In this document: one piece after another, positions 1 through 64,000 of the stretch
Numbering within the stretch: position 1 is the first letter of the stretch
Layout: every line of letters starts with the position of its first letter
NCBI GenBank assembly: GCA_951406725.2
Contig: OX597814.1
Span: 206,708,001 to 206,772,000 of the forward strand
Direction of reading: 5' to 3'
From: Octopus vulgaris
Lineage: Eukaryota
DNA: 64,000 bases
Program-made: the position numbers and the translations under genes
The notes under the pieces: generated by a model
What the model was told of the DNA's origin: nothing
Seen by the model: only the letters and a program-made list of their open reading frames with translations
Database searches by the model: none

Positions 1-1694
1 ACGCTATTACCTTTTGGATTAAAAGTTGCACCAGCAATATTTCAGCAAATCATGGATGCTATGTTATCTGATTGTGAATTTGCTATCCCGTACTCGGTCA
101 ACATTTTGATTAAGAGTAATTCTTGTGAACAGCATGTGGAACACATTAAAGCTATGTTTAAGAAAAGTTTTGGGGTTCACTTTGAGTGAAGAAAAATGCG
201 AATTCTTTCTACCCCACATTAAATACTTTGGGCAAATAGTTGATAAAAGTTGAAGAGATCTTGACCCATCAAGGGCAGACACAATAAGGAATATGCCTTT
301 GCCAACAAATATTCCATCTTTACAAGCATTTCTCAGGTTGGCAAACAATTATCAAAACTACATTCCTAATATGTACAAGTTAAGAACACCATTGAACGAC
401 TTACCAAAAAAAGGGAGTAAAGTGGAATTGTCTCCCTGAATGCCAGAACACTTTTGAAGAAATTGTTAAACATTCTAACCTGAGACCTGTCGTTAGCACC
501 TTACGATCCCAAAATGGACATCATTGCAGTGTTTGATGCTTCCGAGTACTGATGAGATGCAGTTCTACTTCATAAATACGAAGACGGAAGTACAAAACCA
601 GTGGTTCCTGTTTCGAGCTAATAACAGCAGAGGAGAGATATAGTCCAATTGAAAAGGAGACCCTAGCAATTAATTTTGCAGTTAAAAAGGTCCACATGTT
701 TCTGCATGGCAGAAGGTTTTTATTGCAATCAGACCATTTGCTGTCAACTTATGGGTCTAAAAGAGGGTTACTGGCTCATACTGTGATCCGCTTGCAATAT
801 TTGGGTGTAATATTACTAAATTATAATTTCAAAATGAAATCCATTCCAATGAAAAAAATCCTTCCGGAATTAATTAAAAAAATATATAGAACCACTGGAA
901 GAGACTGTTATAGCCACAGTTCTGGCAGAAAGCGAAAGTAAAAGTGTTACGACAAACGTTATCCAAGAACTACCAATGATAGCACAGGATCCAAGAATGA
1001 AAGCTGTAAGTGATGAGTATATTACAGAAATGAAAGAAGCTTTAAAAAATGAACGGAACAAAAATTCAGATGTCAGTAGTTTTTCAATCTGCAATGATAT
1101 TCTGATGTATTCCCAAAGACTGGTGGTTCCAACTTCATTACAGAAATAAAAGGTGTGTTGCAACAATTTCATAGCGGACATCCCGGAATGGCAAGGATGA
1201 AGGGTCTGATGTGGAGTTATATCTATTGATCATGTATGGACTGAGATATCGAAATCTTGTTGAAAACATAGGGAGATTGTGCACTCAAAGCCAAAGCCGA
1301 ACTGGTAAAATATCACTTGTGATCAGAAATGGAGGAGCCATGGTGTAGGCTACACATTGACTATGATGGACTGGTAAATGGTGCTTACTACCTCATCATG
1401 GCAGATAGCTGTACTAAGTGGCCAGAGGTTTGCAGGTGCTATAGACAAACCTCTAAGACAATTATAAGGTTTTTATACAAATTGTTTGTATGATATGGTA
1501 ACCATGACATGCTAGTTTCTGATATTGGGATGCAGTTCTCTGGGTACAAATTCAAGAACTTCTGTAAAAGAGATGAGATAAAGCATATTTTCACTCCACC
1601 CAACTACCTGAGGTCAAGCGGGCAGGTAGAACTCTTTGTGGACACCTTTAAAAGAGTGTTAAGAAAAGCAAGGAATGAATCAAAATGTCATTAA
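1..1694 (+). mobile_element. Decayed Ty3/Gypsy (Mag/K02A2.6-like) pol: RT, RNase H, integrase
   Basis: RLPFGLKVAPAIFQQIMD; RYSPIEKETLAI…FLHGRRFLLQSDH; HSGHPGMARMK; LHIDY…; LVSDIGMQF…SSGQVELFVDTFK. Many stops and frameshifts. Confidence 0.9.
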
Positions 1695-3386
1695 CTGCGG
1701 TTGACCGGTGTGTTTATTCTTCCTGTTTTGGGATGGGGGAAAGCTCAAATGAATTTATTTTTCTGTCAAAAGTTGTTTGCATTTTCCCCGTCACCATTGG
1801 AGAAAGCCGAACAGAACATGGTGAGGCCTATATGTGAAAGAGGGGGAGAGATCGAGGCTCAAATACAAAATGCTTTAGGTTCTGTCTAATGACATACACA
1901 TAAATACATTCTTATATATTTATGATGATGATGATGATTATAAAATTTCAGTAACAGCTTTTGAAAAAATACAATAAAAGTAACGAGAACAGAATGCATC
2001 ATCTTCATCACCATCATCTCCGTCACCACCACCACCACCACCACCACCACCACCCGTGTGCGATAGAATTAGTGGAGTTAGATATTCTATGGCTTGATGC
2101 CTTTCCTGTCACCAACCCTCACCCCATTCCAAGGGAGGTAACTATTTCTGCATCTTAAAGAACATCACAAACTATTAGAAACAAAGGACACTGCTTGCAT
2201 AACAGGGACACTCATTTACAGCTAACAAATAATGTAAAGGCAAGGAGACACACACACATATGTATGAATGGCGTCTCTCATTTACTGCCTACCAGACTCA
2301 ATCACAGAGCTTTGATTGGCCTAAGGCTATAGTTAAAGACACTTGCTCAAGGTGCCATACAGTGAGACTGAACCTAAATCAAGGTAATTAAAAGTAATAG
2401 CAACAGAAGCAGTATTAATACCAAAAGCAATCTTTATATCCAACTAAATGTGGATGTTGTGTTAGAACACCAAATACTGCCTTATTTACCTTGAGAGGAC
2501 CTCTCATATGGACGTACGGTCCATAAATGCATGCAAATTTATATTGTTGGTAGACAACAATCATCTTCTAAAGGCACCAGAACTGCCAGATCACGTATTT
2601 TCGCTCTGCTCAGGTTCATCAGTGACAGACACCCTGTAGCAACATAACAGCCAAATCTCCCTGTCAACGATATATAGACACTGATGTCACAAATAGCCTG
2701 AAGTCTTATTAAAGATAATTAATAGCAACAGAAGCAGTGTTAATACCAAAAGGCATTCTTTATGTCCATATGCTGTAATGAAGAAATTGGGGAAATTCCT
2801 GTCCACTGTAGAACTGTTTTTGAAGTTCTTTCTTTTCCTTTGTCATCTCTCTTATGAATGACCATGATCCTAATTGTTGGACCTCCTCCACCTCCTCCTT
2901 CTTGCTTTTAATATCAAAAAATAATTACCTTGTACTCTGCTTTTGTTGCTCAAATATTCTTGGCTACACAAGATGCACCAAAGAACCTCAACTTCAACAT
3001 TCTTGATAGACATTTCAACAGCAAACACAAGACTCAGCAGTTTTAATGAGAATGGTGAGTGGAGAGAAGAAACAATACAACTTCAGCTACATGAAGACAC
3101 CATTGCCACATGTTTAACTTCACTAACACCACATCAGTGGTCACAGTGGAAGGTTTTTCTGCCACATCCACTGCAATACCATGTCTCCCAGTAGACTGGA
3201 AGGTCGTGGATGGAATATCTTTGATCTGAGTGACAAAGTAATTTTCCTCATTTCCTTATTACTGATTAGAAAGAAATCATTAAATATTTTCAATATTTTG
3301 TTTGTCTTTTGTTAAATTAAATCTCTTCTCTTTAAAAAAAGCAAAAAATTAAACAAAAATGATTCTCATGGTTTTAAATTTTACAG

Positions 3387-3468
3387 AAATTTGAAGAATA
3401 TCTCCAAAATAAAGACGAAAATGAAGGAATGATGGATAAACAGGAAAAGGAAAGATTTCATTCAAAAG
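3387..3468 (+). CDS. Exon A1: last helix of an upstream macrodomain plus linker (KFEEYLQNKDENEGMMDKQEKERFHSK)
   Basis: ttttacag|AAA...TCAAAAG|gtaaac, 82 nt, phase 0 to 1. Paralogous to 16757-16838 and 52358-52412. Confidence 0.8.
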
Positions 3469-3979
3469 GTAAACAATTTGTTTGTTGATATTGAATATTA
3501 TGGTGTTTTGTCATATCGTCTCTATTAAACACTGTTTATTATAAATATGATTAATGTTATTATCATTATTATCATTCCCTGCCGGTGGCACGATAAAAGC
3601 ACCACCCGACTGTTGCCGTTGCCAGCACCGCCCCGACTGGCCTCTGTGCTGGTGGCACATAAAAAGCACCATCCGATCTTGGCCATTGCCAGCCTTGCCT
3701 GGCCCCTGTGCCGGTGGACGTAAAAAGCACCATCTGTCCGTGGCTGTTTGCCAGCCCCGTCTGGCACCTGTGCTGGTGGCACGTAAAAAGCAGCCACTAC
3801 ACTCACGGAGTGGTTGGCGTTAGGAAGGGCATACAGCCATAGAAACACTGCCAGATCAGACTGCGCCTGGTGCAGCCTTCTGGCTTCCCAGACCCCAGTT
3901 GAACAGTCCAACCCATGCTAGCATGGAAAGCGGACACTAAATAATGATGATGATTATTATTAATTATTAATGATTAATG

Positions 3980-4029
<50 letters not shown>

Positions 4030-7000
4030 GATTGCTATTATTGATATAGATGTCACACAGTATACAATATCGTGAGATTGTTGATTGAAGATATTGTGTC
4101 TACCGGGGGATTGCAGTGTTTGTCAAGTCACAAGAAGGACCTCAGGCAGACAATACTTTACACAATTCCAAGTAATGCTGACTTTTGCAATACATCTAGA
4201 TTGCAGGGTATCTCTAAGGACTTCAGATGTTTTTTCAGATTGGATGGTATTGAACCCAATTCTCCAATGACAATAGGGATAACCTTTATGTTTGACTCTT
4301 GTAGTTGCCACATCTTAGCAATCTCAATTCTCAGGTTTCCATATTTATCAACCTTTTTCTCTTTATTTCATGATGATGTGTTGATCTCCTGGCCCTGCCA
4401 AATCGATTATTTGGTACTTTTGTTTGTCCCTCCTAAAGGTTTCTATATCTGGCCTTCAGTTCTCTAACACTTTGTCTGTCTGGAAATCAAAGTCCCAGAG
4501 GATTTTTGCCTTTCCCTTTTCGTTCATTACTTTTTTTGGTGTATGTTGGTACCAAGCACCCATAACCTCATATCCATACCCATGGCATAGTAGCCAGTGG
4601 AGGTTTTGGGCTACTTTGTCGTGTCTACGCTTGTACTCTTCCTGCGCAAGACTTTCTCAAGCACTAACAGTGAGTCACACTTTCAACCCTCTTCCCACAC
4701 ATTCTGCAGAGGTCTGTTGCACTTGTGTGGTATATATTCTTTTCCACTGAGTCCTGGGCCCAAATGATTAGGCTTTCAGTATTTTTCATTAGGTCACCCT
4801 TGTTGAGCCATTCTATGATGCTTCTTTGTCTTTTAATTTGTTGGTTCCACAGTGGAACTGACCATGTAATTCCATACAGAGTAGAGTTTCTTCTCTCTCG
4901 TCGGCTGTTCGTGATCAGAATTCATGTTTACCCTCAAGTTCCTGTGCTATCAGAATAGTAGCAGTTGTAGTATTTGTAGTATTAGCAGCTGCAGTATATT
5001 AACATTATTTTTATTTTTATCATTGTCACCATCACCACCACTACAACTCTGCATGTTTCTAGTAATCCCCTATGTCAGTACAAATCTGTTGTATCCTCAA
5101 CTGTAGGGATTTGGGATTTGACCAAATTGTATGCTGTGGATGATCGGTGGTGGGAGTAAATGTGGGATGACATAGGCTTGCAAAGTAACTCTGTTACTAT
5201 TCTGCCTCCAGAAAACTTAACTTTTGTGTCCAAATAATCAATGCTAGTTTTTGAAAAACTAGACGTAAATTTTATGTTGGACTTAAAGCCACAGTTTTTA
5301 GCATAACAGTCACAGAAATGCAAGAATTTAATTAAACAATCTGGCAATCCTTCCCAAGCAAAATGACGTCATTTTAGTTTTCCCACATGTGTAGCCTTTA
5401 GGGGCCATTCTGGTAATTGTTTGGGCTAAAAAAACAAGGGTGGGGAACGAGAATTGTTCATCCATTGAAAAGAAGAGCTGGTCCCCCAGAGGAGAAAACA
5501 GCCAAGTCTTAAAAGCAACAACAACATCAACAATAGTGCATGTGAGGCCTAGGAAAGCGATTTTGCCTTGCTTCTGTCATCCCATTTCACCATCACAGGA
5601 ACAAAAGAAATTAATGAGAAAAAGTGACAACAACAGCAAGAAAACAGCTGCCATGCTGGTGGCAGCAGCAGCAGGTTTGCCAGTACCACTGCCAACATCA
5701 TCATCATCATCGTTTAACATCTGTTTTCTAAGCATGCATGGATTGGACAGTTGACAGGAGCCGGCAAGGTGGAAAATAACTACCCATCGCTACTGTGTCT
5801 GTTTTGGCAGGAATTTTATAAACTGGATGCACTTCCTAACACCAACCACTCAGCAGTTTGGAAAAGCAAAGCCTACGTAGCCAGTGTAAAGAAATATGGG
5901 ACTGTCAAAGTGCGGTTCGTCTCAGAGGAGGAGACCAAAAATAACTGGACGGCCATCCTAGCAAGGGACAAACACATTGTCATCCCCATCTACTTTGGTC
6001 GAAGAATATTCAGAGTTAGAATACTCAACATTCCACCAGATATAATCATCTGCTGGTTAGCGTCTGCAATTCTGCTGGACAAAGAAGAGAAAACGATGCT
6101 TCTAAGAATACGGGAGAGACACATGCAGAACTAGTTAGAACAGAGGATACAGATAATGTTGTGTTTCTCTTGTTCACTCACAAAGAACACAGTGATACGC
6201 AAGATAGGTATATCATGTCTCTCCAACAGAGCTCTAACCAACAGTGTTTGGTCAGGCAATCTGTGACAAATTTAGATAGAGGAATGAATAAGTGACGATA
6301 ATAAAGGAATGTGAAAGAGAGGGAGAAAGAGAGAGAATTGGATTGAGTGAAGGGATCTTAAGATTGCTTTTTTTTTAAACGTACAGCGTGGAAGATGAAA
6401 CTGTGTTTACAGAGATAATGAATTAGGATGATGAAATGAACTAAGAAGGTAATTATCGTGTGCGCTGAAAAAGAGAGGTTTAGATTTGCTCAGTTGAAAA
6501 ACAAGATTGCTTGTCTGAACATCTGATTTTCTAGTCTGTTGGCGAGGTGATTATACATTGAAATCTTGTATTTATTTCCATTTAGCATCATTTGAATGTT
6601 ACTTCAGCAAATGCAAGAACATGTGGAAATATGTGGACATGACTAAAAGGTCCATACAGAACCATTTATAAGAATCCCAAGACCTCCTTTAATGTCTATG
6701 AGAGAAAAATGCCACATACATGGCTACGCATGTATGATTGCCGAAGGAAAGTAATCTTTACTTCAATGGTAGCAGAAGGTGAAGTCTGTGCATTGCCAAA
6801 AAGAGAACTTATATTTAAGAACTCTCTCCACCCAGATGCTTAATTAAACCCGAATTCCACTTTGCTGGCAGTTATTCCTCACTCAGAGATTTTGGACAAG
6901 GAGCATGACCAATGATGGAATCCTCCTCTGTAATTGTCTCTTGCAATTAGAGGTGTGGCACTTGCTGTCAGAAACCCATTGCCCTACTTCCATACTGGCC

Positions 7001-10000
7001 ACTCTGATGAGCACAGTGTTAGATGATATCCTGTGCAAAACTGATTCGTAAGAATGGCTGAAATGGATTTCTAATACTGTATAGTTTTGATGGTAAATTA
7101 CCTACTCTATTAACAAATGTACGAATGCCTGTTTTCCTAGTTGATGGTGTCTTACACTTATTTCTATAGCATCATCATCATTATTTAATGTCCGTCTTTG
7201 ATCTGGCATGGGTTACACAGTTTGACAAGATCTGGTGATCTCTAGAGCTGTGTTAGGTTCCACACTCAGCTGGCTGGCTGAGTGCATCTGGCTGGCTGCG
7301 TGCGGCTGGCTGGCTGAGTGTGGATGGCTGGCTGTCCTTCATAATGCCAACCATTTTACAGTGTGGACTGGAAGCTGCTTTTCTCATGGCACCAGCACTG
7401 GTGAGGTCACCAAGTATCTTGCAAGCCCCCTGATGGAACTGGGGAGTGGGGAGGTGGCTTGATGCCAGGGGTAGAAAGTCTAAAGTTTGCCAGAGAGTTA
7501 AACACATAGATCTAGAGGAGACTCATGGCCTCCTCATATTTATGCAAAGGTGCATGACAGTATCTGGAAGGGAGAAAGATGGTGGTAATAGGGTGCCAGA
7601 GCATAGTCCCAAGTTTGAAGAAGGGGAGTATAAGGGGTCTGTGGATGACGAAAGAAGGAATGGGAGGGTAATGGCATCAGAGTGTGAGATGAGAATAGCA
7701 GAGGTTAGAGATGGGGCTTGAGGTGGTTGTAGAGAGTGAGGAACAATGGTTTGAGGTGGAGTCGAGAGACTGACGGGGCTCGAAAGGAGGAGGTGACAAG
7801 AAGCAGCATAGGAAGGGTGGAGAGCAGCAGAACCATCAATCTGTTGATAGATGAGGAGGAAGAGAGATGATGACCAGGATCTGACGGCAGAGGGAAAGCA
7901 AAGATGATGAAGTGTGAAAGAGATGGGAGTCAGAGATACATGGGGGTGGTTGTAGTGAGTGGGACCAGAAAACTGGAGGGAGTATTAGCAATGGCTGTGA
8001 GAGGGTGTTGAGAATGATTGCAGATAGGAGAAGTGTTCAACAGGAAACCTGGCAGAGTAAGGTGTAGCTAAGAGGGGTGGGTGGGAAAGATTAGGGAAGG
8101 GACAGAAAGGGATGATCGATGGAAGGTTGTATGGATGGAGATGATGATGAAAGAGATGCAACTGGTATTAATGAAAGGGTGGGGGTGGTGATGAATGCTC
8201 TCAAATGGTTACAGCAGTAAAGTAGGACCATAGTTAGAAGAGTATAATAGAGGGGTGTGTGTTAGGAAGATGAGATGTGGTGAAGGGGATGCTTCACAGG
8301 GGCAAATGTGGGCGTAGGGCCCCGCATGGACAGGAATATATATCACAGTTTTTGGACATAACTTTTGCTGTGACAAATGTGTCTTTATATATCATTTTGT
8401 TCAACTTGTGCCAGCATGGACATGAAATGTAGATGGGGATAATGCTGATGATGGCATGCCTATACGTATGTACATCATGATCATCATCATTTAGCATCCA
8501 TTGTCCATGCTGGCATGGGTTGGACGGTTTGACTGGGGCTGGCAAGGTGAGGGGCTACACCAGACTCCAGTCTGACATGGTATGGTTTCTACAGCTGGAT
8601 ACCTTTCCTAACCACCAATGTAATGGCTGCTTTTATTTACCACCAGCATGGATGCTAGATACATGATGCCAGCATCAACCACATGGCCTCTATGAGGCAC
8701 AACCCCCAAATGGTACTTTTTACGTGAGACTGGCATGGCTGGCAGGTAGGTGACACCTACAAAGACCACAGCTATGATTTCATTTGGCTTGATATGTCTT
8801 CTCAAGTATGACATATCGCCAAAGGTCTCGGTCACTAGTCATTGCTTCCATGTGGCCCATCATTTGATGATTATGCTTAAGCACCTCATTCCATGTCTTC
8901 CTGGGCCTCCCTCTTCTACAGCTTCCTCCCACTGGTAGAGATTGGAACTTCTTCAGATGTCGTGTGCAGTTGTCTCTCTTGTACACCACATCTGATGCTT
9001 CTTATGCCCAGCTAAGATATATATATATATATGAATTATCAATATAACATATATCAGAATGAGAAGCACAACCTAAAGAATAGAGCAGACTTTATGATTG
9101 AAAATGTGTATGTTTGTGTGTGTGTATGTATGTATGTTTATATTTGTTTATTTTCAGGAACCAAACCATCAGACCTTCTTAGTCCACAACAGGAATCGTC
9201 CTCTATGACACCCAGAACTAAAGTGACATCCAGAAAATATGATGGCATCAAAATAAAACTAATGATTTAGTCAATTTGGCCTATGTGCACCCCAGACTGG
9301 TAAAGCGTTAAGTGTATGGTTGGCTGGTTTTTGAAGTTACTGTTGCTTATATATATATATATATATATATATATACTGTTGTGTCTCGGGGGAGGGTCAT
9401 TTTCTTTTTGTGCCTTATAATTTTACACACTCACTGGTGAAATGTCCGCTTAATGTAGAAACTGAGAAGAACGTAATGGAGAGCCTCCAGCAAATAGCTA
9501 ACTCCATCCACCAAAGTATCAAGGTAACTATAGATTAAACCCCACTAAGCACCCCAACAATGGACTCCCTGTACTTGATACTGAACTTGGGTTAGAGACT
9601 GTGAACAAAAGAGTGCAGCTCCTCCACTCTTATTACATGGAGCCCGTAACTTCAAACTATGTCGTTCAGAAGAATTCACCTTTCTCACAAAACATGGAAA
9701 TTTAACCATACTGATAGCAGACTTAATTAGAATAATGAACAATGTGTCCCCACTATGCGAACCCTATGAAACGACAAAACACATACAGAACTTCATTCAC
9801 CGCATGCAGTTCTCTGGATATGATCAAAAAGATAGGGTTCGAGTATACAGGGGTGCTAGAAATAAATCTGATAACATTATACGTAATGACACCAGTGGTA
9901 GCTGCCCTAGATATAGAAACAAAGAATGGAATAGGATACAAAGCACTTGTGACAAAGCAAAGAGGGCGAACACGTGGTATAAAAGTGAGAAATATCAAGG

Positions 10001-13000
10001 AGTGATATTAGTAGAGGCCAAATCCCATGGAGAACTAGCCTGTAGATTTAGGGAAGCTCTGAAGGAGACCAAACTCGACATTAAGATTGTTGAAAAGCCA
10101 GGGAACTCCGTCAGATCATAACTATGTAGGATGTACCCCTTTAAGAATACCATATGCACCAATGATAACTGCATGGTATGTAGGATTAGCCCTGGCATTA
10201 ACTGTAGAACTCGAAATGTAGTTTACAGCATAGGATGCTTAGAAGGTACTTGTAAAGACATGAACATGACTTACATAGGGGAGACATCTAGGAGCATAGC
10301 TGAAAGACTAAATGAACATTTGAGACAATATGACAACAAAAAGCAGTCCTCCATACTTTACCAACATCCCAAAGACCACCGTAGAGGCAACTTGGGTCAA
10401 CTTGACATCCGCATCTCATCCAAGCAATCAAAAGACCCAACACTCAGACAAATACGGGAGTACGTCCTTATAAATGAAACTTTCCTAATACTAAATAGGA
10501 AATATACATCGTAGATACCATACGCCCATACCCACAGTGTACACAGGTAGAGTAGAATAGTTAGTGGGCTGTTATGTAGATAGATGTATGTATGTGTGTG
10601 TGTGTGGTTACATATGTGTATATGCACATGTATGTAAGCATATGGATATGAGAATAAACAGATCAACATACAGATGGATAGGTACATAGGTTATATGAAC
10701 AAACAAGCACACATACACAAATGGATACTGAAACACAAGAACATATGTACACACACGCTTTACTCCACACAAGGACACATATGGAGATACGTGTCCACAC
10801 ATATAGAGATGCACATCCATACATACAAACATGGTACAAAGTGGCAAAACACACACACACACACACACACACAATGAGACAGAGGTGCATATATACACAA
10901 ACACACTCACACACACATACACAAAACATACGCAGACACGGACATGCAAGCACATGAATATGCAGATTACATACATACAGATGCACACACATACATACAT
11001 ATATACATATGCATACACACACACATGCATGCATAGACACACACACACACTGACCCACACACATGCGCACAAACAAACAAAAAGGAATGCAGTGTAAATA
11101 ACGGACAGAGTCAAGACTATTGAAAAGGTTGCAAGATGCAACGAAAATTTTAAGAAAAAAAAATGAGAAATAAGTGGAAATTTTTGGCAGTGAGTGTGTT
11201 AAATTATAAGGCACGAAAAGAAAATGACTCTCCCCAGACACAACAGAATATGCTTCAACACACAAACTCACATAAAGAATCTTGCAAACCAAATCCAAAC
11301 ATGAAATACATATACGGACGTTAAGTGATGATGACATATGTGTGTGTGTGTGTGTGTGTGTATAAAGTGTACATATGTTGATATTTGTTTATTTTTTTCA
11401 GACACCACATCATCAAACACATCTCTTCCTGGCTCGCAAAAGGAAACCTCTTCTGTGGCACCCAGACCTAATGAGACACCCAGAGAAAATGATGGCATCA
11501 AAATACAACTATTGATTGATTCAATTTCTAATGCATCTGTGAGTAAATAGATTCACTTAACATATTTACCTTTAATTGTTATTTCATTTTCAACTGAGGA
11601 CTCATTACAGTTAATTAAAACATTTTCTCAATCAAACTCAAACATTTTATTTCCTTCACATCTGATATCTTGAGTATATCTTTTGCTAACTTTAACAACC
11701 TCAAACTTACTACAGCCATTCTGAAAGAGCCTTTCTTAACAACAACATCAACTGCAACAATGTATCTCTTTTCTCTCCATGGAATATTCCTTTGCTGTTT
11801 ACCATTAATTACTTTTCTAGGTTGATGTCATCGTTAACAGCACCAATAGAAGCCTCCGGCTTAACATTGGTGCTATCTCCAAATCTATTCTCAATGCTGC
11901 TGGTCCACAGATACAAGATGAATGTAACCAGAAATTTCGTCGAAGTATTTCTACATCTGAAATTGCCATCACTAAAGGATATAAGCTCAACTGTAAGAAT
12001 GTATTTCATCTGGTATTACCTGGCTGGTATGAATATCATTCTGATTCAGTAAGTATCAATCATATTATATTGATTTATTGAAAGAGTTAATGTTTGAAGG
12101 GAACCTTATGCATGTTGTGTGAGAATCATAAAGCAAATGTCAGCATCCTGTTTAATATTTGTTCTTCCAAGTTATCATTGGAAGGAAGCAGAAGATATCG
12201 ATGAACAGGACACTTTTATATATAAATAGAAGGAAAAAAGCCTCATGGCCTAACAACAGTTATGTGACTGATAAATAAGACTATATTAAAACATATTTCT
12301 GTGTTTTACTCTCTGTATTGGTGAGTTTTTCTCTGTCATGGCACGAGCACTAGAGAGGTTGTCATGTCCTCAACAACACTAAAGACTCCTCTTGGGTCTG
12401 CATTGTCTCTCTTCATTCACCAACCATTTTACACGGTGGATGGGGTCTGTTTAATTGTAGCAGCATCATGAGTGAGGTTGCCTTGTCTCTTGCAGGACGA
12501 AAGAGTGATAGGAATGACAGATGTGTTTAGAAGTGGTAGGAGTGAGAGGAGTTGTGAGAGGAGGATATATTTATTACAACTTAATGGTTTCTTCCTGTAA
12601 TTAGGAAAATAATTTAATAAAATGTTCATTATCAATTACTAAACACTTATTTTTTTAGATTCTGGCAAACTTGACTCGAATAATAACCACTTGTCTGGAA
12701 ACTGCTGAGAGAATGGGAGCAAAAAGCCTGGCATTTCCTATATTAGGGGCTGAAATGAAATACCCCATTGGAAAACTACCCAGAACAATGTATGAAGCAG
12801 TGAAAAACTACTCAGATCAAAATTCAAGCCAGATCAAAGATGTTTACTTTGTTGTTTTACCTGAAGAAGACAGAGAAATAGCAAAGGTTGGTTGATGTTT
12901 TTGTTGTTTGTTGTTTGATGTTGATATTTTTGGAATTTACCAAAAGCATATTCTGCAAAAAATGAAGAAAATAGAAACAAGAATCTGGAATCATTTTATA

Positions 13001-16000
13001 AATTTCCCCGCATGACATCCATATGCCTTCTGTCCTGACAAGCTTACTTGGTCTCATCACCACTGTAGCACATTTTGAGAGTCCAAACTCCATCTTGATA
13101 TCATTCACAAAAATCTGCACAGACTGGATTAAGCTGTCCAGTTCTGTCTCACTATTTGTTAACAATTTTGAGTCATTCCTGAATGCCTGCTGGTAAAGTT
13201 TTCGCTTACCTCTTCCCACATCAAACCCCAACTTTGTCTTCTGCTGTATTTCACTTAAGGGGTTTTATTCACAGTGAAAAAAAATCAGTGGAGACACACT
13301 GTTCCCCTGGAAGAGTCCTCTGTTGATATCCACCTCTGCCAGTACTTTTCATACTCTTCCATATAAAGCTTTTCATGTGTTTTGCTACTCCGTATATTTC
13401 TTTAGTTCTTGCTGTCCAAGATTATGTTATCAATCATTATTATTATTGTTGTTGTTGTAGTTGATGTTGTGTGAGAGTAGAGTGCCCCCTGGCGAGAATG
13501 GACTGGGCCACTATATATAAAAAAGTAGTAGTGGTCTGAATAAGTGTGGAAGTTCGGATTGGAGGGCAATTCATGCTAGTTCTACAGTTCATAAGTTGAT
13601 AGTCAAAGCTGGAGTTCAAAGTTTACAGTTCGAGTTAGCATGTTGGTTTGTTGGTTGTTAAAGGATTGTTGTTATGTTCTGCGTGGATACTGCCAGTTTT
13701 TCATTACACTGTTGCAGTGTATTTGTTTATCCATGAGGATAAACATATCTGGCAACAAGGATTGTTTGAAACTTCACAGGAAATAGCTTCAAGAGAAGCA
13801 ACAGCAACAACCACAAGAGCTGCAAAAACAAATACTACAACATCAACAACAGTAATTGAGTTTTACAGTCAGTGAAGTCCGCAAGTCCAGTAAGATTGTT
13901 TATGCCAGATGGCACGGCTAACACAATTTCTAAATTTACGTATAATCCAGAGGAGAATATTATGTCTCCCGTGTATTATAGAAGATATGAGGAAATTTTT
14001 AACAATGAGTGCAAGTCACGGTCGGAGGAGGAGTAAGGCTTTCACTACACAAGGTAGCTCCTGCCAAACATGAGCAGTACTGTAACTTTATTCTGCCCAG
14101 AAAGTTGAGTGGGATTGATTTCCAAGAAAGCGTGGAATTGTTTTCAAAATTTTGTTTGTAAAAGTTCATTGTTGAGCGCTTTAATGGAGTAGTCAGCCAT
14201 ACGTGTGAAAATTTCAAACTTCAGCATCTCACTCAGGATATGTTCAAATCACTTACCTTCATGTAAGGACTTATAGCACTTGAAGACATTCAGGCAAGGA
14301 TTCTCTTGAAAATGGAGCAAGCAAACCAGGATTCATCTCTACAGACCCTCACTGAAGAACGTCAGACTATAGTAAATGATGTGAAAATAATGGCGGATAA
14401 AGACTCTGCAAAACTTCAAATGTGTTGCCCTGGAAAGCAGAATCCAAAAAAGTATCAGGCCCCAAACTGTGTTATGGTTATGGAGGCCTACACTACAAAA
14501 AGGATTGTCCTTTTAAAAACAAAAAGTGCTATAGTTGTCATAAGCTGGGACACAGGAGTTCTCATTGCAGAACAAGACTGCAAGGCTCAAATACAAAAAG
14601 TTCTAAGGTGTTTTCAGCAGAGATCGATTGTGATGGAGAAACAAGAAAATTCGTGCATGAAAGATAAATGATGTGAATACCAAATTACAGTTAGACTCAG
14701 GTAGTGACATCTTCATTATAAATGCAGATACTTGGGAAAAATTGGTAAACCGAGATTACGCAAAACAGCGAAAATAGCATGTGGTGTAACGGGCGACAAA
14801 TTACATTTGATGGACAAAACATGTATCAACATCACATTTCGAGGAGAGACACGTGAAGCAAAATTATTCGTCTGTTTGGTACAGATTGGCTAGAACTGTT
14901 CAATTTATGGAACCTCCCTGTAAATCTTTACTGCAATAAAATAAATGGTTGTCATGTTAAAAACAAGTCTACAGAAGAACTGAAGGAAAAATTGGAAAAA
15001 AATGTTCCTGCAAGTGTTATTTAAAAGAGTGTTAAGAGAAGCAGGGAATGAATCAAAATGTCATTAACTGCGGTTGACCGGTGTGTTTATTCTTCCTGTT
15101 TTGGGGTGGGGGACAGCTCAAATGAATTTATTTTTCTGTCAAAAGTTGTTTGCATTTTCCCCGTCACCATTGGAGAAAGCCGAACAGAACATGGTGAGGC
15201 CTATATGTGAAAGAGGGGGAGAGATCGAGGCTCAAATACAAAATGCTTTAGGTTCTGTCTAATGACATACACATAAATACATTCTTATATATTTATGATG
15301 ATGATGATGATGATATTTCAGTAACAGCTTTTGAAAAAATACAATAAAAGTAACGAGAACAGAATGCATCCTCTTCATCACCATCATCTCCATCACCACC
15401 ACCACCACCCGTGTGCGATAGAATTTGTGGAGTTAGATATTCTATGGCTTGACGCCTTTCCTGTCACCAACCCTCACCTCGTTCCAAGGGAGGTAACTAT
15501 TTCTGCATTTTAAAAACATCACAAACTATTAGAAACAAAGGACACTGCTTGCATAAAAGGGACACTCGTTTACAGCTAACAAATAATGTAAAGGCAAGGA
15601 GACACACACACATATGTATGAATGACAGGCTTATCTCATTTACTGCCTGTCAGACCCAATCACAGAGCTTTGATTGGCCTAAGGCTATAGTTAAAGACAC
15701 TTGCTCAAGGTGCCATACATTGAGACCGAACCTAAATCAAGGTAATTAAAAGTAATAGCATCAGAAGCAGTATTAATACCAAAAGCAATCTTTATATCCA
15801 ACTAAATGTGGATGTTGTGTTAGAACCTCAAATACTGCCTTATTTACCTTGAGAGGACCTCTCATATGGACGTACGGTCCATAAATGCATGCAAATTTAT
15901 ATTGTTGGTAGACAACAATCATCTTCTAAAGGCAACAGAACTGCCAGATCATGTATTTTCGCTCTGCTCAGGTTCATCAGTGACAGACACCCTGTAGCAA

Positions 16001-17411
16001 CATAACAGCGAAATCTCCCTGTCAACGATATATAGACAGTGATGTCACAAATAGCCTGAAGGCTTATTAAAGATAATTAATAGCAACAGAAGCAGTGTTA
16101 ATACCAAAAGGCATTCTTTATGTCCATATGCTGTAATGAAGAAATTAGGGAAATTCCTGTCCACTGTAGAACTGTTTTAGAAGTTCTTTCTTTTTGAATC
16201 TTTTCTCTTTTCCTTTGTCATCTCTCTTATGAATGACCATGATCCTAATTGTTGGACCTCCTCCTTCTCCTTCTTGCTTACAATATGAAAATAATTACCT
16301 TGTTCTCTGCTTTTGTTCCTCAAATATTCTTGGCTACACAAGATGCACCAAAGAACCTCAACTTCAACATTCTTGATAGACATTTCAACAGCAAACACAA
16401 GACTCAGCAGTTTTAATCAGAATGGTGATTGGAGAGAAGAAACAATACAACTTCAGCTACATGAAGACACCTTTGCCACATGTTTAACTTCACTAACACC
16501 ACATCAGTGGTCAGTGTGGAAGGTTTTTCTGCCACATCCACTATAATACCATGTCTCCCAGTAGACTGGAAGGTCGTGGATGGAATATCTTTGATCTGAG
16601 TGACAAAGTAATTTTCCTCATTTCCTTATTACTGATTAGAAAGAAATCATTAATATTTCAAATATTTTGTTTGTCTTTTGTTAAATTGAATCTCTTCTCT
16701 TTAAAAAAAGCAAAAAAATTAAACAAAAATGATTCTCATGGTTTTGAATTTTACAGAAATTTGAGGAATATCTCCAAAATAAAGACGAAAATGAAGGAAT
16801 GATGGATAAACAGGAAAATGAAGGATTTCATTCAAAAGGTAAACAATTTGTTTGTTGATATTGAATATTATGGTGTTTTGTCATACCGTCTCTATTAAAC
16901 ACTGTTTATTATAAATATGATTAATGTTAATATCATTATTATCATTCTGTGCCAGTGGCACATAAAAAGCACCACCCGACTGTGGCCGTTGCCAGCACCA
17001 CCCGACTAGCCTCAGTGCTGGTGGCACGTAAAAAGCACCATCCGATCGTGGCTGTTGCCAGCTTCACCTGGCCCCCGTGCCGGTGGACGTAAGAAGCACC
17101 ATCCGTCCATGACCGTTTGCCAGCCCCGTCTGGCATCTGTCCCGGTGGCACATAAAAAGCACCATCCGATCGTGGCCGTTGCCAGCCCCGTCTGGCACCT
17201 GTGCCGGTGGCACGTAAAAAGCACCCACTACACTCACTGGAGTGGTTGGCGTTAGGAAGGGCATCCAGCCATAGAAACACTGCCAGATCAGACTGCGCCT
17301 GGTGCAGCCTTCTGGCTTCCCAGACCCCAGTTGAACGGTCCAACCCATGCTAGCATGGAAAGCGGACACTAAATAATGATGATGATTATTATTAATTATT
17401 AATGATTAATG

Positions 17412-17455
<44 letters not shown>

Positions 17456-20400
17456 TATTATTATGATTGCTATTATTGTTATAGATGTGCACAGTATACA
17501 ATATCGTGAGATTGTTGATCGAAGATATTGTGTCTACTCGGGGTTTGCAGTGTTTGTCAAGTCACAAGAAGGACCTCAGGCAGACAATACTTTACACAAT
17601 TCCAAGTAATGCTGACTTTTGCAATACATCTAGATTGCGGAGTATCTCTAAGGACTTCAGATGTTTTTTTTCAGTTTGGATCGTATTGAACCCAATACTC
17701 CGATGACAATAGGGATAACCTTTATGTTTGACTCTTGTACCTGCCACAACTTAGCAATCTCAATTCTCAGGTTTCCATATTTATCAACCTTTTTCTCTTT
17801 ATTTCATGATGATGTGTTGATCTCCTGGCCCTGCCAAATCGATTATTTGGCACTTTTGTTTGTCCCTTCTAAAGGTTTCTATATCTGGCCTTCAGTTCTC
17901 TAACACTTTGTCTGTCTGGAAATCAAAGTCCCAGAGGATTTTTGCCTTCCCCTTTTCGTTCATTACTTTTTTTGGTGTATGTTGGTACCAAGCACCCATA
18001 ACCTCATATCCATACTTATGGCATAGTAGCCAGTGGAGGTTTTCGGCTACTTTGTCGTGTCTACGCTTGAACTCTTCCTGCGCAAGACTTTCTCAAGCAC
18101 TACTTTCGGCCCTCTTCCCACACATTCTGCAGAGATCCGTTGCACTTGTGTGGTATATATTCTTTTCCACTGAGTCCTGGGCCCAAATGATTAGGCTTTC
18201 AGTATTTTTCATTAGGTCACCCTTGTTGAGCCATTCTATGATGCTTCTTTGTCTTTTAATTTGTTGGTTCCACAGTGGAACTGACCATGTAATTCCATAC
18301 GGAGTAGGGTTTCTTCTCTCTCGTCGGCTGTTCGTGATCAGAATTCATGTTTACCCTCAAGTTCCTGTGCTATCAGAATAGTAGCAGTTGTAGTATTTGT
18401 AGTATTAGCAGCTGCAGTATCTTATCATTATTTTTCTTTTTATCATTGTCACCATCACCACCACTACAACTCTGCATGTTTCTAGTAATCCCCTATGTCA
18501 GTACAAATCTGATTTATCCTCAACTGTAGGGATTTGAGATTTGACCAAATTGTATGCTGTGGATGATCGGTGGTGGGAGTAAATGTGGGATGACATAGGC
18601 TTGCAAAGTAACTCTGTCACTATTCTGCCTCCAGAAAACTTAACTTTTGTGTCCAAATAATCAATGCTAGTTTTTGAAAAACTAGACGTAAATTTTATGT
18701 TGGACTTAAAGCCAGTTTTTAGCATAACAGTCACAGAAATGCAAGAATTTAATTAAACTATCTGGCAATCCATCCCAAGCAAAATGACGTCATTTTAGTT
18801 TTCCCACATGTGTAGCCTTTAGGGGCCATTCTGGTAATTGTTTGGGCTAAAAAACAAAGTCTTAAAAGCAACAACAACTTCAACAATAGTGCATGTGAGG
18901 CCTAGGAAAGCGATTTTGCCTTGCTTCTGTTATCCCATTTCACCATCACAGGAACAAAAGAAATTAATGAGAAAAAGTGACAACAACAGCAAGAAAACAG
19001 CTGCCATGCTGGTGGCAGCAGCAGCAGCAGGTTTGCCAGTACCACTGCCAACATCATCATCATCATCGTTTAACATCTGTTTTCTAAGCATGCATGGATT
19101 GGACAGTTGACAGGAGCCGGAAAGGTGGAAAATAACTACCCTTCACTACTGTGTCTGTTTTGGCAGGAATTTTACAGCTGGATGCACTTCCTAACACCAA
19201 CCACTCAGCAGAGTGGACTCAGTACATTTTACGTGGAACTAGCACAACAAAGTTAGTTTTGGCATTATTTTTGCAGCTAGATGCCCTTCCAAATGCAAGC
19301 CATTTCACAATGTGCAGTGGATGCTTTTTACATGGCACCAGTGCTGGCAGGGTCACCAAGATAATGAATTATGAGAGGGGCAAGGCATTTGATGAGGAGA
19401 GCTTGTGTCAGATGATGAAAGGTTAGAGTGTGACAGAGAGACAGAAAGAGGGGTCTTGCCATAACAGAGAGGGCATTGGAGGTGGTGATCCAGTAGTAGA
19501 TGATGAAATGTTAGAGTGTGACAGAGAGACAGAAAGAGGGGTCTTGCCATAACAGAGAGGGCATTGGAGGAGGTGATCCAGTAGTAGATGATGAAAGGTT
19601 AGAGTGTGACAGAGAGACAGAAAGAGGGGTCTTGCCATAACAGAGAGGGCATTGGAGGTGGTGATCCAGTAGTAGATGATGAAAGGTTGAGTGTGACAGA
19701 GAGACAGAAAGAGGGGTCTTGCCATAACAGAGAGGGCATTGGAGGAGGTGATCCAGTAGTAGATGATGAAATGTTAGAGTGTGACAGAGAGACAGAAAGA
19801 GGGGTCTTGCCATAACAGAGAGGGCATTGGAGGAGGTGATCCAGTAGTAGATGATGAAATGTTAGAGTGTGACAGAGAGACAGAAAGAGGGTCTTGCCAT
19901 AACAGAGAGGGCATTGGAGAAGGTGATCCAGTAGTAGATGATGAAAGGTTAGAGTGTGACAGAGAGACAGAAAGAGGTGTCTTGCCATAACAGAGAGGGC
20001 ATTGGAGGAGGTGATCCAGTAGTAGATGATGAAATGTTAGAGTGTGACAGAGAGACAGAAAGAGGGGTCTTGCCATAACAGAGAAGGCATTGGAGGAGGT
20101 GATCCAGTTGTAGATGATGAAATGTTAGAGTGTGACAGAGAGACAGAAAGAGGGGTCTTGCCATAACAGAGAGGGCATTGGAGGTGGTGATCCAGTAGTA
20201 GATGATGAAATGTTAGAGTGTGACAGAGAGACAGAAAGAGGGGTCTTGCCATTACAGAGAGGGCATTGGAGGAGGTGATCCAGTAGTAGATGATGAAATG
20301 TTAGAGTGTGACAGAGAGACAGAAAGAGGGGTCTTGCCATAGCAGAGAGGGCATTGGAGGAGGTGATCCAGTAGTAGATGATGAAATGTTAGAGTGTGAC

Positions 20401-23400
20401 AGAGAGACAGAAAGAGGGGTCTTGCCATAACAGAGAGGGCATTGGAGGAGGTGATCCAGTAGTAGATGATGAAATGTTAGAGTGTGACAGAGAGACAGAA
20501 AGAGGGGTCTTGCCATAACAGAGAGGGCATTGGAGGTGGTGATCCAGTAGTAGATGATGAAATGTTAGAGTGTGACAGAGAGACAGAAAGAGGGGTCTTG
20601 CCATAGCAGAGAGGGCATTGGAGGAGGTGATCCAGTAGTAGATGATGAAATGTTAGAGTGTGACAGAGAGACAGAAAGAGGGGTCTTGCCATAACAGAGA
20701 GGGCATTGGAGGTGGTGATCCAGTAGTAGATGATGAAATGTTAGAGTGTGACAGAGAGACAGAAAGAGGGTCTTGCCATAACAGAGAGGGCATTGGAGGT
20801 GGTGATCCAGTAGTAGATGATGAAATGTTAGAGTGTGACAGAGAGACAGAAAGAGGGGTCTTGCCATAACAGAGAGGGCATTGGAGGAGGTGATCCAGTA
20901 GTAGATGATGAAATGTTAGAGTGGGACAGAGAGACAGAAAGAGGGGTCTTGCCATAACAGAGAGGGCATTGGAGGAGGTGATCCAGTAGTAGATGATGAA
21001 ATGTTAGAGTGTGACAGAGAGACAGAAAGAGGGGTCTTGCCATAACAGAGAGGGCATTGGAGGAGGTGATCCAGTTGTAGATGATGAAATGTTAGAGTGT
21101 GACAGAGAGACAGAAAGAGGGGTCTTTCCATAACAGAGAGGGCATTGGAGGTGGTGATCCAGTAGTAGATGATGAAATGTTAGAGTGTGACAGAGAGACA
21201 GAAAGAGGGGTCTTTCCATAACAGAGAGGCATTGGAGGTGGTGATCCAGTAGTAGATGATGAAATGTTAGAGTGTGACAGAGAGACAGAGAGAGGGGTCT
21301 TCCATACAGAGAGGGCATTGGAGGTGATCCATAGTAGATGATGAAATGTTAGAGGGCAGAGAGACAGAAAGAGGCCATTGGAGGTGGTGATCCAGTAGTA
21401 GATGATGAAATGTTAGAGTGTGACAGAGAGACAGAAAGAGGGGTCTTGCCATAACAGGAGGGGCATTGGAGGAGGTGATCCAGTAGTAGATGATGAAATG
21501 TTAGAGTGTGACAGAGAGACAGAAAGAGGGGTCTTGCCATAACAGAGAGGGCATTGGAGGTGGTGATCCAGTAGTAGATGATGAAATGTTAGAGTGTGAC
21601 AGAGAGAGGGCATTGGAGACAGAAGATGAGAAATGTTAGAGTGTCTTGCCATAGCAGAGAGGGCATTGGAGGAGGTGATCCAGTAGTAGATGATGAAATG
21701 TTAGAGTGTGTCAGAGAGACAGAAAGAGGGGTCTTGCCATAACAGAGAGGGCATTGGAGGTGGTGATCCAGTAGTAGATGATGAAATGTTAGAGTGTCAC
21801 AGAGAGACAGAAAGAGGGTCTTGCCATAACAGAGAGGGCATTGGAGGTGGTGATCCAGTAGTAGATGATGAAATGTTAGAGTGTGACAGAGAGACAGAAA
21901 GAGGGGTCTTGCCATAACAGAGAGGGCATTGGAGGTGGTGATCCAGTAGTAGATGATGAAATGTTAGAGTGTGACAGAGAGACAGAAAGAGGGGTCTTGC
22001 CATAACAGAGAGGGCATTGGAGGTGGTGATCCAGTAGTAGATGATGAAATGTTAGAGTGTGACAGAGAGACAGAAAGAGGGGTCTTGCCATAACAGAGAG
22101 GGCATTGGAGGTGGTGATCCAGTAGTAGATGATGAAATGTTAGAGTGTGACAGAGAGACAGAAAGAGGGTCTTGCCATAACAGAGAGGGCATTGGAGGTG
22201 GTGATCCAGTAGTAGATGATGAAATGTTAGAGTGTGACAGAGAGACAGAAAGAGGGGTCTTGCCATAGCAGAGAGGGCATTGGAGGAGGTGATCCAGTAG
22301 TAGATGATGAAATGTTAGAGTGTGACAGAGAGACAGAAAGAGGGGTCTTGCCATAACAGAGAGGGCATTGGAGGAGGTGATCCAGTAGTAGATGATGAAA
22401 TGTTAGAGTGTGACAGAGAGACAGAAAGAGGGGTCTTGCCATAACAGAGAGGGCATTGGAGGAGGTGATCCAGTTGTAGATGATGAAATGTTAGAGTGTG
22501 ACAGAGAGACAGAAAGAGGGGTCTTGCCATAACAGAGAGGGCATTGGAGGTGGTGATCTAGTAGTAGATGATGAAATGTTAGAGTGTGACAGAGAGACAG
22601 AAAGAGGGGTCTTGCCATAACAGAGAGGTCATTGGAGGTGGTGATCCAGTAGTAGATGATGAAATGTTAGAGTGTGACAGAGAGACAGAAAGAGGGGTCT
22701 TGCCATAGCAGAGAGGGCATTGGAGGAGGTGATCCAGTAGTAGATGATGAAATGTTAGAGTGTGACAGAGAGACAGAAAGAGGCGTCTTGCCATAACAGA
22801 GAGGGCATTGGAGGTGGTGATCCAGTAGTAGATGATGAAATGTTAGAGTGTGACAGAGAGACAGAAAGAGGGGTCTTGCCATAGCAGAGAGGGCATTGGA
22901 GGAGGTGATCCAGTAGTAGATGATGAAATGTTAGAGTGTGTCAGAGAGACAGAAAGAGGGGTCTTGCCATAACAGAGAGGGCATTGGAGGTGGTGATCCA
23001 GTAGTAGATGATGAAATGTTAGAGTGTGACAGAGAGACAGAAAGAGGGTCTTGCCATAACAGAGAGGGCATTGGAGGTGGTGATCCAGTAGTAGATGATG
23101 AAATGTTAGAGTGTGACAGAGAGACAGAAAGAGGGGTCTTGCCATAGCAGAGAGGGCATTGGAGGAGGTGATCCAGTAGTAGATGATGAAATGTTAGAGT
23201 GTGACAGAGAGACAGAAAGAGGGGTCTTGCCATAACAGAGAGGGCATTGGAGGTGGTGATCCAGTAGTAGATGATGAAATGTTAGAGTGTGATAGAGAGA
23301 CAGAAAGAGGGTCTTGCCATAACAGAGAGGGCATTGGAGGTGGTGATCCAGTAGTAGATGATGAAATGTTAGAGTGTGACAGAGAGACAGAAAGAGGGGT

Positions 23401-25522
23401 CTTGCCATAGCAGAGAGGGCATTGGAGGAGGTGATCCAGTAGTAGATGATGAAATGTTAGAGTGTGACGGAGAAATAAAGAAGCAGAGAGAGATGTCTTG
23501 ATATAGAGGAGAGACATGGTTACCGAGGGACAGAGAAAGAGGTACGCTAAAGAGGCCATAAATTGGTGTGCTGGAGTGAAGGAGGTATTTGGTTACCTAG
23601 GCAGAGGAAAAACAAGAGGAGAGAGAGAGAGAGAAAATGAGGAAGAATGAGACATGCAAATCTAGTCGTAACAATTTCAACTTTGCAAGAGTAACCACAG
23701 AATTAAGTGAAGACATTTTTTATCGATGGAAATGAATTCAAGAGTGCAAAATGTAACAGAAAAATGGTATTAAACATTCATTGAACTGGCCCCGCAAAAA
23801 ATTAATTTGTGGACAGTTCTATATAAAACAACTGAAGTCAAAAGTAGGGAAGTGGAGCAGGCAACACAGCAGCAAATAGAGAAATACCTAGAAGCAGTTT
23901 AGAAAAGCAAAGCCTACGTAGCCAGGTTAAAGAAAGAAATATGGGACTGTCAAAGTGCGGTCTGTCTCAGAGGAGGAGACCAAAAATAACTGGACGGCCA
24001 TCCTAGCAAGGGACAAACACATTGTCATCCCCATCTACTTTGGTCGAAGAATATTCAGAGTTAGAATACTCAACATAATGCCAACCATTTTAGAGTGTGG
24101 ACTGGAAGCTGCTTTTCTCATGGCACCAGCACTGGTGAGGTTACCAAGTATCTTGCAAGCCCCCTGATGGAACTGGGGAGTGGGGAGGTGGCTTGAGGCC
24201 AGGGCTAGAAAGTCTAAATTTTGCCAGAGGCTTAAGCACATAGATCTAGAGGAGACTCATGGCGTCCTTATATTTATGCAAAGGTGCATGACAGTATCTG
24301 GAAGGAAGGAAAGATGGTGTTAATAGAGTGCCAGAGCATAGTCCCAAGTTACAAGAAGGGGAGTATAAGGGAGACTGTGGATGAGTAAAGAAGGAATGGG
24401 AGGGTAATGGCATCAGAGTGTGAGATGAAAAGTGCAGAGGTTAGAGATGGGGCTTGAGGTGGTTGTAGAGAGTGAGGAACAATGTTTTGAGGTGGAGTCG
24501 AGAGACTGACGGGGCTCGGAAAGGAGGAGGTGACAAGAAGCCTCAGAGGAAGGGTGGAGAGCAGCAGAATCATCAATCTGTTGATAGATGAGGAGGAAGA
24601 GAGATGAAGACCAGGATCTGACAGCAGAGGGAAAGCAAAGATGATGAACTGTGAAAGAATGGGAGTCAGAGATACATGGGGGTGGCTGTAGTGAGTGGGG
24701 CCAGAAAACTGGAGGGAGTATTAGCAATGACTGTGAGAGGGTGTTGAGAATGATTGCAGATAGGAGAAGTGTTCAACAGGAAACCTGGCAGAGTAAGGTG
24801 TAGCTAAGAGGGGTGGGTGGGAAAGATTAGGGAAGGGACAGAAAGGGATGATCGATGGAAGGTTGTATGGATGGAGATGATGATGAAAGAGATGCAACTG
24901 GTATTAATGAAAGGGTGGGGGTGATGATGAATGCTCTCAAATGGTTACAGCAGTAAAGTAGGACCATAGTTAGAAGAGTATAATAGAGGGATGGGTGTTA
25001 GGAAGATGAGATGTGGTGAAGGGGATGCTTCACAGGGACAGATATGGGCGTAAGGCCCAGCATGGACAGGAATATATATCACAGTTTTTGGACATGACTT
25101 TTGCTGTGAGAAATGTGTCTTTATATATCATTTTGTTCAACTTATGCCAGCATGGACATGAAATGTAGATGGGGATAATGCTGATGATGGCATGCCTATA
25201 CGTATGTACATCATGATCATCATCATTTAGCATCCATTGTCCATGCTGGCATGGGTTGGACGGTTTAACTGGGGCTGGCAAGGTGAGGGGCTACACCATC
25301 TCCAGTCTGACATGGTATGGTTTCTACAGCCGGATACCTTTCCTAACCACCAATGTAATGGCTGCTTTTATTTACCACCAGCATGGATGCTAGATACATG
25401 ATGCCAGCATCAACCACATGGCCTCTGTATGGCTCAACACCCAAATGGTACTTTTTACGTGACAATGGCATGGCTGGTAAAGCGTTACGTGTATGGTTGG
25501 CTGGTTTTTTAAGTTACTGTTG

Positions 25523-25603
<81 letters not shown>

Positions 25604-28600
25604 TGTTGTGTCTGGGGGGAGGGTCATTTTCTTTTTGTGCCTTATAATTTTACACACTCACCGGTGAAATGTCCGCTTAATGTAGAAACTGTGAAGAACG
25701 TAATGGAGAGCCTCCAGCAAATAGCTAACTCCATCCACCAAAGTATCAAGGTAACTATAGATTAAACCCCACTAAGCACCCCAACAATGGACTCCCTGTA
25801 CTTGATACTGAACTTGGGTTAGAGACTGTGAACAAAAGAGTGCAGCTCCTCCACTCTTATTACATGGAACCCATAACTTCAAACTATGTCGTTCACAAGA
25901 ACTCACCTTTCTCACACAACATGGAAATTTAACCATACTGATAGCAGATTTAATTAGAATAATGAACAATGTGTCCCCACTATGCGAACCCTATGAAACG
26001 ACAAAACACATACAGAACTTTATGCACCGCATGCAGTTCTCTGGATATGATCAAAAAGATAGGGTTCGAGTGTACAGGGGTGGAAGAAATAAATCTGATA
26101 ACATTATATACGTAATGATACCAGTGGTACCTGCCCTAGATATAGAAACAAAGAATGGAATAGGATACAAAGCACTTGTGACAAAGGAAACAGGGTGAAC
26201 ACATGGTATAAAAGTGAGAAATATCAAGGAGTGATGTTTGTAGAGGCCAAATCCCATGGAGAACTAGCCTGTAGATTTAGGAAAGCTCTGAAGGAGACCA
26301 AACTCGACATTAAGATTTTTGAAAAGCCAGGGAACTCCGTCAGATCATAACTATGTAGGACGTACCCCTTTAAGAATACCATATGCACCAATGATAACTG
26401 CATGGTATGTAGGATTAGCCCTGGCATTAACTGTAGAACTCGGAATGTAGTTTACAGCATATGATGCTTAGAAGGTGCTTGTAAAGACATAAACATGACG
26501 TACATAGGGGAGACATCTAGGAGCATAGCTGAAAGACTAAATGAACATTTGAAACAATATGACAAAAAAAAGCGGTCCTCCATACTCTACCAACATCCCA
26601 ATGACTACCATAGAGGTAACTTGGGTCAACTTGACATCCGCACCTCATCCAAGCAATCAAAAGACCCAACACTCAGACAAATACGGGAGTACGTCCTTAT
26701 AAATGAAACTTTCCTAATACTAAATAGGAAATATACATGGTAGATACCATACGCCCATACCCACAGTTTACACAGGTAGAGTAGAATAGTTAGTGGGCTG
26801 TTATGTAGATAGATGTATGTATGTGTGTGTGTGTGGGTACATATGTGTATATGCACATGTATGTAAGCATATGGATATGAAAATAAACAGATCAACATAC
26901 AGATGGATAGGTACATAGGTTATATGAACAAACAGGCACACATACACAAATGGATACTGAAACACAAGAACATATGTACACACACGCTTTACTCCACACA
27001 AGGACACATATGGAGATACGTGTCCACACATATAAAGATGCACATCCATACATACAAACATGGTACAAAGTGGCAAAACACACACACACACACACACACA
27101 CAAGGAGACACAGGTGCATATATACACAAACACACATGCACAAACACGGACATGCAAGCACATGAATATGCAGATTACATACATACAGATGCACTCACAT
27201 ACATACATATATACATATGCATACACACATGTATACATACACACATGCATACATACACACACACATGCATGCATAGACACACACACACACTGACCCACAC
27301 ACATGCGCACAAACAAACAAAAAGGAACGCAGTGTAAATAACGGACAGAGTGAAGACTATTGAAAAGGTTGCAAGATGCAACGAAAATTTTAAGAAAATA
27401 AAAATGAGAAATAAGTGGAAATTTTTGGCAGTGAGTGTTTTAAATTATAAGGCACCAAAAGAATATGACTCTCCCCAGACACAACAGAATATGCTTCAAC
27501 ACAAACTCACATAAAGAATCTTGCAAACCAAATCCAAACATGAAATACATATACGGACGTTAAATGATGATGATGATGATGATGATGATGATATATATCT
27601 TTGTGAGTGTGTGTGTGTGTGTATAAAGTGTACATATGTTGATATTTGTTTATTATTTTCAGACACCACATCATCAAACACATCTCTTCATGGCTCGCAA
27701 AAGGAAACCTCTTCTGTGGCACCCAGAACCTAATGAGACATCCAGAGAAAATGATGGCATCAAAATACAACTATTGATTGATTCAATTTCTAATGCATCT
27801 GTGAGTAAATAGATTCACTTAACATATTTACCTTTAATTGTTATTTCATTTGCAAATGAGGAATCATTACAGTTAATTAAAATATTTTCTCAATCAAACT
27901 CAAACATTTTATTTCCTTCACATCTGATATCTTGAGTATATCTTTTGCTAACTTTAACAACCTCAAACTTACTACAGCCATTCTGAAAGAGCCTTTCTTA
28001 GCAACAATATCAACTGCAACAATGTATCTCTCTTCTCTCCATGGAATGTTCCTTAGTTGTTTACCATTAATTACTTTTGTAGGTTGATGTCATCGTTAAC
28101 AGCACCAATAAAAGCCTCCAGCTTAACATTGGTGCTATCTCCAAATCTATTCTCAATGCTGCTGGTCCACAGATACAATATGAATGTAACCAGAAATCTC
28201 GTCAAAGTATTTCTGCATCTGAAATAGCCATCACTAAGGGATATAACCTCAACTGTAAGAATGTATTTCATCTGGTATTACCTTACTGGAATGAATATTA
28301 TTCTGATTCAGTAAGTATCAATCATATGATATTGATTTATTGAAAGAGTTAATGTTTGAAGGGAACCTTATGCATGTTGTGTGAGAATCATAAAGCAAAT
28401 GTCAGCATCCTGTTTAATATTTGTTCTTCCAAGTTATCATTGGAAGGAAGCAGAAGATATCGATGAACAGGACACTTTTATATATAAATAGAAGGAAAAA
28501 AGCCTCATGGCCTAACAACAGTTATGCGACTGATAAATAAGACTATATTAAAACATATTTCTGTGTTTTACTGTCTGTATTGGTGAGTTTTTCTCTGTCA

Positions 28601-30850
28601 TGGCACGAGCACTAAAGAGGTTGTCATGTCCTCAACAACACTAAAGACTCCTCTTGGGTCTGCATTGTCTCTCTTCATTCACCAACCATTTTACACGGTG
28701 GATTGGGTCTGTTTTATTGTAGCAGCATCATGAGTGAGGTTGCCTTGTCCCTTGCAGGACTAAAGAGTGATAGGAATGACAGTTGTGTTTAGAAGTGGTA
28801 GGAGTGAGAGGAGTTGTGAGAGGAGGATATATTTATTACAACTTAATTGTTTCTTCCTGTAATAAGAAAATAATTTAATAAAATGTTCATTATCAATTAC
28901 TAAACACTTATTTTTATTAGATTCTGGCAAACTTGACTCGAATAATAACCACTTGTCTGGAAAATGCTGAGAGAATGGGAGCAAAAAGTCTTGCATTTCC
29001 TATATTAGGAGCTGGGTTATTGAAGTACCCTGTTGAAGAACTACCTAGAACTATGTTTGAAGCCGTGAAAAACTACTCAAACCAAAATCCAAACCAGATC
29101 AAAGACGTTTGCTTTGTGGTTTATCCTCAAGACACAGAAGTAGTAAAGGTTGGTTGATGTATTTGTTGTTTGTTGTTTGATGTTGATATTCTTGGAATTT
29201 ACCAAAAACCAATATTCTACAATAAACAAAGGAAAATAGAAATGATCCCTCATTTACAGCCCTTGTTCCATTTTTCATGGGTGCAACATTTTGACTGGCT
29301 CCAAAGAGCCACAAGGGTTTATTGAACCCCAGTGTCTGCTTTGGCATGGTTTCTATGGCTGGATGCCATTCCTAATGCCAACCACTTCACAGCATGTCCT
29401 GGGTACCTTTCTTCATGCTACCTTTAATGCTGTTCATTATATCTTGTTGTGCTTTATCCTTTCATTATACCATTTCCCATCACCAAATTCTTGCTTCTGA
29501 AATATTGCATTGTAACATTTGAAGCTAAAAATGTTTTGCTTGTTGTTGTTGTTGTTGTTGTATTTATTGTTGGACCCTGAGTCAGTTCTGATTCTGCAGA
29601 CTGAAGGTCAAAGATGCTTGTATGTCTTTCTTCTCTTCTTTTCTTTCCATTCCTCCTCCTCCTCCCTCCTCCCCCTCCTATTCCTAGCTGCCACAACCAA
29701 GATCCATTTCACAAATGCCAAACCAGTTACCTCTGTCCCCCTTCCCCCTTTCTCTCCGTTTCTGGTTCTGGGACTCTTGCAATAACATCAGTTGTAATTG
29801 GGTGGAACTTTCTCCCTATCCAAGTATGGAAATCTCCAAAATCTAACATCTGATATGGTCAACAGTTCAGCAAAATAGCCTTGGTCAGCAAACCCTATAC
29901 TTTATTGAGCATCAAAAGCCAAAATGGATGGAATATGTCCACAAATTTCCTCTTTGGTCCAGTGCCCTTTAAAAAGCCTGGTGAATTTACCATCAAGGTG
30001 ATGTTGAAGCTCTTTACACTTGACCCTGACAAGCCTTGTCCACTTTGAAATATTCAATTTCCAGATGTTCTGAAGAATGTTTCAAGTAATCCAAGTTGTT
30101 TCCATTGTGCATGAAGAAGTCCCAAATAAAGACCCAAGATACATTCTCTAGCTAAGACTTCCCACATTTATTCACAAAACACTATAAGGTAGCAAGGTAT
30201 GATGTGAGAGAGATTTGGCTGTTAATTTTAGCAGATCAAGTGACCACTTAAAGACCTCTTTCTTTGCTTCTTCTTGCAACTGTTCTTCATTCCCATGCAG
30301 TCAGTTATTAGTGTGAGGTAATATTTATCCCCGTTTAAACAAGGATGTTCCCTGAGAACCAACTTTACTATGGTAATTGCCATGAGAGAAACCCTCACAG
30401 GCTTTTTGGAATGCCCTCTTCTTCATATCAGTAGCAAAAAGATAAATCTTCAGCACCAAGGCCACCAGTTCATGTGATTTCCACCTTGTTTGAACTTATC
30501 GATGATGGACAATCGACTGCTAGAGACAGCAGTAATTCATCTCCCCTCCAGCGTTATATAGATTGACACTCCCTAGTGCTCATGTGTCCATCATTGACAA
30601 GGTCCAAACAAGGTGGATATTATGTGATCTTGTTGTCCCAGTGCTGGAGGTAGTAGGGAATTATCTTGCCCCAAAAATCCAATGTTAGGGTTTAGCTCAT
30701 GGCATCTACCACAGTAAAGTTTGTACTAACAGGACACCCATGCTTAAGTGGGGATGAAATATTGCATCTCTTGGCTTTACTACTGCCTCTGTCACTAATG
30801 TGCTTATGCATCAAATTTCTTTAGAGATGTGTAAACAAATATTAACACCT

Positions 30851-30894
<44 letters not shown>

Positions 30895-31152
30895 CAGAAA
30901 TATTAAATTTCTAAATATCTCATAGAGATATGTACGGTGGTGGAGCGATAGAGTGGTTGTATACTGTCAACTTAACGTGTTGGGGGTGTTTGTCTCCCCT
31001 TCGTAAATATATAAGGACACAGGAAATGTATCAAGGCCAACAGGAAGCGTCAATGCTTCCTAGGGCTAAACAACGGTAGTGTAATTCCCTTATGGGACCG
31101 TCACGTTAAGTTGACAGTATACAACCACACTCTCTCTCTCTCTCTCTCTCCC

Positions 31153-31186
<34 letters not shown>

Positions 31187-34100
31187 ATATCTGTGTGTGT
31201 GTGTTTACTCATCACATTCCTTTTGTCTACTCATGCATGTCTATATATATATATATATACACTGTGTCCCAAATTTGAAGCAACTACCTTTTTCCAATTT
31301 TGCCAAAGTCAAATATTGTTATATTTCGGTTCAGAGCATTACAATGCAATGGTAACTGAAATACAATTATGATTCTACCACATTTATTCAATATGACCAC
31401 CTCTGTTTCAAGACACAGATGCAACTCTAGGTGAAAATGCTACACATGCAGTTCACAATTGTTCTTGTGGAACCAAAGCCCATTCCTGGCACAGTATTGT
31501 CTCCAGAGCATTGAGCAAACTTGGGGAGTGCTCAAGACCAAAATGGGCCAAACAGAAAAACCCAATGGATTGAGATTGGGGCCTCTTGAGGACCATATGT
31601 CCTTGGCTAACAACGACGGAATGTCTTTCTGAATCCACTGTTGTGTCTATTTGGAGCTGTTGGATGGTGCCAAGTCCAGTTGTAAGCTCTAACGTATGAG
31701 GGACGTTCAATAAGTAATGCCCCTGACCCACTTGCAGTTGTTTGATCTAGCTGAAATTTTGCATGTGCAATTATTTATATCTCTATAGATTAAGTGGCAA
31801 ATTACAGCTCTGAACTAATTATGGTTTCTGATTTATAGGTGCTTGAACTGAGTCAAGTATGAAATGGAGCCTGTTGAGTGTCGAGCAGTGATCCGGTTTT
31901 GTATTTGAAAGGACGCACACCACGGGAGACTTTTGATGAAATGAAAGTAACTTATGGTGATGATGCCCCATCATATGACTTTGTAAACCGCTGGCATCGT
32001 GAATTCAAACATGGTCGGAACTCTGTGGAAACAGCTCCCAGATCTGGTCGCCTCACTTCTGCCATTCATGAGGCATCTGTCCGTCAAGTTGAGGCTGCCA
32101 TTTTGGAAGATCGACGCATAACTATTCGCCAAATAGCCCATGAGGTCAAAATTAGTACCGGGTCTGTGGAAACTATCATTCATGACCATTTGCATATGCA
32201 AAAGGTGTCTACCAGATGGATTCCCAGGTTGCTCACACCTTTCCAGAAGCAAGAACGCGTCGAGTGCTCAAGGATGAATTTGGAGATGTGCCAAGAAGAT
32301 GAGTCAAAATTTTTCAAAAGACTGATTACACAGGATGAAACCTGGGTCCATCACTATGATCCAGAGACCAAAGCCCAGTCAATGCAGTGGAAGCACCGTG
32401 ACTCACCTCCTCCAAAGAAGGCAAGGGTGCAGCCCTCTGCTGCCAAGGTCATGCTCACAGTCTTCTGGGACCAGGACGGAATAGTGATGACAGATTTCCT
32501 GGCAAATGGTACCACAATTACAGGAGCCTATTATGCTTCACTTTTGTGGAAATTAAGAGAAGCTATCAAAATCAAGAGGCGGGGCAAGATCAGCAAAGGC
32601 ATCCTCCTCCTGCAGGACAATGCTCCGGTCCACAACTCGCGTGTTGCCAGATCAGAAGCACAGGCGTGCAGCTATGAACTCCTCCCTCATCCCCCCTACT
32701 CTCCTGACCTTGCACTCTCTGATTTTCATCTCTTCCCAGCCATGAAGTTGTTTTTGAAAGGAAAGCGTTTCCCAGATGATGCAACCTTGATTTCTGAAGT
32801 CACATTGTGGTTGGAGGACCAAGCTGGGTCTTCTACAAAAACGGTCTCCAGAGCTGCATCAAACAATTGGAGAAATGCGTAACTCTGGTTGGCTCCTATG
32901 TAGAAAAAGACTAATAACTATGCCAAGTTTTGTTGCTCTACTGCTATGGGAAGTGGGTCAGGGGCATTACTTATTGAACGCCCCTCGTATGCCATGAAAG
33001 TGCTCATTCATCCAGGGAAGCAGTTAAACTTCTAGAATGTCACTAATGTTATTTTTAATGTTAATTTTAACATCTGAGGGCACAAAAATGAAGGGAGACC
33101 TTCCTGTGGCTTTCACAGCCACCCAAACCATAACTGATTGTTGATTTTGACATCGATTTATAAGTCTATCCTTGACAGAACCAGATACACTCAAAATGTC
33201 AGTTGTTCTGATGGTTTACCGTTTGTTCGGTGTCAAATTTCTTTCCAACAGGGAACACCAGGCTGGGAAGCTTGTCTTTAGCAATTTGGTGCAAGATAAG
33301 ATGGCTTCTTTCCAGTCACATCACCTTATAAACTTACGTAAGATCATGATGGTGGCTCATCTTATAGGGTTGGGTCCTAAGATCCTCCTACTGCACCTGA
33401 TACACTGATTTCCAATTTATTTTCACTGTGGCAGCTAGTTTTCTAATGGATCAACTAGGACTTCACCATATATTTTCCATGGTACTTTTTTGATAAGCTG
33501 AGAGGTCTTCAGAATTCTTGTTCGCTTGCGTCTAGGTCAGTCAGTGGTGGAACCAGTCTCTTGAAATTTCTTGACAATTTTCCAGACTCTCATTTCGTTA
33601 ATTTTAAGCTTCTTTACTATAGCTGTATTACTTTACTACTTTTGTGGAAGGTTATGATTGTATTTTGATTTATAATTAACCAATAGGCTATGGTGGAGAA
33701 TGTTCTGAAAGTATTGTTTCTAGAATAAGAATGGGATGGAGGAAATTCAGAGAAGTTTTATTTCTGATGGCCACAAAAGGACTCTCTCTCACAAAGTGAA
33801 AGGTAGACTGTATGATGCTTGCGTATGAGCATTGAGATCTAGGCTCTTAATGCAGAAAATATGCACAGAGTAGAGAGGAGCGAAAGCAGTATGCCCTGTT
33901 GGATGTGCAACATCATTGTGCATGTATGACAAAGTGCAAATGTGTTGAGGGAAATGTTGTGCATAAAGGGAGTCAGGAGCAGCATGCAAGAGAGAAGACT
34001 ATGTTGGTTTGGACATGTGATGCGTATGAATGAAGACAGTTGTATAAAGAAGAGCTGATCACTGAAAGTGGATGGTACCTGTGGAAGAGGGAGACCGAGG

Positions 34101-34805
34101 CAGACATGGAAGGGAAGGGTGAGGACCAATCTCAGGATGTTGGGCCTCAGGGAGGAATTGACAATGGACCGAAATGTCTGGTGATATGAGGTTCTTGAGA
34201 TAAACCACCCAATTCAGAGAAACTGAGTTCCAGAACCACTATGGCTTCCACCACGCCCACCACCATCCAACAAACCGAACTCCATCTCTCCTCTTTCTCA
34301 TTCACTATGCTTATCTCTTGGCCTTCAATCCTGTCCTCACTGCCCTGCTCACTGTGCCATTGCTATCTTGTTGTCCCCCACCCCCTCTTTATGCCAAGGT
34401 TTTACCAGTCACTGCATTTCCCACACCCACACTCCTTGCATTCATGTGAAGTCTCTACTCCCTACTCATGGTCCTTGCCAATACTTAGATACCAGGCAAA
34501 TACATACACATAATATATATGAAGAAATATGTTAACCTTTGTTTTATAAACTCAAAAGAACCCTGAAGAGATTCTGCTCCATATAGTTGAAAATGAAAAC
34601 CAATTCTTAACATTTGACTCGATTCAAATGTTTTGAATTCTGAATTAAAAAGGGGCCGGAATTGAAACATATATGTAGTCTTCTAGCTTTTCCTTTTTGC
34701 GTTTTACATTATGTTTGTATTGAAATTTTCACCTTAAACTATGATACAAATAAATTAACTATGTATGCACAGTAATCCATTTTCTTACCTTATATATATA
34801 TATAT

Positions 34806-34878
<73 letters not shown>

Positions 34879-37243
34879 CAAGGCACATGGCTCAATGAAG
34901 GCACATGGCTCAGTGGTTAGAGCATCGAGCTTACGATCGCGAGGTTGTGAGCTCGAATCCCGGACCGGGCTGCGTGTTGTGTTCTTGAGCAAGGCACTTT
35001 ATTTCACGTTGCTCCAGTTCACTCAGCTGTAGAAATGAGTTGCGACGTCACAGGTGCCAAGCTGTATCGGCCCTTGCCTTTCCCTTGGACAACATCGGTG
35101 ACGTAGAGAGGGGAGGCCGGTATGCATGGGCGACTGCTGGTCTTCCATAAACAACCTTGCCCAGACTTGTGTCTAGGAGGGTAACTTTCTAGGTGCAATC
35201 CCATGGTCATTCATGACCGAAGGGGGTCTTTACCCTTATATATATATATATATATATATATAAATCACCGCTGAGATGCTTAAAATATCGGGCAGTGTGG
35301 ATTATGGCCTTGTCACCCGCATTGTAAATCAGGTAGTTAATGAAGGAGTCATACACAATGGCTGGTGTAGCAGCACCATAGAGGGTCATAGCCCAACTAA
35401 GTAGGGAGAGAGTTAGCCTAGATGAGATTCAGTTTGGTTTTGTACTAGGCAGAAGCACCACTGATGCTATATTTCTGGTAAGGCAACTGCAGAAGAAATA
35501 CCTAGCCAAAGTTAAACCTTTGTACCTGGCTTTCAATGACATGGAGAAAGCCTTTGACAGTGTCCCCTTATCCCTTAACTGTTGGTCAATGTGGAAACTA
35601 GGAATAGATAAGTGGTTAGTGAGAGCTGCACAAACCATATACAAGGATGCTGTCAGTAAGGTGAGGGTCGGCAATGAGTATAGTAAAGAATCCCAGGTAG
35701 AAGTAGGGGTTCACCAAAGACCAATCTTCAGCCCCCTCTCATAGTCCTCCAAACAATAACAGGAATTCAAGGCAGGCTGCCCCTGGGAGCTGCTTTATGC
35801 TGATGACCTTGCTCTAATTGCCAAGTCACTACCAGAACTGGAGACAAAGTTTAGAGTATGGAAGCAAGGTCTAGAATCGAAGGGCCTTAGGGTTAATGTA
35901 GCAAAAACCAAAGCCTTAGCAGGTAGGGAGGCTGACAGATTGCAAACCCCTTCAGGTAGATGGCCCTGCTCGTTCTGAGGAAAAGGTGTGGGTAGAAACA
36001 CCATGCGATGTACCCAGTGTAAGCTTTGGACATATAAAAGGTGCAGCAATATCAAAGGAAGGTTAACCAGGAAAACAGTTTTTGTGTGTGGCAGATGCAC
36101 TGGGGTAATAAACACTGAAGATGTTCAAAAAACATATTCCATCACATGCCAGGGCAAGAAGCTAGAAGTAGTTAATAGCTTCCGCTACCTAGGCAACCAA
36201 ATCTGTAGCGGGAGTGGTTGCTCTGAGAGTGTACCGGCTAGAATAAGAATAGCCTGGTCAAAGCTCAGGGAGCTTCTACCTCTCCTGGCAACTAAAGGCC
36301 TCTTACTCAGGGTGAAAGGTAGACTGTATGATGCATGCGTGTGAACTGCCATGCTACACAGCCGTGAAACATGGGGTGTGACAGCTGAGGACATGCATAG
36401 ACTTGAAAGAAATGAACCTAGTATGATCCGCTGGATGTGTAATATCAGTGTGCACAGAAGACAGAGTGTAAGTGCATAAAAAGCATCAAATGTGGTGTGC
36501 AAGAGAGATCACTGCGCTGGTATGGCCATGTGTTACGTATGAATGAAGACAGCTGTGTGAGGAAGTACCACTCCCTAACTGTTGAAGGAACCTGTGGAAG
36601 AAGTAGACTCAAGAAGACATGGGATGAGGTGGTGAAGTATGACCTTCGAAAATTGGGCCTCACGGAGGTAATGACAGGAGACCTTTGGAGATGTACTGTG
36701 TTTGAGAAGGCCCAGCAACTAAAGTGAGATGGCAGCCATGCACGTCCAGCTCTGTTAAGAATGCCCCTAGTGTGTTGCTTGAGAAGACCTGTTGAGTCAA
36801 GTAAAACCAACATCGTAGCTGGGGCTGGTGCCCTCTGGCTAGCTCCCATGCTGATGGCACATCAAAGATACCATTCAAACGTGGTTTGCCTGACTGGATA
36901 CTGTGCCAGTGCCACATAAAAAAAAACAACCGATCATGACTGATGCCAGTGACCCCTTGACTTGTTCCTCTGCCGGTGGCACATAAAAAGTATCATCCGA
37001 ATGTGATCGTTGCCAAGCCCACCTTACTGGTTCCAGTGCTGGTGGCATGTAAAAAGCACCCACTACACTCTCAGAGTGGTTGGCATTAGGAAGGGCATCC
37101 AGCCATAGAAACTCTGCCAGACCAAATGGAGCCTGGTGCAACCGCTGGCTCTCTAGACCTTAGTCAAACCGTCTAACCCATGCCAGCATGGAAAACGGAC
37201 GTTAATTGATGACATAAATCTGTCCTCAAATATCTTACACACC

Positions 37244-37287
<44 letters not shown>

Positions 37288-37365
37288 CGTTACAATTTAC
37301 AATACAATTGTTCGTTTGTTTTCCACCTGCCTTCGTCTTTTGTTTATTTTCATAAAGCTTCCCGT

Positions 37366-37396
<31 letters not shown>

Positions 37397-38636
37397 GGTG
37401 TATAAGATATTAAAAAAAACAGATATATAATAACAGATAATAATTTTATTTATCAGAAAATGCTATGAGGATAAAAATAAACCTTCTTTTCTATAATGTT
37501 ATTCAATGAAGCCACCTTCAGCTTCAAGAACTGCTTCTATCTGAGATTTAAATCATCTACATGCTCAAATCAAGTGGTCCTGATTCATTTTGGACATCAT
37601 TCTGACTATGGCAGCTTTTATAGAATCTTTGGTGTTATGGGTATATTCATTGACCGCTTTCTCAACAATGCTCCACATGTAATAGTCCGACAGATTGAGA
37701 TCTGGGGAATTAGGAGGCCAAATGTTAGGGGTTATGTGATCATGAAAATGTTCAGCCATCCATTCCTGTGTTACGAGAGCCATGTGTGATAGTGCAGAAT
37801 CTTACTGAAACACATATGGCCTTCCATTGTATACACTATCTATCCAGGGTTTAACAATTATTTCTAGGACCTCATTGTAGGCAGCAGAATTAACTCTTAG
37901 GCCTTGTGGAAAGAAGTAAGGAGGTATCACATGTCCTTCATTGCTGACAACCCCTAAAACTATGATAGTTTCAGGAAATTTTGTATGCATAACACTTGGA
38001 ATTTCAGAAGGGTCTGCACATAACCATCTGTCATTTCTTCTGTTAACTTTTAGATCTCGTTTGTGAAAAACTAAGTCAAATCTTCTTCTGCTGGATTTTT
38101 CAGTTTCTTTAAGATCCTTTTAGATCTGATGTAGTGATTTTCTTTTGCTTTTTCTAACATAAATTAACCTTTCCTCATCATATAAGACTTATATCTGATG
38201 TTTTCTTGGACAACATTACTGACTGTTCCTTCTGACACATGGAGATCTTTTGCAATTGACCTCATGGACTTTCTGGGAGTGTAATCAATGGTCTGTTGAA
38301 CTTGTTGGATAAATTCAAGTGTTCTGATGATTTCAGAGTGTTTAGAATGTTTTTTTTTTTATGCTTTGATACTGGTGACACGTTTCCATATTCAGTCTCT
38401 GTTTCCTTACAAACTTTGTAGACGAAAGATCTGGCAACTTTTAAAACATAAGATTTTTCTAAATCACTATTCTCAGCCTTTATAACCACAATAACAGCAT
38501 GCCTCTTCATTTCTTGAGTAAGCTGAGGGTCTGCCATTATTATTTTCTGAAACAAAGATTATACAGAGTTAGTAAAAAACGTGGCAGTGACCCCAAAAAC
38601 GTATGTCCTCAAATTCCTTATTCACATTCAGTAATG

Positions 38637-38668
<32 letters not shown>

Positions 38669-41600
38669 AAATCCTTAAAAATGTTTTAGCCCGAAGGTTG
38701 CGGCCATGCTGGGGCACCACTGCTGAATGAGCTACACTAATATGTGAATCCACCTCTGATATGTGGCATTTGGTCAACAAGGGAGTTTGATGCCGCTGCC
38801 CGCATCTGTGTCTCCTGTTGTGAGGTAGGTTCATCTGGGACCCCCGACATGAAGAGATCCAGTTTAGTTTTAAAGAAACCCACATCTACACCATGCAAGT
38901 CTCTCGGGCATTTAGGAAGGATGTTAAAGAGCTGTGGTCCTCTGAAACCCAAGCTGTTGCAGTATCTGGCCCTGTATTTTGATGGTGATGTTGGAATCTT
39001 TGGTACCATGCAGTGGCGCCCCGTTCTGCGGTTGGGGTAACTTTGAATGCCAAAGTTTGGGACAAGACCCTCCAGGATTTTCCAGATGTATATCACCGCA
39101 TATCTCTCCCACCTTCGCTCTAGGGAGAAGAGGTTTAATACTTTCAGTCTTTCCCAGTAGCTGATATGTTGCATTGAGACGATCTTCTTTGTGTAGCTTC
39201 TTTGAATTGCTTCGAGTTCTGCTGTTAGTTTTATATTGTGTGGTGACCATAGTTGGGAGCAGTAGTCCAAGCGGCTGAGGGTGAAAGTTTTCCACGGGAC
39301 CATCAGTGTCTCCTCTCTTGTTCTGAAAGTTCGGAGAATCCATCCAACTAGCAGTCTGCATTTTATCACCAGATTAGTAATATGCACTTGGAAAGATGCA
39401 TCATTGCTCATGTCAATGCCCAGGTCACGCACTGATTTTGACTCAGGGATTGCAATTCTTCCTGGGCCACTGTATCCAGTCTGCATGTCATTTACCTTTG
39501 TGTGCCGGTAGCGCAGGGCCTGGAACTTACCTGCATTAAACTGCATGTTGTTGTCCTCAGCCCACCTGTATATTGTATCCAACTCCCGTTGCAGATGTGC
39601 AACATTTCCAGGGTTTTGTATTGTGTGAGAGACTTTTGTGTCATCTGCATAGCTAGCAAGGGTGGCCATCTTAGCAACTGAGAGCATGTCTGAAAGGGCC
39701 AATATGAACAGCAGTGGCCCCCAAGACAGGGCCCTGTGGAACACCGCTTGTTATTTGTGTTTCCTTGGAGGTGGTTCAATTGGTCACAACTGCCTGCCTT
39801 CTATCTTTTAGGAAGTTGTGCAGCCACTCTCCAAGTTTTCCGCCTATGCCAAGACCACGCAGTTTGTGACAAATCATACCGTGGTTGACTTTATCAAAGG
39901 CTTTTGCAAAGTCGAGATATATCACATCCACATTTGAGCCATTTAGTAGCTGTTTTAACACCCAGTTATAGTGTTGCAGGAGCTGTGTTAGGCAGCTTCT
40001 ACCTGGTAGAAATCCATGCTGGGTGCGAGTCAGCAAGTCATTTTCTTCAAGGAACATGATTAGTTTCTTGCGGACTATTCGTTCCATGACTTTGCTGATG
40101 TGTGAGGTCAGAGAGATGGGCCTATAATTTTTAGCATCTGCTCTGCTTCCTCCCTTATGGATAGGGCATATTACCCCCTCTTTCAATTTGACTGGGAGCT
40201 TACTACTTGCAAAAAAGCTCTGAAAAAGAAGCTGTAGCGGTTTTTGTAAGGGCTCGTTTGCACAATTTGAGAAGGATCGCTGGAAATCCATCAGGTCCAG
40301 CAGCTGAGTTTGTGTCAATCTCATCTATGGCAAGTGTGATATCATTATCTTCAATGTTGATGTACTCAATTTTTGCCTCTTTGGCCGCTGGTAAAGTGGC
40401 AAAGAATTCTTCTGGGTTGTTTACTTGCCTGTGTCCTAGAGGTGTAGTGAATACACTTTGGAACTGTTCGTTTAGTATTTCACTTATCCTCGTAGGATTT
40501 CCTGTGAGAGAGCCATCTTTTTGGAAGAGATATCCTATTCTCTGGTGCACTGTGGCTGTCTCTTTGGCAAATATATATATATATATGTACGGACTAATGT
40601 TAACATCCTGTCTGTATATACCATGTGTATATATAGACTAATGTAAATGCGTTGTTTGTATATACTACAGGGGTAGGACAAAATGATGGAAACACCATAA
40701 AATTTCAAATAAATTTATTTTAATATGATGTAGTACTGCTATTGGTAGTAATTTCGACTTAAATTCTATGAGGTATGGACTTGTACAAAGTTTGAATTGT
40801 TTCCAAAGGAATTTTTGTCCATTCTTCAGCTAAAACCATCTCCAATTCTTGGAGTGATGATGGTGGAAGATATTGACTCCTTAATTGTTTTTCTAAAATG
40901 CACCATAAATGTTCAATAATATTGAGATCCGGGGGACTGTGGTGGCCAGATAAGATGTTCAACTTCACTAGAATGTTCCTCGTGCCATTCAGTATCAACT
41001 TTAGCTGTGTGAATTGGTGCATTATCATCCTGAAAGATTGTGTTTCCCTCCGGAAACTGTTCCACAGCCATAGGATGAATTTGATCAGATAAAATGCTTA
41101 AATAATCTTGACTATTAATTCTGCCATGAAGGGAAACAATTGGGCTGGCGGATTTCCAAGATATAGCCCCCCCCCCCCCTCCGACCATCACAGATCCTCC
41201 TCCATGTTTAACAGCTAGAAGAAGGCAGTCGGTCAAATGCTTCTTTTGGCTGTCTCCACACGTATACTCAGCTGGTGTTTGGAAGTAGGCAAAGGATGAC
41301 TCGTCCAAGAAAATTACATTCTTCCACTGCTCTAGGGACCAATTCTGTAGGTTTTTACTCTACTCTAAATGCTTTGCAACTTTTGTTTTTTAAAGTAGTG
41401 GTTTTCTGACTGCAGCCCTTCCGTAAAATTCAGCTTTGTGCAGCTCATGGAAAAAAGTTTTTGAGGAAACTGGGTTCTCGAGGTAAGCTCTGCAGTAATT
41501 CTGGGAGCTGTACTTTTGTGATCTTTTCTAACAATTCCCGTGAGAGTCTGATGGTCCCTATCTGAAAGTTTTGGTTTCCTTCTGGAGTTTTGTTTCGACA

Positions 41601-44600
41601 AGGAGCTTTTTCCCTCTTTCTCAAAGGCTGTCATTACTTTCAAGACAATACTTCTTGATGCACCAAACATTTCGGCTGTTTTCGTTATGCTAATGCCTGC
41701 CATACGAGTACCAGTAATTTTTACCTCTTTGAAAGTCCGATAGATCTGTCATTTTAATGAATTTTAATTAACTTTTTCTGATGATAAGCAACACTAATTA
41801 TAAATAAAAAAAAACATAAAAATAAACAAGCTCTTGACAGTTTTATAGATATTTCAAAATTATGATGCTATGAAGCTAGGTGTTTCCATTATTTTGTCCA
41901 ACCCCTGTATATTCTGTATGTATAGTAAGCAGCTTGTATATAAACTGAGCGTCATATATACACTTTCTTTATACAATATGTGTTGGGGACAGAAAAAGAT
42001 TGTTTGGCTGGACCCGTTCCTTTTCTTCTTTCTCCTTTTATCTATACCCACAGTGTTGGGTACACATCTGCAGATATACTCTGTAGGACAGTATATATAG
42101 CATTGAAGTAAAGCACTGTTGACATACCAGTAATTCACTGGAATTTACTCAAAGTCAGTCCGTTTCAACAGAAATGTTCTTCTTTTGGTTTAAACAGTTT
42201 TGAAAATAATGAAGATTTAAGCTGATGTTTGGACATAACATGGAGTCTCGAAAGCAATTACAATTCCATGAATAATATTTTCTTATTCTTTAAGTAACAA
42301 TTCCTCACCAAACTACAGAATATTCGAAAGCCTGTCCATCGTAGGAGTTTATTTTATAATACAACTAGCAGAGATACCCAGCCTTGCTCAGTATTAAAAT
42401 GGCATAATTTTTTTTATTGTTTTACTTTTTTCAGTCATGTAACTCTGTCCATGCTGGAGCACCGCTTTTGGTTGAACAAATCGACCACAGGATTTATTCT
42501 TTGTAAGCCTTATTCTATCAGTATCTTTTGCTGAACCACTAAGCTATGGGAACTTAAACACAGCAACATCAATTGTCAAGCAATGGTTGGGGTACAAACA
42601 CATACAACAGGCTTCTTTCAGTTTCCATGTATGAAATCCACTTACAAGGCTTTGGTCAGCTTGGATAACTTGGATTGGTTTCAGCCATTATCAGCCCAAG
42701 CCATGACTAACTCAATAACACCACTTGGAAAAGTCTTTTAGTTAATTATTTCAAGACATCATGGACCACTCAAGCAGAGAGTTGTTGCTGGTTGAGACAT
42801 ACCCAGTTGTATTTCCTGGAGGAATTTGTCCAGGTACCGTTTGAAAGTTTTGGGCTCTTTTCCTATTTTAATTTCTTTTGGGATAACATTGAAAAGAGCA
42901 GGACCATTTGCAGTGAAGAAATTGTGTCGCAATGTTCTTATGTGATGTGATCTCAACCTTTGTAGGGGGGCCTAGTCTTGGGTGAATTATAAACATAATA
43001 CTGATATCATTTGGATCATCATCATCGTTTAACGTCCGCTTTCCATGCTAGCATGGGTTGGACGGTTCAACCGGGGATCTGGGAAGCCAGAAGGCTGCAC
43101 CAGGCTCCAGTCTTATCTGGCAATGTTTCTACAGCTCGATGCCCTTCCTAACGCCAACCACTCCGTGAGTGTAGTGGGTGCTTTTTACATGCCACCTGCA
43201 CAGGTGCCAGGCGAGGCTGGAAATGGCCATGGTCAGATTGGTGCATTTTACGTGCCACCGGCACGGAAGCCAGTCAAGGCGGCTTGGATATTGGTGTAGG
43301 GAGACCACAGTGGGCAGCAGTATTCGAGGTGGGGCCTAGAAAATGTGGAGAAGAGAAGGATGGTGATTTCATGATCCCTAGATTGAAAAGTTCTGAGGAT
43401 CCATGGGCACATTCTGTGGGCAACATCGACTTTTTTGTTGATGTGCACTCCCCAGCTAAGGTTGCTGTCAACAGCTACACCTAAGTCTCTGATATTATCT
43501 GATGGTTCAAGTAGGTCTCCCGACGGTAGTGTATATGGTTGTTTGAGTGTACCCTCTTTTCCAAAGTGGATTAGCTCAAATTTTTCTTCATTTAACTGCA
43601 TATTGTTTTTTGTGCCCACTGAGTTACTGCGCATAGGTCCGATTGAAGCATTGTTCGATCATATGCTCCCTTAATGACTTTCTGGAGCTTAGAGTCATCT
43701 GCAAATATTTTTATGGTGCTATGTTCAATGGAATCTGCAATGTCATTGATATAGACAATAAAAAGAAGTGGATCCAGCACAGTACCCTGCTGAACTCCAC
43801 TGGTGACTTTTGCTGGTCTTGAGTGGATGCCATCAACAACAACATGCTGGATCCTGTTTGTTAGGAAATACCCGATCCATTGAAGTAACTTTCCACCAAC
43901 TCCAGCGTTGGATAGTTTTTTTAACAGTATATTGTGGTTGACTCTATCAAAGGCCTTACTGAAATCAAGGTATGTGACATCAGCATTGGAGCCCTCACTT
44001 AGTGCATTTAAGATGTCATCAAAGTGGTGGAGGAGCTGTGTTAGATAGTCCCTCTCACCACAAAAGCCATAATGGTTGCAGTTTAGGAGATGATTTTGTT
44101 CTAGGAAGGTTGTTATTCTTGATCTCAGCACTCTCTCAAATATTTTGATAATATGTGGGGTGAGTGAGATTAGATGGTAGTTTACAGGGAGTCATTTATT
44201 CCCCTTTTTAAAGATAGGAATGACTGACTGGGAGAGAAGGTTTTGAGGGATAAAACCGGCATCAAGTAATTTCTTCCAGAGATTTGCAAGAGGAGCTGTA
44301 AGCTGCTATCTGCATTCCTTCAGCACTCTAGCAGGGAACCTGTCCGGACCCACTGCTGAATCAGGTTTGATGTCTTTTATTGTTGCTAGGATGTCAGTAG
44401 CATCAAAAGTTATGTCGGAAAGGACATGTTGAGGATTCAAAGAAGCAAAGCTTCTTGAGTCAACCGAATCAGGGTCACTGAAAACAGAGCAGTAATGACT
44501 TTGCAGAATCTCAGCCATGTCTTTGGCATCACTGTGAAGGATGCCATTTCCGTCAATCAGTGGGCCAATAGAGGAAACAGTGGTCCTATGTGTTTTTGCA

Positions 44601-47600
44601 AAGGAATAAAAAAAACCTTAGGATTATTCTTGATGTTTTTAATAGCTGAGGTTTCCTCTGCAGACCTTTGGTCGTTTATGAGGGTCTCATACAGTCCTGC
44701 AGTTGTTGCTTCCTTGATTCCAAGGTTGTTAACATTCTCGATTGGGGCTGCTGCTAATGGTGGGATTTTAGAGTATTGATTTTTTGGTTTATTCTTTTTA
44801 TTCTCCTGGTGAGTGCTTTTCTCTGTTTTGGAATTCTGCATCTGCTGTTATTTATGAGTTGTGGGTGTGTGTTTTGAGCATATGTGGGTGACTATGTCCT
44901 CAAATAGTGGCCATGCGTTTGTGTTTGTTGTGGTATTGAAGGAAGCAAGGTTGAAGGACCAATCCACTTGCGATAAGCCTTGTGATCACACTCCAGTTTG
45001 ATTTCTGTATATTCATATTATCAAATGGGTGCACTGGAGTTAGTGACTTATGCCAAGATTTATGAAGATTGAGGTTACAGAGTACTATGTCATGATCAGA
45101 GAGGAGGGTTCTTTCCACTATGATGTTATGAATAGTGTTAGCATGGTTGCTTAGCATTAATTCGAAGACACTTTGGTTATTTCTGGTTGGTTCATGGACA
45201 AATTGTGACAGGAAAAAAATTATCCATAAATTTGTGAAGTAATTTCACTGCTGCTTTGTCTGAGCTTGAGGTGAAGGTTCTTGATCTAACGATATTAGTG
45301 GACTAGTATACAGATGATAGGTTGAAGTTGCCCATCATCAGAATATTTCCTGGGTTACATTGCAGGAGGAAAGATTTGATCTTCTCGAGACACTTTTGGA
45401 AATAGTGTTAGGGTGTTTGTGGGGGCCTGTAGAGCCCAACCACAGACAGGTCTTTACCCTATTTGTGTACAGAGACTGATTTACAGTAGCCGTTAGAGAA
45501 AATATCCTTGGCATTTGTGCTGAAAGAATAATAGAGGAAAACAGCAATCCCACCCGTTCTTCGACTTGTCCTGTCAGTGCAAATGGCAGTGAAATCTTTG
45601 ATTTTCAATTCAGCCTCTAAATGACGGTCGTTTAGGTGGGTCTCCGTTAGGACAAAGAAAGGGTTTGGATGTGAGTGTGCTACAATCCATCCCTCAATGT
45701 AGAGTATTTTCCATTTTTGAGCCTTGATGGCTGGGTTCATACCTTGGGCATTAAGACAGCAGCTTTGTTATGTTTCTTCGGGATCTGCTCATCATGTTTG
45801 CTGTTGTTGTTGCTATTCAGTGGCCGTAGCAAGGGTGTTTTTCACTTTGGGTTGGTAGTAGAGCTTGAACACTTCTCTGAATTTCTTTCAACAGATTCAA
45901 CATGGCTAAAAAAGAAGCTTGGTTTTCTTGAGTCACTGCAGTTGTTGCACTGCTGGATGTGGTCACAAATAATTTTATTATTTCATTTGTTTTATCAGCT
46001 TAGTTTTCTTAGTTCCCCAGTTTATATGGAGGAAAGGAACCATTTTTGCCGTAGTAGATGATACGGTTATTGTGGTGATTGGACTTTGTGGAGTTGGGAT
46101 AAGGGGAAGGTTTAGTGTGGTTTCACCTGCTGGTGGGGGGGCACTCACAGTATTACCACTTTTCTTAGTGCCACTCTATTTACTAATGGAGCGTCTAGTT
46201 CCTGGTAGGTGGGTAAAAGAACAGCTTTGTTGCAAACATATTCTCTTGTGAAGAGAATAGCGGCAGCTATTGGGATTCCATTTTGTTTGTGTAAGAGGAG
46301 TGTGATGTGGTTGTCTGTTCATGGATGTTCCATAGTGGATGCATCTAGTTCCTGGGAGGTGAGTGAAAAGACAGTTTTGTCACAAACACATCGTCTCATG
46401 GAAGAAATAATGGCAGATATTTGGGTTCTGTTTTATTTGTGAGGGTGGGATATGTGGTAATTGTTTGTTTACGGAAGAATTAGAGGTGAATGGTTCTGGG
46501 AATGGTGTGGTAAGGGTTGTTTCTGGTGAGCTTGGTTGGGCTGAGATGTTAGTCATCCTATTGCTGGGTTGTAACGGTAATGGTAAAGGTTGTGGTGGTG
46601 GAGACAGTAGTAGGAGCTGATGGTGATGGCGACGACGTTGGCATCGATAATAATGGTGGTGGTGGTGGTGGTGGTAACGATGGTGATGGCAGTGATGTTG
46701 CTTGTGGTGATGATGATGGTGATGGCAGTGGTATTCGTGATGGTAGTGATGTTGCTAGTGATGGTTATTAGGAATTGTTTGTCATGGTAGTCATGGAGTG
46801 AACAGATTTTGGATTTTGGTATGTGGGCATTAGTAGGTTGAACAGTTAACAAGTCAATAGCAGTAGGTTGTTTACATTTAGTAGAATTGGTGAATATTAA
46901 GTGGAGTATTATAAGATGCTCCTTAACGAGGTGGTAGGATTTTGAAATATGCTTTAATTTAGATTCCACTTGTTTTACTGTTTGATTGTCAAAAAGTGAG
47001 ACAATTTTAGAAGCAACATAACTTGTGTGTTGGTCTTTTTTATGAATGGTCAAGCCAGATGTTGAGTAGAATACTAATTTCATTCTCTGTCCAGTGGAGC
47101 TTCTTTTGGGCCTGACTGGCCCTCGTGCTGGTGGCACATAAAAAGCACCCACTACATTCTAACAGTGTTTAGCATTAGGAAAGACATCCAGCTGTAGAAA
47201 CTTTGCCAGATCAGATTGAGGCCTGGTGTAGCCTCCTGGCTCGCAAGCCCTCAGTCAAGCCGTCCAACACATGCCAGCATGGAAGTGGACATTCAACGAT
47301 GCAAGATGAGAAAGTGAAAGATGTATGTACGTGTATATGAAATGGACATGTGTGTGTGTGTGTGTGTTAGAGAGAGAGAAAGAAAAAAGACAGAGAGACA
47401 GAGTGAGTGAGTGAAGGTGTCATGATGATTGATGTCTTTTAAGGTACACACACATACAGGAAATGTGAGGTCATCGTATAAAATTTTTACGATAGTTGAT
47501 TTAAGGAAAGGATTGTTAAATTTTTTAAATGCAAATATGTGAATGGAAATTAAGTTTAGCTTGTAGCCAGATTAGTATTGAATCTTTTGGTACCCCATAT

Positions 47601-50600
47601 GTCAAAATCTGTAACTCAGGTGGAAAAGGAGGTAAGTGTTGGAGAAGCAAATGATTATTAAAACAGGGAGAGAGAGAGAGACCAGAGTTAGGCTGGTCAA
47701 GGACAAGACATTAGGGAGAAAGATATTCTTTTGGGATTTTGGGTAATATGATTTAATGAAACAGTAAATGCTGATAATAGTGAAATAGAACTGAAAAATC
47801 TTAGAATTTTTGGTCAGCCAATCTGTGACAAAATTAGGGAACTAAGTGACGATGTGACAACATTGAATAAATGAATACGTGACGATAGTAAATGATGCTA
47901 TATGCCCCTCTATTTCGTCAAAAGCTTTGTGTAATACGTCTCTAAATCTCTGTCCATTTACAGAATCCTTAACCTTCCAGACCCTTCTCCTCCATGCTGA
48001 TCATCTTCTGGGCATCCATTTAGCCCTGATCCTGAAGTCATTAACTACCAGTCTATGTTGTGGGATACATTCTTCACCTAGGAAGGTTTTGGCATTTATA
48101 AGTTGCCATCTTTCTCGTTTCCTGGCTGGGATGTAGTCAGTTTGACTAGTGTGTCTGCCAGATCGGTAGGTGACTAGGTGGCTGGCAGGTTTCCTGAAGT
48201 TAGTATTGCAAACCATAAAACCATTTGCATCTCAGAACTCCAGCAGCCTGGTTCCCTCCTCGTTGTGGAAACCAAAACCATAGCCTCCATGTACGCCATG
48301 GAAACCCCCTGCATGTTGTCCAGCATGTCCATTGAAATCACCAGCCATAAAGGGAAGGTCCCGGTCATTTGTCAACGAGGTAGTCTGCAAGAGGGTGTCT
48401 TTCTGTTCATCAGGTAGCCCTGGCTGAGGAGCATAAGCTGAGATAATGGTTGCTAATCCATGTTGCAGCACTAATCTAATCCTAAGTATTCTATAGCAGA
48501 CTCTGACTACCTTGATTACCTTATCAACCCATTTCTCTACAAGAACTATACCCATACCCCCGAACCTGTCAGTGTTTCCAGCCCAGAAAAATCTTGTACC
48601 TGTGTGCTTTGCCTGTGAGGAACGTAGCAGAACCTCCTCTCCACCTTACTTCTTGGATGCAGCACAAATCTACATGTCTCTGCTTGAGCATCTCAACAAT
48701 CTCACCAAACCTTCCTTTCAGTGTGCCAACATTGAATGTGCCAACCCTGTGGGTATGGGAGGGGTGGCCTGAGAGACACAGGGATGGGGGACAGCAGCGT
48801 CATGTACCTGGAAAGAAAGCTTGCATTTGGCAGAACTCATGTATGTGCAATAACCTTCAACCTGCATACACCACACCATCATTTTTATGTGCTACATGAT
48901 CACTACCTTACATCGGAGATGAACACTAAGTAGGGATGGGGGAAACATTAAGCCTTAGAAGTGTTCATGGGAGAGACATTCGATAGAGGTCAGAGGATAG
49001 GGACTTCCGGTACAGTTGGTGGAGGTGGTGGGAGGGCGGGTGCAGCACGAAACAGCAAAAACTCAGGCTGCCGGTGTCAGAGAATATTATGGTAATAATG
49101 AGATAGTATTGGGCATTTGAAATTCTTAACTAGAGCTCTAACCAACAGTTTTTGGTCAGGCAATCTGTGACAAATTTAGATAGAGGAATGAATAAGTGAC
49201 GATAATAAAGGAATGTGAAAGAGAGGGAGAATGAGAGAGAATTGGATTGAGTGAAGGGATCTTGGCAAGACTTCCTTTTGTACCCCACAAAAAACTTCCC
49301 TTTATTTTCTTTTTCTACAGAAGCCCCTGTTTTGGGTACAGAGATTAGAAATCTGAAAAAAGATCAGCGAAAATAGGCATTTCAAAATATCAATAACCCC
49401 ACCACCACCATCCCTCAATTTCTTCATCTTTGACTTTTTTCAAAATTTGTTTTTTTTTTTGCAAAATATGAGGCAAAATACAGAGATTATGATTCTGAAA
49501 AAAATTCCCAATTGAAAAACGAAAATTACTCTCGCCATCTCCTTGCAGTCTAAGGCATAAACACAAAGTTTTGAAACCCTTTTCACCATTTCGCATGCGT
49601 TGACTGTGATGCTAAAAGTGAAACTTTGGAAGTGGTAATGGTTGGGTGACATGGGGAAAAGTATTTCGGAAATTTTTTTTTTAATTTTCGATTTTAAAAT
49701 GTGGACGACTCAATTTTGTTCATTTCTCTTCATGATTTCCAAATAACTTTTTAAGTACTTTTATATATTTGTTTTGCTAGATTCTTGATGTGAAATGTGT
49801 TGAAACAGATATTGTTGTATTTGGGGATGCTTATTTTGCCAGTTTAGCCAATAAAAACACACGCACTATATATTTGGTGTTAATTTACTTCAGCTTTATT
49901 TTATATTAATTGTATTTCAGCCAGAGTTCTTTTGTCACACTTCTGTGACCTCATCAGTGGTCCTTTGCTTTCTTCTTTCTTATTTGTGTGTCTCTCCTTA
50001 CTAACGGTCAGCCATTTTGTATTTTGTATTCCTATTGTATGTGTCTTTATTTGCGCATGCGTATACCCCTATGTGTGTCTATGTTCAGTAAGTGTATGTG
50101 GGGGTGGGGGAGAAAGTGCCTGTATTATCCGTATCCCCTGTTTATACACGTTCATTTAATTTGTTTTTATTTTTTTGTGTTCATGTGTTTATACCTACTT
50201 TTTTTCCATTCTTTTTTTGTGTATAATTTAATTCAAATTATTTTGTTAATGTATATAGTTAATTTCATTTGTTTATCTGTGTATTGTATTATATTTTTAG
50301 TTCATATTTATAACTGTTTATGCGGATCTTATTCTGTCATATGTTGTATTGTGTTGGGGGTGTGTGCTAGAACTTCTATGTTGTTGAGTGAGCCCCCATG
50401 TTCCTGCTCAGCATGCTGGCAGCTCTTTTCTTCCTTAAGTTCTCTCCAATGTTTATTTATTCGCTCTCCTATGCTTCATGCCGTTTCCCCTACGTATGTC
50501 GTTGTCTTGTTACTGCATCGTCCCTCTGTACATCTTATACTATAGACTACATTTCTGGCTTTACAATTTGTTTGTGGGCTAAATCTACAAACAGTACAGT

Positions 50601-53526
50601 TCCTATCAGTACAGAGGGGTTCTACTAAAAGGGTAGGTTCTACTGATTAGGGATTTGATAGGGTTGCCTGGCCTTTCAACAAACTTAATCCTTAGCTTAA
50701 GTTTGTCTAGAGCCCTTCTAGAGCAGTACACCAGTTCACCTCTAGTGGTGGTGTTGACGAACATGACACTCTGGTATTTATGGCTATCATACCAAGAGCT
50801 GGCCTTCCCTATTTTCTTCTTAGTCCTTTCAATGGTGTTCCATGACTTGCTCCTATAGAGTGGGCAAATCCCATTCCTATCATCACATATGATAGTTTCA
50901 AATTTCCTCATGGCTCCTTTGTATACTCTGATCCTTTCTTTATGGCTGTAACCTGAGAACTGCATGCGGTGAATGAAATGTTGTATGTGTGTCTTTAATT
51001 CTGTCGGGTTGCACATGTGGGACACATTTTGCATTATTCTGATGTGGTCTGCCATCAAAATATTAAATTTGGCATTGTCCGCGATAGCTGAGTTCTGGTG
51101 GATCAAGTATTTGGAGGATATAGGTTTGGCATAGTGTGAATGAAGGACTTGGGTTTTATTATTTTCAGTTTCCAGGCAGAGTTCTGTATCTAGTACTGGT
51201 AGTCTATGGTTAGAGTTTTTAGTAGGGTAGTGACCTTAATACTCTGGTGGATGGAGTTGGTTATTTGCTAGATACTCCCAATAGTATTAGTTTCTATTTC
51301 TATTTCAAGAGTACTCTCTTGTGGGGGTGCCCTTACCACTATGTTGATATCATCAACATAGCAAGAGTACATGTTCACGAGTATGGAGTTTTGTGCCAGA
51401 TGTTCCTTAAGCCTTCTGTCCCACCATACCATGAAAAGGTTGGCCACATCACCGGCGATACTAACGCCAATGGCTGCCCCCTCGTCCTGGGCATATATTT
51501 TGTTGTTAAACTTAAATGTGTAGACTTTGAGGGTAACTCTTATACTAGCTCCTAGTGCATGTGCAATAATTTTCTTTACCTGAGTATGGCTCTGGTCACT
51601 CTGATCCATCTGCTCCATCTCTCTATAGGGGTCTTCCTAGCCATAGAAGTAATTCTTCAAGCAGTCTATTCATATACTAGAAATAACAGCCAAATCTCAC
51701 ACAAACTCTTTTCCACACATTTTTTAATAAATTTTTTTACCTGTGCTATTCATATGGCCTAGAAGTCGATTATATTGGAATTTTTTCGGAGAAAGCTATT
51801 TGTAGGGGTGGGGATGAGTTTTGACAAAAATCCCAAACTGGTTGGATATGTTTCTCAGGCGATAAAATTTCAGAGAAATTTCCCATGGTAAAAAGAGGTA
51901 TTATTAATACTGTATGGCAAAAAGTTTTTATTTTTTATGCAACTGAAAGTGTTGGAAATTTCCAAAGTGTTTTATTTTTTTTCTACAAAATGAAACTTGA
52001 AAGAACATTTACAAAAAATATGAGTACTGAAATAACAGGAAGTCTTTCCTGGATCTTGAATATTTTTAAACGTACAGCGTGGAAGATGAAACTGTGTTTA
52101 CAGAGATAATGAATTAGATAGAATAATGAAATGAACTAATAAGGTAATTATGGTATGTGCTGAAAAAGAGAGGTTTAGATGTGCTCAGTTCAAAAACAAG
52201 ATTGCTTGTCTGAATATCTTCTGATTTTCTACTCTGTTGGTGAGGTCTTAAAATGAGTAAATTTAAAACAATATTCATGCATTGTAATTAACAGAAATTA
52301 ATTAGGATATTATGTCTTTGCTTGGGTGATGATAAATTAATTGTTTACTTCTAACAGAAATTTGAAGAATATTTCCAAGGAAACACAACAGGTAGTTCAG
52401 CTGCATCATCAGGTAAATACTTTCTTTTTATTTATCTTAAATTTTATTTAGGAAAAAACAAGTGTCTCTTTTCATCATCATCGTCATCGTCACCATCTTC
52501 GTCATCATCGCCACTGTCATCATCATCATCATCATCATTATTCAGAAGGTGAGCTGGCAGAATCATTAGCATGTTGGGCATTTTGTCTGTCCTAACGTTC
52601 TGAGTTCAAATTCCACCTTTCATCCTTTCAGGGACACAATGAAATAAGTACCAGTTACACACTGGGGTCAGTGTAATCAAGAATCCCCTCCTCCAAAACT
52701 TCAGGCCTTGTGAGTTTAATAAAAAAGAGTATTATTATTATTATTGAGTGAGAGAGCAATGCATGCCAACAAAGTGACCGTGGGGTACAAATATACAAAG
52801 TCCAGTATACCCATCATGACTACCCATCTGATAAGGGTACACCAGGCACATGCATCACGACCATATGTGTGTGACATTATGATCTCATAACAAGATAAAC
52901 AGTGCATGACCCTTGCAGGTGGGGCCCAGTTAGAAATTCCTTCAGATCGAGAAGCCCAAATAGCTCAAAAGATTACTGAATAAGGTTTGTTTAAGGATGT
53001 TGAATGAAACACTTATATTTCCAAAGGGGAATTATTCAATACCCCAAAAATTCCCTTTCAACACATGGCTATGATGCTCCCCCACTACTTCTGCTCATGA
53101 TCAGAGATGCACATACCATCAGCCACTAAGGGACATACTCAACTGGTTATGGTCAAACAACTAACAAGCAAATCTGTGGTATTGAGCTGAATATTTGCTG
53201 TAACCCATCTTTCATACCAAGACAAAACAATGTACATGATAACACTTCTAATCAGTTAAGATCAGAAGCCACGAGAGCCACTGCCTGGTACTGCATCATC
53301 ATTATTATTATTATTATTATCATTATTATTCAGTAGTATATTTTTTTATATCGTGCTTTCACTTCACTACCGAGCGCAGCTCTGTGTGCCTTGGGTTTGT
53401 GCTGTGATTTGTTGTGATGCTCTGATGGTTATTGTATGGAAAGTGTTCTGCGTAGGATGTGTGCAGTGCCTAGTAGTGCAATTTTCTGTATGTTATATGT
53501 GTTTGTAAGTCCTGGTGTTATTGTTG

Positions 53527-53583
<57 letters not shown>

Positions 53584-56500
53584 TTAATATCATCATCATC
53601 ATCATCATCATCTTCTTCTTCTTCTTCTTCTTCTTCTTCTTCTTCTTCTTCTTCTTCTTCTTCTTCTTCTTCTTTCAATTTCATTTCCATTCCTTGCCAA
53701 GTGTCTTCCCAACATCTAGGACAAAAAAGTTCACTTTGTACATGTGGTAGGCCATTAAAATAAACATACCATTTACAAAGTCATATAAAAAAAGGGGAAA
53801 AAAGAAAAAAAAAGTAAACAAGGAAAATAAAAGGAAAAAGGAAATAAAATTCACAGTGGCAATTCTCTTCTCAGTGTGTGTGATGTGGCAGTTAAAACAA
53901 TCTTAACAAAAATTTTAAAAATAAACAAAGAAAACAAAAGGGAAAAAAAGAAAGAAAATTCACAGCAACAATGCTCTTCTCAATACGTGTGACCAGTTAC
54001 CAGTTAAGACAATCTTTTGCACTTCCTGCATGGATGGTAAGCCAAGGATCATTCTTAAATAATTTTCAGTTCCTTTTTTGATCATTCCAAGTGCTCCTAC
54101 AATCACTGGTATTGTAGCCATCTTGAGATGCCACATCTTTTTGATTTCAATCAGCAGATCTTTATATTTTCTGAGCTTATCAAATTCTTTTGCTGAGATA
54201 TCATAGACACAAAGTACGCTCACATCAATCAATAAACAGACTTTATTGTTTTGGTCTTTCACAACAATTTCTGGTTTATTAGCTTTGATGGTCACATCTG
54301 TACATACTGGGAAGTCCCAAAGAATCATTACATTTTCTCCCTCTCTAACAGCCTCAGGGTGGTGCTTGTACCATTTGTCAGCAGTTTTGATTTTATGATA
54401 CTGATACATTATCCAAAGTAGATATTGGCCAACACTGTCGTGTCTTGATCTCTACTCTACAGGTGGTAAAAACCTTGGATCAAGAGATTAGGTGGTCCAC
54501 TGTTTCAATCACATCCTTGCAGTATTAGCACTTTGGGTCTACACAATTTTTCATCACATTGTCTTGATAGTTCCAGGTCAATAATCTCTGCTCTTGGGCA
54601 GCCAAGATAAAGCCTTCACTCTCTGCCTTTAGCCCTGAGCTTTGTAGCCACTGATGGGTGTGCTTCTGGTCTACATCAGCTTGTTTGCTATGGGCCACAT
54701 ATTTGCCATGCTGGGGTTTTTGTTCCCACCAATCAACCAATTGTTCAAACGCATTTTGCTTTCCTATTGGTTTCACCTTCTTTGCAACTAGAGTTGTTGC
54801 ACTTCCCTCATGCTGTTCAACCTGGGTGTTTATGTATAAACTCACTTGAACATTTTTTGCTCTCCTTCATTACAGAAGGAAGCTTCTTGTCTTTCATGCT
54901 TTTCAATGAGATTTAGCATCCATTTATTAGATGTTTCAAGATATTTGGCCAGTCCAGTTGTGATGGTTTTGTAGGAGATTTCAAATCGAACCAAGCCTTG
55001 ACCTCCTTGAGCTCTGGGTAGGTAAAGACGATCTGCGTCGGCCTTTGGGTGGTGCATCTTTTTCCTTATTGATTTTCCTGTCAGTGTTCCTTATCTTGAC
55101 TGTGTCAACATCCAACTCCATTGAATGTGAGGTCTTCAGTTTCCCTTTCTGGAAAGTAACCGTAGCAGATTTATCAAGACCAAATTTCATCCCAATCATC
55201 ATCATTATCATCATCATCAAGATCGTTTAACGTCTGTTTTCCAAGCTAGCATGGGTTGGATGGTTCGATCAGGGTCTGGGAAGCCTGGAGGCTGCACTAG
55301 GCTCCAGTCTGATCTGGTAGTGTTTCTACAAATGAATGCCCTTCTTATGCCAACCACTCTGTGAGTGTAGTGAGTGCTTTTTATGTGCCACCAGTACAGG
55401 AGCCAGGGGAGGCTGGCAACGCCCACGATCGGTTGGTGCTTTTTATGTGCCACCAACATGAGTATCACAACTACAATTTCCATTTGATTTTTATTTTGAT
55501 GTTGATGTACTTGACTCAATATGTCTCCTCAAGCACAGCGATTCACCCTACGATCTAAGGTAAACACAGCAGGCTGTCCTGCGAGCCATGAACTCACTTC
55601 ATTTATCAGGACTTCACTGTCACAGCATATCTCCAGAGGTCTTGGTCTTTCGTCACTGCCTCTGTGAGGCCCAACGTTCAGAGGTCATGCCGGACTACCT
55701 CATCCCATGTCTTCCTGGGTCTACCCCTTCCTCTGATACCTTCAACTGTTTGGGAGTGGCACTTCTTCACACATCTCTCCTCATCCATCCTTAGTACATG
55801 ACCATACCAGCGCAAACTTCTCTCTTGCACGCCACATCCGATGCTTCTTATGTCCAACATTTCTCTCAGGGCACTTACACTCTGTCGTGTGTGCACGCTG
55901 ACATTACACATCCAGCAGATCATGCTAGCTTCATTTCTTTTGAGCCTATGCATATCCTCCACTGTCACAGCCCATGTTTCACTGCTGTGAAGAATGGCAT
56001 TTTGCACACTTGCATCATACAATCTACCTTTCACTCTGAGAGAGAGACCCTTTGTCACCAGTAGTGGTAGAAGCTTTCTAAACTTTGTCCAGGCTATTCT
56101 TATTCTAGTGGCAACACTCTCTGAGCATCCACCCCCACTACTAACTTGGTCACGTAGGTCACGGAAATTATCAACTACTTCTAGTTTCTCCCACTGGAGG
56201 TATGATGGAATCTGTTTTCTGAGTATCTGTGGTGTCTATTGCTCCTGTGCATCTGCTGCACATGAAAGCTATCTTCTCGGTTAACCTTCCTTTGATGTTG
56301 CTACAACTCTTATGCATCCATAGCTTACACTGGGTACATCTTAAGGAGTTTCTACCCACACCTTTTCTACAGATCAAGCAGGGCCACCTACCTGAAGGGG
56401 TGTTTGATGTGTTCACCTTCCTACTTACTAGAACTTTGGTTTTTGCAATGTAGACTCTAAGGCCCTTCAATTCTAAACCTTGCTTCCACACCTGAAATTT

Positions 56501-59500
56501 CTTCTCTTGTTCTGATAGTGATTCTGCTACAAGGGCTAGGTCGTCAGCATAGTGGAGCTCCCAGGCGCAACCTGTCTTGAATTCCTGTTATTGCCTGGAG
56601 GACTATAATGAATAAAAGGGGACTGAGGGCTGATACTTGGTGAACCCTACTTCTACCCGTAATTCTTCACTATATTCATTGCCAGCCCTAACCTTACCAA
56701 CAACATCTCTGGTTAAGGCGTGTACAGCCCTTATTAACCATTCGTCAATCTCCAGTTTTCACATCACCCACCAGATAAGGGATCGGGGGACCCTGTCAAA
56801 GGCTTTCTCCAAGTCCCCAAAAGCTAAGTTGAGGGGTTTATCTTTAGCTAGGTATTTCTCCTGCAGTTGTCAAACCAGGAATACGGCATCAGTGGTGCTT
56901 CTGCCTGGAACAAAACCGAACTGTATCTCATCTAAGCAGACTCTCACCCTAATGAGATGGGCTATGATCCCCTCTATCACCTTCATCACCTGATCCAGCA
57001 GTTTGATACCCCTGTAGTTATTTCTATCTAAAGCATCACTTTCACCTTTATAGAAGTTGACTATGGTGCTGTTACACCAGTCATTGGGTATGACTCCATT
57101 ATGAACTACCTGGTTTACAATGCGGGTGACTAGGCCATAGCCCACACCACCAGATGTTTTAAGCCTCTCAGCAGTGATTCCTAATGGGCTAGGGTCTTTT
57201 CCTGGCTTCATACCCTTAATTGCTTTATCTACATGGGAGCTGTCTGTTCGGATAGCTGGTCCCTCTACTGGGTCAACATTTGGCAGGTTTTCCTCCTCCC
57301 TTCATTCTCCACATTCAGCAGCCTTTCATAATAGCATTTCCAAGCTTCTTTCTTTTGAAAATCATTAAAAGCAAGTGCACCATCATCCATTCAGACACAT
57401 TTCTCTCCTGTGACATCACTATTTTCTCTCACATACTGTCTTGCAATCTGAAATACTTCAGTTCTTTGGTCCTCACGTTGCTTGACATTGACAAACTTCT
57501 TCTTTACCGCTTCACTCTTGGCTATGTATACCTGCTGCCCAGCCTCCCTTTTGGCTACCTGGTACAGTTCCCTGCTACCCACATCCCTCCAGGCTTTCCA
57601 GGCCTGTTTCTTTGATCTAATGGCCTTGTCTACTGTACTATTCCACCACTACGTAACTCTGGGTCTGGAAGGGACTTTGCACCATCCTCAGACTTGGTCT
57701 GTTGCACTCAGTAAGCTGTCCTGTAGGAATTTCCTGCTACCTTCTATGTCCGATGTCTGTAGCTCCACCTTCCTCTCTTCAAATTTCTTGATGAAGATGT
57801 CCCTAAATCTCTGACCATGTGAAGGTTTCTTTAGCCTTCAAATCCTTCTTTTTGGGATTGGTCTGCTTCTTGGTATCCTTCTGGCCTTGAACCTAAAGTC
57901 ACTAAGGACTAGCCTATGCTGTGGGGTACATTCTTCACCCGGGAGGGTCTTTGTATATAAGAGCAACCCTGTGTCCTGCTATCTGGTGAGGATGAAATCA
58001 ATCTGGCTAGCAGAGTCACCTGATTGATAGGTTATCAGGTGGCTGTCTGGCTTCCTAAATTTAGTGTTGCAGATTAAAAGGTTACATGCATCACAGAACT
58101 CCAGTAGTCTAGTTCCCTCATCGTTCCGAGCACCAATAACATGGCCCCCATGTACGCCAGTGAACATAACAGATTCCCGCCCAACATACCCATTAAAATC
58201 TCCAACCACAAAGATGAGGTCTTTGCCACTCGTCTTTGAGGTAGCCTGTAGAAGGGTATCATAAAAATGGTCCTTCTGAGCATTTAGTAGGGCCACTTGC
58301 GGGGGCGTAGGCAGAGATGATTGTAGCTGTGCTGTTCTGCAGGACTAGCCTGAGCTTAAGCACTCTATCGCATACCCTAACAACCTCTATGACTTTATCC
58401 ACCCATTCATCCACAAGGAGTATGCCTATACCCCCTACACCATCCATGTTACCTTGCCAGAAGACTTTATACCTATGTGCCTTGCCTGTGAGGACCCTAG
58501 CTGAAGCTCCTCTCCATCTTTCCTCTTGTATGCAGCATACATCAAAGTGTCTTTCTAGCATCTCTACAATCTCACTAGACCTACCTTTCAGTGTACCAAC
58601 ATTGACAGTGCCAACTCTGAAAACTGGGAAGGGAATGTGGGGTTAGGTTTGGGGAGGAGGGATGTTATTGTCATCACTAAATGCTTTCACATTATGTAGC
58701 AGTCCTTCAAGCTCAGTATCGTCTTTGCCACAGAGTTTTCAGTCATCCATATAAAATAGATGACTTGTTTTCTTGTCACCAATTTTATATCCATACCCTA
58801 TTCTGTTGAATTCATTTGTAAGGAGTATTAGGGCTATGCAGAAAATTGAAGGTGAAAGTGAGTCGCCTTGGAAAATTCCACAGTTGATATTAATATTTTT
58901 TGTGGTCAGTACCCCATCAGAGTTGTATAATTGGAGATTTGTATTTCACACTGAATATTGTGCTTCAGAAAATTTGAAATCACAGAAGAAATTAAGAAGC
59001 AATTTCAAGATCCATGAATGCTGTATGCTGTCAAAGACCACTGTGTAATCAATTCATGCAGCACTAAGATTTCTGGGTTTGTTATGACAGTTCTCAAGGA
59101 ACATGTGATTGATTAAGAGTTCATCTCTGCATCCATATGAGCCTCATCAGCCCCTATTTTTGTTCAGTGGGTTGAAAATATTGTTTTGTTTCCTTAATTT
59201 GTATGCATTCTCCACAGGGATGGATGTTGAAATTTTATATGTGTTAGAGAGACATGTTATGAGCCAATAGTTTTGGGGAAATTTGGTTTTCTTATTCTTC
59301 TGGAATAACCAATCGGTATTTTCATAGGATCACTCATAATTTCATTCAATGCCTGAACTTAATTTTCATGTGCACATGGGAGTGATGCGAGCCAGAAATT
59401 TGGCACCCTGTCATTACCAGGGGATTTCCACATATGAACCTTTGTGAGCACCATCCTCAGCTTTGCTATTGTGATGTCTTACCATGCTTGTTCTGGTAAG

Positions 59501-60415
59501 TTTTGGTAGGATCCTTCTGTATGTCTAACCCAGTCTTTATTTCCATGCATCACTCCAGATATTTTTCTAAAAGTTCCAACTTCTTCCATGGGAGTGGAGT
59601 CTTGAATGGTTTTCCCTATTTCTCAGTAGAATGTTTTTGCATTGGATGCAAACAGCTTATTTTGCTTTTCAGGAGAAAAACTAAGGCTTTCAGAAGTTAT
59701 AATGAAGGTTCAATTTAAATAATTAGTTTACGAAATTACAAAGATTATTTCAAAGATAGTATGGAAATTTTTAGCCATATCCATAATACCGACTACCAGC
59801 TTTTTCTAAATACATAAAACTGTACATCACTTCAAACAATATATGCATATACATATATATATATATGTGTGTGTGTGTGTGTATGTATATATATATGCAT
59901 GTATATAAATTAAGAAATGGAGTTAAACGCAGGTGTTATTCAAATCTTTTTACTTCTGACATGTTTCGAAGGAAACATTGGTACTATTTCTGAGGGAATA
60001 AAATGATGTAAAACAATGTAATCATCACATCATGGGAGAAAATAGAAACAAAACACATCAATAAGCCATTTTAACCGAATGTGATAACTGCATATATGAT
60101 GAAGGGGAATGCAAGATGATTACATTGTTTTACATCATTTTATTTCCTAAGGAATAATATCAATGTTTTCTTCGAAACATGTGTCAGAAGTATAAAGATT
60201 TGAATAACACCTGCTTTTAGCTCCATTTCTGAATTTATCTATGTCATTCAAAAACATTTCACTAAACCCTGGGACTTCTACCTTTAAAAATAGGACGTAA
60301 CATTCTTGGTACTTATGTGAATTTTTGCTACCCTGGTAAATATATATTTTTTCCATGTTATTTGTACACATTGAAAACATTCACATACATTTAGTTATAT
60401 GCATACATACATACA

Positions 60416-60447
<32 letters not shown>

Positions 60448-63434
60448 CACACATATATATATACATATCTGAGGCCATCATCATCATAATCTTTTAACAT
60501 CTATTTTCCATGCCAGCAATGGGTTGGATGGTTTGATATCGGTGCAAGGACTGTGTTGTGCTCTAATGTCTGCTTTGGAAGGAGTTCTTCACCACACCCA
60601 CAGCCCAACCCCACCTGCACTCCTACTACTACTACTAAACTATAGTAATCATTAGTAATTCAGTGTCCCTTGTTTATTCCCCAAAGTTTGCCAAAATATT
60701 CCTGTTTTTTATAAACTTTTAACAGAAAAAGGGTTCATAATTTTATTTTTGTTCTGAAATATTTGATTTCTGTTTGAACTTTAGAATCAGTCTTTGATAG
60801 ATGGTCATCAATGGGAGACAAGGAATTAATTAAAATCGTTCAAGTCACAAATGGACCAGAATATGATGACATCCAGGCCACTTTCCGTCAGAATTTGCCT
60901 TCCTATCATATAATGAAAGTTTGTATTTTTATTTCTGTTTATAAACAATATTTGATGGTTAATTGTTAAAACAAAATATTAAGAGACATTTTGTTTGTAT
61001 AAAAGACTTAAATCTCATAGTATGAACTTATTTTGGAATGGTTCCATGCAATTTTGGATATTCACAAAAAAATCTTTGCTCAACAAAAATACCTCTGCTT
61101 TAACTTCTTGCATTGAATTGTAAATGCAACACCATTTTGCAGCTAAACTATTATGCCTTACCAAAATTTACAGTTGAATCAAAATTGGTATCAAATAAAA
61201 AAGCAAAAAAAAAAGCAGATAGGGTTGGGGTTTTTTACCACAAACATTATTTCCTTGTCAAAGAAGTGAACTGATTGTCTTTTCATAAATGTATTTTCCT
61301 TTCTACAGATTGAGAGAATTCAAAATAAAACATTGTACCAGAAATACCAAGCATTGAAAAAACAATTTGAGGCAGATAATCCAAATACTGAAATTGAAGT
61401 TGATGGCCTTTGGCATGGTACTACTGTAGGATCTGTTGATAGAATAAATAAATATGGTTTCAACCATAGCTCTTGTGGTAAAAATGGTAAGTACATATTC
61501 TCAAAGTGGCAATAGTAGTGTCCTCTACCCACCCTTCCTATTGTCCTGAGCTGGACAGTCACTCTCCACATTGATTGCTGTTTAGAATCCTTTCTCACAC
61601 AGAGAGGATGTCATGTTGCTCACACATTCCATGTTTGGCATCGTTTCTACTGCCAGGTCCCCTTCCTAACATCTTCTGCTCTAGAGTAAATCAGGTGTAT
61701 TTTAGTATTGTGGAACCAACACTTTTATTTGGATTGGGAGGAAGGGTCTGTCCCCATCCATTAATGTTCCTCTTGAACCTTTGTAAATGAAAATATTGCA
61801 GGAAAGATAAGAGAAGGGGTGGAATTCCAGAGGGATAATGTTATGAGAAAGAAGGACTAGGTATAGTGGAGAGTCTGCAGGACTGGACAGAAATATCAAC
61901 AAGCGAACACCAGGCCTAGCAATCACCATTCTGAGTTTGTCAATTCTAGATATACTGAGATAATCAATACAGTGTTGTTAACTCTCATTGAAATATTCAA
62001 TGTCTGCTACGGCCTAGAAATTGGTTAAGGGACATTTAATAACTGTACAGAAATCTGATAAACCAGCAGTGGTACCATCACAGAGGTAACTCCATTTAGA
62101 TATCTCAAATGATCTTCTCTCACTAACTCTTTTATCATCTTTTGGAATTAGATTTTGATGTGTATGGTGAATATGGATATGGGGTGAGTAGAAGAGTGGG
62201 GTTCCACAAAATGCCACCCAAACAAGTTCAGTGGTAAATATTGGCAAGGGACAGGCTCTCCCAATGATAAAACATCATTTCCTGAAACCTGTTTGATGTC
62301 ACATGGTGTCATGTGATGACAAAATGTCCTGGATTCAAAGAGATAAGCTCAATATCTCGTGTGATCACTATTAGTGTTGATTACTACCCGGCATCTTCTG
62401 CACATTGAATGCACCAAACGATTGATGAAAGCCATGGGGATAGCAGCTGACACTCTGTTAAAACCTGCAGTGAGTTGTCTCTGAGTTTTCAGTCTTGGAC
62501 GGATGTCATTTAGCCTTCTTTAGGGTTTCATCCCACAGGTGCTCTATAGGGTTTGAGTCTGGACTGAAGCCAGTGTCTAGATGTTGATGTTGTTGGAGGA
62601 AGCCTGTTGTCAACCTGGCAGTATGGTCACGGGCATTGTTATGTCAGAACACGTAATTCCAACAACAGGCAAAGTATGGCACAATGTGAGGTCTCCAAAT
62701 TTGGTCAATATAGCAAGCAACAGTTACTCCATTTCCTCAGCCTTCACCAAAGTTTTGGAAGGCCACCAGTTCAGCATATATATATATATCATCATCATCA
62801 TCATCATCATCATCGTTTAACATCCACTTTCCAAGCTAGCATGGGTTGGACGGTCTGACTGAGGACTAATGAACAAGAGGCTGCATCAGGCTCACTCTGT
62901 TGTGGAAAAGTTTCTATAGCTGGATGCCGTTCCTAATGCTAACCACTCCGAGTGTGTAGTGGGTGCTTTTACATGCCACCGGCACGAGGGCCAGTCAGGT
63001 GGTTCTGACAACAACCATGCTCAAAGGTATTTTTACATGCTACCTTCATTGGAGGTAGTCCGGTGGAACTGGCAATGACCATGCTCAAATGTTGTTTTTC
63101 ACGTGCCACCAGCGGAGGAGCCACTATATGGCCCTGGCAACGATGATGCTCGGTGTGCTTTTAATTTTCCACTGGTACAAGTGCCAATCACGCAGTAGTG
63201 TCATCGGCCACGTCAGCGATTTTGATTTCACTTGCCTCAACAGGTCTTTGCAAGCAAAGTTTATTGTCCAATGAATGAGTGGGGAGGGGGTATTCATAAG
63301 TGGGCTGCTTACACCCACTGGCATAGGCCATGGGCTGTGGTCTCACTTGGCTTGTTTGGTCTTCTGAATCACAGTATATCTCCAAAGGTCCTGGTCACTA
63401 GTCATTGCTTCAGTGAGCCTCAATGTTCAAAGGT

Positions 63435-63487
<53 letters not shown>

Positions 63488-63770
63488 TTTGTTTTTATCA
63501 TTCTTAGGCACATATGGTGAAGGTGTTTATTTTGCCAAAAGCATCCGATATTCTGCAGATGATACCTATTCTACTCCTGACCATCGCAGAATAAAGACAA
63601 TATACAAATGCAGTGTTCTTGTGGGAAGAGTGATTCAAGGACAACGTAGATTAAAAGTTTTACATGGTTCTTGCAATTCTGCGGTTGATGATATTCAAAG
63701 ACCCAATATTTATGTTACTTTTGATGACTCTCAAGCATATCCTAATTATTTGATTACATTCTCTAATTGA
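3387..63770 (+). CDS. PARP14/15-like: Multi-exon macrodomain mono-ADP-ribosyltransferase (PARP14/PARP15-like), 5'-partial. Exons: 3387-3468, 11402-11538, 11821-12048, 12659-12886, 16757-16838, 27663-27800, 28083-28310, 28921-29148, 52358-52412, 60785-60918, 61309-61486, 63508-63770
   Basis: All exons are bounded by AG/GT and their phases chain correctly (0-1, 1-0, 0-0, 0-0, repeated, then 0-1, 1-0, 0-1, 1-stop), apart from a +1 nt insertion in 27663-27800. Macro motifs VDVIVNST..L.L..GAISKSILNAAG and SLAFPILGAG; ART motifs WHGT, YGEGVYFA and QAYPNYLITF. Confidence 0.88.
3580..3950 (+). repeat. Abundant RTE-tail/SINE-like dispersed repeat with about 60-bp internal subrepeats; further copies near 16945-17380, 36850-37212, 43016-43285, 47110-47300, 55200-55460 and 62790-63180
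   Basis: Shared ggtggcacgtaaaaagcacc subrepeats and the tail ggttggcgttaggaagggcatccagc…ccaacccatgctagcatggaaagcggac. Confidence 0.8.
4090..4950 (-). mobile_element. R4/Dong-like non-LTR retrotransposon 3' fragment (restriction-like endonuclease); duplicate at about 17510-18370
   Basis: Minus strand reads KILWDFDFQTDK…RPDI…IIDLA…DKYGNLRIEIAKMW…IPIVIG…LQKSALLG, with an (AAT)n tail. Confidence 0.75.
5055..5400 (-). mobile_element. Penelope-like RT fragment; duplicate at about 18500-18810
   Basis: NIKFTSSFSKTSIDYLDTKV…TELLCKPMSSHIY matches the PLE motif IKFT…I.FLD…T.LY.KP. Confidence 0.65.
9158..9277 (+). pseudogene. Degenerate older paralog of exon B (GTKPSDLLSPQQESSSMTPRTKVTSRKYDGIKIKLMI*)
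   Basis: Intact acceptor ttttcag. Similar to exon 11402-11538 (…ENDGIKIQLLIDSI), but has TAG where the paralog has GAT; similarity ends at about 9277 and there is no donor. Confidence 0.7.
9376..11246. mobile_element. TIR-bounded (MITE-like) element enclosing the Penelope fragment; duplicate at about 25603-27487
   Basis: About 60-bp imperfect inverted repeats: ctgttgtgtct…cacactcactg at 9376-9435 and cagtgagtgtg…agacacaacag at 11188-11246. Confidence 0.7.
9440..11075 (+). mobile_element. 5'-truncated Penelope-like element (RT C-terminus plus GIY-YIG endonuclease, CA-rich tail); duplicate at about 25665-27310
   Basis: ANSIHQSIKVTID…LPVLD; RMQFSGY; CMVC…NVVYSIGC…C…TYIGETSRSIAERLNEH…RQIRE. Confidence 0.85.
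11402..11538 (+). CDS. Exon B1: Ser/Thr-rich linker and macrodomain N-terminal strand
   Basis: tttttttcag|AC...GCATCT|gtgagt, 137 nt, phase 1 to 0. DTTSSNTSLPGSQKETSSVAPRPNETPRENDGIKIQLLIDSISNAS. Confidence 0.85.
11821..12048 (+). CDS. Exon C1: macrodomain core
   Basis: ctag|GTT...TCA|gtaagt, 228 nt. VDVIVNSTNRSLRLNIGAISKSILNAAGPQIQDECNQKFRRSISTSEIAITKGYKLNCKNVFHLVLPGWYEYHSDS resembles PARP14 macro2/macro3. Confidence 0.92.
12659..12886 (+). CDS. Exon D1: macrodomain C-terminal half
   Basis: ttttttag|ATT...AAG|gttggt, 228 nt. ILANLTRIITTCLETAERMGAKSLAFPILGAEMKYPIGKLPRTMYEAVKNYSDQNSSQIKDVYFVVLPEEDREIAK. Confidence 0.92.
12990..13430 (-). mobile_element. R4/Dong-like non-LTR RT fragment
   Basis: DSKLL…ELDSLIQSVQIFVNDIKMEFGLSKCATV; also FQGNSVS. 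Confidence 0.65.
13466..15067 (+). mobile_element. Decayed Gypsy 5' part: LTR, PBS, gag, protease; internally deleted and joined to the integrase end
   Basis: TGTT…AACA LTR-like segment at about 13466-13745. PBS-like tggcaacaaggat at 13750 (CpG-decayed TGGCGACGAGGAT). Twin zinc knuckles CYGYGGLHYKKDC…CYSCHKLGHRSSHC, and protease motif LQLDSGSDI. Confidence 0.82.
16757..16838 (+). CDS. Exon A2 (duplicate of A1)
   Basis: ttttacag|AAA...AAAG|gtaaac, 82 nt. KFEEYLQNKDENEGMMDKQENEGFHSK. Confidence 0.8.
19410..23468. repeat. 88-bp minisatellite, about 46 near-identical units
   Basis: Unit gatgatgaaatgttagagtgtgacagagagacagaaagaggggtcttgccataacagagagggcattggaggWggtgatccagtagta, head-to-tail with no spacers. 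Confidence 0.98.
27663..27800 (+). CDS. Exon B2 (duplicate of B1) with a +1 frameshift
   Basis: Splice sites are intact, but it is 138 nt against 137: cccagaacctaa versus cccagacctaa, giving TAA at 27731-27733. Confidence 0.7.
28083..28310 (+). CDS. Exon C2: macrodomain core (duplicate)
   Basis: gtag|GTT...TCA|gtaagt, 228 nt, open. VDVIVNSTNKSLQLNIGAISKSILNAAGPQIQYECNQKSRQSISASEIAITKGYNLNCKNVFHLVLPYWNEYYSDS. Confidence 0.9.
28921..29148 (+). CDS. Exon D2: macrodomain C-terminal half
   Basis: ttag|ATT...AAG|gttggt, 228 nt. Contains SLAFPILGAGLLKYP and ends IKDVCFVVYPQDTEVVK. Confidence 0.92.
30953..31128. mobile_element. 176-bp MITE-like element
   Basis: Perfect 27-bp inverted repeats gtggttgtatactgtcaacttaacgtg at 30953-30979 and 31102-31128. 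Confidence 0.7.
31260..33700 (-). mobile_element. Decayed Tc1/mariner-superfamily element interrupted by the mariner at 31697-32987
   Basis: Begins TA|CACTGTG. Minus strand reads WSSRGPNLNPLGF (a WPxxSPDLNPLD-like motif) near 31560-31600; the far boundary is approximate. Confidence 0.45.
31697..32987 (+). mobile_element. Full-length mariner (DD34D) transposon, 1291 bp; transposase 31864-32914 with two 1-nt frameshifts
   Basis: TA target duplications and about 37-bp TIRs with 2 mismatches. Motifs WIPRLL, ITQDETW, LQDNAPVH and YSPDLALSD. Confidence 0.95.
33780..34200 (+). mobile_element. RTE-clade LINE 3' fragment
   Basis: KVKGRLYDAC…RRLCWFGHVMRM…GRGRPRQTW. Confidence 0.75.
34899..35237 (+). 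mobile_element. tRNA-derived SINE
   Basis: A box tggctcagtgg and B box-like gctcgaatcc, followed by a CORE-like gtgttcttgagcaaggcactt segment; inserted in (TA)n. Confidence 0.8.
35270..37212 (+). mobile_element. RTE-clade LINE, RT plus 3' region and tail, decayed
   Basis: QFGFVLGRSTTDAIF, DMEKAFD, LLYADD, FRYLG and LRWYGHVLRM, followed by the common ccatgccagcatggaaaacggacgtt tail. Confidence 0.88.
37394..38628 (-). mobile_element. Decayed Tc1/mariner-superfamily (maT/DD37D-like) transposon
   Basis: TA|CAGGGTG terminus. Motifs VLGVVSNEG, RPYVFQ*DSA and WPPNSPDLNLSDYYMW. Confidence 0.8.
38690..40565 (-). mobile_element. 5'-truncated CR1/L2-group LINE (RT and C-terminus)
   Basis: NYRPISLTS, QHGF..GRSC, YLDFAKAFDKV, SYADDTK, VRDLGI and RLDYCSQLWSP. 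Confidence 0.9.
40668..41907 (-). mobile_element. Full-length decayed Tc1 (DD34E) transposon
   Basis: TA-flanked about 29-bp TIRs (caggggtaggacaaaatgatggaaacacc). Motifs DESSF, FQDDNAPIH and SPDLNIIEHLW. Confidence 0.9.
42437..42660 (-). mobile_element. SINE-like dispersed repeat
   Basis: ccatgctggagcaccgc…tcgacc…tattctatc…gaaccactaag pattern resembles reverse-strand cephalopod tRNA-derived SINEs (recognised from memory, not searched). Confidence 0.5.
42720..46500 (-). mobile_element. Near full-length decayed CR1/L2-group LINE (ORF1 remnant, APE, RT), with an RTE-tail repeat inserted at 43016-43285
   Basis: APE: LTETHL, MGNFNL, LSDHDIV. RT: YLDFSKAFDRV, SGVQQGTVL, IFADDSKL, RPHLEYCCPLWSP. 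Confidence 0.85.
47940..48760 (-). mobile_element. RTE-clade LINE 5' fragment (AP endonuclease)
   Basis: IISAYAPQ, AGDFNGH, NEEGTRLLEF, NTNFRK and QHRLVV. Confidence 0.85.
49264..52049. mobile_element. Non-autonomous DNA transposon (13-bp GG-starting TIRs, 8-bp TSD; Merlin-like) containing a Penelope fragment
   Basis: TIRs ggcaagacttcct and aggaagtctttcc; TSD gggatctt and tggatctt. A homologous uninterrupted site is present at about 6228-6550. Confidence 0.75.
49920..51655 (-). mobile_element. Penelope-like element fragment (RT and GIY-YIG)
   Basis: YAQDEGAAIG…YVDDI; RMQFSGY; minus strand VVYSIRC…TYVGETA*SIGERINKH. Confidence 0.85.
52358..52412 (+). CDS. Exon A3: last macrodomain helix plus short linker (KFEEYFQGNTTGSSAASS)
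   Basis: ctaacag|AAATTTGAAGAATAT...TCAG|gtaaat, 55 nt, phase 0 to 1. Same KFEEY start as A1/A2, and it bridges the phase between D2 and the ART exons. Confidence 0.8.
52545..52715 (+). mobile_element. tRNA-derived SINE fragment
   Basis: ggtgagctggcagaatc…gagttcaaattcc (A/B-box-like), then cctttcatcctttc…taagtaccagt. Confidence 0.55.
53515..53673. repeat. Compound trinucleotide microsatellite (ATT)n(ATC)n(TTC)n
   Basis: Directly visible. Confidence 0.95.
53960..59690 (-). mobile_element. R4/Dong-like non-LTR element (RT plus REL endonuclease) split by an RTE insertion
   Basis: 58680-59690: GSYGCRDELLIN, FDSIQHSWI, GIFQGDSLSP, YMDD, VKAFSDD. It resumes at about 55190 with IGMKFGLDK, then DRLYLPRAQGGQGL and ILWDFPV..D…KPEIV…LIDV…KYKDL. 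Confidence 0.85.
55200..58670 (-). mobile_element. Near full-length decayed RTE-clade LINE (APE, RT, 3' tail)
   Basis: CCIQE.RW, VGDFNG, NYRGIKLL, FGFVPGRSTTDA, HYADD, LRWYGHVLRM and GRGRPRKTW. Confidence 0.9.
59915..60228. repeat. Imperfect inverted repeat with about 110-bp arms (fold-back element)
   Basis: 59915-60026 is the reverse complement of about 60116-60228, with scattered mismatches. Confidence 0.85.
60785..60918 (+). CDS. ART-domain exon 1 (ESVFDRWSSMGDKELIKIVQVTNGPEYDDIQATFRQNLPSYHIMK)
   Basis: tttag|AA...AAA|gtttgt, 134 nt, phase 1 to 0. The W..M…EY..I…F pattern is typical of the start of the PARP14/15 catalytic domain. Confidence 0.88.
61309..61486 (+). CDS. ART-domain exon 2 with catalytic His (IERIQN…LWHGT…GFNHSSCGKN)
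   Basis: ctacag|ATT...AATG|gtaagt, 178 nt, phase 0 to 1. Confidence 0.93.
63508..63770 (+). CDS. Terminal ART-domain exon (GTYGEGVYFA…PNIYVTFDDSQAYPNYLITFSN*)
   Basis: cttag|GC…TGA. Contains the triad Tyr (GVYFA) and Ile in place of the catalytic Glu. Confidence 0.93.
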
Positions 63771-63779
63771 AATTAAGAC

Positions 63780-64000
63780 TTTTGTAACACTTTGAGTTGA
63801 GATTTGTAATTCTAAAAGTATTCAAATGTTTAACACTAAAACTTCAATTTTATAACACTTAAAACTATTTGAATTTTTAAAACTAATGCTGTTCAAATTT
63901 GTAACTGTAAAATTATTCAGATTTGTAACAGGAAAATTATTCAGATTTGTAGCATTAAAACTATTCAAATATTTAACAGTAAAATTATTCAAATTTGTAA
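63780..64000. repeat. Degenerate about 23-bp minisatellite immediately after the stop codon
   Basis: Recurring tttgtaacagtaaaattattca(a/g)a units running off the window end. Confidence 0.75.

What the first reader, a model, noticed from the sequence alone, without database searches (positions are those of the whole stretch)
1647..29245. Macro-PARP gaining macrodomains by recent intragenic duplication of a phase-symmetric four-exon cassette
Seen: exons A-B-C-D and their introns occur twice at about 97% identity, and a third A-type exon (KFEEY) at 52358 closes the last domain. The cassette starts and ends in phase 0, so copies can be added or lost in frame. Exon A1 implies at least one more macrodomain upstream. 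Known: vertebrate PARP9/14/15 are interferon-linked and rapidly evolving, with 2-3 macrodomains. Inference: an accordion-like ADP-ribose reader array in an invertebrate immune gene.
Basis: partly seen in the sequence, partly recalled or inferred. Interest (0 to 1): 0.75.

Follow-up and report, generated by a model that had tools for sequence, protein, structure and literature searches.

The report
Octopus PARP14 with eight macrodomains
An octopus relative of the antiviral gene PARP14 carries eight ADP-ribose-type binding domains instead of the usual three; seven are near-copies that differ mostly in one fast-changing exon, and six carry a change predicted to block ADP-ribose binding, so the array likely works as a variable recognition or decoy surface against pathogens.

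Summary
The duplication is real and larger than reported. The window holds the last two of seven tandem macrodomain units of a 185-kb octopus PARP14-like gene (RRM, one hydrolase-type macrodomain, seven macrodomain-2-type units, PARP domain, no WWE found). The Octopus sinensis orthologue has five units, so this is no haplotype artefact; RNA contigs show the splice joints. The array is older than 97% identity implies, since three exon-C types are shared between species. Exon C differs 9.2% between units against 1-4% in introns, mostly by amino-acid changes, in a patchwork. Six of seven units have Glu in place of the loop-2 Gly (the MacroD2 G188E position), so 'reader array' is doubtful. One extra base breaks exon B of unit 7 in the assembly, probably a consensus error; an assembly gap leaves the exact unit count open. 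Recent macrodomain duplications also occur in other animals. This scan already reported the upstream part of the same gene twice (e1-9517876, e1-9537684). New variant of a known kind.

The parts
1..1680 (+). Decayed Gypsy-like LTR retroelement remnant in the D-A intron after unit 5; the same remnant lacks about 2 kb after unit 6, which makes the apparent border at 1647/15020
   Evidence: unit 5 aligns to units 1 and 4 through 1647; to units 2, 3, 6 with a gap at -415..1647. The Gypsy label is my reading of the RT/RNaseH/integrase-like translations, no family search
3387..3468 (+). Exon A closing unit 5 (last helix of the macrodomain plus linker), phase 0 to 1
   Evidence: RNA joints A>B and D>A
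9158..9300 (+). Decayed older copy of exon B (stop codon, no donor), present in 5 of the 6 A-B introns
11402..11538 (+). Exon B of unit 6 (linker and first two strands), 137 nt
   Evidence: RNA contig with 0 differences over 11400-11522 (X17 record 13)
11821..12048 (+). Exon C of unit 6: hypervariable exon with loop 1 of the macrodomain
   Evidence: Pfam Macro E 3.9e-12
12659..12886 (+). Exon D of unit 6 with the altered loop 2 (GAEMK)
16757..16838 (+). Exon A closing unit 6
19410..23473 (.). 88-bp satellite array (46 copies) in the A-B intron; present before units 2, 3, 5, 7, absent before 4 and 6
27663..27800 (+). Exon B of unit 7, 138 nt in the assembly: one extra base near 27727 shifts the frame; probably a consensus error
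28083..28310 (+). Exon C of unit 7
   Evidence: B>C and C>D joints
28921..29148 (+). Exon D of unit 7, ancestral third-domain type with intact loop 2 (GAGLLKY)
   Evidence: Pfam Macro; 7.4% from the neighbour gene's third domain, 18.2% from its second
52358..52412 (+). Last A-type exon (55 nt) closing unit 7
   Evidence: RNA loose end after D7 reads into this exon in X17
60785..60918 (+). First PARP-domain exon
61309..61486 (+). PARP-domain exon with the His of the catalytic triad (LWHGT)
   Evidence: Pfam PARP E 6.6e-4
63508..63770 (+). Last PARP-domain exon with Tyr (GVYFA) and Ile at the third triad position, stop codon
   Evidence: Pfam PARP E 4.1e-8; alignment to human PARP14

Best explanation
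This is the 3' part of an expressed octopus PARP14-like gene whose macrodomain-2-type domain is repeated seven times, likely by unequal crossing-over between its ancestral second and third domains, and whose repeats likely serve as a diversifying recognition or decoy array rather than plain ADP-ribose readers. Shown: 36 exons over 185 kb, about 2,480 aa, RRM region, one macrodomain with hydrolase motifs, seven 225-aa units, PARP domain; chimeric make-up of the units; excess amino-acid change and patchwork in exon C; Gly-to-Glu plus a one-residue loss in loop 2 of units 1-6. Inferred: crossing-over inside the shared exon B-D core sets copy number and keeps register; conversion keeps introns and exon D alike and remixes exon C; selection keeps exon C different; the variable surface round loop 1 meets pathogen proteins (targets or antagonists), and the PARP domain then mono-ADP-ribosylates bound partners while macrodomain 1 erases and unit 7 may still read ADP-ribose.
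For: Seven B-C-D-A sets plus an upstream different macrodomain; all inner exons AG/GT, one frame break only. Neighbour paralogue has three domains; its second matches B5' of unit 1 (6.8% vs 26-27% for units 2-7) and D3' of units 1-6 (4.3-7.4%), its third matches B5' of units 2-7 (6.8-10.8%) and D3' of unit 7 (7.4%). O. sinensis orthologue XP_029633854.1 has five units with the same first/last asymmetry; three of its five exon-C types are 3, 5 and 6 aa from units 3, 6, 4 against 12-22 aa among its own units. Exon C 9.2% vs introns 3.7, 2.4, 1.2%; distinct nonsynonymous letters 51/175 vs 64/840 intron sites, p 2.5e-13, vs synonymous 7/53, p 0.02; M2a over M1a p 3.4e-5; 57 of 136 informative site pairs four-gamete incompatible; 59 of 77 amino-acid states at variable sites also occur in paralogues. 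Loop-2 Gly aligns to the G of GIY in Af1521 and of GTG in PARP14 macro2; MacroD2 G188E loses ADP-ribose affinity (bioRxiv 10.1101/2021.05.08.443251, one passage). RNA-type contigs: B>C and D>A joints in 4 of 4 runs, A>B in 3 of 4. Two-unit paralogue model (first unit GAEMK type) folds as two macrodomains, pLDDT 86, best single-domain match PARP14 macro2, rmsd 1.5 A.
Against: The assembled reading frame breaks in exon B7 (stop at aa 2094 of 2478); contigs lacking the extra base make up 354 of 392 (X1), 112 of 133 (X2), 26 of 35 (X12), 540 of 540 (X17) of depth, so the rest is unexplained. The synonymous test loses significance without the end units (p 0.08 and 0.13) and M0 omega 1.9 is not significant (p 0.057); site models are inflated by recombination and one parameter hit its bound. 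Introns are a poor neutral yardstick: across the family they differ by only 3-4%, also around PARP exons. The loop-1 glycine equal to PARP14 G1044 is invariant in 50 of 50 intact exon C copies, which suggests a pocket still in use. GAEMK/GAKMK is in 15 of 42 family D exons, so it predates the array. No binding, infection or knock-down data; no single molecule spans two units.
Confidence: 0.62

Rival explanations
1. Avidity reader array: the repeats still bind mono-ADP-ribosylated proteins, and more copies raise avidity; exon C variation tunes sequence context of the modified site.
For: Fold is that of the reader domain PARP14 macro2; G1044-equivalent and the first Asn are invariant in 50 of 50; variable sites lie in loop 1 and the loop after the HLxLP strand.
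Against: Units 1-6 have Glu for the loop-2 Gly and a loop one residue shorter, the position whose Glu mutant loses affinity in MacroD2.
Confidence: 0.22
2. Neutral slippage: the array grows by unequal crossing-over without benefit, and exon C differs only because old paralogous patches are imported by gene conversion under relaxed constraint.
For: 59 of 77 states are shared with paralogues; synonymous sites in exon C are also somewhat raised (0.13 vs 0.076); family-wide pN/pS in exon C is only about 1.2; frame breaks in B7 and in the neighbour's last exon.
Against: pN exceeds pS within the array (0.104 vs 0.053); 25 of 76 codons are invariant in 50 copies and none of the 50 has a stop; 18 states are private to the array; types persist across species.
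Confidence: 0.1
3. Assembly inflation: the true gene has fewer units and haplotypes were stacked.
For: A 100-N gap lies between units 1 and 2 with a 5.1-kb, 97.3% repeat on both sides and a spare A exon; intron differences of 0.5-2% approach the 1.22% heterozygosity given for O. vulgaris (PMC10700109, passage).
Against: Units 2-7 and the PARP exons lie in one gap-free stretch; all seven exon C differ by 4.8-11.8%; an independent species assembly has five units with matching types. The gap may as well hide units, since its flanks differ as much as paralogous units do.
Confidence: 0.06

Closest known systems
Vertebrate and ancestral metazoan PARP14 (Delgado-Rodriguez et al. 2023, PMC10221186, passages and section 14 read; Dukic et al. 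2023, PMC10499325, passages read)
   Same: RRM region, hydrolase-type macrodomain 1 first, non-catalytic macrodomains next, mono-ART-type PARP domain last.
   Different: Eight macrodomains instead of three; all seven repeats are macro2-like, none macro3-like; no WWE found; repeats are near-copies; six lack the loop-2 glycine.
Primate PARP9/14/15 under positive selection (Daugherty et al. 2014, PMC4038475, passages read)
   Same: Positive selection in macrodomains and in the PARP domain, gene birth and loss.
   Different: There selection is between species on old, dissimilar domains; here it is between near-identical units of one gene with exchange between units and a change in unit number.
Octopus sinensis RefSeq XP_029633854.1 and isoforms (annotated PARP14/PARP15)
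   Same: Orthologue: first exon B and last exon A 100% identical, same unit design.
   Different: Five units in another order of exon-C types; automatic annotation only, one unit modelled without exon D.
Podospora HNWD WD40 repeat arrays (PMC2873952, abstract and passages read)
   Same: Works alike: variable repeat number, concerted evolution within and between loci, positive selection on a few interaction positions, chimeric units from unequal crossing-over.
   Different: Unrelated proteins; HNWD repeats are 40-aa blades with shown recognition function, here whole 225-aa four-exon domains with untested function.

Membership tests
PARP14-like macroPARP | C-terminal PARP (ART) domain of mono-ART type | tested here: met
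   Pfam PARP on two window exons; H, Y and Ile at the place of human PARP14 Leu (triad rule recalled)
PARP14-like macroPARP | Macrodomain 1 with hydrolase motifs (Asn, loop-1 Gly-Gly, hydrophobic-aromatic in loop 2) | tested here: met
   NAAN..RGGVA and STG-IY in upstream exons against the criteria in PMC10221186 section 14; activity not assayed
PARP14-like macroPARP | Macrodomain 2 | tested here: met
   phmmer to 3q71 E 1.3e-24; Foldseek of a paralogue model, 3q71 rmsd 1.5 A
PARP14-like macroPARP | Three macrodomains including a distinct macrodomain 3 | tested here: not met
   Eight domains; last unit matches human macro2 better than macro3 (E 3.5e-6 vs 0.42)
PARP14-like macroPARP | N-terminal RRM domains | tested here: met
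   Upstream exons 80-84% identical to the part of P0008 that hits RRM_PARP14; the exons themselves were not scanned
PARP14-like macroPARP | KH domains | tested here: inconclusive
   A 1,329-nt exon lies at the expected place, no Pfam KH hit in P0008 or P0009
PARP14-like macroPARP | WWE domain before the PARP domain | tested here: not met
   No match of paralogue linker regions in window 29149-60784 (best E 0.08); orthologue joins last A exon to PARP
PARP14-like macroPARP | Interferon or infection induction, antiviral function | not testable with these tools
   Only a proteomics mention of an octopus PARP14-like protein in skin mucus was found (PMC11431876, passages)
ADP-ribose-reading macrodomain (units 1-6) | Loop-1 glycine (PARP14 G1044) | tested here: met
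   Invariant in 50 of 50 exon C copies; numbering inferred from the alignment and the mutants named
ADP-ribose-reading macrodomain (units 1-6) | Loop-2 glycine that clamps the diphosphate | tested here: not met
   Glu and a one-residue shorter loop in 6 of 7 units; binding itself not measured

The most novel reading that the evidence does not exclude
Octopuses have turned a PARP14 reader domain into an ADP-ribose-blind, hypervariable recognition module: about 50 units in some 17 genes swap exon-C patches and change unit number by germline recombination, giving an intracellular repertoire of pathogen sensors or decoys wired to a mono-ADP-ribosyltransferase, an animal counterpart of fungal HNWD and plant NLR arrays.
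Probability: 0.27. Interest if true: 0.78.

Novelty: new variant of a known kind. Interest (0 to 1): 0.52.

Why it matters
PARP14's three-macrodomain plan is described as ancestral and stable in animals. An eight-domain version whose repeats diversify against each other shows that domain number and surface can themselves be the object of an arms race, and points at candidate sites and seven natural variants for finding the unknown pathogen factors that drive macro-PARP evolution. Cephalopod antiviral immunity is little known; this family of about 17 genes is a concrete candidate. Weight is limited because function is untested, similar duplications occur in other animals, and the scan has already noted this gene.

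Tried and rejected
Genome search with Pfam PARP missed this family's short exons (9 hits elsewhere); exon-based search found 17. Single-sequence fold failed (pLDDT 38); the window's own spliced protein was not folded, only an O. sinensis paralogue. No RNA holder was listed as RNA on record; runs X12-X19 are guessed RNA, and contig depth gives no copy number. Idea that introns B-C and C-D are special homology arms for exon C: weakened, as the PARP intron is also only 4.3% different (8 of 17 paralogues with comparable length) and exon P2 also has more nonsynonymous change. RNA-editing duplex as cause of intron conservation: no inverted match better than E 0.39, no A>G excess in X17. Simple dimeric higher-order repeat: satellite and Gypsy-deletion markers occur in all four combinations over six introns. 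Intron C-D tree (36 of 51 units) is unresolved and does not group the array. Paper search for G188E/G270E/G130V together gave nothing. Exon skipping as rescue of B7: skipping B alone is out of frame.
Full report
Observation. A self-comparison gives blocks 1647-5862, 7340-8742 and 9348-12977 matching 15020-19217, 24074-25477 and 25575-29242 at 93.9-95.9%. The four exons exist with canonical splice sites and add to 675 nt, phase 0 at both ends. Copy against copy, exons A, B, C and D are 96.3, 98.5, 94.3 and 87.6% identical. Exon B of the second copy has 138 nt and runs into stops.

The whole gene. The window is G000:C1:206,708,001-206,772,000 in a 2.8-Gb genome; the neighbouring gene matches an Octopus vulgaris protein at 98-100%. 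With 140 kb upstream, seven B-C-D sets appear, the window holding units 6 and 7. Further up are RRM-type exons, a 1,329-nt exon and a different macrodomain with NAAN, GG and GIY motifs. The model has 36 exons over 185,029 bases, every inner exon AG/GT, about 2,477 aa, and one break, in exon B7. The start codon was not located. No WWE or linker exon was found between unit 7 and the PARP exons. A 100-N gap lies between units 1 and 2, with a 5.1-kb stretch repeated on both sides at 97.3% and a spare A exon; units 2-7 and the PARP exons are gap-free.

Is it real? The O. sinensis RefSeq orthologue has macrodomain 1 and five units (six Pfam Macro stretches). Contigs of guessed-RNA runs show B>C and D>A joints in 4 of 4 runs and A>B in 3 of 4, C>D and unit 7 D to the last A exon in X17. 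Most joints could also come from the neighbour gene, but one X17 contig matches exon B6 with no difference over 123 nt and continues into exon A, while the neighbour's B5' differs by 10.8%. The extra base in B7 equals both variants of the other units written one after the other, and most contig depth lacks it (354/392, 112/133, 26/35, 540/540). I read it as a consensus error, not proven.

How it arose. The neighbour on the minus strand has three macrodomains. Its second domain resembles exon B5' of unit 1 and exon D3' of units 1-6; its third resembles B5' of units 2-7 and D3' of unit 7. Unit 1 differs from units 2-6 by 31% in B5' and 53% upstream, unit 7 by 17-18% in D3' and 21% downstream, but both by only 1-7% in the introns between. 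That is the pattern expected when the old second and third domains pair out of register and cross over in their shared B-D core (inference). The border at 1647 is a 2-kb deletion in a shared retroelement remnant, present after units 2, 3 and 6 and absent after 1, 4 and 5. Three of five O. sinensis exon-C types have a close partner here (3, 5, 6 aa apart, against 12-22 among its own units), in another order, while three of its B exons share a species-specific LST motif. The two species are said to have split 2.5 million years ago (PMC10700109, passage). So the array is older than its introns look and is being homogenised.

Selection. Mean difference between units: exon C 9.2%, introns 3.7, 2.4 and 1.2%; pN 0.104, pS 0.053; exon D of units 1-6 pN 0.025, pS 0.028. 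Counting distinct letters, which needs no tree: 51/175 nonsynonymous, 7/53 synonymous (p 0.02), 64/840 intron (p 2.5e-13); without the end units the synonymous test gives p 0.08-0.13. My own M1a/M2a fit gave p 3.4e-5, M0 omega 1.9 with p 0.057. Recombination is evident (57 of 136 pairs incompatible) and inflates such tests. The genome has 17 copies of the PARP exon and 51 of exon C (lower bounds); 50 of 51 are full length and open. By position, other genes hold one to four such units. The same codons vary family-wide (p 8e-4), and 59 of 77 states in the array occur in other genes. Control: PARP exon P2 also shows excess nonsynonymous change (54/140 vs 6/38, p 0.011) and its intron differs by 4.3%, so fast protein change is a family trait.

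Domain anatomy. The repeats match human PARP14 macrodomain 2. A model of a two-unit O. sinensis paralogue gives two confident domains and a disordered linker, closest to 3q71. By its secondary structure, variable codons fall in loop 1 (10-16), helix 1, helix 2 and the following loop (29-42) and the loop at 66-73; distances to the pocket could not be measured. The G1044-equivalent is invariant, but the loop-2 Gly is Glu with one residue lost in units 1-6 and intact in unit 7. MacroD2 G188E, the same position by the GIY motif, loses affinity (bioRxiv 10.1101/2021.05.08.443251, one passage); the loop's role at the phosphates is described in PMC10802294 (passages). This state is in 15 of 42 family D exons examined (9 of 51 units had D beyond the fetched range).

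Against the known. PMC10221186 calls three macrodomains plus PARP the ancestral plan; PMC4038475 reports selection on macro-PARP macrodomain surfaces and proposes escape from viral antagonists. Among the best 150 hits of a full search of 1.84 billion representatives, the 144 not seen before had 1-6 macrodomains by my profile (94 with three; 19, 2 and 1 with four, five, six), and 12 had two domains at least 60% alike. Ten looked up are from scallop, brittle star, cod, whelk, sea star, oyster, mussel, argonaut and abalone; Pfam counts fewer domains in three of them. So young macrodomain duplication recurs in animals; eight is the most seen here. Searches found no paper on octopus macro-PARP arrays; subscription papers and supplements were not seen, and the supplement of PMC10221186 may list these proteins. 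The mode of evolution parallels Podospora HNWD repeats. Two earlier scan notes cover the upstream part of this same gene and reach similar readings; they are not independent support.

Verdict. New variant of a known kind; interest 0.52.

Noticed in passing
G000:C1:206,808,634 and 16 paralogues; window 61309-61486: The PARP exon carrying the catalytic His has excess nonsynonymous change across 17 paralogues (54/140 vs 6/38, p 0.011), mostly just after HGT.
   Followed up: partly
G000:C1:206,805,200-206,805,500 (L018): The neighbouring three-macrodomain paralogue has a one-base loss in its last PARP exon in the assembly; error or pseudogene not decided.
   Followed up: partly
G000:C1:216.28-216.33 Mb and 5.39-5.41 Mb: Macrodomain-1-type exons occur three and two times in a row ahead of one PARP exon, so the hydrolase domain may be duplicated too, or these are gene fragments.
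   Followed up: no
P0001, P0003-P0006, P0039, P0040: O. sinensis RefSeq isoforms differ by whole units, either real unit skipping or mis-mapped reads among repeats.
   Followed up: no
P0002 (XP_036364520.1): A second O. sinensis gene has five such units, an independent expansion, with a longer linker before PARP.
   Followed up: partly
P0061 (XP_072026037.1, Amphiura filiformis): Five macrodomains fused to a Deltex C-terminal domain, recalling the PARP9/DTX3L pair in one chain.
   Followed up: no
window 31878-32879 (+): Open frame of 334 codons that reads like a mariner-type transposase (label from recall) in the intron after unit 7.
   Followed up: no
window 38740-40324, 43595-44191, 9486-10328, 50440-51272: Decayed non-LTR retroelement reverse-transcriptase fragments (class not tested).
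   Followed up: no

What the first reader, a model, noticed from the sequence alone, without database searches (positions are those of the whole stretch)
12659..12985. Unequal-crossover breakpoint inside exon D1 makes a chimeric macrodomain exon
Seen: D1 and D2 differ by one base in the first 22 codons. From codon 23 (about 12725/28987) they differ at more than 20 codons, including roughly 9-10 synonymous changes and two compensating codon indels, and intron similarity ends about 100 bp later. The intron after D1 carries the same Gypsy integrase-end junction that precedes A1. Inference: D1 is the 5' part of D2 joined to the 3' part of an older upstream paralog, produced by unequal crossover between coding exons.
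Basis: partly seen in the sequence, partly recalled or inferred. Interest (0 to 1): 0.7.

Follow-up and report, generated by a model that had tools for sequence, protein, structure and literature searches.

The report
Recombined last macrodomain in octopus PARP14
An octopus PARP14-like gene carries seven tandem copies of one ADP-ribose-reader domain; the sharp switch seen inside one exon is real, but it most likely marks where the last copy had its front part overwritten by its neighbours, an ordinary result of recombination between repeats.

Summary
In detail: D1 and D2 differ at 1 of 66 bases in codons 1-22, then at 25 aligned codons (10 synonymous) plus two codon indels. Both exons belong to an Octopus PARP14-like gene with seven tandem macrodomain units. 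Six (D-4 to D1) share D1's 3' half and following intron; only the last, D2, has the other type.

The adjacent upstream exon D0 matches D1 in both halves. Against an unexpanded neighbouring paralogue, D1 shows no switch inside the exon (p=0.82) and D2 does (p=0.003). The O. sinensis orthologue already has a D1-like middle unit, and its last unit lacks most alleles that D2 shares with middle units. So D2's front part was likely overwritten by middle-unit DNA. D1's unit is chimeric only through an older founding crossover somewhere in 11459-12726. The Gypsy junction is a 2,062-bp internal deletion and does not date the exon switch.

This is concerted evolution of domain repeats, a known process. 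The scan noted this gene before on adjacent DNA. Interest 0.3.

The parts
3387..3468 (+). Exon A1 (82 nt), linker
   Evidence: AG..GT, open frame
11402..11538 (+). Exon B1 (137 nt), last-unit type; linker and first strand of the macrodomain
   Evidence: B-to-C joint 11538>11821 in contigs of 3 of 4 runs; shares alleles with L034, not with D-4/L007
11821..12048 (+). Exon C1 (228 nt), N-terminal half of the macrodomain, hypervariable among copies
   Evidence: Pfam Macro E=3.7e-12; pN/pS 1.65-1.97 among copies
12659..12886 (+). Exon D1 (228 nt), X type with the one-residue-shorter loop; first-unit type from end to end
   Evidence: 29 of 32 informative sites match L007; D-to-A joint skipping 3870 nt in contigs of 4 of 4 runs
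12714..12726 (+). D1 equivalent of the recombination boundary
   Evidence: Best split 12713|12727
12887..15019 (+). X-type post-D intron: dispersed repeat fragment (13002-13347) and decayed Gypsy-like gag region
   Evidence: 12887-13500 is 97-100% identical in the six X-type array copies and one copy at 8.97 Mb; DUF7083 and zinc-knuckle hits
15019..15020 (+). Junction of a 2,062-bp internal deletion in the decayed retroelement
   Evidence: shared with the introns after D-3 and D-2, absent after D-4, D-1, D0
16757..16838 (+). Exon A2 (82 nt)
27663..27800 (+). Exon B2, 138 nt in this assembly (one extra base, out of frame)
   Evidence: contigs over it lack the base but may be paralogues
28083..28310 (+). 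Exon C2, patchwork of middle-unit and last-unit alleles
   Evidence: Pfam Macro E=7.6e-13
28921..29148 (+). Exon D2 (228 nt), the likely recombinant: middle-unit-type codons 1-19/22 joined to a Y-type 3' part with the full-length loop
28976..28988 (+). Right edge of middle-unit-type DNA in D2
   Evidence: D2 is X-like at 5 of 5 sites to the left and L034-like at 22 of 27 to the right
52358..63770 (+). Downstream exons up to the PARP catalytic domain and stop codon (approximate span)
   Evidence: tblastn of P0003; open frames; Pfam PARP hits at 61270 and 63417

Best explanation
D1 and D2 are the sixth and seventh of seven tandem macrodomain units of an Octopus PARP14-like gene, and the switch at codons 19-23 most likely marks where the last unit (D2) had its 5' part overwritten by DNA from middle units such as D1 through unequal crossover or gene conversion. 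Shown: the seven-unit array, the X/Y exon types, the boundary, splicing of family transcripts, an unexpanded two-unit paralogue next door, and an O. sinensis orthologue with the same X..X..Y order. Inferred step 1: an old unequal crossover between the two units of the ancestral gene, somewhere in 11459-12726, made the first middle unit (last-unit exon B plus first-unit exon D 3' half) before the two Octopus lineages split. Inferred step 2: further mispairing multiplied and remixed the units. Inferred step 3: in this lineage exchange ran from middle units into the last unit, up to 28976-28988, leaving its 3' half native in most of its length.
For: Array map and exon frames. The inverted neighbour gene (P0008 exons; L007 = X, L034 = Y) has only two units and shares introns at about 90-98%. 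Middle units and D2 share the exon-B type and upstream flank with L034; D-4 shares its own with L007/L005. Inside exon D, D1 against L007/L034 has no switch (2446 of 3000 permutations reach the score); D2 has one at 12713|12727 (8 of 3000). At 11 residues of exon C plus D codons 1-31 the last units of O. sinensis P0003 and P0009 agree and D2 differs. At 8 of these D2 has the middle-unit residue, 7 of the 8 already stand in O. sinensis middle units, and 3 are private to D2. O. sinensis unit 3 matches D1's exon C at all but 5 residues. Upstream, D2's unit nests among middle units (2-4 differences in 806 columns from D0, D-3, D-2; 31 from the neighbour gene).
Against: O. sinensis evidence is protein only, from gene models. 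Its last exon D differs from the neighbour gene's by just 3 residues, so it could itself have been converted from that gene. The L034 alleles at 12690-12713 are shared with distant copies (L035, L044, L050) and could be an imported patch. D2's 3' half is not purely L034-like: 29051-29100 is closer to other copies. Exon C2 keeps last-unit residues, so this is patchwork, not one clean crossover. Triplets with D1 as child of D2 and D-4 or D0 are also significant: such tests are symmetric and cannot give direction.
Confidence: 0.65

Rival explanations
1. One reading: the founding unequal crossover fell inside exon D at 12691-12726, so D1 (and all five middle copies) are the native 5' part of D2 joined to the 3' part of D-4.
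For: All five middle copies switch from D2-like to D-4-like at 12690|12727, 0 of 2000 permutations each. Middle units do carry last-unit exon B. D2 and all middle copies share G12678, found in 1 of 29 outside copies.
Against: The left-hand signal near exon D is mostly D-4-private change. D1 is L007-like across the exon. The O. sinensis last unit and L034 have E18/L19 while all X-type and middle units have R18/M19; this reading needs one more conversion event. R7 also occurs in other X and Y exons of three Octopus species, so it is a weak marker.
Confidence: 0.2
2. No exchange at this point: the step only reflects an old X/Y difference confined to the 3' half, with the 5' half kept alike family-wide.
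For: The step is seen in L007 vs L034 and L005 vs L034 too; the C-D intron is only 2-4% divergent across the family.
Against: Outside Y-Y pairs differ equally in both halves (11.0% vs 10.8%), while D1-D2 differ by 1.5% in the 5' half. D2 switches nearest relative at the boundary, from array copies and L009 (0-1 differences) to L034 (2 differences, next best 6). D2 shares alleles with D-3/D1 found in 0 of 24 outside copies (11939, 11944, 12038).
Confidence: 0.07
3. D2 is an assembly chimera of near-identical repeats.
For: Exon B2 has an extra base that looks like a blend of two paralogous alleles.
Against: D2's 5' side has its own substitutions (equivalents of 11739, 11953, 11976, 12353, 12586) and its unit has its own deletion of about 555 bp, so it is no copy of any one middle unit.
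Confidence: 0.08

Closest known systems
Octopus sinensis PARP14/PARP15-like gene models XP_029633854.1 (P0003) and XP_036364536.1 (P0001)
   Same: Same exon cassette, same X..X..Y order, D1 97% identical, same C-terminal PARP domain.
   Different: Five exon-C units in the P0003 model against seven here; its last exon D has Q7/E18/L19 where D2 has R7/R18/M19.
Vertebrate macro-PARPs PARP14/9/15 (PMC4038475, 12 passages seen; PMC10221186, 7 passages seen)
   Same: Tandem macrodomains before a PARP domain; best solved match is human PARP14; positive selection on macrodomains and gene gain and loss are reported for them.
   Different: They have two or three long-diverged macrodomains. Here at least eight, seven of them near-identical repeats that exchange DNA. 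'Gene conversion' has 0 occurrences in the PMC4038475 main text.
[quoted passage not shown]
   Same: Unequal crossing over changes repeat number and homogenises units; linked there to host-pathogen interaction.
   Different: No mention of macrodomains in the main text ('macro' 0 occurrences; supplements not read). Here one exon (C) stays far more divergent than its introns.

Membership tests
Macro-PARP (PARP14-like) | Tandem macrodomains (PF01661) | tested here: met
   D1 alone scores below the Pfam cut-off (15.8 of 22 bits), exon C1 above it
Macro-PARP (PARP14-like) | C-terminal PARP catalytic domain in the same gene | tested here: met
   linkage rests on the orthologous gene model, not on one full-length read
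Macro-PARP (PARP14-like) | Uninterrupted reading frame | tested here: inconclusive
   All A, C, D exons and six of seven B exons are in frame; B2 has one extra base
Macro-PARP (PARP14-like) | ADP-ribose binding or transferase activity | not testable with these tools
   Needs biochemistry; the fold model of P0010 had loop confidence under 50 in both repeat types
Unequal-crossover chimeric exon, D1 as recombinant | Upstream parent with matching 3' half and intron | tested here: met
   Five upstream copies at 95-97%
Unequal-crossover chimeric exon, D1 as recombinant | That parent's 5' half is divergent | tested here: inconclusive
   Not met for D0 (3/66); only 4/66 for D-4, mostly private change
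Unequal-crossover chimeric exon, D1 as recombinant | D1 switches between independent X and Y references inside the exon | tested here: not met
   p=0.82 (L007), 0.14 (L005), 0.62 (L009) against L034
Concerted evolution of tandem domain repeats | High repeat identity, changed unit number, statistical recombination signal | tested here: met
   own max-chi-square triplets, GARD/RDP/PHI not run

The most novel reading that the evidence does not exclude
Recombination pours variable middle-unit sequence into the last macrodomain but stops about ten codons short of the loop that separates the two repeat types. Selection would thus keep one full-loop, ADP-ribose-binding domain beside the catalytic domain, while six short-loop repeats (Gly-to-Glu plus a one-residue deletion, probably binding-dead) with a hypervariable exon C act as a remixable recognition or decoy array.
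Probability: 0.2. Interest if true: 0.55.

Novelty: new member of a known kind. Interest (0 to 1): 0.3.

Why it matters
As an event it is ordinary: recombination between tandem exon cassettes. It is a clear case of why a two-copy comparison cannot tell donor from recipient. The wider gene matters more. An invertebrate macro-PARP family with about 51 exon-D copies, repeat-number change and a fast-changing exon offers a testable model of immune diversification in cephalopods. The boundary mapped here gives a specific test of whether the last domain's binding loop is protected from homogenisation.

Tried and rejected
D0 as the divergent-5' parent: rejected. The Gypsy junction as a marker of the exon switch: rejected; it is a deletion in one lineage of intron copies. 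The D-4/D2 triplet as proof of direction: rejected after polarising sites with outside copies. Sequencing runs: no holder is on record as RNA; the laid contigs show exon joints but at 90% likeness cannot be tied to D1 itself. No listed contig had 31 or more bases on both sides of the D2 boundary (32 pieces shown, 436 not shown). A single donor for D2's 29051-29100 patch: none found, best 92%. Fold of P0010: mean pLDDT 57, both repeats show the macro pattern and match PARP14, loops unresolved. The 'R4' label for 13002-13347 was not tested against a family library; it is a dispersed repeat at about 79%. The 'LTR' has no second copy within its unit in the region searched. Literature searches listed no paper on octopus macro-PARP repeat expansion; one search listed 20 of 76 hits, all 4. 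No supplements were read.

Full report
Observation. D1 is 12659-12886 and D2 is 28921-29148, both 228-nt AG..GT exons. They differ at one base in codons 1-22. After that 25 of 53 aligned codons differ, 10 purely synonymously, with one codon gap in each. The step is beyond chance (1/66 vs 28/162, p=0.0007). Similarity ends at 12977.

What the gene is. The exons encode the C-terminal half of a macrodomain; exon C encodes the N-terminal half and PARP catalytic exons lie at 61-64 kb. The nearest named proteins are Octopus PARP14-like, 97% identical to D1. In 160 kb of upstream DNA there are five more units. Exon D copies lie at window positions -75842 (D-4), -52664 (D-3), -35675 (D-2), -21182 (D-1), -2785 (D0), 12659 and 28921. 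Each unit is A+B+C+D = 675 nt = 225 residues. A further, different macrodomain lies upstream at -94.7 and -83.4 kb. Contigs of runs guessed to be RNA show B-C, C-D, D-A and A-B joints; these prove splicing in the family, not in D1 specifically. A genome search lists 51 exon-D-like matches without internal stops.

Upstream copies with D1's 3' half and intron exist at 95-97%. The adjacent D0 is not divergent in its 5' half (3/66). Six copies (D-4 to D1) are one type, X; only D2 is type Y. The first copy D-4 has a different exon B and upstream flank, shared with L007 and L005, while the middle copies and D2 share theirs with L034. So every middle unit is a hybrid of last-unit exon B and first-unit exon D 3' half. 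A D-4/D2 triplet puts all five switches at 12690|12727 (0 of 2000 permutations), which looks like full support. Polarising with up to 29 outside copies weakens it: between exon C and the switch most sites are private to D-4, and only 12084, 12678 and 12690 join D2 with the middle copies. The step also exists between D-4 and D2 and between L007 and L034.

Direction. An inverted gene next door has the unexpanded form, one X unit (L007) then one Y unit (L034). Against this pair D1 is X-like at 29 of 32 sites with no switch (p=0.82), while D2 switches at 12713|12727 (5 of 5 X-like left, 22 of 27 Y-like right; p=0.003). The O. sinensis orthologue already has middle units, one matching D1's exon C at all but 5 residues, so the expansion and the D1 unit predate the split (inference). 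At 11 residues where the last units of P0003 and P0009 agree against D2, D2 has the middle-unit residue at 8, and 7 of those 8 stand in O. sinensis middle units. The simplest reading is flow from middle units into D2, ending at 28976-28988. Against it: the O. sinensis last exon could have been converted from the neighbour gene (3 residues apart), the L034 alleles may be an imported patch, and D2 has a further foreign-looking patch at 29051-29100.

The Gypsy junction. The decayed retroelement after D0 runs on into the window's first 1646 bases; after D1 it lacks 2,062 bp, which creates the 15020 junction. D-3 and D-2 share the deletion; D-4, D-1 and D0 do not. It shows that units were copied out of order, not where exon D recombined.

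Function. Y-type exons align without a gap to the PARP14 loop (D2 'ilgagllkyp' to 'AIGTGNLGFP'); X-type exons need a one-residue gap and have Glu in place of the second Gly. 16 of 45 copies examined have the short loop. G314E abolishes PAR binding by macroH2A1.1 (PMC5770377, 3 passages seen). That this glycine is the same position is my inference from the aligned ranges and recalled numbering, not a tested result. PMC10221186 (passages) places a catalytic motif in this 'loop 2'. Loss of binding in X repeats is thus predicted, not shown; the fold model did not resolve the loop. P0002 ends in short-loop repeats, so a full-loop last domain is not universal. Exon C has pN/pS of 1.65-1.97 among copies, and its non-synonymous divergence (6-12%) exceeds that of flanking introns (2.5-2.9%) in 5 of 5 pairs tested (p 0.014 to 3e-6), of 21 possible. 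Conversion from other family members inflates such counts, so diversifying selection is likely, not proven.

Comparison and verdict. It works like concerted evolution of domain repeats (PMC5100051, passages) in a member of the macro-PARP family, known for fast evolution in vertebrates (PMC4038475, passages). Two earlier notes of this scan describe the same gene from adjacent DNA. New member of a known kind; interest 0.3.

Noticed in passing
window 27663-27800: Exon B2 has one extra base near 27727-27729, which would shift the frame before the last macrodomain and the PARP domain. One contig each in X3 and X18 lacks it, but they may be paralogues. An assembly error is plausible.
   Followed up: partly
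window 9158-9277 and four upstream copies: A B-like pseudo-exon (about 75% to B, stop codon near its end) lies before B in the five middle units. It is removed from D2's unit by a deletion of about 555 bp with a 4-base microhomology.
   Followed up: partly
G000:C1, window positions -69694 and -64510: Two 82-nt A exons in a row after D-4; splicing both in would shift the frame, so one must be skipped.
   Followed up: no
window 19384-23513: 88-bp tandem satellite of about 4 kb, present in four of the six A-B introns; beside it those units differ by only 2-4 bases in 806.
   Followed up: partly
L006 (D-2), equivalents of 12792-12914: D-2 shares four substitutions and a 23-bp intron deletion with D-4 only: a second exchange inside exon D.
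   Followed up: partly
window 11821-12048 and copies: Exon C is much more variable than its introns, with excess amino-acid change.
   Followed up: partly
G000:C1 5.3-9.4 Mb, 206.6-207.1 Mb, 215.8-216.4 Mb; C29 31.8 Mb: 51 exon-D-like copies in four clusters; one examined copy (L012) is 1 base short.
   Followed up: partly
window 31878-32879: Open 334-codon frame with a mariner-type transposase match (PF01359, E=1e-24).
   Followed up: no
window 10122-10511 and 26465-26740: GIY-YIG domain fragments in the A-B introns, probably from a decayed retroelement.
   Followed up: no
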